Assembly (NCBI RefSeq): GCF_004010195.1 | Contig: NC_057719.1 | Span: forward strand, 19,539,562-19,603,561 | Direction: 5' to 3' | DNA: 64,000 nt | DNA from: Chiloscyllium plagiosum | Lineage: Eukaryota | Shown: positions 1 through 64,000 of the stretch, piece by piece | Layout: every line of letters begins with the position of its first letter | Position numbering within the stretch: position 1 is the first letter of the stretch | Position numbers and translations under genes: made by a program | Notes under the pieces: model-generated | Told to the model about the DNA's origin: nothing | Seen by the model: the letters and a program-made list of their open reading frames with translations, nothing else | Databases searched by the model: none

Positions 1-299
1 ATCTCAAATCTATTGTGAACCAGCATGCATTCAACAATCTCACTTTAACTTTGTTTTCCAGAATAATAATTTAGTTATAAATCAGAAACAATTCACTCCA
101 AGAAAGATGAGCTGAGCGGAGATAATATTGTATCTCTCTGGAAGTGAAGGCAAATTTACACACTGGAGCTGATTAGGAATTTGGAATATTTCAGTTGAAA
201 ATCATTTATGGTATATTAATGGACTAGCTGTTTATGATTATAGCTTTGAAAATATTCTTTATTTTTTTCTAAATAATTAACTACGTTAATTCCAGTATT

Positions 300-770
300 G
301 TTAGTACCTCCCACTGTCAGCATCCCTGGGTATTACTATTGAATGGAAACTGAATCGCACTAGCCATACAAATATTCTGACTACAAGATCAGGTCAGAGG
401 CTGGAAATCCTGCAGCACTCAAGAGTTTTGACAAGGCAGTACAAGGCAGCCCACTCGATTGACACCACAACCACAAAGTGTTTCACCCTCCACTAATGAT
501 GTTCAGTAGCAGCAGTGTATGTCATCTTCATTATGCACTGAATAAACTCACCAAGGTTCCTTCCAAACATGTGGACACTATAATCTAAAAGGCAGCACCA
601 AGATCCCCCTCAAGCTACTCACCATCCGGACTTGAACATAAGTCACTGTTCCCTCAGTGCCTCTTTGTTAAAATCCTGAAATTCATTCCTGATGATATTT
701 TTTATCCCTCCACAAGTTGGACTGTGGCAATTCAAGAAGTTAGTTGACCATTACCTTGTCAAAATCATAA
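300..770 (+). mobile_element. Decayed 3' fragment of a CR1/L2-group LINE (family 2)
   Basis: Resembles the reverse complement of the 3' part of the LINE at 36110-36700 (aaatcctgaaattcattcct; caattcaagaag...accattacctt). Confidence 0.55.
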
Positions 771-2139
771 TAGATTTTCAATAAATTCTGGTCCAACCAA
801 CAACACTCCTGTCAGGGAGAGATGTCACAGAGGAGTCTTGAGTTTTGTGTTCTAAGATGAAATTTACGGTCCCTTCTCTAAATATTTCTACACTAACTTT
901 TTTTTTAATGAGACAACATCTATTCAAATTCCATGAATAAGATTGAAACTCAATCACTTTCACAGCTCAAAAAGCTTGAATTCCTAATGTTTTACAAAAG
1001 AAATTCTCATTCCCCCCTTTACCTTATCATTCGTCTCTGTACTTCCTCCTTGGTCCTTTTCATTCAAATTCATTTGAGCTGTCTCCATCGTTATTATTTA
1101 GGTTTGCTTATTTAGATTGTGATGCTGTCATTGTCTATTTTCTTAAAGTCAAACTGGTGTCCTTTCGAGGTTATTTGTTTTGACCAGTTGTTGTTCAGTC
1201 CCCTTGCTGTCAGGATGGGGACTTTTCTCCACCATTTGGAGCCCTTCATTTAAGGGAATTCAGCCAAGTTTCCTAACGTTAAGTGTAGATTGCATTTCTT
1301 AATTTCTCAATACTCAATTACCTGAAGAGTCTTTATTATTGTGGGATCATATGTTTCTTCTAATTCTTGCTGAACTACAAACTTTGGGCTGTCTGTTCTC
1401 AGACATCTTATCAGACTGTCTATTACAAACATCTGCAGCTGTGGGTTTGTACAGAGTTCCCTATTTATTAACTTGTAAGATCCTTTGTTCAAAATAGACC
1501 CTGTTACCTTGGATTTATCTCCTTTTCAAAGCCAACATTGTGCTAACTTATGATCTCACTCTAATACTGATCCAAGTGAGCTAATCCTGTTATCGCAACT
1601 AAAGATCTCTGCCATATTTATGCCAATGGGCAACCATATCATACCACCTCTGACCTTGGGCTACCCCAATTTCCAGCATCTCACAAATGAATGAAATAAA
1701 ATTAGAGTCTTCATTTTCTATATTATTAGAATAATTGTAACTCAAAAGTGTTTCATCAGCTGTACAATTTGAGATTTCCTGAAATTGTGGAAGGAGCTAT
1801 AAATATGCAAAGCTATTCTTTTCTTCTGATGTACATTTTCTGTCTTTTTTTTATGCCGTAGCAGTTCTTTGTTATTTATTGATGAATTCTACAGTAGACC
1901 ACAGGAAGTTATGTTCAGGAAGTTACAATCACATGAGGGCCTCTATCGCCACCACAACACACCTGAGTTGATATCCATCTATGTACACCATCTCCACTTA
2001 TTGTGTCATTCTCTCCCAACATATGGAGTCTGAAAGTCAGGTTCAGGCTGAAAGATTCAATTGTGTGCTGCCAACAAGTAGCACCTGATTATTTTCTCAA
2101 TTACAACCCTGGCCAAGGTGACAAGAGGTTGCTACTCGG

Positions 2140-2694
2140 AATGAGGGAATGGAAATATCTGTGGATGTTGTGAATACGGACTTCTAGACTCTGGTTTGAG
2201 ACCTCAGCTATTGACTGTACTTATTGATGACTTAGGGTTGATGACTTAGGGATAGAGAGGCATTTCCAAGCTAGTTGTTAGTATGACATGGGGCACTGAA
2301 AGCAATGTCAGTGGAAGTGTAAAATTACAAAAAGATTTTGGTAGATTAAGTGAACGGGGTGACATAGTGACAAATGGATTGCAATATAAGTAACTTTAAG
2401 ATTATTCAGTTTGCATCTCAAATGGTGAAATTCTGAAATTAGTGGAATAGCAGAGACTAAAAATGTGAGGTGATGCATTTTAGGAGGTCTAAGAAGGCAA
2501 GGGAATACATGTTGAATCATAGGACACAAAATGTACAGAGGACCAGGGACAACTTTGTGTGCATGCCCTTGAAAGTAGCAGGACAGGTAAATAAGCTGGT
2601 TAAGAAGGCATGTGGGATACCTGTCTTTGTTAGTCAAGGCATTGAATGCAAGAGCAAGGAGATTATGATGAAGATGTATATAACAATAGTTAGG
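2140..2694 (+). mobile_element. CR1 LINE RT fragment, continuing at 4043-4320 and 5041-5290 after nested insertions
   Basis: Translates to LKVAGQVNKLVKKACG..SQGIECKSKEIMMKMYITIVR and resumes as RPLLE..VFSWMPHYRKNVIALEKM after the PLE. Confidence 0.8.
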
Positions 2695-4042
2695 ATCAGA
2701 GTGGTGCTTTAAAAGCACAGCAGGTCAGGCAGCATCCGAGGAGCAGGAAAATCGATGTTTCGGGCAAACGCCCTTCATCAGGAATGGAGACAGGGAGCCT
2801 CCAGGGTGGAGAGATAAATGGAGGTTGGAGGGGTGGTGGGACTGAGGCCTGGGGAGAAGCTAGCAAAGAGCACAATAGGTGAATGGGGGTGGGGATGGAG
2901 ATGATAGGTCAGACTGGTGAAGTCCACATTGATGCCCTGGGGTTAAAGTGTTCCGAGGCAGAAGATGAGGCGTTCTTCTCAGACTTCAGGTGGTGAGGGA
3001 GTGGCGGTGGAGGCCCAGAACCTGCATGTCCTCAGCAGAGTGGGAGAGGGAGTTGAAATTTTGGGCCACAGGGCGGTGTGGTTGATTGGTGCGGGTATCC
3101 CGGAGATGTTCCCTGAAGCGCTCTGCGAGGAGGCGTCCAGTCTCCATAATGTAGAGGAGTCTGCATCTGGAGCAACGGATACAATAAATGACATTGGTGA
3201 ATGTGCAGGTGAAACTTTGATGGATGTGGAAGGCTCCTTTGGGGCCTTGTATGGAGGTGAGGGAGGAGGTGTGGGCGCAGGGTTTGCGATTCCTGCAGTG
3301 GCAGGGGAGGGTGGGTTGTTGGGGGACATGGATCTGACCAGGTAGTCATGGAGGGAACAGTCTTTGTGGAAAGCGAAAAGGGGTGGGGAGGGAAATATAT
3401 CCCTGGTGGTGGGGTCTGTTTGGAGGTGGCGGAAATGTTAGCGGATGATGCGGTTAATGCGAAGGTTGGTAGGGTGGAAAGTGAGGACCGGGAGGGTTCT
3501 GTCCTTGTTACAGCTGGAGAGGTGGGGTTTGATAGCAGAGGTGCAGGATCTGGATGAGATGTGTTGGAGTGCATCTTCAATTACATAAGAAGGGAAATTG
3601 CGATCTCTAAAGAAGGAGGCCATTTCGTGTGTTCTGTGGTGGAATTGGTCCTCTTCGGAGGAGATACGGTGGAGGCAGAGGAATTGAGAGTATGGGATGG
3701 CATTTTTGCAGGAGTTTAGGATGGGAAGAGGTGTAATCCAGGAACTGTGGGAGTCTGTGGGTTTGTAAAAGATGTCAGTGTCAAGTCGGTTGTCATTAAT
3801 GGAGATGGAGAGGTTCAGGAAGGGGAGGGAGGTGTCAGAGATGGTCCAGGTGAATTTAAAGTCATGGTGGAATGTGTTGGTGAAGTTGATGAACTGCTCA
3901 ACCTCCTCGCGGGAGCACGAGGTGGCGCCGATGCAGTCATCAATGTAACGGAGGAAGAGGTGGGGAGTGGTGCCGGTGTAACTACAGAATATGGACTGTT
4001 CTACATAGCCAACAAAGAGACAGGCATAGCTGGGGCCCATAC
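2695..4042 (-). mobile_element. 5'-truncated Penelope-like element (RT C-terminus, GIY-YIG endonuclease, pLTR)
   Basis: ORF 3438-4040 has MGPSYACLF, RYIDD and FYKPTDSH. A GIY-YIG-like segment (YCIRCSRC.LLYI.ETGR.L.ERFREH) lies at ~3050-3260 and the pLTR at 2695-2790. Possible 6-bp TSD gttagg (2689-2694, 4043-4048). Confidence 0.92.
2754..2781 (-). ncRNA. Minimal type I hammerhead ribozyme core in PLE pLTR (type A)
   Basis: Minus strand reads CUGAUGA-A-GGGC-GUUU-GCCC-GAAA-CA-UC. Core and stem II are intact; stem I is short. Confidence 0.7.
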
Positions 4043-4389
4043 GTTAGGCCACTTCTGGAGTCTTGTGTTCAGTTGGATGCCACACTATAGGAAGAATGTG
4101 ATTGCATTAGAGAAGATGTAGAAGAGATCCACCAGGATGTTGTGTGGGCTAAAGCAATTCACCCATGGGGAGAGACTAGGTGGGCTGAGGTTGTTTTCTT
4201 TAGATCAGAGCAGGCAGAGGGAGGATCAAATTGAAGTGTATAAGATTCAGAGGGACACTGACAGAGTAGATAGGGTGAAACTTTGCCCTGTACTAAAGGG
4301 GTCAAGAATCAGGGCGCATAACCAGGTAGAAACAGCTTCGTTCTGTATGGCAGTTTCACGGGTTGGCGTACGCTGTGCTTTCTTGCAAT

Positions 4390-5040
4390 TATGTTCATAG
4401 ATCTTTGAAAGTTGCCACTCAGGTGGATACAGCTTGTAAGAAGGCCTATGGTGTATTAGCGTTCATTAGCAGAGGGATTGAATTCAAGAGTCGTGAGGTG
4501 ACGTTGCAGCTGTATAGGACCTTGGTAAGGCCACATTTGGAGTACTGTGTGCAGTTCTAGTCGCCTCATTTTAGGAAAGATGTGGAAGCTTTGGAGAGGG
4601 TGCAGAGGAGATTTACCAGGATGTTGCCTGGAATGGAGAATAGGTCATACGAGGATAGGTTGAAAATGCTAGGCCTTTTCTCATTGGAACGGTGAAGGAT
4701 GAGGGGTGACATGATAGAGGTTTATAAGATGATCAGGGGAATAGATAGAGTAGACAGTCAGAGACTTTTTCCCCAGGTACAACAGAATGTTACAAGGGGA
4801 CATAAATTTAAGGTGAAATGTGGAAGGTATAGGGGGGATGTCAGGGGTAGGTTCTTTATCCAGTGAGTGGTGGGAGCATGGAATGCGCTGCCTATGGGAG
4901 TGGCAGAGTCAGAATCATTGGTGACCTTTAAGCGGCAATTGGATAGGTACATGGATAGATGCTTAGGTTAGGACAAATGTTCGGCACAACATCGTGGGCT
5001 GAAGGGCCTGTTCTGTGCTGTATTGTTCTATGTTCTATGT
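4390..5040 (+). mobile_element. CR1 (HER1-like) LINE 3' end
   Basis: LYRTLVRPHLEYCVQF RT tail, 3' UTR gggctgaagggcctgttctgtgctgta and (ttctatg)n tail. Confidence 0.9.
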
Positions 5041-5393
5041 TAGGTTCAGAGGGTACTTGTGGGAAAAAGGAATGCCCCAAAGGGTTGGGGTACATAATTC
5101 ACTCACCAAAGGGGTAGTAGAGGTGTAAACTCTCAAAACATTTCAGAACTATTTTGACAAGCATTTGAAATGCCACAGTATACAAGGCTCTGGGGTCAAA
5201 CATTGGAAAAAGAATTCGAAGAATGTTTGATGGCCATCATGGACACAATGGGCCAAATAGCCTCTTTCAGGATTGTAAAAGTTCTATGATTTGTTAAATA
5301 GATTGTTAAAATGTCATGAATAAGTATAGAACATAATCAAATATGTTCATGGAAATCTGACCTTTATATAAAGACGACTAAAACATCACAGGA

Positions 5394-5797
5394 TATTGGG
5401 GAGACTGGGCGCCTCCTAGCAGAGCGCTTTAGGGAACATCTCCGGGACACCCGCACCAATCAACTACACCGCCCTGTGGCCCAACATTTCAACTCCCCCT
5501 CCCACTCTGCCAAGGACATGGAGATCCTGGGCCTCCTTCACCGCCGCTCCCTCAGCACCAGGCGCCTGGAGGAAGAACGCCTCATCTTCCGCCTCGGAAC
5601 ACTTCAACCCCAGGTCACCAATGTGGACTTCAACAGTTTCCTCATTTCCCCTTCCCCCACCTCACCCTAGTTCCAAAATTCCAGCTCAGCACTGTCCCNN
5701 NNNNNNNNNNNNNNNNNNNNNNNNNNNNNNNNNNNNNNNNNNNNNNNNNNNNNNNNNNNNNNNTGGTTTCCAGCATCTGCAGTCATTGTTTTTACCT
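5394..5797 (+). mobile_element. Penelope-like element 3' fragment (GIY-YIG plus pLTR tail) spanning a gap
   Basis: IGETGRLLAERFREHLRD..VAQHFNSPSHS..EERLIFRLGTLQP; ends ccagcatctgcagtcattgtttttacct. Confidence 0.9.
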
Positions 5798-6280
5798 AGA
5801 AGTTATGCTTCAGTTGAATAAAACCCTAGCAGTGCATTAGCTGGAATACCGTGAGAATGTCTGGACACTAGATGTTAGGAAGAACAGTATATGACGGTAG
5901 AGAAAGCAGCATAGCTTCTTCAGAATGATACCTACGTAAATACCTAAATTAGAGTTAATTTTTGAGGAAAGAATACATAAATTAGAGCAGTGTTACCTGG
6001 AATTTGGAAGGTTTAGAGGTCACCTGTCTTAGAATGAGGGACCCGATCATTTACACCTGAGATATTGAGAAATGTATTCACTCAAACAGTATACGTTGAA
6101 TTTTCTACACCAGAAGGCTGTGGTTATGAATATATTTTAGATTGGCATAAATAGATTTTTGATCTCTCAGGAGATCATGACATATGGATAAAAGGCAGGA
6201 AAATAGATTTAAAGCTGAAAGTCAACCATGATCATATTGAAGCTCAAGATGTTGTATGGTCCATTATGTTCCTACGCTCC

Positions 6281-6561
6281 AGGGTGGCACGGTGGATCAC
6301 AGGTTTGATTCCTCGGGGCAACTATCTGTGTGGAGTTTGAACATTCTCCCTGTGTCTGCGTGAGTTTCCCCGGGTACTCTGATTTCCTCCCACAGTTAGG
6401 TGGATTGACTATGCTAAATTGCCCATAGAGTCTAGAGATGTACAGGCTAGGTGGGTTAAGCCATGGGAAAATGCAGGGTTATGGGAATAGGGTGGGTCTG
6501 GATGGGATGCTGTTTTGGGTGGTGTGGGCTGAATGGCCTGCTTTTACACTGTAGGGATTCT
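6281..6561 (+). mobile_element. HE1-like SINE (internally deleted)
   Basis: gggtggcacggtgg head, tgtggagtttgaacattctccc core, CR1-like tail. Confidence 0.8.
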
Positions 6562-8199
6562 TACGTTATTAACTCTTATATTTGCAAAAATGTAGCAAGT
6601 GCTTGCTCAGTTATTAAGTTTGAATCTTTGACTGATAAGCTTTTATTCCTGAATCATATGTTTTAAAGCCAGCTGTATGGTGAAGCATCACAAATCAGCC
6701 ATAATCACATTGACTGATTCAAAGTCCAAAATAGTGTATTCTTAATCCCATGTTGCTAAGTACTTTAAAGTTTAAATGTTAAATTCTGAGAAGGAAAAGC
6801 TCTGGACTACCTCCCTGATGCTCCAGAGGAAGGTCTGTGAAAACTATGGAATTGGTCAATATCGTACAGGTGTATTCCATGATCAGACAGCAAGAAGTGA
6901 AAATGGAAAAATTGGGGCTGCAGTATTTGAGCGTGTCTCCAAACTCAAGAACTATGCTAGCGTGGTTTGCTAGCATTTTCCAACAGACAGAATAAATAGA
7001 GGAAAGAGGACCTTTTTTTGAAAATATTTTGGAGAAAACTCAGATTTGCAATTTGCTTGCATTCGGTTTTTGTGGAGATAAAATATCGGTTTCACCGACT
7101 AATTTTTTGGTGGGTGGATTTTGTTATTGCGTATTCTGTTTCCCCTCTGGACAATAGCCAGTAAATGCAAAAGAGTTCATCAGTAAGTTACTGCAGTCTG
7201 CTGCTCATCGCTTGAGGAGGACGGGACTTCAGAATACCAGGGAAGTAACCTCTTTCCCCAAGGTCAAACATACTGTGCATCACTGAGCTGCGACCATTAA
7301 TTAAGCAGCCCTGAAAACTAACTCCACAGTCCACAGAACAGCAAAGCCAGCATGGCTTTCAGAACCTGGGCTTTTAATGGACCATTAAACTTCACCTTCG
7401 CCAACAAAACACTTAGCCTCCTTAAACTAAGATGACCTATTACCACAGATTAATTCTCTTCAGGTTATAACTCCGGTAACTTCTGAGATATTTTAACAGG
7501 CTGCACTCAAGGTTTGATTTGATATAATGCTGCAGTAAGTGCATATAAATGGTCCTTGATATTAAGAGGGAATTGTTTTCATCTAAATGGATAAAACCCC
7601 ATTCATTAGGGATAAGGGTAACATTTTCAAATAGATGGTATTTTTGGAGCGTTTTGACAGATTGATTACAGCATATTTGATTTACCTTAATGCAAAATGA
7701 ATACATAAAAATCAGAGTAAATCAAGTACACATTTCACCTAAGTGGAACATTCGATTTAATTCATTTAAAAATGTTGCCATCAAAGCCTTGCATTAGTAA
7801 CTCACTTTGTGTTAAATAAATAAACACATTTCTCTTGCAGCATTACAAAAATCTTATGATATTTGTCTTTCACCAAGATATGAATTGTTTATTCCTGCTT
7901 GTATTTTTTTCCTCTTGGAAAATGAATGGGGAAAAAAAAATCAAATGCCAATCTGGCTATAAATGTTGGAGAGAAAACCTGCTGTGCCCTTGGGAGTAAC
8001 AAGGAGTGAGGCTGAAGATCCATTTGGAATACACCATAAATGAGGGGCTCTCTTAATGTTTTAGAATTATATGTGGATGGGCAAAGTTCAAAATGCAGAA
8101 TGTGAACAAGGTTAAGGAACAGGGGAGATCACGGACACTGAGAAAGGGCTAGGAGGATGCTATAGAAATGTCAACTTTGGCTATCATATCTATAATGAG

Positions 8200-8278
8200 T
8201 GGAAAAATGTGTTGCTGGAAAAGCGCAGCAGGTCAGGCAGCATCCAAGGAGCAGGAGAATCGACGTTTCGGGCATAAT
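8200..8278 (-). mobile_element. Isolated PLE pLTR fragment
   Basis: gttgctggaaaagcgcagcaggtcaggcagcatccaaggagcaggagaatcgacgtttcgggcata; truncated inside the hammerhead stem II. Confidence 0.8.
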
Positions 8279-8912
8279 TTTAGTTGAAAGTTTGAATTTG
8301 TTCAGGTGATGCTGTGCTGGGTGAAATGTCACCATGTGACAGTGCCTCCCATTAAAAGGTGAAGCTTCTGCCTCTATTTGTCAGTCTCTGATGATCAATT
8401 CTGCATCATTGTTTGTTTTATTTATCATTTTATCGACTCCTGGAACACTTTCTTTTGGCCGCTGGAGGGCTGATGCCAATTCTTGTGGACTCCCAGCCAT
8501 TCCAGCAGAGTTGGCAGAACAAGTATGGAATGAATTAACAGAAGCCTTTACGGTCCATGCAATTATCATGGTCATTAAGACCTCCTTTTGATAGGTGCTG
8601 TACTGTTTTCTGATCTGGGATTCAGATGAGTTGTAGTACTCTCAGCAAATCTTGATAGGGAAAGTGCAGGGTTCCATCATCTAATAATCAGTTAGGGGAG
8701 GTAATGTCCTCTTGGTATTATTTCTGGACTATTACTCCAGAGACCCTGGAATGTTTTGGGGACCTGGATTTAAATCCTGCCACGGCAGATGATGAATTTT
8801 GAATTCAATGAAAATTTGGAGCCAAAAGTCTAATGATGATCATGAATCCATTACAAATTGTCAGACAAACTGGTTCACCAATGCTTTGAGGAAAGGAAAC
8901 TGCCATCCGTAT

Positions 8913-9395
8913 CATCTCGGAGACACCCACACCAACCAACCCCACCACCCCCTGGTGAACACTTCAACTCACCTTCCCACTCCACCAAGGACATGCAGGT
9001 CCGGGGCTTCTTCCATTGCCACACCCTAACCACCCGACGCCTGGGGGAAAAACGCCTCTTCTTCCGCCTTGGGACCCTCCAAGCACACGGCATAAATTTG
9101 GATTTCACCAGTTTCCTCATTTCCCCTCCTTCCACCTTATCCCAGTGCCAACCTTCCAACTCGGCACTGCCCTCATGATCTGTCCTACCTGTCCACCTTC
9201 CTCCCAGACTTATCACCATTACCCCCACTTCCAACTAACTATTGTACTCTCAGCTACCTTCCCCCCCTCATTTATGTCTCCACCTCCTTGGCCCACAGGC
9301 CTTATTCCTGATGAAGGGCTCTTTCTCAAAACATTGATTCTCCTACCCCTCGGATGCTGCCTGACCTGCTGTGCTTTTCCTGCATCACACTCTCT
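8913..9395 (+). mobile_element. Penelope-like element 3' fragment
   Basis: EHFNSPSHSTKDMQV..KRLFFRLGTLQ plus pLTR, with a degenerate hammerhead at 9308-9335 (GAAA changed to AAAA). Inserted into a SINE-like repeat starting at ~8700. Confidence 0.88.
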
Positions 9396-11454
9396 AGCCC
9401 CATGTGAAAACCAAAGCTTCCTAGCTCAAGGAGTGAACTGCCCTCTGTGTTACTGATTCAGGGCATAGCCCAGTGGAAAGCAAATCACCTCCTGCCCCTT
9501 ATCCCTGCCCTCCCACTTCATGGACTGGGACCTGAACGTCCTTGATGGACAGGGCAGTGAAGAGAAAATCTTTCCTGTTTCCACAGGAAGCCATACCACC
9601 AGTCCAAATCAGTCTGGATCCAAACTGCAGCCTGGGCTGATGCTGTGTTTGAGGTGAAGTGGGAGGCAGTTCAATGATCGTTTGCCCTCTGCAAGGGTAA
9701 GCCCTCATACATGGGGTGAAGATGCAAGACAAAATATCACACAAGATTTCTGAAAAGAATAGTTGTTTGAAATTTATTTCCAAATAAAAAATTATTTAAT
9801 CACAGTGGAGAAATTTAATAACATTCCACAAATAAAACATTACTTTATTCGGGAATTAGGTCTGTGTTTCAGCAATGACTGTCACTCAGCTCACTATACA
9901 TTTTCTCACTGCTACCTCACATTCGCAGGCTACCACTCACTCTAACTCTGCACATCTCTCACCAAAGCTCATGGCCTGGAACTCCCACTACTGCATGTAT
10001 TACGTTCGCTCAACGACTGTCCTCCCAAACTACCAACCCTCCCTTCCCTCTGTGTTACAATAGAAGCTGGAAGTCTGTAACTGAGTATTACAAACCCAGT
10101 GCTCTAAGAAAGCAACATGAAGTGTACAGAAACAAACACAGGAAATGCTGGAGAATCCGACTGGATTCCTCTCTTATTAGAGAAAGATGACTGGTGATGG
10201 TTTAACCTGAGGGTCATCATGTCTCAGGTGAGGGGGAAGGATGAGAATGAGAGTCCTTTGTGGTAAACATAGGATAGTAATTTAGAATAGGATAGAAGCA
10301 TATTGTCACCTTTATTTTTTCAAAATATATAGTGAGAAGTTTTCAATTGCCATACTCTGTCACCTATATTAATAACAAATTGTATTTCCAAAAAAATTAA
10401 GACAAAGTTCATCTTTGTTCAATTCATGGCTCATGTGTTGCCAAGTTCAAGGAAAAGACAAGAACTACATTTTCCACCACTGAAGAAAGCCAATATTGAA
10501 GCCACTGAGTCTTAGAATCCTGGGCTGGAGTACCATACCACTGAGAATGCCATGAAATGCACCTGAAAGATCATAGCTAGTGTGGGAAATAAACCCATGC
10601 TGTTGGTATTACTCTGCATTGCAAACCAGCTGTCCTGCCAACTGAACTGACTGCCTCTTCCCTCTTTCTTCAGAAATAGACAGAGGCTGACACCTTCCAA
10701 GTGAGCAGGAGAATGGGTGAGCACTAAGAAAGCAAGCTCACAGCCATAAGATGGATTATGTCAATGCATGAGATGCATATATCTCCCTGCAACCTGGTAG
10801 AAGAACAAGCTCGGTGTCACTGTGCTCTATAGTAAAGTAAAATGGACTAAAGTGATGAAAGAGCTAGCCAAGAGCAAACATGAAGAGGTGGTGAGGCTGG
10901 TGGTTTGAAGGGTATACAGTCATGGAGGCCATGGACCGTATAGCGTTTTCTGAAGAAATAGTGGCTTGATATTCAGGATTAGACATAGGCAAGCTGCCAA
11001 GTGTCCACTCGTTCCCTCATTATGATAGCGACTACACTTCAAAAAATAAATCATTGTCTACAACAACTTTTTTGAAGCTCCAAAGTTAGGAAAAACCCTA
11101 TAGCCCAGATCTTGCAGTTGGCAGTGATGCAAATGTGATCACTACTGACCTTGAAGAAAGCTTCACTCGAAGATCCAGCAACATCTGTCTTGCCTTCAAT
11201 TCCATTACCATAAATTGGATGATGGCACTCTTCAATGGGGATTCCCAGTGTAGTGCTACAGTGATGTTGTCAAGCTGTCTGAATGACCAATCAGATGAAT
11301 GAATTCTCACAGACAACCAGGAAATAAAAAGCACTGAAATCAATTCACTTTAAAACAAAACTTAACTTATGTAAATTAAATGTTGGCACTTGTACACAAT
11401 GTGAAAGTATAAGATGAAATCACAATAGTGTGGAAGCAGGCTATTCACCTCATC

Positions 11455-11783
11455 ATAGAACATAGAACATAGAAGAATACAGCGCAGTACAGGCCCTTCG
11501 GCCCTTGATGTTGCGCCGATCCAAGCCCACCTAACCTACACTAGCCCACTATCCTCCATATGCCTATCCAATGCCCGCTTAAATGCCCATAATGAGGGAA
11601 AGTCCACCACTGCTACTGGCAGGGCAGTCCATGAACTCACGACTCGCTGAGTAAAGAAACTACCCCTAACATCTGTCCTATACCTACCTCCCTTTAATTT
11701 AAAGCTATGCCCCCTTGTAATAGCTGACTTCATACGTGGAAAAAGATTCTCACTGTCAACCCTATCTAAACCCCTAATCATCA
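11455..11783 (-). mobile_element. CR1 LINE 3' end
   Basis: (catagaa)n tail; ORF 11536-11790 has FFTQRVVSSW.ALP. Confidence 0.88.
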
Positions 11784-11784
11784 T

Positions 11785-12047
11785 GTCCACACTGACCCTC
11801 CAAAGAGCATACTGCCAAACACCTCTGCCCCCCAGCCTATCCCTGTAACCCTACATTCCCCATGACCAATCCACCTAACCTGCACATCTTTAGACTCTGG
11901 GAAGAAACTGGGGCATGCGGTAGAAACCCATGCAGACACAGGGAGAATGTGCAATCTCCTCACAGACAGTTGCCCAAGGCTGGAATTGAACCTAGGTACC
12001 TATTGCTGTGAGGCAGCAGCGCTAACCACTGAGCCACCAGGCCGCCC
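11785..12047 (-). mobile_element. HE1-like SINE
   Basis: Reverse complement has a gggcggcctggtggctcagtggttagc head (A box), ggttcaattcc (B box) and the HE1 core. Confidence 0.85.
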
Positions 12048-13499
12048 AGAAGTATTGCACAAGATTTTTGGAAAGAAAAGGTGTTGGAAATTTACATCTA
12101 AAAAAAAGCCATTAGATTATCATAAACTTGACATCACTCCACAAATAAGGTATTACTTTTTTGAGAAGTTTTGTCTGTGGTTCAGCAATAACTGCCACTT
12201 AGCTTACTATACTAAAATCCAGGTGAGTCAGAAGGTCATGGTTCAAGCCCTGCCCACTCCGCTTGTATGTCATTATTTTTCTGAAAGGGTTGATTGAAAA
12301 ATCTACAAACTCCCAGAGATGCCTCGTTGAATTATGGAACAATATTTGTAATGTGAGAGTGGAGAAGTGAAATCACATAAACTGACTTCATTGAAAGATG
12401 GATGTGGAGATGGGTTGGTGAAGAGATAGGTTCCACATTGCAGCCTGAGACAGTGCCGTGAGTAACAGACTATAACCTTTGGATCTTACTTGTGCCGAGT
12501 GAACTTCCCTGATATAGTCGGACCTGATGATTCTATTGGGTGCTTGTTTATAACATTGAGCATGCCATGAGACTATAATTTGATTCACAAACATGTCAGA
12601 TATCAACCCCATGGCATTGTTTATTCATTTTATGAATTCTTGTAAATTCATTGTTTATTCATTCAAAATTTATCATTTTCAAAGAAGCAGGTACAATGTC
12701 ATATGGGACTTGTGATATTTCTAGGATTAGGTCAGACATGTAGTTTTGTTCCCGTGTACTCATTTCAACCCCAAACATCAGTACCTTGACTGACAATGAG
12801 ACCAACCTCTTGCTCAGCTTCAAACAGAAGGATTGCTTGGGAATAAGAAAGCACTTACGTATAAACGCCAGCCATCAGTATTTGAAATTAGCAGTTAAGA
12901 TTCAGTATTATGAATGTGAATTCCAGAGTGGAACTTGACTGCCAGGAATACACAATGATAAAATCTGCCCTTTACTATTTTAAGAGTTTTATATTTTCTA
13001 TCCTTGTTTCCGCCAGCTAGTGCTGCCTTCCATTTTTCGACTTGAGGTCAGTCTTAGTTCCCTGAATCCTCAGAAAGAATTTATACTCGCCATAAGTTCC
13101 ATAGCATGGCCAGGATAATAAGCATGTAGCTGTACCTTTAGTTTCTTCAGATCCTGGATTATGCCTTTTTAGCATCTCGCCAACTTTGGAAGAATTTGAT
13201 CAAGCTAATGTGCCTTAGAAGTTGCAGACAAAATCACTTTTAATATTACATTATAGACAAGTTCTCTCCTCTTCGAAAATCCCAGGACACTCACTTGTTG
13301 AGGTCCAAATAGTGTACAAGTGATTAGATGTTAACTTCTTTGAAGTTGCCAAATAACTACACAGCATGTTCATGTTTGAAATATGTTCTTTGCCTTTCCA
13401 TTCAAGCAAACAGGATCATAATTGCAAAAATGCATTCAGACAAGCTGACTTTCAACCCCTTGCTGTCTGGCAGACTCATATATAAATGACCTGGAGGAA

Positions 13500-14402
13500 A
13501 ATGTAGGTGGGCTGATTTGCGGATAATACCAAAATTGGTGGAGTTGCAAAGAGTGAAGAGGGTCATTAAAGGTCGCAGTGAGATATAGATAGATTGCAGA
13601 TTTTGGCAGAGAAATGGCAGATGGAGTTTAACCCAGACAAATGTAAAATGATGCATTTGGAAGATCAAATTCAGATGCGAATTATACAATAAATGGCAGA
13701 ACCCTTAGGAGCATTAACATACAGAGGGATCTGGGCATACAGCTCCACTAATTCCTGAAAGTGGCAACACAGTTGGTTAAGGGGGTCAAGAAGGTATACA
13801 GCACGCTTGCCTTCATTGGCTGAGGCATGAATATAAAAGTTGGCAAGTTATGGTATGGCTATACAAAACTTTAGGCCACATTTGATATATTGCGTGCAGT
13901 CCTGGATGCTACACTACCAGAAGAACATGGATGCTTTGGAGAAAGTGGAGAGAAGGTTTTCAAGATGTTGCCTGGTCTGGAGGGTTTTCGATATGAGGAG
14001 AGGTTGGATAAATTCGGATTATTTTCACTGGAAAGATGGAGGCTGAGGGGCAACCTGTTAGAGGTCTACAAAATGATGAGTGACATAGATAGATGCTTTT
14101 TAGCAGGATGAAAAGGTCAACTACAAAGGGCACAGGTTCAAGGTGAGAGGGGGAAAGTTTCGGGCAGAAGTGCAGGGAAAATCTTTCATCCAGAGGTTGG
14201 TGGGAACTTGGAACACATTGCCAGTGGAGGTGGTGGAAGCAGGCATATTAGCAATGTTTAAGGCATTTCTTGATTGACACATGAATGGAAGGCGAACAGA
14301 GGGATAGAAACTTCATACAGGTAGTAAGTACTGGGTCTAAATGAAGATTAGGAATCAGCACAGCCTTGGTAGGCTGAAGGGTCTATTCCTGTTCTTTGTT
14401 CT
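13500..14402 (+). mobile_element. CR1 LINE 3' fragment
   Basis: FADNTKIGG, AEKWQMEFN.DKC, RPHLIYCVQ.W and a 3' tail. Confidence 0.9.
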
Positions 14403-14969
14403 TTCAACCCTACAAAAAAAAATAACTCTTGGAGAAGGATGTTTTCCCATTTGCCACAGAGCTGACCAACAGATCCTTGGAAATTGGGAATGAAATCTGT
14501 CAGGCTAAATGTTACTTTCCTTCACTGTTGGTTGCATGTGAACTGACAAAAAGCTTTAAGATTTGTTGATAGAGGTTGGAAACAAGTGAGTCTGACAGTT
14601 ATCATTCATAGGCAAATATGAAATGCACCATTAATAATCAGTGATCAGAATAGATTTGAAACAACTTAAACTACGGGAAGTCATGTCAACCTGAGACAGC
14701 ACAAAAGTCCAACCTCTCTCTCCCTTTTTTCTGTGAATCAGAGTGCTGTGTGCTTAAGTGTATCATTTTTTTTCCAAATGATTGCAAAGTGTAAGGAATG
14801 TCATTTCCAGCACAGTTTTTGTGAAGGGTACAAACTCAAAATGTCATAACCTGTCTTTCTCTTTTCTAAGATGCTGAGTTGCCTGCTGAGTGGTTCTGAT
14901 TTTATGATGAGAAAAATAAAACTTTTTGACAGGATTGGAAGAGTAACCCGGTTGCTGATAATGGCAGAC

Positions 14970-15109
14970 GGATGCTTTAACATGTTCATTTGACATTCCT
15001 CTGTCTGCTATTTCAACAGAGTCATTAACCTGCTCATTTTAAATGGGTTAAGGTCTACTGTTAAATTGCAGTGACAGGAATGTCATAGAAACGCATTAAG
15101 CCGCATTCC
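14970..15109. repeat. Imperfect ~140-bp palindrome/hairpin
   Basis: tgacattcct (14991-15000) pairs with aggaatgtca (15076-15085). ttaacc/ggttaa surround the centre cattttaaatg (15035-15045); outer arms ggatgc.ttaa / ttaa..gcattcc. Confidence 0.75.
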
Positions 15110-16935
15110 ACTCACTCTTTGCAATAATTCCTAGCCTCGCCTTTTAAGGTTTTTTTTTTAAAATGTTCCAAATGCACAGCAGGTTAATGATCCTATAAAA
15201 TAGGAAATGACAGGTTAATGGTTCAGTGTGATCCTTTATCAGAGCTCAGTTCCAAGGGCTTTGCTTCGATGATATTGACTTACTGTTATCTCTCCTGAAG
15301 CTAATTAAAAAATAAAGTTTGTTTCAAATAGTTAAGCTGGCCTATCCTCAAGCCTGTTCTGGTTAATCCCTCTCAACCCCTCTCCCAGTCCACCAACAGT
15401 GTCCCCTCCCCAATATATGGTTATATGATACCATAAGGGACACTGTCAGATATGTCTGGCAGTTTAGCTACTTGATTTCAGAATCGGCTGCCAACTGGTG
15501 TTCTTTAGGGCATGTTAAGAAAAGGTTTGAAATCACAAGTTGATAAAGCATATCTAGAAAGTGTTAGTAATAGATAGCAACTGGAACTAGGAACTGAAAA
15601 CAGAAAAGACAAATTCAATATTTCAACTGCAGCTCTCAACAGTTTTCTGCATAAAAAGAAAAGTTTTTGCTCCTTTCAAATGTTTTCTGCCATTTTTTTC
15701 CTTCCCTCAGATTTCCAACACCTTCAGTAGGTCCTGTTTATCAAATTAATTTATGGGATATGGGCCTCAAGGATTAAACCAGCATCCATCCCAGATTACC
15801 ATGCAGAAGGTGATGGTGAGCTGTCTTCTTGAGTCACTGAAGTCCATGTGGTGTGGGTATGACCACAGTGTTGTTAATGAGGTTTAGTCATTGTAACAAT
15901 GTCAGCCAACTGGACCTCAGAGTGTGAGTTCCCTGATTCAGGCTGTTAATCTGGTCCAATTGCGGAGGCTTGGCTGATATATTAAAAGTGTGAATGTCAG
16001 AGATTACTGACACTGTGTCCAAGACAGTACAGGAGTCAAAGATTGTTCTTGTGTAAATAAAGGGTAACTTGGTGATGGTACACTGACCTCTGTGGAATTA
16101 TTTCAGCATCGACAAGAGCAAAGTACAATCCTGAAGAAATTTGCTGACAACTGTCGTCTTTGAGTTGGGGTAAGCAATTCTCCCATCATGCCTTTGTTGG
16201 AGAAGCTTCACTTATTCACCCCCGCCGTTGAGGACTGTGCCCAATATGTGGCGAGAATGCAATATTTAACTCTGGACAAATGGCACTGTGGCAGACAAGA
16301 AACAGTGAATATTTCACCTGATAGCCTGTGGAGCTGTATTTTTTTCTGTCATTAAGAGTCTAACTTTCCTTGAGGCACCAGATATTAAAACCTTTTAAGA
16401 ATTGACTGACATAGTTAAGGAATATCCTCTAATTCTGAGATGCTATCACTTTTACTCAGCAATTTGAGAACCAGGGGAATCAATATTGGGATTGTTGACT
16501 AGGTTAAGAGAATTAGCAGAAGACTGTGAAGTTGGTTTAACCCTTAATGGGATGACAAGAGACAATCTGTTATATGAGATTAACGATGTAACGATGCAAA
16601 ATACCTGCAAGTTGAAGGCCAAGTGAACTTCAAACAGGTGCTACAACTGGCCCTACCATTGGAAAATACAGCAAGTGGAGCATACGAGTTACAAGTTATT
16701 CAAATGGAAGTGGACATCCCTTGTCAGTCTGATTGAACTTGGGGAACATAACTTCAGTGCAGGTAGTTGTGTAGTCTCACGCAGGAGGGACTCTAGATCA
16801 TCCAACAACAAAACCCCAAAACAAAGCCAAGCCTCAGCTAAATGGTGAAAATGTCCTTCAGGAGTCTGGCTGGTAAACCATTCTAGTTGCTGTAGGTATG
16901 CGGATTCAAGACAGCAAATTAATCTTACTAGACCT

Positions 16936-17546
16936 TGTGATGATGCTGCTCCTTTGAGGTTATTCTGTCCTTGTTTATTTTTGTGAGGGGTTGTAAATGC
17001 AGGAGCTCCAATGTGTCTGGTTTAAATGGGTTTTAGGGCCAATTTGATTATAGCTAACAGATACTGCCTCAGGCACAGGGCTTTCAAGTTAAAAAAACTT
17101 GTACAATGAAATAGGAGTGGCCAGTTCTGCCAGCACAGCTTTTCTCAGGTTTGTTTTGGTTTTAGCAGCTGCTGGGCAGGTTCTAGCTGTTTTGCCGTGG
17201 CTGGACCCAAAGAAACTAGCCCAAGCTGATCCTCTCTCTCTCTGATATCTCTCCTGTAAGAACCTGTGTTTCATTTTACCGTTTTTGCAAAGGGATGTTG
17301 CAAGTATTTGGAACAGATAATTATGTTACAATAGACTCAATTGGGTTTTCAAATAGCTATGCTATTCTAAATTCAGTTTTGTTTTATTCATGTGTAAATA
17401 AATTTTATTTTGTTTAAAACTGAGTGGTTGGACCAGCCCCAACACCTCTGGAATATCCACTGGTCACTACTTAAAACAACTAAAACAGTTAGGGTCTGGG
17501 CTACCTTCTTGACGCATTTTGAGGGGGTCTGGCTTGGTCCATAACA
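16936..17546. mobile_element. Solo LTR (family S) nested in the Gypsy gag region
   Basis: TG...CA termini, perfect 4-bp TSD acct (16932-16935, 17547-17550); homologous in reverse orientation to 22992-23551 and 32003-32642. Confidence 0.85.
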
Positions 17547-18835
17547 ACCTAAATTGAGTAAGATAACTCATAGGCCAGTATTCAGGAAGACATCTGGAGG
17601 ATTTCATACCTTGGAAAGTCCACCTACATGTGATGTGGAACAATTAATTTGTTTAGCAACATCAAAATCAGAACCAATCAAGATAAACATCTGTTAAATG
17701 ACATCTCATTCTAATTGAGGTTGATACCAGCACAGCCATTACAGAATTCTCTCTGGACTCGAGTCCTTAACTTTGCACAAGATCTCAGCTTGACTGAAAA
17801 CCTATACTGGGGAATCGTTGCAGATTAAGGGTATAACTTTAGTTTCAGTCTCTTATGAGAAGCAGCTGGTTCAGTTACCAGTGATTTGAGTAAAAGGCTC
17901 AGGCCCAAGCTTGATGGGGCAAAATTGGCTGTGAGAGATTCACTTCGATTGGCTCAACATTTTTCAATTAGAAAATGGCCACCTGAGTGAAATACCTGGA
18001 AGTCTTTCAGGAAGGTCTACGGACTAACAGAGGAGCCAAGGTGCATGTTGACAAAGAAGCCATTCCACAATTTTGAAAGGTTTGCCCAGTTGCCTTAGGG
18101 ACAAAGGTAGATCAGGAACCCAAAGGCAGAAAGTGAAGAATCATCAGTCTGCTCCAGTTAGCAGCAAGGGTAGTGCCTGATATACCGAGTTTGAAGCCAA
18201 ATGGATGAGTTCACCTTTGTGGGATTTTAAACAAATAGTAAACCACTTTTTTGCCTCTGGATAAAAGCCAATCCCTTGTGAAGAGGATTTATACACAAAG
18301 CTGGCAAAGGGCCTATTCTTCATGAAGCTTGACATGTATGGACAGCTCCATACCACCCATCATCCAATGGCTTTGCAGAAAGAGTGGTGGAAACTTTGAA
18401 AGCTGGATTGAAGAAACAGCCTACATCCTTGGTAGGTATCCAACTGCCATTATTCTTGTTTGATTATGGGACCACCCAGCATGCAACTACAAAGATAGCT
18501 CCAGTAGAGTTACTCATGCATAGAAGACTTCACATCAGGTTAAGGCTGATCTTCCTCACCTGGGGAGGGATGAAATGGCATCAGAAATTCCAATGTCAGA
18601 CTCAAGTCTCTGCCAAGCCGCCCTTGTCAGATGCAAATGGGGGAATCTGGCACAGTGATAAAATACCCCACATGGCTCTTCAAGAAAAAGGACCGGACTA
18701 TGTCCTCAAACTCAGAGTAAGGGGGAGATGTAATGACTGTAATAAGGTAGCCAGCCGGACATCTTAGATGATGAGTTCCTTAATTGGGGCTGCTACTCTG
18801 GTCCAATCAGGGTAACCTGGCTGTCATACAAAAAA

Positions 18836-19560
18836 GGGAATGCGCTGTGATCCCCTGCAACCGCAGATTGCAGTGGTTCACGGACTCTCAGCCCAACTGC
18901 TTGTTCTGTGGTGCTGTGGAGTCCGTGGACCATGTATATATTGGGTGTGGGCATTTGCACTCCCTTTTTGATTTCCTCAAAAACCTCTTTCTCTGCTTTT
19001 GGTTGCACTTCAGTCCCACGCTCCTGATCTTCGGGCACCCGGTACGAAGAAAGGAGGGCAGGTCTGAAGACCTCCTCGTGGGTCTGCTCCAGGGCCTGGC
19101 CAAACTGGCCATAAATAGGTCCAGGCAGCGGGCTGTGGAAGGGGTCGTTAGGGCCGACTGCCTGCCCTCTTCCACGGTTACGTTAGAGCCCGGGTGTCTA
19201 TGGAAAAGGAGCACGTGGTGTCCACCAACACCCTGGAGTTGTTCAGGGAGAGGTGGGTGCCGCAGGGAGTGGAGTGCATTATTTCCCCCTCCAACTCCAT
19301 TTTGATTTGATCCCTGCCCTCCCCTTCACTGTTTGATCACACAGCATTGCTCTTTCATGTGAAGGGCACTGCTTGTCATTGGCCACTTGGGTGTTTCTTT
19401 TCTTCCTGGTGGTGGAAATTTGAATAAAGATTCGTGCACCTTGTGTCTCTCACTGTGTCTCACACCTACACACACACAACATGGGTGCTGGGGAAAAAAT
19501 AATCACTACCGCAGTTAGGCGTAGTGTGGGGGAAGAAAAAAGAGAAATGCAAAAAAAAAA
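18836..19560 (+). mobile_element. Tx1/L1-clade LINE 3' fragment, copy 1
   Basis: C-terminal zinc-binding motif CLFCGAVESVDHVYIGC, LAKLAINRSRQR, a 3' UTR with AATAAA, a terminal stem-loop and an A-rich tail. Confidence 0.8.
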
Positions 19561-19802
19561 CAAATAAACAGGAGTGTCAGAGGTTCTGAGAGCTTCATTC
19601 TGAGAGCTGCCTCTGAGGGAGCTAGACCAGTATCAAGGACACTCCGTGTGTATGTAAAGGGTGACTTGGTGACAGGATATCAGCCTGTGTGGAGTTATTT
19701 CACTGTTGTCTGTCAGAACCTGTGCCATTGGACATCAGAGGAGGACATTATGTTGTGATAAAGACATTCAGATGAAATTTAAAAAAAGAAAAAGAAGAAG
19801 AA

Positions 19803-20533
19803 GGGAATGCGCTGTGATCCCCTGCAACCGCAGATTGTGGTGGTTCACGGACTCCAGCCCAACTGTTTGTTCTGTGGTGCTGTGGAGTCCGTGAACCATG
19901 TATATATCGGGTTTGGGCATTTGCACTCCCTTTTTGATTTTCTCAAAAACCTCCTTCTCTGCTTTTGGTTGCACTTCAGTCCCAAGCTCCTGATCTTCAG
20001 GCACCCGGTACGGAGGAGGGAGGGCAGGTCTGAAGACCTCCTCGTGGGTCTGCTCCTGGGCCTGGCCAAACTGGCCATAAACAGGTCCAGGCAGCGGGCC
20101 ATGGAGAGGGTCGTTAGAGCCGACTGCCTGCCCCTCTTCCGTGGTTATGTTAGAGCCCTTTGGTGTCTCTGGAAAAGGAGCACGCGGTGTCCACCAACAC
20201 CCTGGAGTTGTTCAGGGAGAGGTGGGTGCTGCAAGGAGTGGAGTGCATTATTTCCCCGTCCAACTCTATTTTGATTTGATCCCTTCCCTCCCTCTCACTG
20301 TTTGATTGCAGAGCATTGCCCTTTGATGTGAAGGGCACTGCTTGTCACTGGCCACTCGGGTGTTTCCTTTCTTCCTGGTGGTGGGAATTTGAATAAAGAT
20401 TTGTGCACCTTGTGTCTTTCACTGTGTCTCACACCTGCACACACACAACATGGGTGCTGGGGAAAAAATAAGCACTACCGCAGTTAGGCGGTAGTGTGGG
20501 GGTAAAAAGAGAAATAAACAAAAAAAAGGAAAA
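19803..20533 (+). mobile_element. Tx1/L1-clade LINE 3' fragment, copy 2
   Basis: Colinear with copy 1 and has the same 5' junction. Perfect hairpin cactaccgc-agttag-gcggtagtg at ~20473-20496; followed by the right half of an LTR (20534-20600). Confidence 0.8.
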
Positions 20534-21039
20534 ATAAACAGGCGTGTCAGGAGGTTCTGTTCACTCAGAGCTGGTTCTGAGGGAGCTGGATCAGTATGGA
20601 GTGAAGGGAAGGACTCTGCTCTCTCAAGGGAAGAGGAGACTGATTTCTTTTTTGTCATTGGTTTCTTTGCAGTAAGGAGGAGTTTTATTCTGAAGTTCTT
20701 TTGATTCTTTATATTGTTTACTGAGATTGTTTGCTTGTTTTCTGGCTTTTTCTTTTTGGCTTATTAAAAAAAAGGGAATGCGCTGATACTCAGGTGTGAT
20801 TTACCCTCTTACCTGCTGTTGTAGCCAACATAATTGCATGGCTTGTCCACTTCAGTTTCTGGTCAATGGTATATCCCGGGATGTTTGTTGTGGGAGGGTG
20901 GGGGGGGGAGGAGTTCATCAATGGAAGTCTCAATGAATGCCAAGGAGTGATTGTTAAATTCTCTCTTGTTGAAGACAGTCAATGTCTAGCATTTGTGTAG
21001 CATGGTGATGCAATATCCGAGTGATATTATTAATCCAGG

Positions 21040-21216
21040 GAGAGAAAGTTAGCACTGCAGGTGCTGGAGAGTCAGAGTCGAAAAGTGTGCCACTGGAAAA
21101 GCAGAGCAGGTCAGGCTCAAGATGTTGAGGGGCTTATGCCCAAAACGTCAACTCTCCTGCTCCTTGGATGCTGCCTGACTGGCTGTGCTTTGTCGGCAGC
21201 ATCCTTTTCAACTCTG
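21040..21216. mobile_element. Short inverted PLE pLTR pair (decayed) inside a SINE-like repeat
   Basis: ctggaaaagcagagcaggtcaggc ... gctgcctgactggctgtgctttgtc fold-back with a partial hammerhead stem (gggcttatgccc). Confidence 0.7.
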
Positions 21217-21484
21217 TAATCTGGAGACACAGAGAAAGTTCTGGGGACCAAGGCTGATGGTAGAATTTGAATTCAATAAAAATAAAATCTGCAATTAAGA
21301 GTCTAATGGTGAAACCATTGTTAGTTGTTGGAAGCACATATCTGGTTCATCAATACCATTTAGAAAATAAAATTGCTGTCCTTACCTGGTCTGCCCTACA
21401 TTTGACTCCAGGCCAACCGCAATGTGGTTGACTCTTAACTGCTCTCCGGGGCAACTAGAGATGAGCAATATCAGAAAGAACCAT

Positions 21485-21790
21485 CGAATCCCTACAGAGT
21501 GTAAACCCTCTGAAGAACATCCCACTTAGAACCACCCCTCTGCCCTATTCCTTTATCCTGGCATTTCCCATGGATAATCCACCTAGCCTGCACACCACTG
21601 GACACTATGGGCAATTTAGCATGATCAATCCACCTAACCTGTTCATCTTTGAACTGTAGGGGGAAACTGGACCACTCAGTGGAAACCCACACAAACATGG
21701 GGCAAATGTGCAGTAACCCAAGGATGGAATCAAACTCAGGTCACTGGTACTGTGAGGCAGCAATCTAACCACTGAACCACTGTGCCACCC
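21485..21790 (-). mobile_element. HE1-like SINE
   Basis: Reverse complement has a gggtggcacagtggttcagtggttag head and the HE1 core. Confidence 0.8.
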
Positions 21791-21829
21791 AATAACTGCT
21801 AGCTTAGCCAGTAATGCCCACATCCTGTG

Positions 21830-21985
21830 AAGGAATTGAAAAAAGAGTGAAGAATCATCAATCCAGTCCTGTTTGGAGAAAGGGTAGCACCCATCATACC
21901 GATTTTGAAGCCCAATGGGTCTGTTCACCCTTGTGGGATTTTCAACAAATTTTAAACAATTCAAACAAATTTGCCCTTTACCAAA
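21830..21985 (+). mobile_element. Gypsy RT N-terminal fragment
   Basis: IINPVLF..VAPIIPILKPNGSV..CGD.K-like; homologous to 18130-18240. Confidence 0.6.
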
Positions 21986-22991
21986 CCAAATCTGGATGTT
22001 GCCTGGATCTTGCTGTGTATAGACATGGAGGAGTCATATATTGTGTTGAATATTGTGTGATAAACATCCTCACTTCTGACCTTATGAAAAAGGTCATTGA
22101 AGAAGATGGTTGGGCTCAGGAGACTACCCTATGAAAACATGCAGAGGTATCGTTGGATTGAGATGATTGACCTTCAACAACCACAATTATCTTCTGCGTT
22201 GTGATTTCTGGGGTCAAATCATACCTGATTATTTTACCACTCTGCAAGGTACATGCCAGTGTTGTAACTATACTGGAGCAATTCTGCTGGGTTGTGGCTA
22301 GATCTGGAGCACAGGTTTATTTATAATACCTCAGGAATTAGATTTCCAGTGAATAGAATTTGATGTTATTGTTAAGACAGAGCCATTTTCCAGGTTTGAG
22401 TTCCCAAATTGGAACCACATATGAGGAAAATTACTAGCGAGGCCACTGAGAGACATTTGTCAAAAATTGGAAGAATAACATGAATATGATGTCCTTATTT
22501 ACTCTGTCAATGGGCAGTTATTAACTCGGAACATTACTCACACAATCTTGACAGCTATCTTTATGTAATGTTTTCGGGAGAAAATATTGTTGTATTGAAA
22601 AGAGTGATCACTCTGACATTCATTCTCAGCATTTCTCCCATGCACTGCTATTAATTGTTAATGGTTTAATCACAGTCTGTCTCCACTTACTCATTCACAA
22701 ATCAGAGAGATGAATTTTTTTTCATCTTGAAATGCAGAGATGAGGTAATTGATCAGAATATTTAAATGATGAAGGGGCTAGATTGTGTCTACGCAGATAG
22801 TGTTTGAAATGAACAACTTAGGGATAGAGTCAGGCCATCATATATTCTCAAGTTTTCTGATGTGTCCACAACATCCCAATCACTGAAATACAGTATCCTC
22901 ACTTTGCTGCTCATATCTGAATAAAGCATCCATTTTATTTCCCTAACATATTCTTTAATTGTCAATTCTACTGTTGACAAATTTAAGTTGG

Positions 22992-23551
22992 TGTTATTAT
23001 ATGGACGAGACCAAACTCCCTCAAAATATAATAACAGGATAGCCTCAACCTTAATATTTCATTATTTTAAAGGCAAGTGAAAGGTGTTGGAACAACTTAA
23101 CTCTGTTGGAAAGCTCGACAGAATAATAGATTATTTAACTACTAAACAGTAACTGTTCCAATGCAGTACCACCCAAACGTACACCCTTGGCAAAAGCAAA
23201 TTCAGTAAACTAGATTGTTTCACGGGTAATTCTCCATTCCGGGAGGCAAAAAGCATCATGAGATGACTCAGAAAGTGATTAGCAAGGGGAGATGTACTAT
23301 AGCTTTCAAAACTAGCTTCAGTCTCCAGCAACTGGTACTAAAAATTAAGGCTAGAACTTCTGGCTCTGGGAGAGTTTGACCCTGCTCATTCAGGATGCTT
23401 CTATTGTTCAAACTTGAAAAATAACCCCAAGGCCTCACAAGCTGCTTACTTTATTGGATTCAAATAGACAACTTATCACCTTGGTCTTAAAACCTCTCTT
23501 CAACAAAGAACCAGGACAAAATACACCTCTTGAAGCCATAGTATCATCACA
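22992..23551. mobile_element. Solo LTR (family S)
   Basis: tgtta...atcatcaca termini; flanks ttgg/ttag (4-bp TSD, 1 mismatch). Confidence 0.75.
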
Positions 23552-23619
23552 TTAGCTACATTGTGGTCAGTAGTTCTTCTTATTAAATGTATTTCACTGG
23601 TTTCAAGAAAATTTGCTTG

Positions 23620-24060
23620 GAAAGTGACGACAGGGAGAAACCTATTGTGGTTTCCGAAAAGAGGGCAGGATGTGAGGGCCCTGGCAATCACAGGGAAGGG
23701 GATATTTTCAATTGAGGAGAAAAGAAGGCATGGTGGAAGTTCCATTGTGAGAGGTAATATCAATGGAACCAACACGATTGAGGTGGGGAAACTGGGAGGA
23801 TGAAAAGGAGATCTTACAGGAAGTAGGGTATGAGGAAGTATTGTTGAGGTAGGAGTCAGTGTTTTGTAATGAATATTAGTTGACAAATTATACCTAGAAA
23901 TGGAGACAGAGACATCAGAGTTGGAAATGGTACAGAAAGGTGGACCAGGTGGAGGGTGGAATCTAGGACCAAAGTAGTTATGTTTTTCCAAGTTCTGGAA
24001 TGGAGTAGGAAGCAGCACCAATATAGTCATCAATGTAATGGAAAAGAGTTGATAGAAGGG
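23620..24060 (-). mobile_element. Old Penelope-like RT fragment
   Basis: Reverse translation gives DVSVSIS.YNLSTNIHYK.L.., KISFSSSQFPHLNR, homologous to 3438-4040. Confidence 0.7.
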
Positions 24061-24559
24061 TTTTCATTGTGTGATTTGATGCCACACTGTTTTGGGTTCA
24101 TGATAGATTTGTTGAGGAGAAGGCAAAGTCAAGAACTGTCTTCAGGGTTAGACTTCAAACTAAGAGTCTTTTTTATACATTAGTACTGAGATTCTTGCTA
24201 TTCATAGATACACCTGGCTCTAACTTATAGTTACAGTAGGTAAGGAACAATTTATCTTCTTCAAGTGTTCATGTCCATATTGTGATCTGGACTAGTGCAG
24301 GATTTCAGACTGCCTAAACTTCTATTATGCTGTAACTCCAACCATACTGCTGTTTACGCTGAGTGACATGGGGCTCCATCACAACATTGCAAGGTTGCAC
24401 TTATACAACACCTTTCCTCAATCTTTTGTAAAGCTGCCATACTATAGATTATAGTTATACACATGGTCAAATGAATTACTTAGATTACTTCTGTTTACAA
24501 CCTTGTCTGCACATGCTTTTCCTTGTATCTCTGAATCCTCCCTAAGTCTTTGGATTATA

Positions 24560-24990
24560 GGCATAGTGTCACAGAGATGTACAGCACAGATACAGTCACT
24601 TAGGTACAACTTGTCCATGCCGATCAGATTTCCTAAATAAATCTAGTCCCATTTATCAGCATTTGGCCCATATCCCTCTAAACCCTTCCTATTCATATAC
24701 CCATCCAAATGCCTTTTAAATGTTGCCCCTCTGGACCATTTTGTATCTCTCCTTTCTCACCTTAATACTTATTCCCTCTAGGGTTAGACTCCCCTACCAT
24801 GGGGAAACCAACCTTATGTATGCCTCTCTTGATTTTTAAATCTCTGTAAGGTTATTCTTCAGTCTCCCCTGCTCAAGGGAAAAATATTTCTCAGTCTCTC
24901 CAGCTTTTCCTTATGACTCAAACCTTCCAGTTCAGGTCGCATGCTGGTACATCTTTTCTGCATTCTTTCTAGTTTAAGAATATCCTTTCT
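24560..24990 (-). mobile_element. CR1 LINE 3' fragment
   Basis: catagtgtcacagagatgtacagcacag tail and reverse-strand RT C-terminus. Confidence 0.8.
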
Positions 24991-25249
24991 GAAAAATAAT
25001 TGAGAAAATGGTGATTTAAAAATAAAAATAATTTTAGAACTAACTTGCTATCCATATCTAACTTAATAATTAGTTTTATATTAGCATAAAGTATACTCTG
25101 GATAATTATAAAAAATGACAGTCATTTAAAAGTTACATTCAGTTATTTACTGCCATATCAACAGATGTAGGCATTATTATCAGGTAGCAATCTAGGATAA
25201 GTTAAGATGTCCTACCATGTTTGCAACTACAAATTGTGTACAGGTCACT

Positions 25250-25662
25250 TCTATTGTTTCCCTGGAGCGTCGGGATCTGAGGGGTGACCTTAGAGAGTTT
25301 TACAAAATTATGAAGGCATGGATAGGGTAAATAGGCAAAGTCTTTTCCCTGGAGAGTCCAGCACTAGAGGGCATAGGTTTAGGGTGAGAGGGGAAAGATA
25401 TAAAAGAGACCTTAGGGGCAACTTTTTCACACAGAGGATGGTACGTGTATGGAATGAGCTGCCAGAGGAAGTGGTGGAGGCTGGTACAATTGCAACATTT
25501 AAGAGGCATTTGGATGGGTATATGAATATGAAGAGTTTGGAGGGATATGGGCCTGGTGCTGGCAGGTGAGACTAGACTGGGTTGGGATATCTGGTCGGCA
25601 TAGACGGGTTGGACGGAAGGGTCTGTTTCCATGCTGTACATCTCTATGACTCTATGACTCTA
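25250..25662 (+). mobile_element. CR1 LINE 3' end
   Basis: RGNFFTQRMVRVWNELPEEVV and a (ctctatga)n tail. Confidence 0.9.
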
Positions 25663-26695
25663 TACATTTTCAAATTGACACAAACAGAAATAACGAATGT
25701 GACAATAGATATCGCTGGAGTTTGATATTAAAGGGTTACTTTTGTAAAGAACACGCTTTTGTTTTCTTTCATTGTTTTCTAAGTAAGTTCTTTATTAATA
25801 CGACCCAGAAGCATTACCCAAGAACTTAACTGCTCTCTGACAGAGAGCGTACATAAGAATCACTGCTGTTTAAACCTATCTTATACAACTTTGGAAAATG
25901 ATCAATCCATTACCAATCATAAAATTCACAACTTTCACTGGCCACAAAAAAAGATTTTTAAGATTTTAACTATATTACGCTTCAATTGAAAAATGTAGCT
26001 CATTAATTCAAAATTTAAAAAACCAATTACAAAGATTTCTGGAGTGAAAGAAAGGGAAATGATAATGCTTACTATACTCAAGAAAAATAATCAAATATAA
26101 TATCAAACAGGTACACACAAACATTTTAAAAAGAATCTAGGGCTAAAAGGAGGTCACAGAATATATAGTTTAAAAAGTCCTGAAAGTCTTTGAGATGCTT
26201 GAATTAAATTAAGTTATTTCATTAACGATTTGCAACCTCATCAGTGGCAACAATAGTAGATACATTTGAGTTATTTGTGAATGGGTGTTACTCCAATTTA
26301 CTCTGTCACTGGATACGATCATTCAAGAGGCCGAGAGAAGGAGAGAGTAAGTGTCTTCCAGTTCTCCTGTTATAAATTCATTCTTTTCCTCCATCTACAC
26401 TGCGCAGAAACAGTTGCCTAAAGTACAGTTAAGTTACTCATTGTTTTTTGTAAACTAGGTAATCTGTAGGTGCGTCTTTCATCCCAGTGTGTGAAACTTT
26501 CAGAAAGGTGGAAGTCAAGCAAGTGATACAAATTTAATTAACTGGTTTTGGTCATTGTGATGACAAGATCATTTTAGTGCAAACTGGAAACCTATTTGTT
26601 GATTGTTTAATGAGCATGGCTCAACCTTAGCAGGTGATCATTGTGGCAACGATACGTTAGAGTTTATTCTTTTTAAACCATTTCAATTCATGAAA

Positions 26696-27072
26696 GGAGA
26701 AAGTGAGGAGTGCAGATGCTGGAGATCAGAGTCGGGAGTGTGGTGCTGGAAAAGCACAGCAGGTTAGGCAGCATCCGAGGAGCAGGAGAATCGAGATTTC
26801 AAGCATAAGCTCTTCATCCGGAATGAGGGGATGGCCCGAGGGGGCTAAAAGATAAATAGGAGGGTGGGGATGGGGGTAGGAGGGAGGTAGCTGAGAATGC
26901 GACAGGTAGATGAAGGTGCCAGATTGGAGAGGAGGGTGGGGCAGATAGGTGGGAAGGAAGATGGACAGGTCAAGAGGGCATTGCCAAGTTGGAAGGTTGG
27001 ATCTGGGATAAGGTGGGGGAGGGGAAATGAGGAAACTGGTGAAATCCACATTGATCCTGTGTGGTTGGAGGA
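26696..27072 (-). mobile_element. Penelope-like element 3' end (pLTR)
   Basis: Same pLTR as 2695-2790, with tail gtgaggagtgcagatgctggag; hammerhead core mutated to CGGAUGA. Confidence 0.85.
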
Positions 27073-27089
27073 TTCACCATTTGATAAGA

Positions 27090-28450
27090 TCATAGCCAAT
27101 CCTCTAACATTACCCCCTTGATGCCTTTAAAATCTAATAATTTATCTATATCTTTCATGAACATATTCAGTGTCTTGGCCTAAACAATCTTCTGTGGCAG
27201 AGAATTTTACAGGTCCATGACAATTGAGTAAAAACACTTTTCGTCACCTCAGTCCTAAATGGATACACCATATCCTAACTGTGTATCCCCTCATTCTAGA
27301 CTCCCATACCATGGAAAACATCCTCCCAGTTTCAAGTATGCCCAGCCCTGTTAGAATTTTATGTTTCAATCAGATCTCCTTTTATCCGTCTGAACTCCCC
27401 AATTAACATATGTTCAAATGAATCAAGTTCTCCTCCAAGACAGTCCTACCATCTCCAGTACTAGCCAACTGAACTCTGCACTCCCTCTAAGGCAAGTATA
27501 TGACTTCTTAGGTTGGGAAACTAAAACTCCATGCAATATCCCAAGTGTGGTCTCACTAAGCCCCTTTCTAACTGCAGTAAGCCATCCCTAATTCTGAACT
27601 CAATTCCTTTTGCAATGAAAACCAATATGCTGTTTGCTTTTCCACTTGCATGCTGCACCTGCCTGTCTACTTTCATTAACTGATGTACAAAGACACCCAG
27701 ACTTCTTTGTGCATCAACACTTCCCAATATATCGCTATTTAAATAGTGCTCTTCTTTTCTGTTTATCAGTGTGCAATATTTAGCACATTGTACTGCATCT
27801 GCCATGTATTTGCCCATTCATTTAACTTGTCTAAATCACCTCAAAGTCTCATCCTGACAATTCACAGTTCCACCCAGTTTTTTTGTCGTAAGAAAACTTG
27901 AAAATGTTGTATTTGTTTCTTTTGTCCAGATAATTTATATATATAATGAATAGCTGGGTCCAAGATGTAATCCTGTGGTCACCCACTAGTCACCGTCTGC
28001 CCCTTAGGTAACAGAGTCATCAAGATGTACAGCACGTAAATAGAACTACCGATCCAACTTATCCAAGCCGACCAGATATCCTAAAGTAATCTAGTCCCAT
28101 TTACCAGCGCTTGGCCCATATCCCTCAAAGATCCATTTACTCCCAGGCTCTGTTTCCTGCCTGTCAACCAATTTTCAATCCACACTAATATATTACCCCG
28201 CATCCTATATGTTTTACCTTTCCCAACCAACCTCCTATAAGGGACCTTATCAAAAGCCTTCTGAAAAGGCTTCCAAATACATCAGATTCACTCGCTTTCC
28301 CTTATCTACCTTACGAGTTATATCCTCAAAAAAAACTCCAGTTGATTTGTTAAGCCTGATTCGTACTTCACAAACCCATATGGCTTTGTCCAATCTGTTA
28401 ATACTTTCCAAATGCTTTGTTTTCACATCTTTTATAACTGACTCCAGCTT
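27090..28450 (-). mobile_element. Older CR1 LINE RT fragment with a small nested CR1 tail (~28010-28130)
   Basis: LVRPHLGYC, KANSILVFIAKGIEF and VNLMYLEAF motifs in ORFs 27521-27817 and 28250-28462. Confidence 0.8.
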
Positions 28451-28494
28451 TTTCCCACTCAATCCTAGAATCTCCCCACAAGAGGAAACAACCT

Positions 28495-31400
28495 AGAACC
28501 ATAGGGTAATAGTGTCACAGAGTTGTACAAAATGGAAACAGACCTTTCAGTCCAACTTGTCCGATCACTTATCTTCGATTAATCTCGTCCCATTGCCAGC
28601 ATTTGGCACATATCCCTCTAAACCCTTCCTATTCATGTGTCCAACTAGATGCCTTTTAAATATTGTAATTGCACCATCTACTACCACTTGCTCTGCCTGT
28701 TCATTCCATACACACACCACACTCTATATGAATAGTTAGCCCTTAGATTCCTTTTATACATTTTCTCTCTAACCTTAAACCTATGCCCTTTAGTTTTGGA
28801 TTCTCCTATGGTACAAAAAAGACCTTAACTATTCACCCTATGCCACTCATGACTTTATAAATCTCTATAAGATTACCCTCAGCCTCCAATTCTCCAAGGA
28901 AAATAGCCCCAGACTATTCAGCCTCTTCCTATAGCTCAAACCCTCCAACCCTGACAACATCCTTGGAAATTCTTTTTGAACCCTTTCAAATTTAACAACA
29001 TCATTCCTGTATCAAAGAGACCAGAATTAAATGCAGTATTCCAAAAGTGGCCTATACAATGTCCTGTACAGATGCAACATGACATTCCAACTCCTATACT
29101 CAGTGCATGGGCCAGTAAGTGTACCAAATGCCTTTTTCATTATCCTGTCTACCTGTGACTCTACCTACAAGGAGCTATGAATCTGTACTCTTTGTTCAAC
29201 AACACTCCCCAGTGTTAAATATATAAGTCCTGCCATGATTGCCGTACCAAATGCAATACCTCACACTTATCTAAATTAAACTCCATCTGCCACACAACAG
29301 CCAATCGGCCCGTCTGATCCAGGTCCCTTTGTACTCTGAGATAACCTTCTTCACTGTCCACTACACCATCAATTTTGCTGGTATCTGCAAACCTACTAAC
29401 CATTCCTCCTAGATTCACATCCAAATTGTTTATATAAATGACAAAAAAGCAGTGGACCCAGCACCAATCCTTGCAGCACACCACTTGTCACAGGTCCACA
29501 GTCTGAAAAACAACCCTCCACCATCACCTTCTGTTTCTTACCTAAGCCAACTTTGTATCCAAAAGGCTAGCTCTCCCTGGATTCCATGTGATCTAATCTT
29601 ACTAAGCAGCCTATCATGCAGAACCTTTGTTGACCACCTTACTGAAGTCCATATACACAATGTCCACTGCTCTGCTTTCATCAATCCACCTTGCTAATTT
29701 TTTAACAAACTCAGTCAAGTTAGCAAGACATGAGTTCTCATGTTGACTATCCCATTCAGTCCTTGCCTTTCCAAATACATGTAGATGTCAAATAATGACA
29801 CTACAGTAACCACCCTCCAGTCTCCCAGCACCTCACCCATGGCTATTGATGATACATATAGCTTAGCAAGGGGCCTAGCAATCACTTCCTTAGCTTCCTA
29901 CAAATGTATGGGATACACCTGATCAGATCCTTGGGATTAATCCACCCTTATGCATTTTAAGATGTCCAGCATCTCCTCCTGTAAAATATGGACATTTTTC
30001 AAGATATCACTATTTATTTCTCCAAGATCTCTAGCCTCCATATCCTTCTCCATAGTAATTACTCATTTACGATCATACCCATCTCCTATGAATCCACACA
30101 TAGACAGCCTTGTTGGTCTTTAAGAGACCCTATTTTTTCCCAAGTTACTCTTTTGCCCTTGGTGTATTTGTAGAATCTCTTTGCATTCTCCTTAACCCTA
30201 TTTGCCAAAGCTATTTTATGTTACCTTTTTGCTCTTCTAATTTCTCTCTTGCATATACTCCTACTGCCTTTATACTCCCTGAGCGATTCACTTGATCCCA
30301 GTTGTCTATACCTGCCATATAGCATTGACCAGAGCCTCAATTTCTCTAATCCAGCATTCCCTACACCTACTAGCTTTGCCCTTCATACAAGCAGGAACAT
30401 ACTGCCTCTGGACTCTTGTTATCTCATTTTTGAAGACCTCCCACTTTCCATCCATCTCATTATCTGTGAATAGTCTCTACCAATCAACTTTTGAAAGTTC
30501 TTGCCTAAAGCTGTCAAAATTGGCCTGACTTCAATATAAAACTTTAATTTTTAGATCACACCTATTATTTTGCATAACTATTTTAAAACAAATAGATCAC
30601 TGATCCCAATGTGCTTCCCCACTGACACCTCAGTCAATTGCCCTGCCTAATTTCCCAATAGAATGTCAAGTTTTGCTACTTTTCTAGCAGGTTTATCCAC
30701 ATACTGAATAAGAAAATTTTCTTGTAATGCACTTAACAAATTCCTCTCCATCTAAGCCCTTAACACTAAGCCATTCCCAGTCCATGTTTGGCAAATTAGA
30801 ATCCTCTACCATTACACCTCTATTATTCTAACAGATATCGGAGATCTCCTTACAAATTTGCTTCTCAATTTCCCACTGACTATTGAGGGGCCTATAATAC
30901 AATCTCAATAAAGTGATCATCCCTCTCATATTTCCCAGTTCCACCCAAATAACTTCACTGAATGTACTCCCAGGAACATTCTCTCTAAGTATAGCTGTCA
31001 TGTCATTCCTAACCAGAAACACCACTCTGTCTCCTCTCTTGCCCTACCTTCGATCCTTCCTGTAGCATCTACACCCTGGAAATTTATGCTGCCAGTCCCG
31101 CCCTTCCCTGAACCACATTTCTGTAATAGCTATGGTATCCCAGTCCCATGTTCCCAACCATGCCCTGAGTTCATCTCCCTTACCTGCATTGAAATAAAGC
31201 CAGTTTAATTTCTTGGTCTTACCTTGTTCTCTGCCTTGCTCTTGCCTGCCTTGACTTTTGACTTACTCCTCTTCTTAACTGTACCAGCTTCAGACTTATC
31301 TCTTTTCTCAAAATCTCTTTGGGTCCCATCCACTCAACTCCCGACCACCCCCATCTCTTTTTACTAGTTTAAAGCCTCCTGAGTAACACTAGCACATCTC

Positions 31401-33000
31401 CCCATCATGATTTTAGTCCCCTTCCATTTCAGGTGCAAATCGTGTTTCTTGTACAGGTCACTTCTATGTCTGAAGAGATTTCAATGATCCAAAAATATGA
31501 ATCTCTGCACCCTCCACCAGTTCTTCAACCACACATTCATCTGCTCTATCCTCCTACTCCCACTCTCACTAGTTCATGGCACCAAGATTAATCCAGATAC
31601 TACTACCCTTGAATTTTTTTAACATCCTGCCTAGTTATCTGTATCCTCCCCTCAGAACTTCATCCTTTTCTCTTCTATGTCATTGGTACCAATGTGTACA
31701 ACAACCTCCTGCCGGTCACTCTCCCCTTTGAGAATATTCTGCACCCTCTTCAAGACATCCTTGATCCTGGCACCAGAGAGGGAACATACCACTCTGCCAC
31801 AGAAACATCTATCTGTGCTCCTGACTAGAGTCCCCTATCACAATCGATCACTTGGAACCTGATGTACCCCTCATTTCACGAATGGAAACCTAACTGTCAG
31901 TGCTACATTCCTCTGAGAGTCCATCACCCCCCACATTTTCCAAAAGAGCATACTTGTTTGAGATGGGGATAGCCACAGGAGACTACTGCTCTATCTGCTT
32001 ACTGTTATGGACCAGGCTAGACTCTCTCAAAACACTTTAGCAAGGTAGCCCAGACCCTACCTTTTCTAGTTGTTTCGGGCAGATTGTAAGGTGGATACTC
32101 CAGGAGTGATGCAGCTGGTCAAACCACTTGGGTCCAAGTAAAACAGAACTTATTTACATACCACTGAATGAAACACAAACAAAAGAAACAGAATTTAGGA
32201 TAACAACTATTTGAAAATCTGACCAATGTGATCTCCCTTGTAATTTAACAAAGAGCTATTCAATTTCGTGCAACATCTCATAAACAGACCCATTGACAAA
32301 AAGGTAAATTCAAACACAGGTTCTTACAGGAGAGAGAGAGACCACTGAAAGAATCAGCTAGGGATCATTTGCTGAAGCATTAAACCCCTTTTTGCTCCAG
32401 CAGCTTCTCTGTTCCCACCAGTTTCTAACTGCTACAACTCAATCAAACTAGAAAAATCCCTGAACTAGGAGAACTGGCCACTCCCCATTCATTGTATGAC
32501 TGCTTTTAGAAAAACCTAAAGGCCTCCCCCTGATTGTGGGGGCAATCTCTGGTAACCATGTCATCACCTCTACCTTTTACAACCCCTTTTGAAAAAAAAC
32601 CCAAGGACAACATAACTTTGTTAAAGGAGTAGCATCATCACACTACCTCTCCCACCTTTCCTAGAGGTAACCCATCTACCTGACTGTATCTGCGTTTTTT
32701 TTACCTTCCTGAAATTGTCATCCATTACACACCCTGGTTCTTGTAAATTCCTCATTGTCAACCGCGTGATTTAACAGGATTCACATCTAAACACACTTCC
32801 TGTACACATAATTATCAGGAACATTGAAATTCTCCCTAATATCCCATATCCGACAAGAAGAGCACATCACTCTACTAAAAGCCATCTCTGCACCTTAATC
32901 TGTAGAACCAGAAAATAGCAATCTTTCTGCTCTAAAAACACTGCTCTAGGATAACATAGTACTTCTGTTTTTTTTTAATTTAAAAAATAATATTTAATCA
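28495..33000 (-). mobile_element. Near full-length decayed CR1 LINE (ORF1 zinc finger and esterase; ORF2 endonuclease and RT)
   Basis: ORF1 start at 32885 (MAFSRVMCSSCRIW..NYVYRKC) and esterase motif VVVHIGTND at ~31679-31705. Endonuclease EVIWVEL..YYRP at 30828-31025; RT VSRFADT at 29215-29484; 3' tail at ~28500. Interrupted by a solo LTR; many stops and frameshifts. Confidence 0.88.
32003..32642. mobile_element. Solo LTR (family S) nested in CR1 ORF1
   Basis: tgttatggaccagg...gcatcatcaca; flanks ttac/ctac (4-bp TSD, 1 mismatch); reverse homologue of 16936-17546. Confidence 0.82.
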
Positions 33001-33086
33001 AGAGACAGATCTCAGCAAAACCTTGACCTATGCAAAATTAAATATCACACAACACCAGGTTATAGTCCAAAAGGTTTAATTGGAAG

Positions 33087-33121
33087 CACTAGCTTTCGGA
33101 GCGACGCTCCTTCATCAGGTG
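33087..33121 (-). ncRNA. Minimal type I hammerhead ribozyme (type C)
   Basis: CAC-CUGAUGA-A-GGAGC-GUC-GCUCC-GAAA-GC-UA^GUG: 3-bp stem I, 5-bp stem II, palindromic AGCU in place of stem III. Confidence 0.8.
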
Positions 33122-34413
33122 GTAGTGGAGGGCTCAATCATAACACAGAATTTATAGCAAAACTTTACAGTGTGATGTAACTGAAATTATACATTGAAAA
33201 ATTGATTGTCTGTTAAGCCTTTCATCTGTTAGAATACCATGATAGCTTCACTTCTTTCATGTGTAAATCACAAAACCTTTTTTTAAAAAGTTGCATTCTC
33301 AGGTTAGCTGGTAACAATGGTGATAGCTAGACAATATGTTGAAGGTGTTAGCCCCCTGTGTTCTCTGTCTATGCCATGATGTTTNNNNNNNNNNNNNNNN
33401 NNNNNNNNNNNNNNNNNNNNNNNNNNNNNNNNNNNNNNNNNNNNNNNNNNNNNNNNNNNNNNNNNNNNNNNNNNNNNNNNNNNNNNNNNNNNNNNNNNNN
33501 NNNNNNNNNNNNNNNNNNNNNNNNNNNNNNNNNNNNNNNNNNNNNNNNNNNNNNNNNNNNNNNNNNNNNNNNNNNNNNNNNNNNNNNNNNNNNNNNNNNN
33601 NNNNNNNNNNNNNNNNNNNNNNNNNNNNNNNNNNNNNNNNNNNNNNNNNNNNNNNNNNNNNNNNNNNNNNNNNNNNNNNNNNNNNNNNNNNNNNNNNNNN
33701 NNNNNNNNNNNNNNNNNNNNNNNNNNNNNNNNNNNNNNNNNNNNNNNNNNNNNNNNNNNNNNNNNNNNNNNNNNNNNNNNNNNNNNNNNNNNNNNNNNNN
33801 NNNNNNNNNNNNNNNNNNNNNNNNNNNNNNNNNNNNNNNNNNNNNNNNNNNNNNNNNNNNNNNNNNNNNNNNNNNNNNNNNNNNNNNNNNNNNNNNNNNN
33901 NNNNNNNNNNNNACACACACACACATGCACTGTCTCACACTCACAACCCCCAATCCAGACAGACACACATACACAGATAGACAAAGGCCCACAAGCACAC
34001 ATATATTTTGTGGGGTGAATTTGTACTTTCAGGGTTACATTGTACTTTTCTCAAAAACTGCATGCATTCATGTAGAACTTTGAACTCAAAAACTGCATGA
34101 AATCATGTAAAACGCCATTATCTCACTTTTTAGATTACAATCAATCTAAACATCATGGCATAGACAGAGAACACAGGGGGCTAACACCTTCAACATATTG
34201 TCTAGCTATCACCATTGTTACCAGCTAACCTGAGAATGCAACGTTTTAAAAAAAAGTTTTTGTGATTTACACATGAAAGAAGTGAAACTGTCATGGTATT
34301 CTAACAGATGAAAGGCTTAACAGACAATCAATTTTTCAATGTATAATTTCAGTTACATCACACTGTAAATTTTTGCTATAAATTCTGTGTGTTAGGATTG
34401 AGCCCTCCACTAC

Positions 34414-34448
34414 GACCTGATGAAGGAGCAACGCTCTGAAAGCTAGTG
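34414..34448 (+). ncRNA. Minimal type I hammerhead ribozyme (type C, second arm)
   Basis: GAC-CUGAUGA-A-GGAGC-AAC-GCUCU-GAAA-GC-UA^GUG; core intact, one G-U pair in stem II and one stem I mismatch. Confidence 0.72.
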
Positions 34449-34699
34449 TGCTTCCAATTAAACCTGTTGGACTATAACCTGGTTTTGTGTGATTTTTAAC
34501 TTTGTACACCCCAGTCCAATACCGGCATCTCCAAACTTGACCTATGCATTCTGTATTATTCAAACTTGTAATTTACTGCAGGAAAGTACATTGCAAACAG
34601 ATTCCCAAGTAGTTGTATTATTCCTTATTGTCAATTCTTTTAATTTACTTCTTGAATCAGGTTCTGTTTTTGAGTGTTGTAGAGTTTCTTTTTGGTTTT

Positions 34700-34870
34700 C
34701 TTGAGGCTGGCATTAGATAGATTTTTGAACAGTAAAGGAATTAAGGGTTCCAGTGCGCAGGTGGGTAAGTGGATCTGAGTCCGTGAAAAGATCAGCCATG
34801 ATCTTATTGAATGGCGGTGCAGGCTCGAAGGGCCAGATGGCCTACTCCTGCTCCTAGTTCTTATGTTCTT
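34700..34870 (+). mobile_element. CR1 LINE 3' tail
   Basis: tcagccatgatcttattgaatggcggtgcaggctcgaagggccagatggcctactcctgctcctagttcttatgttctt. Confidence 0.8.
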
Positions 34871-35139
34871 AAAATTCTTCATTATTGTCATTGTCCTGGA
34901 GTTTAAAAAGTCTATTTGATGCCGTTACTTTCTTGACTTTTCAGTTATCTCCCAACATTGATCCTATACTTGGATTTCTGCTTTTCTTACTCTATTTTCT
35001 GGTATTTAACAGAGGTTAAATAAAATTTCAGTTAACAGTTAGGGAGACTATCATTGTGTTTTTCTTGCATCCCTGGTGAAGAGCAAACAAAATCTGATTA
35101 AGCAACCCTTATACTTTCACCTCCCCCATCTCACATGAG

Positions 35140-35550
35140 ATCATAAGATGCAGGAGTAGGCCATTCAGCCCATCAATAGGATCCTGGTTGATTTGATCTT
35201 GGCCTCATCACCACTTCCTGCCTTGTTCTCCATGCTGCTTTACTCACTTGTCAATCAGCGTTGAATATGTTCAATGACCAACTTCTATTGCTCTCATGTA
35301 AAGAATTCCAGAGATTGACAACCCTTTGAGTGAGGAAATTCCTCGCCATATCCATCTTAAATGAAAGCTGCTTAACATTAAATAGTGTCCTCTGCTTCTA
35401 GATTCCCCAGTTAGAGGAAGCATCTTCTCAGAATCCACTCTGTCAAGTCTTTTAGGATCTTACATGTTCCAATAAGGTCATCTGTCAATATTCTAAATGC
35501 CATTGAATCTGCTCAACCTTTACTCAGAAGACAACACCTTCATCCCAGAA
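35140..35550 (-). mobile_element. CR1 LINE 3' fragment
   Basis: Reverse complement of the same tail family as 34700-34870, plus RT C-terminus. Confidence 0.7.
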
Positions 35551-37362
35551 ATCATTACAATTTACTTTTCTTTGCTGTCAATACTTTCATTGTCCTCTCA
35601 AATCCTATGATACTTTCAACCAGTGAGATGTGTTGAATTTTCTTTTCAATTTTCTCAATTCATCACAAAAAAAAGGACTGAATTCTTTTTTTACAAAGCT
35701 ATGCCTTTCTCCATTTAAAATTAAGTTACTTATTTTTACTGTAAGGAATAAGGAGCCAATCACAAGTTTCCTTGAGTTATGGAAAGAGCAATTTTACTAT
35801 CTGCTAAACCTGAGAAAACTAACAGAGATGGGATATCAAGTGTACAGCTTCCATGTAATCCCACACTGCCATGATCCCAGCTGAAGGTAATACTGGGCAC
35901 GTCAGCTCCAGAGTGAAACTTGGCTTCGTAACTTTTATTTTGGTTACAATGGTGGACTGTCATGGAACTTATTCACAGAAGACTGCCAATATACTTTTGA
36001 CAAATGAATATCAGTTTACTACATGCAAAAGAGGCAAAAATACAAACTACATTACATCATAGAAGAACTGTTTGAAACTCTTTTTATATCTGCTAGTGGC
36101 TTGTAAGTGGCCCTAGTTAGCCTTGAGAAGGTAGTGGTGAGCTGCCTTCTTGAGCCACTGCAGTCCACATGCTGTATGTTGAATCACAATGCCATTAGGG
36201 AGGGAATTCCAGGATTTTGATCTAGCAACAGTATGATATATTTTCAAATGAGGATGGTAAATGGCTACAGGGGAATATGCAGATGCTGGTATTCCCATGT
36301 ATCTGTATGTGCTGCCCTTGTTTCTTTAGATTGGAAGGTGCTGTCTAAGAATCTTTGGTGAATTTCTGCAGTTAATCTTGTAGACATTACATACAGCTGC
36401 TACTGAGTTAATGGTAGAGGGAATGGGTTGCTTTGTCTTGTATGGTGTCAAGCTTCTTGAGTGTTGTTGGAGCAGCATTCAACCAGGCAAGTGGGGAGTA
36501 TTACCTCACACTCCAGACATGTGCCTTGTATATGGTGGACAAGTGGGTTCAGGAGGTGGGTTGACCATCTCTTATAGCCAATCTGTTGCTAATGGTGAGT
36601 CCATTTTAGTTTCTGGCCAAAGGTAAGACCCAGAATGTTGATAGTGAGGGAATCAGTGGTGGCAACACCATTGAATGTCAAAGCAGTAGTAATATCGCCT
36701 CTTATTAGGGATGGTCATTGCCTGGCAATTGTGTAGCATTCATGTTATTTTTCACTTGTCAGCCCTAGCCTGGATATTGTTCAGATCTTGTTGCATTTAA
36801 ACATGGACTGCTTCAGTATCTGAGGAATTGTGAATGGCGCTGGACATTGTACAATCGTCAGTGAACATCCTCACTTCTGACCTTATGATGAGGGAGAATC
36901 ATTGATGAAGCAGTTGAAGATGATTGGGCCTAGGACAGCATCCTGAGGAACTCCTGCAGGGATGTCCTGGGGTTGAGATGACTGATCTTCTGATGTGCGA
37001 GGCATGAGTCCAACGTGATACCCATTGGTTTCAGTATTTCTCGGGCTCCTTGATGCCACACTTGATTGAATGCAGCCTTGATGTCAAGGGCTATCACTCT
37101 GACCTCACCTCTGGAATTCAGCTCTTTTGTCCATGTTTGAACCAAGGCTATACTGAGGTCAGGAGCTGAGTGTCCATGGTGGAAGCCAAACTGGGTGTCA
37201 CTGAGCAGGTTATTGCTGAGCAGGTTCTGCTTGATAGCACTGTTGCTGACACCTTCCATCACATTACTGATGATTGAGAGTAGACAAATAGGGCAGTAAC
37301 TGGCCAGGTTGGATTTGTCCAGCTTTTTGTGTACAGGACATATCTAGGAAATTTTCCACATT

Positions 37363-37505
37363 AATAACAAAAAAAAACAAAGACTGAAAATCAGTGGCCG
37401 CTGGTAATCAGAAACAAAGAGAAATTGCTGGAAAAACTCAACAGGCCTGGCAGCCTCTGTGGAGAGAAAGTGGAGATAATGTTTTAGGTCCAGTGACCCT
37501 TTTTC
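37363..37505 (-). mobile_element. Short PLE pLTR fragment (type B) with TSD
   Basis: 13-bp TSD aattttccacatt at 37350-37362 and 37506-37518; homologous to the reverse complement of 51990-52120. Confidence 0.75.
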
Positions 37506-37531
37506 AATTTTCCACATTGTCAGGTTGATTT

Positions 37532-37559
37532 CTGATGAAGAGCTTATGCTCGAAACGTC
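37532..37559 (+). ncRNA. Minimal hammerhead core (type A) in pLTR fragment 37528-37622
   Basis: CUGAUGA-A-GAGC-UUAU-GCUC-GAAA-CG-UC. Stem II shows the compensatory change GAGC/GCUC versus GGGC/GCCC in other copies. Confidence 0.72.
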
Positions 37560-38509
37560 AATTCTTCTGCTTCTCAGATGCTGCCTGACCTGCTGCGATT
37601 TTCCAGCACTGCACTCTTGACTTGCACCTGTACAGGAAGAGCTTGGCTCGGAGAGTGGCAAGTTCTGGGGTAAAAGTCATCAGCATTGTTGCCGGAATGT
37701 TGTCAGGGCCCGTTCCCTTTTCAGTATCAAGTGCCTCCAACTGTTTTTTGATATCATGTGGAGTGAATTGAATTGGCTGAAGACTGTTACTTGTAATGCT
37801 GGGAACTGTAATACTGGAGGAGGCCGAGATGGATCATCCACTCAGCATTTCTGTGGAAAATTGCTGAGACTACTTCAGCCTTATCTTTTGCACTGATGTG
37901 CTGGGCTCTTCTTTCATGGAGGGATAGTTGTGGTGGCTCCTCTTCGAGTGAGTTGTTTGTCAACCACTACTCACAGCTGGATGCAGTGGAATCGCAGAGC
38001 TTGATTCTGATCCACTGGTTGTGGGATTGCTTAGCTCTGTCTATCACTCACTGGCCTGTTTGGTAGCTTCTCCAGGTTACCATCTCATTTTTAGGTTAGT
38101 CTGGTGCTGCGCCTGGCAGCATGTTATTATTTCAAATATCATAAATATTTAACCTTCTTACCTTTAATGACAACCTTCCATGTACTCAAACCTCAGTGAA
38201 AAGCCTTCTTTCCACTTTAAAGTTTCTTCTTCCATTGACAGTTGTTTTTGGCTTCTTTCTGGCAAACATCTCTACACATTCAATGTCTGTTCATTAATAT
38301 CCCTCCATGAGACCCTTAAACAAACTGCTGACTCATCTCATTTATCTCTTTATATGGATTCCTTAAAATTGTCTTTCTAGACTTTTGTTTCTAGAGCTCT
38401 CATCTTACTGGCAATAAGCCACTGAGGGCTTCTTTTCTCCTACCCTGACTGATCAGGGGACTGCAAAATTGCTCTGCTGTTATTATGTTTTTTTTCCCCT
38501 GAATGACGA

Positions 38510-39265
38510 GAATCATAGAGTCATAGAGATGTACAGCACAGAAACAGACCCTTCGGTCCAACCCGTCCATGCCAACAAGATATCCCAACCCAATCTAGTC
38601 CCACCTACTAGCACCCGGCCCATTCATATACTCATCCAGATGCCTTTTAAATGCTATACTTGTACCAGCCTCCACCACTTCCTCTGGCAGCCCATTCCAC
38701 ACACACCACCGTCTGCGTGAAAAGGTTGCCCCTTAGGTCTCTTCCCCCTCTCACCCTAAAACTATGCCCTCTCGTTCTGGTCTCCCCCACCCCATGCCCC
38801 TCATGATTTTATAAACCTCTATAAGGTCACCCCTCAGCCTCCGACGCTCCAAAGAAAACAGCCCTAGCTTATTCAGCCTTTCCCTATAGCTCAATTCCTC
38901 CAACCCTGACAACATCCTTGTAAATCTTTTCTGAACCCTTTCAAGTTTCACAACATCCTTCTGATAGGAAGGAGACCAGAATTGCACACAATATTCCAAA
39001 AGTGGCCTGTAGAGCCGCAACATGACCTTTCAACTCCTATACTCAATACTGTGACCAATGAAGGAAAGCATACCAAATGCCTTCTTTGCTACCCTGTCTA
39101 ACTGCAACTCTGCTTCCAAGGAGCTATGAACAGCACTCCAAGGTCTCTTTGTTCAGCAACACTCCCTAGGACCTTACCTTTAAGTGTATAAGTCCTGCTA
39201 AAATTTGCTTTCCCAAAATGCAGCACCTCGCATTTATTTATATTAAACTCCATCTGCCCATTGGC
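38510..39265 (-). mobile_element. CR1 LINE 3' fragment
   Basis: LLEYCVQFWSP..LERVQKRFTRM and a (tcatagag)n tail. Confidence 0.9.
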
Positions 39266-40296
39266 CCTTCTCTTGAATGAAATCTAAATTCTCATTCCCT
39301 TTTGCATGTATCTCTTTTTTTCTAAAAGAACTGATTTTCAGTCTCCCATTTTCTTTTCATCTCTTGTTTCTGAATCACTGAACTACTCACCTCAATGATT
39401 TTTCAAAACCTCAGTTAAGTGCATTTAAACAAATTTTCTAGAAACCCGGTATTGCACAGAACTCAAAGATGAAACTGAATCTATATACTTCTTAACATGC
39501 ATAATATCGAATACAAATAAAAAAAATACATGGTTCTGTCCACAGTAGAGTTTAAGTTTCTAAATAATAATATTTATAATAATAGTAAAAGTATACTTTT
39601 CCTAAAAGTTCATCACAAATCTACAAAGTTAAAAAGGGATTGTGCTTAAAACAAAGGTAGATAAAAGAATAAATAGGTTAGAGTCTTTTGGTGTTCTCAG
39701 ATGTAAGGTTTTATCTGAGACTACAGTTGGTTAGTTAGTTTCTTGGAGTTTACCAGCATAATATAGTTATCTTTTATGTTCAGTTCTCAGTAGTTTCTAT
39801 CCAGCTAATGTTAGATATTTTGTTTCCTGAGGGAAAGAGAGCCTTCCCTGCTTGGGTTCAGTACTGCATTCTTACCTTCCCGGTCTGCCAAAACAGCCCC
39901 TTGAAATAGCAATTTGTTTACAGGGGACTGGGCCATATAATGCACGCGGCATGGACTGCTCACAATTGTGCACTTTGTCACTTTTCGACCGGACTGTAAA
40001 TATCCAACAGTGCAAGCTTCCATTCTTTACTGATTCAACTCAGAGCAATGAAGTGGTGAAGGGAAGCAATGGACATTGAAAAGGGGGCAAGAAGACTGTT
40101 GGATCCATGTGCACCATGGGGCAAGAGTAGGTTTATTCAAGGTTGCATTTTCAGTGGAAGTGTTCCCACAAGCATCTCACAGTAATTTCTAGAGCTCACA
40201 GTCTCGATTAGATTACTCAGGTGAAATGTGCCAGAATCAGGTGTTCCCTGGCTTTGACTGTATTCTTGTGAGTTCCCTGTATACCGTCCAGCCTAG

Positions 40297-40752
40297 ATTA
40301 GAGTGGTGCTGGAAAAGCACAGCAGGTCAGGCAGCATCCGAGGAGCAGGAAAATCGATGCTTCGGGCAAAAGCCCTTCATCAGGAAGGGGCAGAGGAGAT
40401 GTCCTGGGGGTTCCAGTGAGAGATAGATTCACTGAGATTCTTGTAGGGAAAGGAGGATAACTTCTTCAAGGTAGGCATCCTTGCAAGACGATTCGCAATA
40501 AGGTTAAAATCAACTAGGCAAACGTGAGGACTGCAGATGCTGGAAATCAGAGTCTAGATTAGAGTGGTGCTGGAAAAGCACAGCAGGTCAGGCAGCATCC
40601 GAGAAGCAGGAAAATTGACATTCTGAGCAAAAGCCCTTCATCAGAAACGTCGATTTTCCTGCTCCTCGAATGCTGCCTGACCTGCTGTGCTTTTCCAGCA
40701 CCACTCTAATCTAGACTCTGATCTCCAGCATCTGCAGTCCTCACTTTTACCA
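40297..40752. mobile_element. Compact PLE-derived element: pLTR, short ORF-start relic, pLTR, inverted pLTR
   Basis: 10-bp TSD tccagcctag (40287-40296, 40753-40762). Two direct pLTR copies (40297-40385, 40525-40644) and one inverted copy (40644-40752). Confidence 0.85.
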
Positions 40753-41854
40753 TCCAGCCTAGGTCACCTCTTTGTGCTGTCTGACATCACCTTGCTCTAT
40801 GCCCTTTAATTCTTCCTCTTCCATCTCCAGAATTTCCTTTTCTCACAATGAAAATTGCCATTCCAGGGCTTTGCCCACCTCAGGGTTGACACTGCTTTGG
40901 AAGGTCATAGTATAGAGTATGCCACAGATCACCAGGGGACCCTTGCGGGAGTGTACTGTCTGATCCCAACAAGCGTTCCAGGCACCTCATCTTCATCTTC
41001 CAAAGCCTCATGGCCTGCTGATGGTGCGCAGATGGTTTCTATTGCATTTTCATTTCATTGACCTTTGTAACAATATCAGAGTCACAAAAAGATGATCAGG
41101 TGATCCAGTCTTTTCAGGGGCATGATGGCGAGTGTAATGCAGAATGCTAGCTTATCAGGTGCTTTTCCTGTTACTGATGGATGAAGCAAGGTGAAATGAC
41201 TTCTGTTCTACTTTTTGGTTGTGTTCTTATATACACTCAAAAATACTTCAGCTGCCCTTTCATGGGCTCACCTAATAAATAGTGTGACCATGAATGATTC
41301 CACACTATGTTGCCACCTCCACATACCTGAACTGTCCCTGATCCAGTGTTCAACTATATCTCCTCAGCAAAATTCTAATCATTGGCAATTGACAATAAGC
41401 TCATTAACAAAATTTATTGGCCATTTTTCACAAATTAGACAGATTGCGGTGCCTTGCCTTCCCCCATCTGAGCACAAGCACTTGCGGCAGGAATGGTCAA
41501 ATCAATCCAGCAGGCAAGCTAATGGTTCCAAACTTTGTGTCTCATGGTATTTCATTGGTTAATTTCAATGGGTAGAAAATCATGGGTTGTAGCCCCATGT
41601 TGTTATATTTGTTGAACTTATACATGCTGAATATGTATTAAACAAGAAACAGTTCAATGAAAATCCATGTTAAGTCTTTTCAAATTCGCTCACAAAGGAG
41701 GAAAGGTCTTTAAAACATTCATCCATTGCAGCATTTTTCTTTTGTAGTTGAGAACGTTTGTTTGGTTGTAACAATTTCCAGCAGAAATGCATATTTCGGA
41801 GCTCATTTCTTCATTTACATTTCAAGAACACTTTCTATGCCTAGTTGAAGCAGA

Positions 41855-41992
41855 TCAGGAAAAGTTAACAAAAGGCAGAAGAAGTAGGGTAAATGCAGAA
41901 ACATCTATTTGTGTCCATGTAGCTGACACACTGGTTGATGGTGGAGGCATAGAGGCAACACTGTTCCATCGGGTATAAATGTAAGGATGTTC
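41855..41992 (-). CDS. PLB1: PLB1-like terminal coding exon (EHPYIYTRWNSVASMPPPSTSVSATWTQIDVSAFTLLLLPFVNFS*)
   Basis: ttcttcacag acceptor, phase 0; 138 nt ending in TGA. The PYIYT..NS repeat-end motif is followed by a S/P/T-rich linker and a hydrophobic tail. Confidence 0.88.
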   Translation of the reverse strand, partial: EHPYIYTRWNSVASMPPPSTSVSATWTQIDVSAFTLLLLPFVNFS

Positions 41993-42277
41993 CTGTGAAG
42001 AAACCAAGAAACTGAGTTCAAGTAACAAGCATTTAAAAATAATATTAGATGACATTTGGAGTACTATGTACAGATCCAGGCACCACACCCAGTGAAATTT
42101 ACATTGGCCGTGAAAGTGAGAGTCACTGTTTTCGCAGAACCCAAGGGTTAAGAGGTTACATAAACTAAGTTTAGCATCTCTGGAGTTTAGAAGGTCAATC
42201 GGTGCTTGTTTGGAGTTTTGAGTACTCTGAAAGGATCAGATAATCAGACCAGATAAATAGAGAGAAATCCTTTCCCA

Positions 42278-43035
42278 TTATACAATGAGCGGAAGAGCCT
42301 TAGGAAAAGTTGATGGGCAGAGAGACCTAGGAGTGCAAGTCCATTGTACCCTGAAGTTTGCTGCACAAGTGGATAGAGTGGTCAAGAAGGCACATAGCAT
42401 GCTTGCCGTCATTGGACAGGATATTGAGTGTAAGAGCTGGCAAGTCATGTTAAAATTGTAAAGACATTGGTTCAGCCGCATTTAGAATACTGTGTACAGT
42501 TCTGGTCACCACATTACCAAAAGGATGTGGACGCTTTGGAGAGGGTGCAGAGAAGGTTTACGAGGATATTGCCTGGTATGGAAGGTGCTAGCTATGAAGA
42601 GAGGTTGAGTAGGTTAGGTTTATTTTCATTAGAATAAAGGAGATTGAGGGGGCCCTGATTGAGGTTTACAAGATCATGAAGGGTATAGACAAGGTGGTTA
42701 GAGACAAGCTTTTTCCCAGGATGAAGGATTCAATAATGAGAGGTCACGCTTTCAAGGTGAGAGGCGGAGAGTTTAAGGGGGATACATGCGGCAAGTACTT
42801 CACACAGAGGGTGGTGGCCATTTGGAACGCGTTGCCACCAGAGGTGGTAGAGGCAGGCACAGTAGATTCATTTAAGATGCGTCTGGATAGATGCATGAGT
42901 AGGTGGGGAGCAGAGGAATACAGATGCTTAGGAATTGATGGACAGGTTTAGGCAGTACATTTGGATTGGCTCAGGCTTGGAGGGCCGAAGGGCCTGTTCC
43001 TGGGCTGTAAATTTTCTTTGTCCTTTGTTCTCGTG
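42278..43035 (+). mobile_element. CR1 LINE 3' fragment in the last PLB1-like intron
   Basis: VQPHLEYCVQFWSPH and YFTQRVVAIWNALP. Confidence 0.9.
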
Positions 43036-43696
43036 TTCCAATTTAAAACAAGGAGCTATAACACTGAAATCAGAGTCAGGCTATTCTGTAGAGAAGTTAG
43101 AGTGCATATCTTCTTGTAAAGAGTGATAAAAATATGGAACACCTCAGAAGAAACAGCTTTGCTAGGTCAATTAATGATTTTAAACCTGAGGTCAATAGAT
43201 TTATGCTGGCTTAAAGTGTTCAGGACTAAGAGGGCTAAGCAGTATAAGTAGAGGTCAGATGCCACCTCCAGAACAATGATCTATCAGGCTCTACAGCTAG
43301 ACTTTTACTATATATAAATCAAGGAGTAAATTCTCTTTGTTTTCTGCCTGCATTTTACCGTAGCTTTTCAATGATTTGGCTTTAGTTCTATTATGTTTGT
43401 TGAAAGGAGACAAGGAGGACCTTTGGCCAGAAGCTATTTGTGTTCTATTGTTTCTAACCTGACTTTCTTCGTCTGACACAAGAATATTCAAAATGGAATA
43501 TGTTCTGGTATCAAAGATGGACATTTTTGCACTTCAATAACCATTTGAGAGATAAAACATCAGTGGAGAAAAGTCACCAAGTATTTCTAAAGCCATGTAA
43601 AAAAATATTGCAAATATGCACCAAATAACTCATGCATACCACAAAGCACAACTTCATAAAATTAATCAACTAAGTTTGATGACCTTTCAGTTGTAC

Positions 43697-43768
43697 CTTT
43701 GTTGGACAAATGAGCTGCACCGGTTTAGAAATTGAATAAATTTCCACCTTCTCGCCTTCTGGTTGGAA
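43697..43768 (-). CDS. PLB1: PLB1-like exon (FQPEGEKVEIYSISKPVQLICPTK)
   Basis: 72 nt; ttgtttcag acceptor, gtacaa donor; phase 0/0. Matches the xxPxGxK....L.CP segment that follows WNNM in PLB1 repeats. Confidence 0.92.
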
Positions 43769-43819
43769 CTGAAACAAGGAGTTCAAAAATGTTATTTATT
43801 TCTGTGATTCAAATCTCTA

Positions 43820-44280
43820 CAGCCCATGCTTTCGCTCCTGTTCCCCTATCATCTTGGTGCTTATTGACCTACATTGGTACCTACTTAAACAATATTCTGA
43901 TCTAAATAGTTTAATCTTTCACTTTAAATCCCTCAACAGCCTTATCTCTCCCAATCTTCCGAACCATCTTCAACTCCATGACCTGCTAAGTGATCTGGGT
44001 TCCTCTCATCCTGACTTCTTTCATATTTTTAGTCATAAATTCTCAACCATTGCTGGCTGTGCTTTTGTCTGCTTCAGCCCCAAGCTCTGGAATTTCTTCT
44101 TGTGACATTGGTACCTCTCTACTTCTGATTCCATCCTTAAGACACTCCTTAAAACCAATCTCTTTGCCCCAAGATTAGGTTACCTACCCTATATCTTTTG
44201 ATGCAGTTCCACATTAAAAATGTTCTTTTATAACGACTCTCCTTTATTATGAGAAAGGCACTATATATAAATGTATTTTT
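43820..44280 (+). mobile_element. L2-type LINE 3' end (old)
   Basis: LIDLHW..., FKSLNSL.SP.L, AF..SAPKLWN, FKTLLKT.LF-like motifs and an aaaggcactatatataaat tail. Confidence 0.65.
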
Positions 44281-44372
44281 ATATTTATTGGATGAACAAG
44301 CATTTATTAGAGACTGTTATGTAGCACAGTTTTCAAAGATAGAGATCCATTAGGAGACTACAACATTCTTAC

Positions 44373-44468
44373 CATGTTATTCCAAAGTGCTTTGGCCATC
44401 TCCTTGTGCCCCTTTATGGTGAAATGGAAACAGTCTGGACTGAAAAAGGAGTAATCAACCTCACCAGC
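44373..44468 (-). CDS. PLB1: PLB1-like catalytic exon ([32 protein letters not shown])
   Basis: 96 nt; ttgttcag acceptor, gtaaga donor; phase 0/0. SGNH block V D-x-x-H (DCFH, 44435-44424) followed by ALWNNM. Confidence 0.96.
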
Positions 44469-45526
44469 CTGAACAAGTAAATAAGCAAAAGGAAATTATC
44501 TTATAGAATTTTGTTACAATGTTCTAAAGAGAATTTTGCAACTCTTGGAATGCAGTTACTATGACACAAACAAAAATATGGATATTTAGCAGTTGGATTA
44601 TATTGGAAGATTAATTTCTGGAAAAAAAAGAGCTTGGGAAACTACTTGTTAATTGATTGAGCTTTTACCTTTGCAATGGATTTGGCACTGCTTTTTGATG
44701 CTGGTTGACATGCCCCATCAGAAAATTGCAAAGAAAACTTTATATTATAATAAATTATCTAAATTCCTGGAGCTAAGATTCTAATTCCGGTTTCAAGGGA
44801 ACGATGTAGAATGATACTATTTCTGAAAGTCATCATTGTAAGTATTAGGTTGTGACCTAACATACATTATTTACATTGGTTGCTTCTCTGTACAGTAACT
44901 TTGTGGTAGTTATTTCAGTAGAAAATTTAAATAGGTTAAAATATCATTGAGACTAGATCTGTAACCCATGGCATCTTAGACAGTATAGTCCCTGCCACTG
45001 AAAATGTATCCCTACTAAGGTTAGTAGCCCTGCAGCCATTTAATGCTCTATGGAATGGCAGGAGGCAAGATCTCTGCCTTCCTCTCTCTGTCTGGAGGAA
45101 GTGCCACTTCAGACAGCTGACAACCAGCTCTGTTTTCCCAGCAATTTCATCGGGCATGGTACTCTATGCAGAGAAACTATACATCCCTATCTGTTTAAAT
45201 ACTGTGAAGCTTGGGATCAAGTGTGGAGAACTCAAGGTGGGAACGGGACTTGCTGCTCCCCTAGCCAATTTATTCCAGTGGAGTTACAACACTAGCATTG
45301 ACCTGAGAATGCAGAAAATTTCCCAAGCGTGTCCTGTACATAAAAAAACAGAATAAATCCTGGCTAATTACCGCATCAGTCTATTTACTTTCAATAATCA
45401 GTAAAGTGATGGAAGTTTTCATCAACTATGCCATCAAGCAGCACATGCTTACCAACAATCTGCTCAGTGACATCCAGTTGGGGTTCTGCCAGGGCCACTC
45501 AGTTCCTGACCTTATTGGAGCCTTGG

Positions 45527-45743
45527 AGAAAATGAGGACTGCAGATGCTGGAGATCAGAGCTGAAAAATGTGTTGCTGGAAAAGTGCAACAGGTCAGGCA
45601 GCATCCAAGGAGCAGGAGAATCGATGTTTCGGGCATAAGCCCTTCTTCAGGAATAAAGAAGGGCTTATGCCCGAAACGTCAATTCTCCTGCTCCTTGAAT
45701 GTTGCCTGACATGCTGCACTTTTCCAGCAGCACATCTTACTGT
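45527..45743. mobile_element. ORF-less inverted pLTR pair (PLE-derived)
   Basis: TSD agccttgg (45519-45526, 45744-45751); fold-back centred on ~45650-45657. Confidence 0.82.
45623..45650 (-). ncRNA. Minimal hammerhead core (type A), sense to the PLB1-like pre-mRNA
   Basis: CUGAAGA-A-GGGC-UUAU-GCCC-GAAA-CA-UC; fits the CUGANGA...GAAA...UH consensus. Confidence 0.65.
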
Positions 45744-47554
45744 AGCCTTGGTCAGCCCAAACATGGGTATTGTCCAGATCTTGCAACACATGAACATAGG
45801 CTGTGTCAGAATCTGAGGCAATGCAAAAGATGCTTACATCGTGCAATCATCAGCAAACATACCCAGTTCTGATCTGGGACACTACCCTGAGGAACTTCAG
45901 CAGAGATATCCTGGAGCTGAGATGACTGACCTCCAACAACCGCAATCAGTATGATTGGTACGATTCCAGCCATTGGAGAGCTTTTCTTTGATTCTCATTG
46001 ATTCCACTTTGGCTAGGGGTCTTCAATACCACACTCATTCAAAAGAGCCTTGATATGAAGAACAGGCACTCTGACTTCATTGTTGGAATTTCACTCTTTT
46101 GCCCATGTTTGAACCAAGCCTATATTGAAGTCGGGTTGGCCCTGGCAGAACCCAAACTGGGTGTCAGTAACAGATTGTTGCTGAGTAAGTATTGCTTGAC
46201 AGCAATGTTGATGACACTTCCATCACTTAACTGATGATTGGGAGTAAACAGTTTGGTGTGGTAATTAACCACGATGCATTTGTTTTGTTTTTTGTGTATA
46301 GGAGACGCTTGGCGAATTTTCCATATTGCCAGGGAGATGACAATGATACAGCCATTCAAGCATTTGCAATATCCTGTGTATCCAGCTGTTTATTGATATG
46401 ATGTGGAATGAATTGAGTTGGCTGAAGACTGATATCTGGGATGCTGGGGACCTCTGGAGGGGGCTGAGATAGATCATGCACTTGGTACTTCTGCTGAAGA
46501 TTATTACAAAAGCTTCAGCCTTGTGTTTTGCACTGATGTGTTGGGTTCCCCATCATTGAGAACAGGCATATTTGTGGAGCCTTGTCTCCAGTAAGGTTCA
46601 AGAGACCCCATCATTCCTGATTAGATGTGGCAGCATCGTAGACGTTAGGTCTGAACCATCAGTTGTGGAATCAATTATCTCTGTATATCACTTGTTACTT
46701 GTTTGTCACATAATTGTTACAAGTTCAAATGGTTGACATCTTATTTTTATGTAAGCTTGGTGCTACTCCGACACATGCTGGCCTACACACTTCATTAAAC
46801 CAGGATTGATGTCCAGGCTTGATGATAATGGTTGAGTGGGGAATATACTGGGCCATGAGTTTGCAGATTGCTTTGGAGTCCAATATAGCTGGTGGGTCAC
46901 AGCGTCTCATGTAAGCCCAGTCTTGAATTGCCAGATCTGTTAGAGGTATATCCAATTTAGCAGGTGGATCAAGCCACAAAACACAATGTAAAATATTCTC
47001 AATGTGAAGGTGGAATGTTGTGCCTACAACTGCGTGATGGTCACCCTTATGGTCATTGACCTGTTGGAAGCTTAACTTATTTAACACGTTAATAGTGCCA
47101 CACGACACAAGGAAGTTCATCTGCAATATGAATACAGATCTTTGTCTCCACAAGGACCAACTTGATTAGCAGTGGTGCTGCCGAGCCACTTGTGATGGAC
47201 ATTGAAGTTCCCTCACCCAGATTGTAATCTGTGTCCTTACCACCCCAAATATTTCTTCCAAGTGATGTTCAACATGGAGGAGAGCTGAATCATGAAGTGA
47301 TCATGGTATACTGTATATAATGCTCAGCAGGAGATATTTTTGCTAAAGTTTGACCTGTTCACATGAGGCCTAATGGGGTCTGGAGTCAACATGGATGAAA
47401 TAGCATGGAGTCTGCTTTGTCTCATCAAAATTAATATAGAATAAAAAAAAGTACTTGGAGAATATACAGATTTAATTAAACATGCTGTGGAAATTCATTG
47501 CAGGGGATCTAGTAGCCTGATACCTAAGTCTTTGCTCGGTCTGGTCTATTCAGT

Positions 47555-47884
47555 GAATCCCTACAGCATGGAAACAGGCCATTTCGTCCAACAAGTCCAC
47601 ACTGACTCTCCAAGAGTAACCCACCCAGACCTATTCCACTACCCTATTACTCTACATTTACCCCTGACTAATATACCTAACCTGCACATCCCTGAACACG
47701 ATGGACAATTGAGCTTGGCCAATTCACCTAACCTGCACATCTTTGGACTGTGGGAGGAAACCCACACAGAAACAGGGAGAATGTGCAAACTCCACACTAA
47801 CAGTCGCCCATTGTTGGAATCGAACCCAGGGCCCTGGTGCTGTGAAACAGCAGTGCTAACCACTGAGCCACCACACCGCCACCC
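47555..47884 (-). mobile_element. HE1-like SINE
   Basis: Reverse complement has gggtggcggtgtggtggctcagtggttagc, B box ggttcgattcc, and the HE1 core and tail. Confidence 0.88.
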
Positions 47885-48446
47885 ACTGAGCCGGTCTACA
47901 TTTGACTCCTTTCCCAAAACCAACTTGATTGACTCTTAACTGCTCTCTGACTTGGTCGTGCAATTAGTTGATATAGTGGTAGGCAATAAATGTCAGTTTG
48001 CCAACAACGACAGTACCTTAAGTGCGATTAAAATATATCTTGCTTGTAAATGACTAGCACTAATCACGGCGATGACATCTAAACAGAAGATGGATTGAGA
48101 TTTTATCACCCTAACAGAGATCATTTATAGTAACAATAAGAAAATACTTACCAAAGGGTAAAAGAGGACAAGAACAATTACACAGTTCTTTCAAAATGAT
48201 CTCTCATTTAATTATTATAATATCGTGATTTAACTTTCCCATTTTAGTTGGTGAAAAATCTTGTTTCATGAAAAGAAATTCAGGAGAAATACTGTCTGAC
48301 TTTTACAATAATTTAATAATTAGACTGTATATCTGACTTACAATTCCTTATGTTGTCACCATGAAGTGTATTTGATTTGGCAAAAATATGATTTGTGGTG
48401 TTGACTGTATGCTCAGTACAAGACATTAGGGGAGACCTTGAGGCAA

Positions 48447-48622
48447 GATTAGAGTTGGTGCTGGAAAAGCACAGCAGGTCAGGCAGGCTTTCCTGATGAA
48501 GGGCTTTTGCCCAAAGCGTCGATTTTCCTGCCCCTCAGATGCTGCCTGATCTGCTGTGCTTTTCCAGCACCATTCTAATCTTGACTCTGATATCCAGCAT
48601 CTGCAGTCCTCACTTTCACCTC
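48447..48622. mobile_element. ORF-less inverted pLTR pair (PLE-derived)
   Basis: 15-bp TSD gagaccttgaggcaa / gagatcttgaggcaa (48432-48446, 48623-48637). The hammerhead at 48493 has GAAA mutated to AAAG. Confidence 0.85.
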
Positions 48623-49325
48623 GAGATCTTGAGGCAACCTGCCTAGTGAAAGTGGAAGTTGGGCAATGACTTACTGCATTCTTACCAAGGTAGTGAATCC
48701 TGTAAAGCCAAGGGCAGTAGGGAACATCTGACCAAGTCAGGCAGAAGTCTTTTAAATATGCAAATCAGGGTGTTATGGCATCATCAAATTTCTGCCTTGC
48801 AACTTTTGTGCGCATCGAGGCAGGCTAATTCTCTGAGCGGTCTGCACCATTTCAACTGGGTATCAGGACAAAGAGCAGCCCAGGAGGTATGTGCTAATTT
48901 CTTCTATGGAACCAGGAGGAATGGAAGTGCTGAGCTTCTAAAATCAATTTGGGTTGTTGGTTTCACTGGTTGCCTCTGCCATAGAATCGCAAACATCACA
49001 TATGAGGCCATTCAGCCCGTTGTGTCTATGTTGACACTTTGCAGTTCCTTGCTTTTCTCCTATCGCTCTGCAGTTTATTTTTCCGACACAAGTATTCATT
49101 CAATGACATTTTTGAAAGTTATTATCAGATCTGCACCCAATTTTCAGATCGTTACAATTTGCTGGATATTGCTTTTCCACACATTGTCATCGCTCAACTG
49201 CTTTTACAGGCACCAAGACAGGCGTAGGTTTGCAATGTTGCAGCACACGATACAATGCAATCCACTTCTCATATAAAAAAAAGATCATTTCATTGAAAGT
49301 TTGAAATGTGGTTTGGATAGCTTAC

Positions 49326-49430
49326 CAAATTTAATGGAGGTGTTACACTTTTCAGAAATGGTTGAAGTATGACAGTGAAATCTTCTTTCTGGTCAAATCT
49401 CCCAGATGCAACCAACTCTTCCAGCTTTGT
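49326..49430 (-). CDS. PLB1: PLB1-like exon ([35 protein letters not shown])
   Basis: 105 nt; ttcctctcag acceptor, gtaagc donor; phase 0/0. Contains the hallmark [15 protein letters not shown] motif. Confidence 0.95.
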
Positions 49431-50796
49431 CTGAGAGGAAAGATATTTACCAATTTTCAACAGAATTACAATGAAAAAATTACACATTTACAACTTTCTC
49501 CACAGCATGTCACATCAAGGGGTGGATCTTTCACGGAGTGGCAATTGTGACCAGAATGCCATCCCATTCACTCTTTTCTCAGTTGCTTTCTGGCTGAATC
49601 TTTCCAGGTTGAGAATCTTGAGAAAAGCAAGGAGCACCTTCCCTTGTACAGCCCTATTGTGGTGCTGTAACACCAGAGTTGAGGGTGGGGCATAGACTAA
49701 GCCCCTCATCCTTTCTTAAGGACCAGTTGTCATATCCCTTAAATGTCCGGCGTGAGTGCTAGCGAGTAGTGAATAGGTAAATGTTGATGAGCAGGCAATT
49801 GTGTGAATGAGTGATGTTTCTCGGGTGGGTAAAGAGGTAGGTGAGTAGAGTGGATGGGGAGCAGGGAAGCAGATGAGTAGAGAAGAAGGTAGCAAGAAGG
49901 GTAAAATACTGTGGGCATGCATTATATGCAAGACATGGAAAGTTCAAAGGAGATGTGAGGACAGTCTTTTACATAGAGAGTGGTAAGAGTCTGGAATGGG
50001 CTGCCAGGGGTAATAGTGGAGGCATATACAATAGGAGGCAAGCAGAAGAGATTAATTTAATATGGCATCACGTTCAGCACAGCATCATGGGCCAAAGTGC
50101 TGTTCTATGTTCTATATTATACAGTGGGTAAGAGTGGCAGAAGCATAGGACAATAATGAGGTAGGGAGGTTGTTACTGAGGTGGATGACTGCGTAAATGG
50201 TTTGGGAGGAATGGTCAGGTTAGACTGAAGAATGGCCTCCTGTCAACTACCCCATGTTTGCTAGGCAGGTATATTTGGGAGATCAGCAGAGGAGGGGAGG
50301 CAGGTGAGAGAAAGATGGGAACAAAAACAGAGATAGCTGGAGAAACTCAGGTAAGGCAGCAACTAAGAAGAGAAAGCAATGCTAACATTGGACAGACATA
50401 TGGATATTACTGAAACGGTGTAGGTTAGATGGACATCAGATTAATTTCACAGGTTGGCCCAACATCAAGGGCTGAAGGGCCTGTACTATGCTGTAACATT
50501 CTGTGTTGTATGTTCTATGCTCTAAGTGACCCTGGTGGAATTCAATTTGAGCATAACTATGCATTGTTAAGCAAGTCCTGTTTGTTTGTACAACTGTGTG
50601 GCACCCCTTCCAACACTCTGATGATCAATAGTAGACTGATGGAGTGATAACTAGCTGAATTGGATTTGTTTTGCTTTTGTATACACATCATACCTAGGCA
50701 ATTTTCCACGTTGTCAGGTAGTTGCCAGTGTTGCTGTACTAGAACAGTTTGGTTAGAGACAAGGCAAGCTTTGGAGCACACAGTTTCAGAACATTT

Positions 50797-51115
50797 TTAG
50801 ATTAGATTACTTACAGTGTGGAAACAGGCCCTTCGGCCCAACAAGTCCACACCGACCCGCCGAAGCGTAACCAACCCAGACCCATTCTCCTACATATATC
50901 CCTTCACCTAACACTACGGGCAATTTAGCATGGCCAATTCACCTAACCTGCACATTTTTGGATTGTGGGAGGAAACCGGAGCACCCGGAAGAAACCCACG
51001 CAGACACGGGGAGAATGTGCAAACTCCACACAGAGAGTCGCCTGAGGCGGGAATTGAACCCGGGTCTCTGACGCTGTGAAGCAGCAGTGCTAACCACTGT
51101 GCTACCGTGCCGCCC
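50797..51115 (-). mobile_element. HE1-like SINE, young full-length copy
   Basis: A box, B box (ggttcaattcc), conserved core and (taatc)n tail; highly similar to 53626 and 58661. Confidence 0.93.
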
Positions 51116-51479
51116 ATTTGGTCAGAACTCTGCAGATGCTAAAAATAATGAAGAAAGTCTGAGCTCTCAGGTGCAATCAGCCACAATCTCCTCAGATCAA
51201 CAATGATCTCATTGAATGATAGAATAAAGTTGAAGGACTGAATGGCCTACGTCTGTTCCTATAGAGACAAAAGAACTGCAGGTGCTGAAATTCACAGCTT
51301 GCCATGTCTTATGGTCTTATAGTGTGAGTGTTCCAGGGGAAAGGAAAGCCACAACCCATTGGACAGGAACCAAGAAGAAGTAGTTCCATGAAACCCACAG
51401 ATTGGACAGGGAAAAAAAAATTCTCTAGATTTTTGAATACAAGTAAAGTGATTGGGTTGGGAAATTAGTATTTTTGTTC

Positions 51480-52120
51480 TGTCACGTGTTCAGTTGCTCA
51501 CAATGTGGTCTCCTCTACTTGGGGGAAATGAAGTGCAGACTGGGTGATTGCTTTGTCTGTCTGCAAAAAATACCCGAGCTTTCACTTGCTTGCCACTTCA
51601 GCACACCACTGTGCTCCCTAGCCAACACCTCTGCCTCAGGCTTGCTGCACCAAAGCTCAGCACAAGCTGGAAGAACAGCACCTCATTTTCCATTCTGCAG
51701 CCTCCTGGACTTAATAATGAGATCAATCATTTTAGGGCTTGAACACCTTTTCCCATGCTTCCCTCCACACCCCACACACCAGACCCTCTCATCACATGGG
51801 CTGCTACCACACACTACCCACTGTCAATCAGTAATAGTCCCCATTAGCAACTGTTCATTCCCCCAGACTGACCTTAAATCACCCCATTGTCTGCCAACTG
51901 TTTTTGAGCTCTATCTCCACCTATCATTTACTGTCCCGGCTCCCCCACCTCAACTTTTGTGTAAAAACCATGGTTTTTTTCTCGCTAATATCAGTTCTGA
52001 AGAAGGGTCACTGGACCTGAAACATTAACTGTGATATCTCGCCACAGATTCTGCCAGACCTACTGAGGTTTTCTAGCAATTTCTGCTTTTCTTTCAGATT
52101 TCCAATATCTGCAGTTTTTT
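51480..52120 (+). mobile_element. Penelope-like element 3' fragment (type B)
   Basis: CSQCGLLYLGEMKCRLGDCF GIY-YIG-like segment; the pLTR ends ttccaatatctgcagttttt. Confidence 0.85.
51992..52031 (+). ncRNA. Minimal type I hammerhead ribozyme (type B)
   Basis: CAGUU-CUGAAGA-A-GGGUC-ACUG-GACCU-GAAA-CA-UU^AACUG: perfect 5-bp stem I and a 5-bp stem II. Confidence 0.8.
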
Positions 52121-52959
52121 TTAAATTCTTTTCTGCAGTATTGTGTACTCATATTTCAGTGAAAGACGACCATATTGAATAAAAAGCTTTATAAAAATGA
52201 TTTATCGAGCCAGATCGTATTTTTGGGATCTGACTTGTCCTATAGCATCCAGAACATAAGAATGGCCCAAGCAAAGGTCCATGACTTCAAAATCAATAGA
52301 TGACTTACAGGTTAATGACAGATGGCTAGATATACCAGCTTGAAGAAGAAAGGATAAAACAGGGGCCTTTCGGGACTGCCAGATGTACAATTAGGATTCA
52401 GTTAATGGGGTGGTGGCCAGAGATCGAAGGAGTGATGATACATCTCATATATCATTGTGAAATCTGTGATTACCAGGATTGTAGGAACTCGAAAACCATC
52501 CTGTCATCACATTTGTAAATTTAGACTGCAGAAATCAACAATAATCTTTGGAAGTGGAAACAATGGTTGAGCAATCATGAATAAACTTTCAGGTGTCAAC
52601 ATAGTCTGGTGAACAAACTATAGCACGATTCAAACCGATGATGACACTACACAAGACCGAGAGCAATGTTTCAAATTCTTTCTCTTCTAAGGAAGAATGA
52701 TCGTGGAAGAATGAAGAATGATCAAGGAAGAATGTACCAGTGGCAGAGTGAAGTCAACAGCAATCCTTAACTAGCACATCTGAAGATGTAAATATTGGGG
52801 TTCACCAGTAGGTCAATCTCAGAAGGCAAATGAAATTATTCAACATCATTCACAAACTGATATAAAGAGTTTACATACTTCAGCACAGTTAGATCAGTGG
52901 ATTAAGAATTAATACTTGATTATACAGATTGAGGATGATCTGCAGAAGTCTCCATGGAA

Positions 52960-53295
52960 CAGCATGGAGTGACTCAGTGAACACTGCTGCCTCACAGCAC
53001 CACGGACCCAGGTTCGATTCCAGCCTCAGGCTGTGTGGAGTTTGTACATCCTCCATGTGTCTGCTTGGGTTACCTCCAGCTGCTCTGGTCTCCTCCCACA
53101 GTCCAAAGATGTGCAGGTTAGGTGAATTGGCCATGCTAAATTGCCCATATTGTTCAGAGATGTGTAGGATGGGCGCATTAGTCAGGGGAAAATGTAGGGT
53201 AATAGGGGAATGGGTCTGGGTGGGATACTCTTTGGAGGGTCAGTGTGGACTTGTTGGGCCAAATGACCTGTTTCCATATTATAGGGATTCTATGA
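52960..53295 (+). mobile_element. HE1-like SINE
   Basis: cactgctgcctcacagc, B box ggttcgattcc, HE1 core and tail. Confidence 0.88.
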
Positions 53296-53625
53296 ATACA
53301 GCGTTCCACAGACTGAGGACATGGTCAAGACGAAATTGGTCAAGAAATCCAGGATATGGTTTGAAAAAAAACATGTTTCAATAGAGCAGCTGAGTGCCAT
53401 GATAATAATTCTTGTAATTAAAGATCTCCTAGCTGATGTTATGGGTCAACAATCTGATTCAGCAGGGAAAAAGATCTGTGGAGTGGAAATTCAGTAAATT
53501 AGGGTCTAAGTTTAGGAGGAATATGTCTGGCATAAGGTAAACCTGAGTGATAAAAAGGCCTTCCAAGGTAGACAGACTTTACAGACCATGCAGAGTCAAG
53601 AACAGACTTAAGGTCAACAATTTGT

Positions 53626-53943
53626 GGGCGGCACGATGGCACAGTGGTTAGCACTGCTGCCTCACAGTGCCAGAGACCCGGGTTCAATTCCCGCCTCAGG
53701 CGACTGACTGTATGGAGTTTGCACGTTCTCCCCGTGTCTGCGTGGGTTTCCTCCGGGTGCTCCGGTTTCCTTCCACAGTCCAAAGATGTGCAGGTCAGGT
53801 TAATTGGCTATGCTAAATTGCCCGTAGTGTTAGGTAAGGGGTAAATGTAGGGGTATGGGTGGGTTGCGCTTCGGTGGGTCAGTGTGGACTTGTTGGGCCG
53901 AAGGGCCTGTTTCCACAATGTAATGTAATCTAATCTAATCTAA
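53626..53943 (+). mobile_element. HE1-like SINE, young full-length copy
   Basis: gggcggcacgatggcacagtggttagc head, B box ggttcaattcc and (taatc)n tail. Confidence 0.93.
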
Positions 53944-54719
53944 TTGGCTATCCAAAACCAAGTCCAAAGAAAGCACATTCTAGACAAATTATGAAACCTC
54001 CAGATCACATGAATTTGCAAAGTTAGAGTGATGGAGAAAATGAAGTAATGGAAAATATATGCATGAATAATGCACGTACAAGTGTTAACTAGAAAACCTG
54101 GAGGACAACTTGTTTAATATAATGGGTTTGAAGGGGTGAATGCTCATGACTGTACTAAGCTTCACTCAATCTGATAATATCATTCTGGCTTGAGTGGGGA
54201 GAAGGCAGAGCATGTTAGGACCTGTATCTACAGGATTTGACATGGTTTCCATAGCAGTGTCTAACTTACAAATGAAATTTACACTTAATTGCTGTCATTT
54301 TAAAAAAGTACATCTTACTTAAAATCAGAGCCTTTGTTTTAATCAAGATTCTTTTGTCATTGATTCCCTACAACTAAACCAAGCAGGCAAGGAAAATGGA
54401 CAGTGACAGTATATTACTCTACCCACAAGCTGTTAGTTGATGGTATCACAACATATATAACACCAACTTACTTGAAGTGAAATTCACCGCTCCTAATGAA
54501 TTATCATGGTCTGTTAACACATACATAATTTGTTGATATTGGGTTTGACAGATACAATAAAATTACAAAAGATGAAATCTGATATCTCAATTGCTTCTGT
54601 GGGTGTTGCTAGGGATTCCTATTTTTTCAAGAGATTAAGTTTTATGAGGATCATAACAGCAATCATTTGTAGCATTCATAGTGACAAAACTGAACTGAAA
54701 GTTACTAGCCTGGCTGGCA

Positions 54720-55078
54720 ATGTATTAGGAGAGGTTGGACAAACTTTGATTGTTTTCTCAAGAGCATCGGAAACTGAGGGGGTGATAGAAGTATATAAAG
54801 CGGTGAGAGGTACGGATAAGATGGATGGTCAGAGTCAATTTTTACGAGGGTGGGAATGTCAAATACAAGGGGACATAGGTTTAAATTGAGAGGGGAAAGT
54901 TTAACGGAGATGTGCACGATGGTAGAAGCAAATACAATATCAAAGTTTAAAAGGCATTTAGACAGACTTAAGAACAGGCAGGGAATAACAGGATAGGGAG
55001 CATGTTGCATGGATTCATTTAGAATGCATATGTTCGGCGCAAAATGGTGGACTGAAAGGCTGCATTATTCTATGTTCT
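54720..55078 (+). mobile_element. CR1 LINE 3' fragment
   Basis: IEVYKAVRG.DKMD and a ttctatgttcta tail. Confidence 0.75.
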
Positions 55079-55680
55079 AAAAATAAGGACTTGCATTTAT
55101 ATAGCACCTTTCACATCTTCAAGATACTTTACTTCCTTTGGAAGTGCCATTATCACTGTACTGTGATAGAATAATCCATAAATTATGGTTTATTATATTG
55201 AAACATTGATGCACAGAATTGTGCTGCTGAATAAATGCAATTGTTTTATGCTGTGATGATTATGAGCTATGCTGTACATGTCCTTCAGCAGTGTCTCAAT
55301 AATTACATTTAAACTGTTGAAGAATGCAGCTTTAAGAGCCTGCACTATTTATCACTCGTCTGAGAATGACACCTGAATTTATAATTGAAGATGACTGTGT
55401 TGAACTCTCCAGGGATCATGAATTCTCTTATTCATTGTCAATTAAAGCTGTTATGCATGTAGTTATCAGTCAGAAATAATTAATTTCATCATGCGTGTGA
55501 GTTAAAAAGACAAAGCACCAGCAGTGCGCTGAATCTACAGCTGCTTTTAATGCTAAAGGCAAAACAAGTTTTTCTAAATGACAACTTTAATAGGCCATTG
55601 AAGATCAACAGCACGTTTCTATGTCATGCACCCTTCAATAGATAAGACAATTCAAGCAGTTTATCACTGTTATCACCTAC

Positions 55681-55762
55681 CTGAAACACTTTATTAATTC
55701 TGCGTAATTCCCTTAATTCAGCTGAATCAGGCATAGGGTTTACTAAACATGGACAAAACTTC
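55681..55762 (-). CDS. PLB1: PLB1-like exon (G+KFCPCLVNPMPDSAELRELRRINKVFQ)
   Basis: 82 nt; tgttgcag acceptor, gtaggt donor; phase 2 in, phase 0 out. CPC..SxEL..N..FQ pattern of PLB1 repeats. Confidence 0.92.
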
Positions 55763-57759
55763 CTGCAACAACAATAGAATGACTTGGAGTAGAAATTGCA
55801 ATCAGACATCAATAAATTCGATTATTGAAATTGGAAAAATTACATCTTTCATGTTGGATTACTTGGCAGCCATTGCAACATTTCATCATTGTATTAACAT
55901 TTATACAATATTATAATGGCATTGGTTCATCAATGGGTCCCTCTCTGTGCTGGAAATAATATATAATTCTAAATATTTGATTAGTGATGATTTCTGCTTC
56001 TGACAGATGCCAGCTTCTCCAGGATAGATGAGCTCTCCACTAAATTAAATGACTGCTGTGGTTTAAACTTGAAAACAGATATAGGCTAACTTAAAACTGA
56101 ATAGTGCATGAAAATATGGAAATGTGTACTGGGATTCTGGAAATATAATGTCATTGAAGGAGCAAATGTTTGGGGAGTATGTTAGCTTCCTCAATTTATT
56201 TAATGAAAAGCTGGGAGAAATTATACAACGCCTTCACGTTGGCATTCATTATGTGGTGCCTACAGTAGGGATATAAGTGTTATGTGAAGGGAACTAAGCA
56301 CAAGGAAAACTTTTGTTTTGCATGCAGTACAGGCAGATCAAAATATACAAAGATCATAGGGTGTTTGAATAGAGTGAGGAATACAAAGTTACCCTGCAAA
56401 GAAGGTGCACAAAAAGCAAAATCAACATTAGACTTAAAATCTGAGAGGTCCATTCAGAAGTCTAATAACAGTGGGGAAGAAGCTGTTCTTGAACCTGTTG
56501 GCACATGTGTTTCAGGTTTTCTATCTTCTGCTTGACTGCGATAGGTGGAATTATTTTCCCATTTTATCATACCTGGTTCTTAAGAAATTTACCGGATAAA
56601 CTCTTTCAGTATAGCAATGTATTAGTCTGCATTTCCAAACATTCTATCCTGGAGTCAACTCTTTTTCTGAGCAAAATATTAAGCTAAGGTTGAAGTTTTG
56701 TACAGTGAATTTGCATTTGTTGGACCCCAAATTAAAGTGACCTAACCTATTTCATAAAGGACCATTGATTGGAATGTTTCAATTTCACAGTGGTTTGGTC
56801 AGATCCTTTTGAGAGTATTGAGTTCAATTTTGGGAATCAAATCGAATTTAAGTCAGATAGGTTTACAGTTCAGCCATGAGATAATTCAATGACAGAAGAA
56901 GCTCGAGAAGTTGAATAGCTGACTTTTGATCCTATGTTTGTTTCACAGTTAACAACGGATGACAAAAAAGGCTTTACTTCCAGGTCCCTGAAGTGATATA
57001 ATCTCATTTTAACATTTATTTCAAACACTATTATCAAATACAACCAATAATGTGTCATTGTATTCGTAATGCAGATTGGCATCTTTGCATTAACTTTAAT
57101 GTATAAAGTCAACTATGGATCTGATCATTTTTTGAAGTGTTAAGTCTAATCTGGTTTAAATTTCAGAAGATTTGGACTCCAGGGACTGTTAAATAAGAAC
57201 TTAAAGCAGGAATTTTACTGTGGGCAGATAACATGAATTAACCATAAACAAAAAAAAGCTTAACTTGCAATTTTTTAGAATATTTCATTCTTTTTATTTC
57301 AATATTAAAGGACTTTCATTCCCAAAACAAAGGAAATTAGTGGGTTGATCTGGGATTCTTGGTTCAGCGACAAATGTGGGCAGAATGCAAAATGCACAAA
57401 GAAAACACACAAAATGGTTTATATCCCATGAATGAGACTCAATTAGGACTGGAGTCCTGTCATACAGAAATTGAGCATTAATTCAGTGGACTGAAAGTCA
57501 AATTCAGCCTATAGGAAACTGTAAGAGAATTGCAAGGAAATTATGCACTAACTGTAATCTGATTTCAGAAAACACTTTTGTAGCACATATGTGACCAGTG
57601 ACAAGGTTCCCTAATGATGGATGAAATCAGAAAAGTACCTCCAATTCTACCCTTGAAGCAAGTTAACTTTCTTGAAAGCAATATAAATCCATAAAATATT
57701 AAACTCACAAATAAATTGATTCTGAATGGACGAAATTGGATGAAAGAAAGATATAGTAC

Positions 57760-57851
57760 CTTTGAAGTAAACATCCGAAAGAGCCATCGTTGACTAAACG
57801 GAGACCTTCAATTGGCAGTAACTGTACTAAGTTCACTATTGTCCTAGGCAT
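57760..57851 (-). CDS. PLB1: PLB1-like phospholipase B, internal exon (MPRTIVNLVQLLPIEGLRLVNDGSFGCLLQ+AG)
   Basis: 92 nt; acceptor ag at 57853-57852, donor gtacta. Phase 0 in, phase 2 out; the terminal AG joins the G of the next exon to give Arg. PRxxVNLV is typical of PLB1 GDSL repeats. Absent from the ORF track in this frame. The symbol denotes the family; this may be a paralogue. Confidence 0.9.
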
Positions 57852-58024
57852 CTGTTCAGGAAGGATTATATGTTACTTTTATGCATAACAGAACCTTGAC
57901 TCTGACATTGCAATTTCATAGATCTGAATAAATGTAATATTAAGATCAACAGCATAAAAGCGTAGGGAAAAGTAAATTCTTGGCATTTATTAGTGTAGAT
58001 AAATGTCTGCTGGTGTACGTAAAT

Positions 58025-58225
58025 GGGCAGTTAGCTTGGTTGGTTGGACAGCTGCTTTGCAATGCAGAGTGATGCTAACAGCATGGGTTTAATTCTTACA
58101 CCCTCCAAGGATACTGCGAAGGACTTTCCTTCTCAACCTCTCCCCTTTCCTGACGCATGGTGAGCCTCAGGTTAAACCACCATCAGTTGACTCTCTCTAA
58201 TGAGAGAGCAGGACAATAGTAACCT
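58025..58225 (+). mobile_element. tRNA-derived SINE-like repeat (second family)
   Basis: ttagcttggttgg...gggtttaattc A/B-box-like head; reverse homologues at ~10175-10270 and ~10570-10655. Confidence 0.55.
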
Positions 58226-58660
58226 TTCTATTTTAGATAAATGTATTGTTCAGTTCAGATCTTTCAATTTGGAAGCAGATATGAAAATGTGAAGTGATAA
58301 TGGAATGACTGCATTATTTTAGAAGACTGCCAAATTAAGCAGTTTAATTCTTGTGTATATTTGTTTTTCTTTAGTTGTAAGTAATTTGTGAATTCAATAT
58401 TTTTGGATTTGCATTCCTTCCAAGGATGTTATCTTGCTTTGTGGGGAGAATTAGATTGACATTATGAGGGATAATGTTATGACTTCATGCATCATCAGAT
58501 TGAATTACAATAACAAACAGTCCCTTAGTTTCAGAAGGAAAAATAAAGATGCTATGCTATAATGAAAGAAGAGGTAAATTTAATTGTTATTAATTCAAAA
58601 GCAAAGTCTTTATTGCATATCTGAAATAACAACAGGTAATGCTGGAAGTACTCAACAAGT

Positions 58661-58972
58661 GGGTGGCACGGTGGCACAGTGGTTAGCACTGCTGCCTCAC
58701 AGCGCCTGAGACCCAGGTTCAATTCCCACCCCAGGCGACTGACTGTGTGGAGTTTGCACGTTCTCCCCGTGTCTGTGTGGGTTTCCTCCGGGTGCTCCGG
58801 TTTCCTCCCACAGTCCAAAGATGTGCAGGTCAGGTGAATTGGCCATGCTAAATTGCCCATAGTGTTAGGTAAGGGGTAAATGTAGGGGTATGGGTGGGTT
58901 GCGCTTCGGCGGGTCAGTGTGGACTTGTTGGGCCGAAGGGCCTGTTTCCACATTGTAATGTAATGTAATCTA
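58661..58972 (+). mobile_element. HE1-like SINE, young full-length copy
   Basis: Nearly identical to 53626-53943. Confidence 0.93.
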
Positions 58973-59796
58973 AAAATAAGTCTGGTAGCACATAGGAAGA
59001 AAGATGGCCAGACATCAGTATTTTACAGAATGGTCTCATTATGAATGTCTGGCTGAGATCAAAGAATGACGAATGAGTGTAGCTCTCAGCAGGCAGTGTT
59101 AACACAGCTATTGAAGGTAGTTCTAAATTTGATTGTTTGTTTGACATCTTTATGGCCCTTTAATAAGTTATACTTTACTGGAAGAGTTCTGCAATGCCTC
59201 CATGTTTATTTACATAAAAGGTAGAGGTTGATGGGCATAATAGCATTTTGTCATTGATACTGTGAATCAGTGGCTGGTTGACAGCTTTATGAGAAAGTAA
59301 GAGATATTGTGCGTTTCAACAGGAATATTGAATGGCTGTTGCTATTTAATGCTAATGGGACAAAAAAAAGCTGTTGGAAGTACTCAACACATCAGTGGAG
59401 AGAAACAGAGTTACACAGCCAACATTATATTAAAGGGCAAAACATGCTCAAAGGGCTGAATGGCCTATTCCTGCTCCTACATTCTATGGTGCTACTCTAT
59501 ATTTCTATGTAGCTGAATCCCTCGATTAATTCCTCTCAATATCAGAAGGAGACAGACTTCAGAACACATTACTTGGGCATGAGGAATGCAACTTTTCTCC
59601 CAAAAGGAAGAAGCCAGTTAAGTGTGTTACCCTGATAAGCTGATAAGCTAAAATGCAATTATTTTCACATAAATTGTAACCCTCCCAGATATTATAAGGG
59701 TTCTCCATAAATATCTACCCACCTTTTAGGAAGTAGGAGTTTGATTCATGAGTGTTTGCTACAGAGGATTAGGTGAGGCAATTTAAGTTTGAAGTA

Positions 59797-60645
59797 TATG
59801 GCCAATGGGCTGAGAAGTGGCAGATGGAGTTTAATGTAGATAAATGTGAGGAGCTGCATTTTGGGTTTGCAAATCTTAATAGGATTTATACATTTAATGG
59901 TAAGGTCCTCAGGAGTGTTGCTGAACAAAGAGACTTTGGAGTGCAGGTTTCATAGCTCTTTGAAAGTGGAGTCACGGGCGATAGGATAGTGAAGAAGGCA
60001 TTTGGTATGCTTTCCTTTATTGGTCAGAGTTTTGAGTACAGGAGTTGGGAGGTCATGTTGCAGCTGTACAGGACATTGGTTAGGCCACTGTTGGAATATT
60101 GCGTGCAATTCTGGTCTCCTTCCTATTGGAAGGATGTTGTGAAACTTAAAAGGGTTCAGAAAAGATTTACAAAGATGTTGCCAGGGTTTGCCGATTTGAG
60201 CTATAAGGAGAAGTTGAATAGGTTGGAGCTGTTTTCCCTGGAGCGTCGGAGGCTGAGGAGTGACCTTATGGAGGTTGATAAAATCATGAGGGGCATGGAT
60301 CGGATAAATAGACAAGTCTTTTTTTCCCTGGGATGGAGGAGTCCATAACTAGAGAGCATAGGTTTAGGGTGAGAGGGGAAAGATATAAAAGCAACCTAAA
60401 GGACAACTTTTTCACGCAGAGGATGGTACGTATATGGAATGAACTTCCAGAGGAAGTGATGGAGGCTAGTACAATTGCAATATTTAAAAGGCATCTGGAT
60501 GGGTATATGAATATGAAGAGTTTGGAGGGATATGGGCTGTGTGCTGGCAGGTGAACCTAGATTGGGTTGGGATATCTCGTCGGCATGGACGAGTTGGACC
60601 GAAGGGTCTGTTTCTGTGTTGTACATCTCTATGACTCTCTGACTC
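59797..60645 (+). mobile_element. CR1 LINE 3' fragment
   Basis: WAEKWQMEFNVDKC, LYRTLVRPLLEYCVQFWSP and a ctctatgactct tail. Confidence 0.92.
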
Positions 60646-62600
60646 CATGCAGACAAATTTTCGACAATAAGAAATCATGCAATCTGGTGGTTATGCAAAG
60701 TGTATTAAACCACAAATCTAAAAAAAATCCTGAAAAGAAAAAGTAACTTTTTCTTATTTCTCTGAGGGAATCAAAAATACATAGGTTACTAATTGCAGAT
60801 ATATGAGTTTAAAAGAAATAAATAATGATATCCATAAAATATCACATAAGAATACCTTGATCCTGAGAGAGTGAACCCTTTATGTTGAGAATCAATTTGA
60901 AATAAAGGTGACTAAATCTAATAAATTTCCAAACTATTCATCTTATTTTGAGATATTCATAATTTATTTTTTTGCCACTGTATGTTTGAAAGGTGGGGTA
61001 GGAGATGTCATTTGATCACGAATAGACTATCTGAATCATTATTCCATATTGTGTGGGAAGAACTATCTATTACAATCAGCTAAACTTCAGTGTTATGTTA
61101 TTTTTAAGTTATTATTGATAAAGGTTTGGGGTTCATTATTTCTTTTATCAGACTGTGGTTTTACTTATCAGAGATAGCATTGTAACTTTGGTGTGACAAT
61201 TATCAAAATAATCCCCAATTTTTTATATAAGTGTTTTCAATTCTTATCAGCAATCTTACATGGTTGTGGAGGGAGTTGACAATTTTATGCTTGCAAGCTA
61301 GCTTTGTCACAGTTATTGAAAAAAAAGAGTATTACAGTATGCAAAGAACCCCTTCCAGCCTATTGTATCCAGGCCAGTCATCAAGCACCTATCTACTCTA
61401 TTCCTACTTTACAGTACTTGATCCGTTGCTGTGTCTGCTACAGAACATTAAAAGATCATCTAAATACTTAATTGTTGTAATGGCTCCGGCTTCTATCACC
61501 CTTTTAGCTAGTGAGTTCTAGATATCAATCACTCTCATGGTGAACAGGTTTCTCCTCAAATCTCCTCTGTTGCTCCTTTTTTTCGACATAGTTTGCTGTA
61601 AGGTTATAGTGTAAAACAACTTTTAAACTATATTCCGATATGTTTTGAATCTTGCTGCTTCACGGATGAACAATCTCAAGAAAGGGTTTTGCTATATGGA
61701 AGCAACCCTAAGGATTTAATGTATATTGATCTGATTGGAAGGCAGACTATTTTTGTTGTTAGATTGTCATAGTAACCTGAAGAACAGGGCAGAAGAGGAA
61801 AATATATTATTAACATATGTTTTTTGTTAAAAGGGCAAGTAAAGTTTTCTGTGACTAATTATGTAATAATGCAAAGAATATGGCTTTAATTAAGGTCATC
61901 ATAAACATCTACTGAAAACTGTTGAACAGTGTGTTTCATTGTGCAATTACTAATGAGTAAGTGTACAATAAATTGAGACTGAATTTGCTATAAATCAACT
62001 GTGGCTGTGTCTGATTATGATCTAAACTGATTTATGGGTAATAATGAGCATAAGGGAAAGTGGAGGGATGCTTTCCTGATGGTTTGGTACTTAATCCTCT
62101 ACACAAGAAAGGGATACAGATGCCTTGGATCCTGGAAATCACATAAAAAATAGATGCATGACCTTTTGATCCACAAGGTGGTTTTCTTAAAGATATGGAT
62201 TTCTATCCTGCTGTAGTCCCTTTGGGGGATAGATGACAATCCCTATGGGTGAGTATAACAAGCAGCGAGGGAATTGTCACTGATTGCACAACAATTCACT
62301 GCTAATCTTAAAGTGCTATGGAAAATTAATACAATGTTTGGTGGCTTATATATTTGTACGCAAAGAACAAAGTACAATGAATTCATTAAAATTTATTTTT
62401 CATGTTTGTGTCAAAGGCAAGGCAAGTATGTGTTGCCCATCTCTAATCACTCTTGCATTGAGTGGATTATTGGTAATTTCTGAGGACATTTAAGAGTCAA
62501 CCCCATTTCTGTAGATCTGGCTCACATGTAGGCTATCAGTCAGCAGGTTTCATTTATTAAAGGACATTAGTGAACCAGATAGGTTTTTATACAATCAATG

Positions 62601-63590
62601 AGGTAAAAACAATATATCCCTGGTGGTGGGGTCTTTTTGGAGGTTGCGGAATCTGAGGGCGGAGGTGCGGGATGTGGACAAGATGCGTTGGAGGGCATCT
62701 TTAATCACTTCCTCTTTAACCAATTCCTCCGCCTCTGCCGTATCTGCTCCCAGGAGGACCGGTTCCACCACAGAACACACCAGATGGCCTCCTTCTTTAG
62801 AGACCACAATTTCCCTTCCCAGGTTAAAGATGCCCTCCAATGCATCTCGTCCACATCCCGCACCTCCGCCCTCAGACCCCACCCCTCCAACCGTAACAAA
62901 GACAGAANNNNNNNNNNNNNNNNNNNNNNNNNNNNNNNNNNNNNNNNNNNNNNNNNNNNNNNNNNNNNNNNNNNNNNNNNNNNNNNNNNNNNNNNNNNNN
63001 NNNNNNNNNNNNNNNNNNNNNNNNNNNNNNNNNNNNNNNNNNNNNNNNNNNNNNNNNNNNNNNNNNNNNNNNNNNNNNNNNNNNNNNNNNNNNNNNNNNN
63101 NNNNNNNNNNNNNNNNNNNNNNNNNNNNNNNNNNNNNNNNNNNNNNNNNNNNNNNNNNNNNNNNNNNNNNNNNNNNNNNNNNNNNNNNNNNNNNNNNNNN
63201 NNNNNNNNNNNNNNNNNNNNNNNNNNNNNNNNNNNNNNNNNNNNNNNNNNNNNNNNNNNNNNNNNNNNNNNNNNNNNNNNNNNNNNNNNNNNNNNNNNNN
63301 NNNNNNNNNNNNNNNNNNNNNNNNNNNNNNNNNNNNNNNNNNNNNNNNNNNNNNNNNNNNNNNNNNNNNNNNNNNNNNNNNNNNNNNNNNNNNNNNNNNN
63401 NNNNNNNNNNNNTCACCCATTGTACTCTATGCTACTTTCTCCCCACCCCCCCCCTCCTCTAGCTTATCTCTCCACGCTTCAGGCTCACTGCCTTTATTCC
63501 TGATGAAGGGCTTTTGCCCGAAACATCGATTTCGCTGCTCCTTGGATGCTGCCTGAACTGCTGTGCTCTTCCAGCACCACCAATCCAGAA
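62601..63590 (+). mobile_element. Penelope-like element with inverted 5' segment, spanning a gap
   Basis: 62612-62703 is PLE ORF sequence on -, and 62705-62907 is on + (QFLRLCRICSQEDRFH); pLTR at 63413-63590. 16-bp TSD ttttatacaa(t/a)caatg at 62585-62600 and 63591-63606. Confidence 0.88.
63500..63527 (+). ncRNA. Minimal hammerhead core (type A)
   Basis: CUGAUGA-A-GGGC-UUUU-GCCC-GAAA-CA-UC. Confidence 0.72.
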
Positions 63591-63789
63591 TTTTATACAA
63601 ACAATGTTTATCTCCCAGTCAGCATCACCAAGATTAGCTTGCAATTTCAAATTTTATTAATTTAATTTTAGATTCCACATTACCATGGTTGAATTTGAAT
63701 TTGAGGCAAAATTTCCAAAGCATTAGCTGAGCCTCTGGATTTCTAACCCAATTACATTACCACCACATCACCATTTCCACAATTGAGTG

Positions 63790-64000
63790 AGAAATGGAGT
63801 TTGATAGACGTGAGGTGCTGCATTTTGGTAAGGTAAATCAGGGCAGGACTTAATAGTAAGATCTTGGGGAGTGTTGCCAAACAGAGACCTTGGAGTATAA
63901 GTTCATGGTGACTTGAAAGATAAGTCACAGGTAAACACGGCAGTGAAGAAGGCATTTGGTTTGTTTGCCGATATTGGTCAGAACACTGAGTATAGGAGTT
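63790..64000 (+). mobile_element. CR1 LINE fragment running off the window
   Basis: EVLHFGKVNQGR and VKKAFG motifs. Confidence 0.8.

Follow-up and report, generated by a model that had tools for sequence, protein, structure and literature searches.

The window, the whole 64,000-nucleotide stretch of DNA that was analyzed, is best explained as holding decaying 3'-end fragments of three Penelope-like element (PLE) families, whose terminal repeat would be an LTR-like unit with a hammerhead as the first thing transcribed; the probability of this reading as a whole is put at roughly 0.7. Its seven motifs are almost certainly minimal type I hammerhead sequences in the terminal repeats of these families, and they belong to a known kind, the minimal hammerhead of PLEs as described in the available text of PMC4209133. 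The map could bear on how PLEs rebuild their terminal repeats and on what the hammerheads do, both called unclear in the accessible parts of PMC2377424 and PMC8557442.

Hammerhead cores were located by searching for the exact core motif (CUGANGA, a single additional base, at least 3 pairs in stem II, GAAA), which gave eight matches in the window. Seven are the cores that an initial annotation of this DNA had listed, with C3 at 2781(-), 33118(-), 34417(+), 37532(+), 45650(-), 51997(+), and 63500(+); for minus-strand copies, the positions quoted there are approximately those of the cleavage base. The eighth match, at 26244(-), has neither U16.1 nor a family tail and is due to chance. Across fifteen order-3 Markov control windows, the scan gave seven exact-core matches in all (0-2 each). 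An unpaired base lies between A9 and G10.1 in all seven window cores and in 71/71 sampled cores, and a canonical descriptor without this base was rejected, as it recovers only 2 of the 7. Rfam hammerhead families had no match at gathering score in the window, and TRF and ARAGORN returned nothing relevant. The CUGANGA, GAAA, and U-H boxes are present in the seven window copies, and U-H is kept in 71 of 81 sampled cores. The cores had been called intact, which is right for the core boxes but not for helix III, where the palindrome is lost in four of seven. The 4-nt ACGU/AGCU palindrome attributed to stem III is a family-level character, self-complementary in the window only at 33118 and 34417 (AGCU) and 37532 (ACGU); the copies at 2781, 45650, 63500, and 51997 read ACAU, a CpG-decay product that pairs at 2 of 4 positions in a dimer. 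Helix I, left undescribed in the initial annotation, has 2-4 contiguous pairs in the seven cores. The five decayed copies also proved real, at 9308(+), 26820(-), 40383(-), 40644(-), and 48493(+). Copies at 37507(-) and near 8277(-), 21122(+), 40644(+), and 45655(+), together with a probable copy within the N gap at 5699-5763, had been overlooked.

Table 1. Hammerhead motifs, element fragments, and putative signals in the window.
Feature	Position	Strand	Details
Type A minimal hammerhead	2754..2781	-	C3 2781, predicted cut after 2754; helix III decayed to ACAU
5'-truncated type A PLE with stops and frameshifts	2688..4043	-	Contains hammerhead 2754..2781; RT end (YIDD) and thumb/HTH 3378-4043, CX4CxxC linker, GIY-YIG 3040-3315, then pyrimidine-rich 3' UTR, hammerhead, tail
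Second type A end fragment	5347..5800	+	Faces away from 2688-4043 copy; GIY-YIG piece 5347-5505; N gap 5699-5763, probably hiding its hammerhead; extended tail 5764-5800; no TSD common to the two copies found
Truncated type A copies	near 8277 (-), 21122 (+), 40644 (+), 45655 (+)		
Decayed type A core	9308..9335	+	G12 and stem II lost; within end fragment 8913-9393
Decayed type A core	26793..26820	-	U4 changed; within end fragment 26695-27071
Type B insertion	33035..34535	+	Left inverted terminal-repeat copy, right direct copy with ~35-nt tail; copies 357 bp, 94.7% alike, N gap 33385-33912 between
TSD of type B insertion	33019-33034 and 34533-34548		16 bp, 1 mismatch
Type B minimal hammerhead	33090..33118	-	AGCU palindrome intact; helix I of 3 pairs
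TATAAA, mirror copy	33151-33156	-	30 nt upstream of inferred start 33126
TATAAA, putative promoter	34377..34382	+	32 nt upstream of inferred start 34409
Type B minimal hammerhead	34417..34445	+	AGCU palindrome intact; predicted cut after 34445
Poly(A) signal ATTAAA/AATAAA	34457-34462	+	
Poly(A) addition sites	34474-34477	+	Followed by GU-rich stretch
Decayed type C copy	C3 37507	-	Adjoins 37532 stub
Type A core	37532..37559	+	GAGC/GCUC stem, ACGU intact; within ~95-bp stub
Compound type A insertion	40290..40751	-	Two decayed same-strand cores, C3 40644 (GAAA box changed) and 40383 (A15.1 changed); post-tail element sequence between them; truncated inverted partner from 40644 (+)
Head-to-head type A palindrome	45529..45738	-	Minus arm core C3 45650, predicted cut after 45623, ACAU; plus arm lacks C3-G5
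Type A stub	48446..48622	+	Decayed core 48493 (GAAA box changed); short inverted tail
TSD of type A stub	48432 and 48623		14 bp, 1 mismatch
Worn GIY-YIG-like stretch	from ~51450	+	Upstream of 51997 core; no Pfam match on the frame there
Type C minimal hammerhead	51997..52026	+	GGGUC/GACCU, ACAU, U17; helix I of 4 pairs
Type A core	63500..63527	+	ACAU; ends truncated element with thumb/HTH piece 62703-62906 and N gap 62908-63412

On sequence comparison, helices I, II, and III covary between families, which extends the covariation that had been proposed for stem II. Helix II is closed by G10.1-C11.1 with compensatory changes in types A-D, and has G-U in CpG-decayed copies. Pair 2.1-1.1 of helix I is C-G in types A (49/62) and B (44/50), U-A in type C (27/34), and A-U in type D (3/4); pair 2.2-1.2 is U-A, A-U, U-A, and C-G or U-G across families, and helix III is ACGU or AGCU. 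The third helix I pair of type A is a U-U mismatch in 46/62. An early comparison of core and flanks (2.2% versus 5.9%) was set aside, as it mixes subfamily differences with decay. When it was redone, the core proved to have less subfamily-shared variation than the flanking repeat (0/30 versus 26/188 columns, p=0.03). Private mutations are somewhat fewer in the core than the flanks predict (7/1049 versus 106/6812, p=0.025), and therefore weak selection on copies may be acting; rare core alleles numbered 19 against 26.3 expected (p=0.095).

Coding sequence upstream of the repeats agrees with the earlier placement of these hammerheads in PLE terminal repeats. Window positions 4043-3040 match the RT-GIY-YIG frame of locus L013 at 79-82%, and Pfam places RVT_1 above cut-off in loci L030 and L032, with RVT_1 plus GIY-YIG in L013 falling slightly short of it. 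Pfam had no match for the type B frame or for the 12 longest frames of the window. Atlas gave 0.97 to HTH_animal/RVT_1/DUF8422 clusters, naming HTH_animal, which the Pfam copy used does not report. Type B loci were found via their 3' UTR DNA and have YIDD, linker, and GIY-YIG frames of their own, at 39% to type A; an RT piece between two type B repeats (L043/L044) was rejected as the type B ORF, being ~70% alike to type A DNA. RT together with GIY-YIG at the C terminus occurs in one frame upstream of the repeat in types A and B, and weakly in type C, where the coding link consists of a same-strand GIY-YIG match in 1 of 30 loci (L083, E=4e-11) and the worn motif at the 51997 copy. A CX2-5CxxC linker between RT and endonuclease is present in the type A and type B frames and points to the Neptune/Nematis type of EN+ PLEs. 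An inverted 5' copy, a 30-40 nt tail, a TSD, and no poly(A) at the insertion end were found (33035-34535, 48446-48622, and stub lengths). Among 20 long-frame loci, of which 18 contain N gaps, none yielded a full-length ORF flanked by two direct terminal repeats.

The very high copy number lets start, priming, and poly(A) sites be read from junctions. The 5' ends are two-humped, with 144 of 228 copies stopping at most 12 nt upstream of the core; short, intermediate, and long copies number 85/3/28 in type A, 31/7/39 in type B, and 28/2/5 in type C. A single one of 142 tail-anchored copies ends at +27 and none at +28 or +29, which makes no pile-up at the cut site in type A, and the idea of cleaved RNA as template, with copies starting at that site, was set aside. 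Each of the three types has TATA or TATA-like boxes ~30 nt upstream of where its short copies begin. In long copies these are TATAAA at -38/-40 from C3 (type B, 28/39), TTTATC, not a canonical TATA, at -35 to -37 (type A, 21/28), and a TATA-like box at -33 to -36 (type C, 4/5). A splice acceptor at the short-copy start was rejected, since types A and B have no AG there. Family RNA probably starts right at the ribozyme.

Bases at the short-copy junction were tallied by eye among the first 100 matches listed on contigs C1-C9. An extra G is a mark of cap copying in the accessible part of PMC4038843, and in type B the junction base is G in 91 of the first 100 matches listed (1,902 in all, against 374 matches two bases further out and 314 at an internal site); junction-type controls have 53-60% G (p about 1e-5). 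Many type B Gs were possibly templated by the inverted arm, and after dropping those by eye 23/28 are still G. The local sample has G in 21/85 (A), 13/31 (B), and 6/28 (C). A literature search, limited by subscription papers, turned up no report of cap-type junctions in PLEs or of these hammerheads in sharks.

The same elements might have produced their short copies by RT stalling or cDNA fold-back on a hairpin at the hammerhead front, the boxes and the G being incidental. This is improbable but has evidence in its favor: inverted arms lie directly upstream in ~39/85 short type A, 20/31 type B, and 11/28 type C copies, self-priming palindromes at inverted junctions are described in the available text of PMC3846280, and types A and C, with G in 61/100 and 57/100 of the matches listed, are above the 41% background but not above junction-type controls (30/50 and 23/43). 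Moreover, where a TSD was called (11 of 40 G-selected loci), the G is inside it in 6 and outside in 5. However, the end point falls beyond the stable stem II and keeps a constant spacing from a conserved TATAAA in B and C, the type B G excess is tied to one position, and non-inverted stubs with clean TSDs stop at the same base. Stub TSDs are 10-18 bp, and stub lengths 92-104 or 127-131 nt.

Under the preferred reading, in which the hammerhead is transcribed first, transcription would begin where helix I has its outer edge, 4-8 nt upstream of C3, and the hammerhead would form a redundant R segment. The element's RT would prime inside the RNA 93 or 130 nt downstream, as at the two-site 'tail' described in the accessible text of PMC11167929, copy the uncut hammerhead, run off the capped end, and often add a C that gives the junction G. 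More than half of events would end at the cap, leaving promoter-less stubs or fold-back head-to-head palindromes; in the remainder, synthesis would go on into the 3' UTR and the ORF, either after jumping to the redundant copy at the 3' end or on a template that is tandem or circular. A full transcript would have a hammerhead at both ends, the dimer partner being its own other end, and double cleavage, probably helped by the element's protein, would remove cap and tail to leave a circularizable unit-length RNA. Such end-to-end cleavage of one transcript is predicted with considerable reserve. Somewhat less doubtful, though still tentative, is the proposal that the pseudo-LTR is a working U3-R-U5 unit with the hammerhead as R, start at helix I, polyadenylation ~30 nt past the cut, and both dimer halves on one transcript; the 100,000-plus stubs would then be fossil strong-stop cDNAs of capped, uncut RNA, and long or tandem copies would arise via the jump between R copies or from doubly cleaved, circularized RNA. 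If true, it would explain how terminal repeats are regenerated and would give the hammerhead a role, and it predicts a cap at the helix I edge and no cleavage unless both ends of the same transcript come together.

Reads of run X19, which come from a related organism and many family copies and not from the 34457-34477 locus itself, include 412 and 534 with A-run loose ends at 34474/34477, ~30 nt past the type B cut site. Type A reads map to either strand, poly(A) ends being absent from the listing, and types A1 and A2 have no poly(A) signal. Run X20 contributed no reads, and X1 and X3, contigs whose kind is uncertain, were left out. In one poly(A) single-cell library, a poor test, there is no pile of read starts or read ends at the cut site.

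From core density, the initial annotation had deduced a very large ribozyme complement in the genome. For motifs this extrapolates well: 81 cores were found in a 1.154 Mb sample against 3 in reversed sequence, the density of 0.62 per 10 kb (71 cores over 1.154 Mb) is below that of the window (1.1 per 10 kb), and extrapolation from the 1.15-Mb sample gives ~210,000 cores in the genome, ~120,000 of them fully formed (87,000-164,000). Exact matches to three tight patterns number 105,680 in the genome. A large motif complement is nevertheless not a large complement of working ribozymes. Only 41/81 sampled cores keep U-H, the palindrome, and two helix I pairs, and the palindrome is kept in 47/71; most copies are solo or head-to-head without a same-strand partner, and the two intact same-strand neighbors in the window (34417 and 37532) have incompatible palindromes. 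Almost all genomic copies are likely inert. They are very probably by-products, and motif abundance here is mostly due to where the element's RT starts copying. That they form a large set of host-used ribozymes cutting the transcripts that pass through them, as the initial annotation implied, is highly improbable, for all the number of fully formed motifs, the presence of family sequence in poly(A) RNA of the related organism, and the slight deficit of private core mutations. Copies decay after insertion, and the CpG within the core is lost at the same pace as other CpGs: G12 differs in 16.7% of type B and 16.1% of type A1 copies, against 17.4% and 17.3% at other CpGs. Furthermore, only 62/106 long copies are complete, helix I and helix III duplexes reach -2.5 kcal/mol at best, and X19 read depth does not fall at the predicted cut 34445. 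According to the available texts, single minimal hammerheads were uncleaved in vitro (PMC4209133) and the anole hammerhead needed its protein (PMC11167929). An independent non-autonomous family (retrozyme or SINE-like) amplified from its own short RNA would suit the uniform stub lengths and TSDs, and PLE-repeat-derived tandem retrozymes are reported in vertebrates, including one cartilaginous fish (bioRxiv 10.64898/2026.07.22.740005, accessible text), but this is the least credible origin, since the stubs match in colinear order the terminal portions of RT-bearing copies from the same subfamilies and lack the -30 box, and the window has only 3 short unrelated arrays and no tandem hammerhead units.

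Comparison with LTR retroelements is offered as a working likeness, not membership. In those elements the U3-R-U5 layout has an upstream TATA and a terminal redundancy between cap and poly(A) site, and minus-strand strong-stop DNA is primed just downstream of the redundancy, the first short cDNA running off the cap. Here, in contrast, a telomerase-related RT equipped with a GIY-YIG nuclease would prime on nicked target DNA, the short cDNA would often be inserted as it is, and the redundant segment would be a hammerhead. The layout is not universal among PLEs, since in D. virilis Penelope the promoter is internal and has no TATA, and an intron separates the start from the hammerhead (PMC2377424 and PMC4209133, in the parts available).

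The accessible texts on EN+ PLEs of the Neptune/Nematis type (Craig et al. 2021, PMC8557442; Arkhipova et al. 2013, PMC3846280) describe the same RT, CX2-5CxxC linker, and C-terminal GIY-YIG with cysteines between GIY and YIG, and the same heavy 5' truncation, inverted 5' copy, optional tail, and TSDs. They note a putative TATA and initiator in a rotifer PLE repeat, and these parts contain no report of a 5'-end pile at the start, a cap-type G, or a poly(A) site past the hammerhead. Poseidon PAc of the green anole (Frangieh et al. 2024, PMC11167929, available text) shares the hammerhead upstream of two internal RT start sites, the 30-40 nt tail, uncut RNA as main template, and no RNA ends at the cut site. 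It differs in that the linker here points to Neptune/Nematis, the type A ORF apparently begins ~175 nt beyond the motif whereas the PAc ORF starts in stem II, and the 5' copying limit is here read from thousands of genomic junctions.

The minimal hammerheads of metazoan PLEs (Cervera and De la Peña 2014, PMC4209133, available text), whose massive genomic occurrence is already published, share the core boxes, the unpaired base 9/10.1, G10.1-C11.1, palindromic 15.2-16.2 (15.1-16.1 for the dimer helix III), a short helix I, and the terminal-repeat location, as well as mostly solo copies, opposite-strand pairs, and several families per genome. Where the motif lies with respect to start or poly(A) sites is not stated in that text. 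Stem II is shorter here (4-6 pairs), and the ~210,000 cores compare with published counts of ~4,000 in coelacanth and ~9,000 in Xenopus, obtained under different search rules. Non-LTR retrozymes, in the accessible text of bioRxiv 10.64898/2026.07.22.740005, likewise have type I hammerheads from vertebrate PLE terminal repeats; theirs form tandem arrays with a motif per unit, whereas those described here are dispersed singles and inverted pairs.

The seven intact minimal hammerhead cores proposed for the window in the initial annotation were all recovered where it had placed them, using exact matching in which the two hammerhead boxes flank a paired stem II and one extra base is allowed after A9 (core positions are given as the coordinate of C3 and strand). 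The scan returned one further match in the window, a chance match, and 15 Markov control windows gave 7 core matches in total. The extra base was required by 7 of 7 window cores and is described as a hallmark of PLE (Penelope-like element) minimal hammerheads in the available part of PMC4209133. The five decayed copies proposed alongside are real, and several additional hammerhead fragments missing from that annotation were found in the window. An Rfam search of the window gave no match. Helix III, which had been called often palindromic, is self-complementary at 33118, 34417, and 37532 only, and the other four cores carry ACAU.

The assignment of these hammerheads to PLEs is borne out, most strongly for types A and B, two of the three families (A, B, and C) in the window. 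Upstream of the type A core at 2781(-), an RT end (YIDD) is followed by a thumb/HTH region, a CX4CxxC linker, and a GIY-YIG domain, with the coding interrupted by stops and frameshifts. This coding piece was searched against the same genome (150 scored of 61,130 first-look candidates). A 725-aa open frame at one locus elsewhere (L013) matched window 4043-3040 at 79-82%, with RVT_1 and GIY-YIG scores slightly below curated cut-offs, and RVT_1 was above cut-off at L030 and L032. The type A protein was grouped in Atlas with HTH_animal/RVT_1/DUF8422 clusters (0.97). Type B loci, found via 3' UTR DNA, encode RT, linker, and endonuclease in frames of their own that share 39% identity with type A over 107 aa; type C is tied to element coding more weakly than A and B. 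The type B insertion at 33035-34535 combines an inverted repeat, a direct repeat with tail, and a 16-bp TSD, the textbook PLE layout as given in PMC8557442. The species carrying these repeats is presumably a shark-like fish. At L043/L044, inverted type B repeats enclose ~650 bp of RT DNA resembling type A, which may reflect capture or a template switch between families. A thumb/HTH fragment at window 23699-23875 (-), 41% to type A, belongs to a separate, old PLE copy, and no hammerhead was found adjoining it. The sequence beyond the type A tail at window 40383-40644 (-), and also at L101:3492, reaches an ATG ~175 nt past the inferred start. The end of the tail has the look of a branch point with pyrimidine tract and AG, a possible 5' intron.

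Other repeats in the window are listed in the table. The region 18333-20597 is possibly an LTR-element remnant. No tRNA gene was called for the ~330-bp family in the window, and the multi-copy family among the LINE fragments is presumably CR1-like, judging from its look.

Repeats other than the hammerhead elements in the window
Feature	Coordinates	Remarks
Region with rve_3 integrase-core match	18333-20597	weak Pfam match, E=2e-4, below cut-off
Tandem duplication, ~800 bp	18831-19633 + 19798-20597	90.6% alike, after rve_3 match
~330-bp family, ~8 copies	6316, 11861, 21513, 47547, 50793, 52969, 53614, 58647	SINE-like size
LINE fragments	36933-37343, 45308-45526, 45989-46327	RVT_1 above cut-off at 36933-37343
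LINE fragments, continued	4394-5041, 13605-14306, 25257-25666, 28500-29310, 38509-39258, 42277-42920, 59800-60651	

The reported covariation of stem II was confirmed across types A (n=62), B (n=50), C (n=34), and D (n=4), helix II changing in pairs between types, as do helices I and III. Type D, a fourth family outside the window (L028:7475, L123, L129, and L148), has U as extra base, a stem II of 5-7 pairs, and its own tail. Among 106 long copies found by their flanks only, subfamily-shared variation occurred in 0/30 non-CpG core columns versus 26/188 others (p=0.03), and active lineages therefore preserved the core. The core CpG changes at the rate of other CpGs. This rate, together with a complete core in 62 of the 106 long copies, indicates that copies wear down after insertion. 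Private non-CpG changes were somewhat rarer in the core. None of the folded monomers formed a full hammerhead, and the duplexes needed for a dimer were computed to be weak (-2.5 kcal/mol at best).

In 3.56 Gb, type A contributed 88,972 exact-pattern matches, type B 15,860, and type C 848; reversed patterns gave 0. Density was sampled in 120 evenly spaced 10-kb stretches of larger contigs only (1,153,916 non-N bases). This sample held 81 cores, 71 with U-H, 47 also with the palindrome, and 41 with two helix I pairs in addition; its reversed sequence held 3. Extrapolation to an assumed 3.4 Gb non-N gives 163,000-264,000 U-H cores, 102,000-184,000 palindromic ones, and 87,000-164,000 with two helix I pairs. 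The very large complement suggested earlier thus stands as a genome-wide motif count, while just 41 of 81 sampled cores keep all three features.

The 5' ends were counted at loci L033-L212 and in the window, leaving out rows with N at the junction. Of 228 core-bearing copies, 144 end <=12 nt upstream of C3, 12 end at 13-39 nt, and 72 extend beyond the -30 region. Starts fall most often on an A, lying 8 nt ahead of C3 in type B and 4 nt ahead in types A and C. In long copies, the sequence found ~30 nt upstream of this base is TATAAA in types B and C and TTTATC in type A. No accumulation of 5' ends at the cut site was seen among tail-anchored copies, a set that also took in other families with the same tail. 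Stubs, the short copies starting just upstream of the core, are ~93 and ~130 nt long, fitting two internal priming sites ~35 nt apart, as described in vitro for an anole element in the available text of PMC11167929.

The purine just before the start A was G in 91/100 type B, 61/100 type A, and 57/100 type C junctions (by eye, first 100 matches listed), against a 41% background. Controls, also by eye, gave G in 42/100 type B rows two bases further out (30/~50 in junction-type rows) and in 23/43 rows at an internal site; the excess is therefore clear of controls in type B alone. For L1, PMC4038843 names an added G as a sign of cap copying. Of 40 G-selected loci, 11 had a called TSD, and the G lay outside it in 5 of these and within it in 6. 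A G within the TSD can result from microhomology with a C-terminated cDNA, but is no proof of such a cDNA. Where A precedes the start in types A and C, G lies one base further out in 18/39 and 18/43 (by eye, among matches listed), and one TSD-bounded stub carries an extra GA.

RNA reads were taken from X19, a poly(A) single-cell run of a related organism (~2% of the library covered). The type B repeat drew 3,810 reads, with A-run ends after 34474 and 34477 in 412 and 534, 12-15 nt past a hexamer and ahead of a GU-rich stretch, where genomic DNA has no A-run. Type B repeats (window 34457-34477 and other copies) thus hold a poly(A) site used in that organism's RNA, and therefore stubs within genes may end host transcripts. 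Read depth was maintained across the type B cut site; neither read starts nor read ends piled up among the type B reads listed. Reads of type A came from both strands, and the ones listed included no poly(A) end. The reads stem from many family copies and probably lie for the most part in host transcripts.

The simplest account of the repeat is an LTR-like plan, with start site and cap copying inferred and cleavage predicted. In this plan the upstream box would be followed by a transcription start in helix I, then by the hammerhead, the poly(A) site, and the priming sites. RT would prime 3' of the motif, copy the hammerhead uncut, and run off the cap. Most copying events would end at the cap or fold back, which is proposed to account for the abundance and the head-to-head pairs. 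The main rival is that structure-driven RT stall or fold-back sets the short-copy ends. Stubs, with neither box nor partner, are likely inert. A full transcript is predicted to have the motif at both ends and so to supply the dimer partner, and a double cut would release a unit RNA that can circularise, as proposed in the part of PMC4209133 available.

The motif, its carriers, and its mass occurrence are already published. New in this analysis are the boxes at -30, the G test with controls, and the poly(A) site, no report of which was found in topical searches of an open-access library. For a rotifer repeat, a putative TATA and initiator are described in the available portion of PMC3846280. 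The families here, with boxes ~30 nt upstream, differ from D. virilis Penelope, whose internal promoter is TATA-less according to the accessible text of PMC2377424.

Follow-up and report, generated by a model that had tools for sequence, protein, structure and literature searches.

The 64,000-nucleotide stretch of Chiloscyllium plagiosum DNA analysed here, called the window below, contains a decayed LTR retrotransposon whose 3′ LTR is split by a piece of a Tx1-clade LINE, with a second, similar LINE piece downstream (Table 1). The host element fits Ty3/Gypsy in having two LTRs, a polypurine tract (PPT) and integrase last in pol, the integrase match in the domain search lying under the curated Pfam cut-off (rve_3, E 5e-4) and showing 52% identity to a protein with Integrase_H2C2 and rve domains. 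No reverse transcriptase (RT) remnant of the host element was identified in the window. The left part of the split LTR matches 15883-15981 of the 5′ LTR with 72% identity (E 9e-11) and its right part (19562-19702) matches the right part of the 5′ LTR with 73% over 70 nt (E 2e-8), which bears out the original prediction that the first LINE copy splits the 3′ LTR. Because the two LTRs are only ~70% alike and the outer flanks (15878-15882 versus 19703-19707), compared for a 4-6 nt target-site duplication, do not match, the element is, judged from its sequence, either very old or furnished with LTRs from different copies. The label "TATA-like" for the insertion site reflects the appearance of the word. 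Within the internal region, 16992-17546 is an LTR-like repeat of another family (TGT...ACA) with relatives at 32003-32508 (minus strand, 66%) and 23000-23070; no matching flanks were seen around it.

Table 1. Features of the split LTR and the two LINE pieces (window coordinates)
Feature	Position	Strand	Remarks
5′ LTR of decayed LTR retrotransposon	15883-16105	+	~70% identity to split 3′ LTR; PBS-like stretch follows
Internal region, decayed and deleted	16106-18713	+	Unrelated LTR-like repeat inside at about 16992-17546
Integrase remnant	18333-18560	+	Final coding piece 5′ of PPT (Gypsy-type order)
PPT	18714-18728	+	From sequence
3′ LTR, left part, to TATA-like position	18729-18829	+	72% to 5′ LTR; multi-copy in reads
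Motif T1 = A6 + GGGAATGCGCTGTGA	18830-18850	+	Not LINE sequence
Tx1 copy 1: last ~150 ORF2 codons and 3′ UTR	18851-19532	+	
Decayed poly(A) tail, copy 1	19533-19563	+	Reads show poly(A) behind hairpin
Target word ATAAACAGGAGTGT (19564-19577) and right LTR part to LTR end	19564-19702	+	
Spacer 1: low-copy DNA, ends in 22-nt A/GAA run	19703-19802	+	Depth 0-2 reads
Motif T2, head identical to T1	19803-19817	+	
Tx1 copy 2, truncation point as copy 1	19818-20502	+	Perfect 10-bp terminal hairpin
Decayed poly(A) tail, copy 2	20503-20533	+	12-nt interrupted stretch in common with tail 1
Target word (13/14) and 64-nt LTR stub	20534-20597	+	
Spacer 2: T-rich DNA	20598-20765	+	No homology to end of unit 1
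Motif T3 = A8 + GGGAATGCGCTGA	20766-20786	+	No LINE behind

Taken with their heads, the two LINE pieces (18836-19532 and 19803-20502) are 93% identical, with 638 matches and 46 substitutions in 684 aligned columns and four gap runs. Each stands ahead of the same LTR word, as had been described, with AAATAAACAGG at 19562 and 20532 and no further plus-strand site in the window at one mismatch or fewer; the nine differences earlier counted by eye within the first 160 nt were found again on recounting. The first 15 nt of both copies (GGGAATGCGCTGTGA) are not LINE sequence, family homology beginning at 18851 and 19818, and the first 14 nt of T1 match the LTR target word at 9 of 14 positions. The LTR sequence reported after copy 2 is present, but as a stub of 64-66 nt ending at 20597 rather than half an LTR. 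No match to a left LTR half was found near 19700-19800, 5′ of copy 2, so copy 2 does not lie within a second LTR, and spacer 1 (19703-19802) has no second match within the window. Copy 2 has neither the left LTR half nor the target-site duplication of its own that an independent insertion into a second LTR would bring, its head being identical to that of copy 1.

An A-run followed by GGGAATGCGCTG occurs three times, at 18836, 19803 and 20774, with spacings of 967 and 971 nt that delimit two units, although the ends of these units are unrelated. The third occurrence (20766-20785), missed by the original prediction, has no LINE behind it. Several further relationships were tried and rejected against shuffled or background sequence: homology between spacers 1 and 2 (621 of 1000 shuffles scored as well), derivation of spacer 2 from an inverted unit 1 end (59 of 500), the DNA after T3 as the native right LTR half (849 of 2000 as good) and a longer T1/T3 match upstream of the A-run (equalled at 24 of 87 A-runs). 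Directly after T3, 20798-21003 is a piece of a dispersed repeat matching 307-409 (minus strand) and 36564-36739.

The assignment of the LINE to Tx1 is supported: the translation of copy 1 is 52% identical over 89 aa to ORF2 of Xenopus Tx1L (YTX2_XENLA, P0015; E 2e-17), and the best longer homologue, P0001, 70% identical to copy 1, is also nearest Tx1L (41% identity over 99% of the P0001 length, E 1.5e-138); human L1 ORF2, compared through the PDB set, scores only about 1e-6. P0001 has RVT_1 and zf-RVT matches, both under the cut-off, and the whale shark proteome contains an 87% match. Copy 1 retains the zinc-knuckle region of ORF2 (Pfam zf-RVT weak, E 0.053) with one frameshift near 19164 and a stop near 19310; an RT domain of the Tx1 element is absent from the window. 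The 3′ UTR of copy 1 contains AATAAA (19423-19428) and a terminal hairpin (19503-19528) that is damaged (z -1.5), whereas the 46-nt hairpin of copy 2 (20465-20510) has a perfect 10-bp stem (z -4.98, matched by 0 of 200 shuffles) just 5′ of the poly(A). Because the reads described below carry the copy 2 letters, the hairpin is a feature of the family and a candidate RT-recognition signal; folding of the whole 3′ ends did not exceed shuffles (z -1.5 and -1.4). A pattern search for the 3′ hairpin gave 0 matches in metagenome contigs and 0 in genome contigs, and a 16-nt pattern gave 28 viral-contig matches, none longer than 19 nt, which we attribute to chance. Scanning for loci by protein returned three metagenome loci with only 28 residues matched at 50%, and none in genome contigs.

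To place the pair within its family, the query 18603-19802, covering copy 1 only, was aligned at a likeness of 80 to 4 of 24 listed runs: two runs of raw reads from organism A, of which about 4% each was covered, and contigs from organisms B and C. No listed run holds more than 0.54 of the window's words, and organisms A-C are probably relatives of the window's species rather than that species. In run X21 of organism A, depth over the LINE rises about 3-fold toward the 3′ end, from about 1870 (18883-18922) to 5740 (19443-19482), corresponding to ~9,500-13,000 3′ ends, or roughly 10,000 copies, given an assumed genome of 3.2-4.5 Gb. Loose read ends before 18851 (1067 and 1020 reads in the two runs) agree at 94-95% and read as upstream ORF2 codons, while position 18850 is covered by just 42 and 38 reads, with another letter in 38 and 28 of them. 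Given these upstream ORF2 ends and the rising 3′ depth, both copies are 5′-truncated pieces of a longer, abundant LINE, and the 15-nt head they share lies outside the family. Behind the hairpin the reads end loosely in poly(A); together with the depth gradient and seven other truncation points, this displays the poly(A) 3′ end and variable 5′ truncation expected of Tx1. The idea that the pieces represent a non-autonomous Tx1 derivative fails in organisms A, B and C, where ~1,000 reads per run continue into ORF2 and the head is low-copy; a fixed 5′ end common to many copies, as a SINE would have, is not what the 42 and 38 mostly differing reads show, and no fixed-end partner was found in these reads and contigs.

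The LTR is likewise multi-copy (depth up to 1771, and about 745 at 18763-18802), nearly all copies being without this internal region (depth 0-7 at 18603-18722). Empty LTR sites exist, the joint 18812 to 19564 appearing in 22 and 20 reads, and the flanks beyond 19702 are diverse. One organism B contig at single-copy depth spans 18603-18880 with 7 substitutions and 6 gap letters, and the 5′ junction of copy 1 is therefore real and shared. In contigs of organisms B and C, A tails seem to close some LINE pieces at several places before the hairpin is reached (19375, 19378, 19417, 19464, 19479 and 19499), which suggests alternative polyadenylation or related families with shorter 3′ UTRs.

Whether the family prefers the LTR site can be judged from joints between distant parts of the query, with the proviso that such tables record junctions between query parts only and are blind to copies with unrelated flanks. 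The analysis covered the 12 best-supported of 379 rows. In seven of these, all from organism C, the LINE begins directly behind a target-like word or no more than 5 nt further on, its 5′ ends lying at 19337, 19264, 19318, 19059, 19223, 19268 and 18987, always on the same strand; by eye, one falls on the window's own word and the others match at 13/14, 10/14, 10/14, 9/14, 9/14 and 9/12, the 13/14 row running from left LTR half through word to LINE. Among these 12 best of 379 rows, independent copies with seven truncation points thus share site and orientation. The remaining rows comprise two in which the 3′ part of the LINE meets the A-run that precedes the right half of the LTR, one empty LTR, one LTR-internal joint and one LINE-LINE joint from organism B with neither tail nor target. 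LINE-to-LINE back-joints, which were not chosen for the word, have an A tail and a match of nine or more in four of five cases; the background is 44 of 253 A-runs in the window reaching 9/14 at the best of 11 offsets (17%), a binomial probability of about 0.004 worked by hand. A 12/14 target-like word at 26852 was set aside, being in an unrelated repeat.

Because of the organism C junctions and the excess of back-joints over background A-runs, a real but degenerate family preference for the LTR's TATA-like word is supported. The 3′ ends able to abut this LTR directly amount in both organism A runs to at most 8% (451/5740, from the first 40 nt of the right half) to 31-32% (1771/5740, from the best LTR bin), an upper bound that omits stacked copies and diverged LTRs; the criterion of Kojima 2015 is more than 20% of flanks of one type. 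The proposal that Tx1 targets a fixed LTR site therefore survives as a family-level preference drawn from junctions in another species, and receives no support from the pair that inspired it. A version without true targeting, in which an L1-like liking for A-rich nicks meets a common LTR that happens to offer one, would suit the upper bound of 8-31% for LTR-abutting ends and the several junction words matching at only 9/14. It seems very improbable, since the matches do not stop at the A-run but cover part of the G-rich half of the word, most rows keep them in register with the 5′ end of the LINE, and the back-joints stand at 4/5 against 17%.

For the pair itself, we consider one insertion followed by a local copy, and not a second landing, to be the probable origin. 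An abundant autonomous Tx1-clade LINE would favour an A-rich, degenerate word resembling ATAAACAGGAGTGT, and the TATA-like site of this LTR family would match that word best and most often. The LINE would insert there in one orientation by target-primed reverse transcription, as clade biology implies. One 5′-truncated insertion would have struck this old 3′ LTR. Not long after, a local copying event at the DNA level would have reproduced the head, LINE piece and tail together with the first part of the LTR half to give copy 2, probably through micro-homologies of the A-run and T motif, whether T copies exchanged unequally or replication switched template. Three parts of this account are inferred: that an endonuclease drives the targeting, that a copying step took place, and how T3 arose. 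As one option, T may be this LTR's own target in a layout T-X-T-X-T, arising from one transduced insertion duplicated and then altered or from two transductions; as another, the first insertion may have acquired T1 as a patch taken from T3 close by, with copy 2 then placed between the spacers by A-run template switching.

Several features favour copying. The copies share both truncation point and 15-nt head, a private 5′ junction that independent 5′-truncated insertions would seldom have in common, and no left LTR half lies 5′ of copy 2. Their tails have in common a 12-nt interrupted stretch (27 of 3000 shuffles, for a statistic picked after seeing it) where the read consensus is plain poly(A); whole-tail alignment was no better than shuffles (2302 of 5000). 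Copy 1 differs from the majority of reads at 24 counted sites (from 27 listed, excluding the head site and two near-50% sites). In copy 2 the same departure appears at 5 of these and the majority letter at 18, and 1 falls in a gap; five shared non-majority alleles against 2.4 expected (P=0.08) is not significant by itself. By eye, the departure at LTR site 19632 is also common to both copies. The divergence comparison, on which the case against duplication had been built, gave statistically similar substitution rates in LINE and LTR, 46/684 (6.7%) and 6/65 (9.2%; Fisher p=0.44), and with the private junction shared, the argument from the two copies fails the check set out with the original proposal. 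The contrast between more similar LINE parts and less similar LTR parts is weak: it is not significant for substitutions, while four gap runs in the LINE versus three in the LTR stub make gaps denser in the stub (p=0.02), one of the three being a 5-nt insertion missing in about half of the reads (91/167 and 99/170).

Other observations weigh against copying, at least in a simple form. The copies differ by 6.7%, nearly as much as two unrelated family members; since copy 2 has the majority letter at 18 of the 24 sites private to copy 1, any duplication would have been early, with a split at about a fifth of the copies' age, or the two pieces would just be members of a single subfamily. Over their final 169 and 176 nt the units have no relation to each other, a pattern that plain tandem duplication leaves unexplained, and T1 and the target word on the right disagree at 5 of 14 positions, so there is no clean target-site duplication. 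L1 elements undergo 5′ truncation, 3′ transduction and templated junction patching, processes that could account for the truncation of the copies, for an LTR stub brought along and for a 15-nt head of foreign origin.

Three other origins of the pair were weighed against a copied insertion. An unlikely one is stacked retrotransposition with 3′ transduction, in which T (A-run plus GGGAATGCGCTG) would be the native target and its target-site duplication, giving T-X1-T-X2-T; each X would be the retrocopy of a LINE lying in an LTR elsewhere, read through into the LTR half and flank, from one master or sister masters, with micro-homology to T setting the common truncation point. Three T copies, each behind an A-run, are what stacked insertions leave, T matches the family target at 9/14, unit 1 ends in a 22-nt A/GAA run, the distal flanks of the units differ, and stacked LINE-LINE joints are present in organism C. 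Contigs of organisms B and C moreover carry spacer 1 in two versions (place 19734), as would a source and its copy, but also a pair of alleles. Against this, the same truncation point would have to arise twice on weak micro-homology, since the head departs from the family's upstream letters in its final three positions. An additional poly(A) is not clearly visible in unit 2, the sequence beyond T3 shows, as noted, no significant likeness to an LTR, and one master ought to yield the same transduced flank twice.

It is quite improbable that misassembly made a chimera here, bringing in copy 2 with its flanks from a different locus or haplotype by way of the repeat. The window does have three N gaps, the units are nearly equal in length (967 and 971) despite unrelated ends, and the read and contig alignment covered copy 1 only, with no run above 0.54 of the words; yet two alleles would not be expected to diverge by as much as 6.7%, identity around the T2 junction runs unbroken for about 37 nt at most, and the organism B contig spans the 5′ junction of copy 1 while spacer 1 has both reads and contigs. 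We give very little credence to the reading originally proposed, two independent insertions of a fixed-end non-autonomous Tx1 derivative at the same site of two LTRs, which is largely refuted in organisms A, B and C. Both copies do end at the same LTR word and the family favours that word, but among the 42 and 38 reads over 18850 no more than 4 and 10 have a letter other than the family's, the head is low-copy, ~1,000 reads per run extend into ORF2, and no left LTR half precedes copy 2.

Tx1-clade elements offer several points of comparison, and the Tx group as a whole is described in the text of PMC3747384 as inserting target-specifically. The text of Kojima 2015 (PMC4494074) describes LTR-preferring Tx1 families in crocodilians, Tx1-8_Crp and Tx1-4_AMi, whose LTR preference resembles that of the shark family at the level of the LTR. 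According to the same text, Tx1L of Xenopus laevis sits in the non-autonomous piggyBac element Tx1D. Tx1L is the nearest named protein to the shark LINE and both target another transposon, but the target of Tx1L is a DNA transposon and that of the shark family an LTR, and copies of the shark family are far more numerous than strict insertion at a single site would lead one to expect. Tx1-Mar/SINEU, Keno, Kibi and Koshi, with Mariner-N4_AMi, U2 snRNA genes, (TC)n and (TTC)n given as targets in PMC4494074, show a target preference like that of the shark family, for different targets; SINEU is the model for a non-autonomous partner sharing its target, whereas no fixed-end partner was found for the shark family in the reads and contigs of organisms A-C. 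Our literature search, with Repbase entries and subscription journals outside its scope, found no account of a shark Tx1 element at an LTR TATA box.

If the preference is as proposed, an APE-type LINE reading a ~14-nt word at an LTR's TATA-like site would bring an additional target to the Tx1 series, thousands of natural insertion sites would be available from which to read the endonuclease's specificity, and LTR promoters would have been disabled or captured at large scale in shark genomes. The principle is already on record in crocodilians, and the present pair does little to strengthen the case for LTR targeting; it also cautions that two copies at the same LTR word need not mean two targeting events. 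A more speculative extension, which we think distinctly unlikely, is that the LINE captures the LTR promoter at the TATA box, mobilises LTR pieces and builds T-X-T-X-T arrays like this one. Even 5′-truncated copies would then lie under the LTR promoter, ahead of the LTR poly(A) signal, read-through RNAs would bring LTR halves and flanks to new target sites, and the LINE would spread the split halves.

Elsewhere in the window, 33143-34390 contains an inverted repeat with arms 97-98% alike (33143-33384 and 34148-34390) around an N gap (33385-33912), possibly an assembly artefact. A young dispersed short repeat, its copies 90-95% alike, occupies 53624-53923, 58659-58958 and 50900-51129 and is one of several abundant SINE/LINE-like families in the window.

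Follow-up and report, generated by a model that had tools for sequence, protein, structure and literature searches.

The stretch of DNA analysed here, called the window throughout, is 64 kb long and carries at 33022..34548 an insertion built of two similar arms in inverted orientation. The left copy (33033..33384, minus strand) aligns with the reverse complement of the right arm (34148..34504, plus strand) with 94.7% identity over 357 columns (E 1e-158), so that the inverted similar arms announced by an earlier note on this DNA were borne out; the differences between them amount to 14 substitutions and 3 indels. In the 64-kb window, neither arm piece matches anything but itself and its partner. 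The right arm is the pLTR-bearing 3' end of the element, and the left copy is the inverted 3' end, which has no tail and runs on into an assembly gap. This gap of 528 N (33385..33912) separates the arms and is expected to contain the head-to-head junction of the two copies; a symmetric insert would have its computed midpoint at 33768.

We observed that the whole unit is enclosed by a perfect 13-bp TSD, as had been claimed. The 13-mer CTTGACCTATGCA lies at 33022..33034 (left TSD) and at 34536..34548 (right TSD), both on the plus strand, and these two occurrences are the only ones in the 64-kb window. It is the longest word common to both ends of the insertion; for random pairs taken at the same spacing, the longest common word had at most 11 letters in 3000 of 3000 cases. 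Since the final 2 nt of the left TSD overlap the end of the left arm and fit it too, the effective length of the TSD is 11-13 bp. Between the right arm and the right TSD lies a one-sided tail of 31 nt (34505..34535, plus strand), or of 33 nt if the two shared nucleotides are assigned to the TSD; the extra tail described on the right side is present, with a length of 31-33 nt and not of about 40 nt.

The CA-rich, non-coding stretch between the gap and the right arm (33913..34147, plus strand) had been named, beside the gap, as a segment enclosed by the arms. It contains no ORF, and its family-level depth of about 1e5 in three public DNA runs shows that it is the upstream part of the right copy and no spacer; it is probably the 3' UTR of the element. 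Two 29-nt direct repeats, 35 bases apart and 90% alike, are found in it at 34050-34113. The reported lack of visible coding sequence was confirmed as well: in all frames of the sequenced parts of the element, the longest stop-free stretch has only 65 codons, and Pfam gave no match for the 3 element frames among the 36 frames scanned.

Other repeats surround the insertion. An abundant SINE-like repeat occupies 34713-34872, with a summed depth of up to 6e5 and loose ends behind 34871, and the repeat at about 34750-34870 is probably a shark SINE; a short inverted fragment of it lies 300 bp away, at 35150-35174. On the minus strand, a reverse transcriptase fragment at 36933-37343 (Pfam RVT_1, E 4e-9) is probably a LINE remnant, and pieces near 38750-39030 and 29215-29490 resemble by eye the ends of CR1-type ORF2. 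Within 18333-20597, a weak integrase-core match (rve_3, E 2e-4, below the cut-off) adjoins a pair of 800-bp direct repeats (18831-19633 and 19798-20597, 90.6%), and this region is possibly the remnant of an LTR element.

Hammerhead motifs in the two arms

We scanned both strands of the 64-kb window for the hammerhead core and obtained 8 sites, two of which lie in the arms, at 33118 (minus strand) and 34417 (plus strand). By core and pairing, a minimal type I hammerhead is present in the pLTR of both arms, in agreement with the earlier note, the right one being decayed. Both motifs face outward, indicating that the two copies stand head to head and that each has its 3' end at a TSD. The left motif (33087..33121, minus strand) is predicted to be intact: stem I has 3 bp, an extra A follows A9, stem II has 5 bp and is closed by G10.1-C11.1, and a palindromic AGCU replaces stem III; its cut is predicted between 33090 and 33089. 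In the motif predicted on the right (34414..34448, plus strand), G10.1-U11.1 stands at the base of stem II instead of G-C and the outer pair of stem I is lost; here the cut would fall between 34445 and 34446.

Rfam gave no hit in the whole window at the gathering score and, around the element, four chance hits at E up to 10, with no hammerhead among them. In addition, the MFE of the arm motifs is no better than that of shuffled sequences (z -1.3 to +0.2). Both results count against the motifs, yet they would be expected of hammerheads without stem III. According to the accessible text of Cervera and De la Pena 2014 (PMC4209133), minimal PLE hammerheads have an extra base after position 9, G10.1-C11.1 and a palindromic 15.2-16.2, are found as opposite-strand pairs about 100-700 bp apart, and cleave little as dimers and not at all as monomers. 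The motifs described here share with these hammerheads the type I core, the extra base after position 9, the stem III palindrome and the opposite-strand pairing of sites, and G10.1-C11.1 is found in the left copy; they differ from those in that text by a stem I of only 3 bp and by the two pairs lost in the right copy.

Further minimal hammerheads, which belong to other repeat families, lie at 2781 (minus), 37532 (plus), 45650 (minus), 51997 (plus) and 63500 (plus). Relatives of these repeats, about 90-150 bp long, recur often in the window and in places form close inverted pairs, for example 40290-40386 with 40551-40717. When the arm was compared with five of the six other motif hits (the sixth, at 26244, was omitted as a likely chance match), the scores of 22-30 were equalled by 27-152 of 300 shuffles; the arm thus has no significant similarity to the five repeats compared, in line with what the earlier note had stated for the pLTR families of the window. 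The two other assembly gaps of the window, at 5699-5763 and 62908-63412, adjoin copies of other hammerhead-bearing families, and gaps beside such repeats suggest that these elements often break the assembly.

The repeat family and the age of the insertion

Four public runs were aligned to 33913-35400, which covers the right copy with its flank. Three of them are DNA runs, each from a different organism, in which 82,909, 63,241 and 72,384 contig records aligned; the fourth is the RNA run X21. Over 33913-34562 the summed family depth, which is no copy number, reaches 1e5-1e6, against about 10 in the unique flank. The family of the arms is plainly a very abundant repeat in the three organisms, so that its description as a distinct family applies to the window only. 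Its depth climbs about tenfold or more toward the 3' end, and loose ends are found before 34415 (293 records in DNA run X1 and 236 reads in X21), which suggests that many family copies start just upstream of the ribozyme; the 5' ends of the two copies at this locus fall within the gap.

At the 3' side, two hot spots of loose ends were found in all three DNA runs. Among the 24 of 2975 loose-end entries listed, those behind 34501-34503 comprise 450, 388 and 509 records and those behind 34535 comprise 1498, 1430 and 1522; the continuations past both hot spots are unrelated and AT-rich (agreement 0.34-0.43). These two family-wide ends are the two ends of the insertion at 33022..34548. Indeed, the left copy terminates at the short family end (the equivalent of 34502-34504) and the tail of the right copy reaches the long one. 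Loose ends at 34448 were rejected as a real end, being due to a 2-nt length difference.

Joints to the opposite strand are present in other copies of the family, among the 15 of 664 joint entries listed. Joints from 34415 to 34447/34448 were seen in 18, 12 and 12 contigs of the three DNA runs and in 2 RNA reads; they correspond either to inversions pivoting at the ribozyme edges or to a local inversion of the ribozyme. In the family read-through sequence an ATG is present after the tail; it fits a pLTR that overlaps the start of the ORF, and is only a hint of such an arrangement. Four motif scans, of two metagenome collections, genome contigs and viral contigs, gave 0 loci for an RT/GIY-YIG partner, these collections being mostly microbial and the result uninformative for a vertebrate repeat.

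The earlier note had called the insertion young, which the divergence of its copies does not support. The arms differ by substitution at 14 of 352 positions (4.0%), and no fewer than 21 places in about 605 nt, none of them at a CpG, set the right copy apart from the family majority (among the 40 of 144 places listed, leaving out one whose majority letter is that of the window). Of the 7 arm places with a listed majority, 5 show the majority letter, or a gap-shifted equivalent, in the left arm and not in the right; the left arm bears changes of its own too, so both copies have drifted. The insertion has aged, with about 2% per arm. If the host is a shark with a mutation rate near 7e-10 per generation, the value in the available portion of PMC10587355, 2% per arm would correspond to tens of millions of generations, a figure which fails if the arm templates already differed.

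Compared with the window, the orthologous flank of organisms B and C shows differences at 7/336, 8/251 and 14/~520 letters. When the divergence of the arms is set against that of the flank, the insertion may be older than the splits from these organisms. The orthologous right flank is present in both of them, and the stretch beside the TSD is barely covered. One X1 contig (34508-34813) crosses the right junction, as would suit a filled site, with 28 element-side letters for a threshold of 31 and with 18 unplaced differences; an empty site could likewise give differences of this kind (11-16 mismatches computed).

Origin of the insertion

We propose, with a probability of about 0.88, that one retrotransposition by an endonuclease-bearing Penelope-like element (PLE) gave rise to a head-to-head pair of 3' ends, both truncated on the 5' side. 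The two ends at family hot spots, the TSD, the orientation and the ribozyme motifs were observed directly. By analogy with the Poseidon protein of Anolis, a GIY-YIG endonuclease would have opened an AT-rich site by cuts in both strands, staggered by 11-13 nt, and each 3' end so freed would have served as primer for reverse transcription from an internal point of the RNA, namely one of two fixed starts 31-33 nt apart. Use of the short start on the left and of the long one on the right would yield the one-sided tail, the two cDNAs would be joined at their truncated 5' ends somewhere within the present gap, and fill-in would create the TSD. We infer the staggered cutting, priming, joining and fill-in from this analogy; the enzyme is presumed, no RT or GIY-YIG sequence being linked to the family, and the head-to-head junction would be located in the 528-N gap. 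The same product could also arise by self-priming on an antisense template, as proposed in the accessible part of PMC3846280.

This architecture has already been described for PLEs. In the available text of Craig et al. (PMC8557442), PLE insertions are truncated at the 5' end, where an inverted truncated copy often adjoins them, and have a tail of 30-40 bp at one end, the legend of Fig. 2 giving this as a general scheme. In that of Arkhipova et al. (PMC3846280), inverted pLTRs are mostly head to head and are accompanied by a 31-bp tail and TSDs of 8-10 bp, and in the accessible part of PMC2377424 inverted terminal repeats are the commonest Penelope form in D. virilis. At our locus we found an inverted copy at the 5' side with the 3' ends outward (the junction itself being within the gap), a one-sided tail of 31-33 nt delimited by two fixed 3' ends that are hot spots in 3/3 DNA runs, and a short TSD of 11-13 bp around the unit. 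As far as these sources describe them, EN+ PLE insertions with inverted pLTRs (Pen2a_Av of Adineta vaga, PMC3846280; D. virilis Penelope, PMC2377424) likewise have an inverted truncated copy head to head beside the direct copy, a tail of about 31 bp at one end only and a short TSD around the unit. The insertion differs from those of the Pen2a_Av type, as described there, by the lack of an ORF in the sequenced part and by its TSD, the 11-13 bp of which, against 8-10 bp in the rotifer examples, count against the PLE reading; its arms are at least 352 bp long and its junction falls within the gap. The published architecture and the two family-wide 3' ends uphold the assignment of the arms by the earlier note to PLE end pieces in the inverted-pLTR configuration.

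A second comparison is provided by Poseidon of Anolis carolinensis (PAc). The consulted portion of Frangieh et al. (PMC11167929) describes an Anolis protein that in vitro cuts AT-rich DNA on both strands, extends both, and starts reverse transcription at two sites which delimit the tail; insertion persists in ribozyme mutants, and RNA-seq reads starting or ending at the ribozyme site were not found. As in PAc according to that portion, two fixed 3' ends bound the tail here, with AT-rich sequence beyond, the hammerhead lies upstream of the tail and no pile-up of RNA ends at the ribozyme cut site is listed for X21. Unlike PAc, whose ORF is described as starting inside the ribozyme, the ATG in the core meets here a stop after 8 codons; the ORF of the arm family probably starts later than the ribozyme, judging from the ATG which follows the tail in read-through. 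The left flank slightly resembles the tail end, but its score is equalled by 9.0% of 6000 random sites, and that of the TSD against the family read-through by 6.5%; homology between target site and element was therefore rejected.

Could the inversion be a scaffolding or gap-filling artefact which joined two unrelated copies or duplicated a single one? A gap of 528 N lies at its centre, and such structures trouble short-read assemblies according to the accessible text of PMC8557442. Moreover, the 95 nt beside the gap (33290..33384, minus strand) are identical to 34148-34242 of the right arm, with which they share at 34221 an allele carried by less than 1% of the X1 family depth; all 17 arm differences lie in the other 262 columns, P being 0.004 for such a block at the gap end and 0.08 for one anywhere. 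This identity may result from gap-filling with right-arm reads, from gene conversion, or from a shared template and chance. The 17 differences in the outer 262 columns are spread over both arms, and private changes in both indicate two real copies. The identical 13-mer at both outer ends, a length which 0 of 3000 random pairs reach, and the position of each end on a different canonical family end also speak against an artefact, which we judge improbable. It is plausible that an artefact affects the inner 95 nt alone, which would leave the PLE reading intact; the outer arm and both junctions are unaffected by this caution. Among the pieces listed from the public runs, no contig spans the stretch 33913-35400.

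It is still less probable that the whole unit is a non-autonomous mobile element, either a fold-back mini-PLE or a retrozyme-like RNA processed by its two ribozymes. The sequenced parts carry no coding sequence, a clean TSD encloses the entire unit, and non-autonomous PLE derivatives exist in the part of the literature consulted. Like non-LTR retrozymes, as the available text of bioRxiv 10.64898/2026.07.22.740005 presents them, the insertion is non-coding, PLE-derived and equipped with a type I hammerhead. The same text, however, defines a retrozyme by the head-to-tail arrangement of its units and by at least two ribozymes of the same sense, whereas we found an inverted pair with one motif per strand, so that no RNA carries two. 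The sense ribozyme would in addition pair with the other arm (-128.8 kcal/mol, against -13.6 kcal/mol alone), and both ends of the unit are general family ends, as expected if the inversion arises at insertion. LTR retrozymes have a type III hammerhead, direct LTRs and a 4-bp TSD, in contrast with the type I motif, the inverted arms and the 11-13 bp TSD found here. The retrozyme-like derivative suggested by the earlier note is thus not supported; in the reading proposed here, the insertion is a non-coding relic and not an element mobile as a unit.

Least probable of all is a DNA transposon (Foldback or Mutator-like) with an incidental hammerhead and the arms as long terminal inverted repeats, a reading that would suit long inverted arms, a TSD of about 11-13 bp and the fact that an RT-bearing relative was not shown in this analysis, but terminal inverted repeats have symmetric ends flush with both TSDs, while those of this insertion are asymmetric by the 31-33 extra nt on the right, the 3'-rising depth and the starts before 34415 resemble 5'-truncated retrocopies, and the motif resembles the minimal hammerheads of PLEs in its features. 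The insertion left by a PLE is, in sum, an ordinary one of known pattern.

RNA of the family and a candidate polyadenylation site

The predicted pairing of the two arms amounts to -577.7 kcal/mol, and a read-through RNA could fold into a hairpin of 350 bp. In either direction, the sense ribozyme is transcribed after its complement, with which its predicted pairing (-128.8 kcal/mol) far exceeds its own fold (-13.6 kcal/mol). The minimal hammerhead motif would need a partner copy. With the ribozyme paired away and a single copy of the motif per strand, self-cleavage of read-through RNA is unlikely in this model. The expectation that transcription from either strand would meet one ribozyme and form long dsRNA thus holds for the geometry, but the sense ribozyme would be paired away and RNA reads were absent from the unique flank.

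The latter result comes from X21, a single-cell poly(A) library from one sample, of which about 2% was read. It gave 4062 aligned reads, only 48 of them at 99% identity or more, so X21 reports on the family and not on the insertion at 33022..34548. In the unique flank bins 34563-34712 and 34913-35112 it gave 0 reads. At 34413-34462, first mates numbered 1418 on the minus and 197 on the plus strand, which by the usual convention corresponds to plus-strand, ribozyme-sense RNA. In this library, of a type poorly suited to the question, no pile-up of RNA ends was listed at the ribozyme cut site, and the depth continues across the predicted cut.

We observed in the family reads of X21 that poly(A) begins behind 34474 in 412 reads and behind 34477 in 534, a total of 946. 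These two points are part of a candidate polyadenylation site (34457..34497, plus strand) in which they lie 12-15 nt past an ATTAAA (34457-34462) and ahead of a GT-rich tract; family reads have AATAAA where the right arm of the window has ATTAAA. The left copy has a similar ATTAAA hexamer (33075..33080, minus strand) with the GT-rich tract downstream intact, a putative signal by comparison with the family reads. The DNA after the poly(A) points is not A-rich, the next 20 bases having 3 and 1 A, which makes internal priming on this sequence unlikely. Family RNAs thus appear to gain poly(A) just after the ribozyme, about 30 nt past its cut site, in reads which come from one sample, were not counted as independent molecules and possibly derive from few host mRNAs. 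A-tailed genomic copies are another possible source of these reads (the loose-end entries considered being 24 of 2975).

Both insertion ends lie downstream of these polyadenylation points; an RNA that serves as template for insertion must therefore run past the site, and would be a tandem or a read-through RNA. We therefore put forward, as a tentative and rather doubtful proposal, that a working poly(A) site in the pLTR, 27-61 nt upstream of the RT starts, gates transposition and that inverted pairs act as two-way terminators. That a 3' terminal repeat should contain a poly(A) site is in itself unsurprising. In the accessible portions of the literature considered, which includes PMC2377424, PMC8557442, PMC6765202 and PMC11167929 (subscription papers, Repbase and Dfam being outside its scope), no PLE poly(A) site at such a place is reported.

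The insertion itself matters little, being a clear case of a PLE structure already described, and the match of its ends to the family-wide ends fits the two-start model derived from the only in vitro PLE system. If the proposal on the poly(A) site is true, mature polyadenylated RNA ending at the pLTR site cannot template insertions and read-through would gate transposition. A transcript entering from either side would then pass the antisense arm and afterwards the sense poly(A) site, so that its product would be a hairpin RNA with a poly(A) tail; over many copies such pairs would be a possible source, across the genome, of long dsRNA and of premature 3' ends. If real, the site would also place the ends of PLE transcripts relative to the ribozyme and to the RT starts, and it would bear on which RNA PLEs use as their template.
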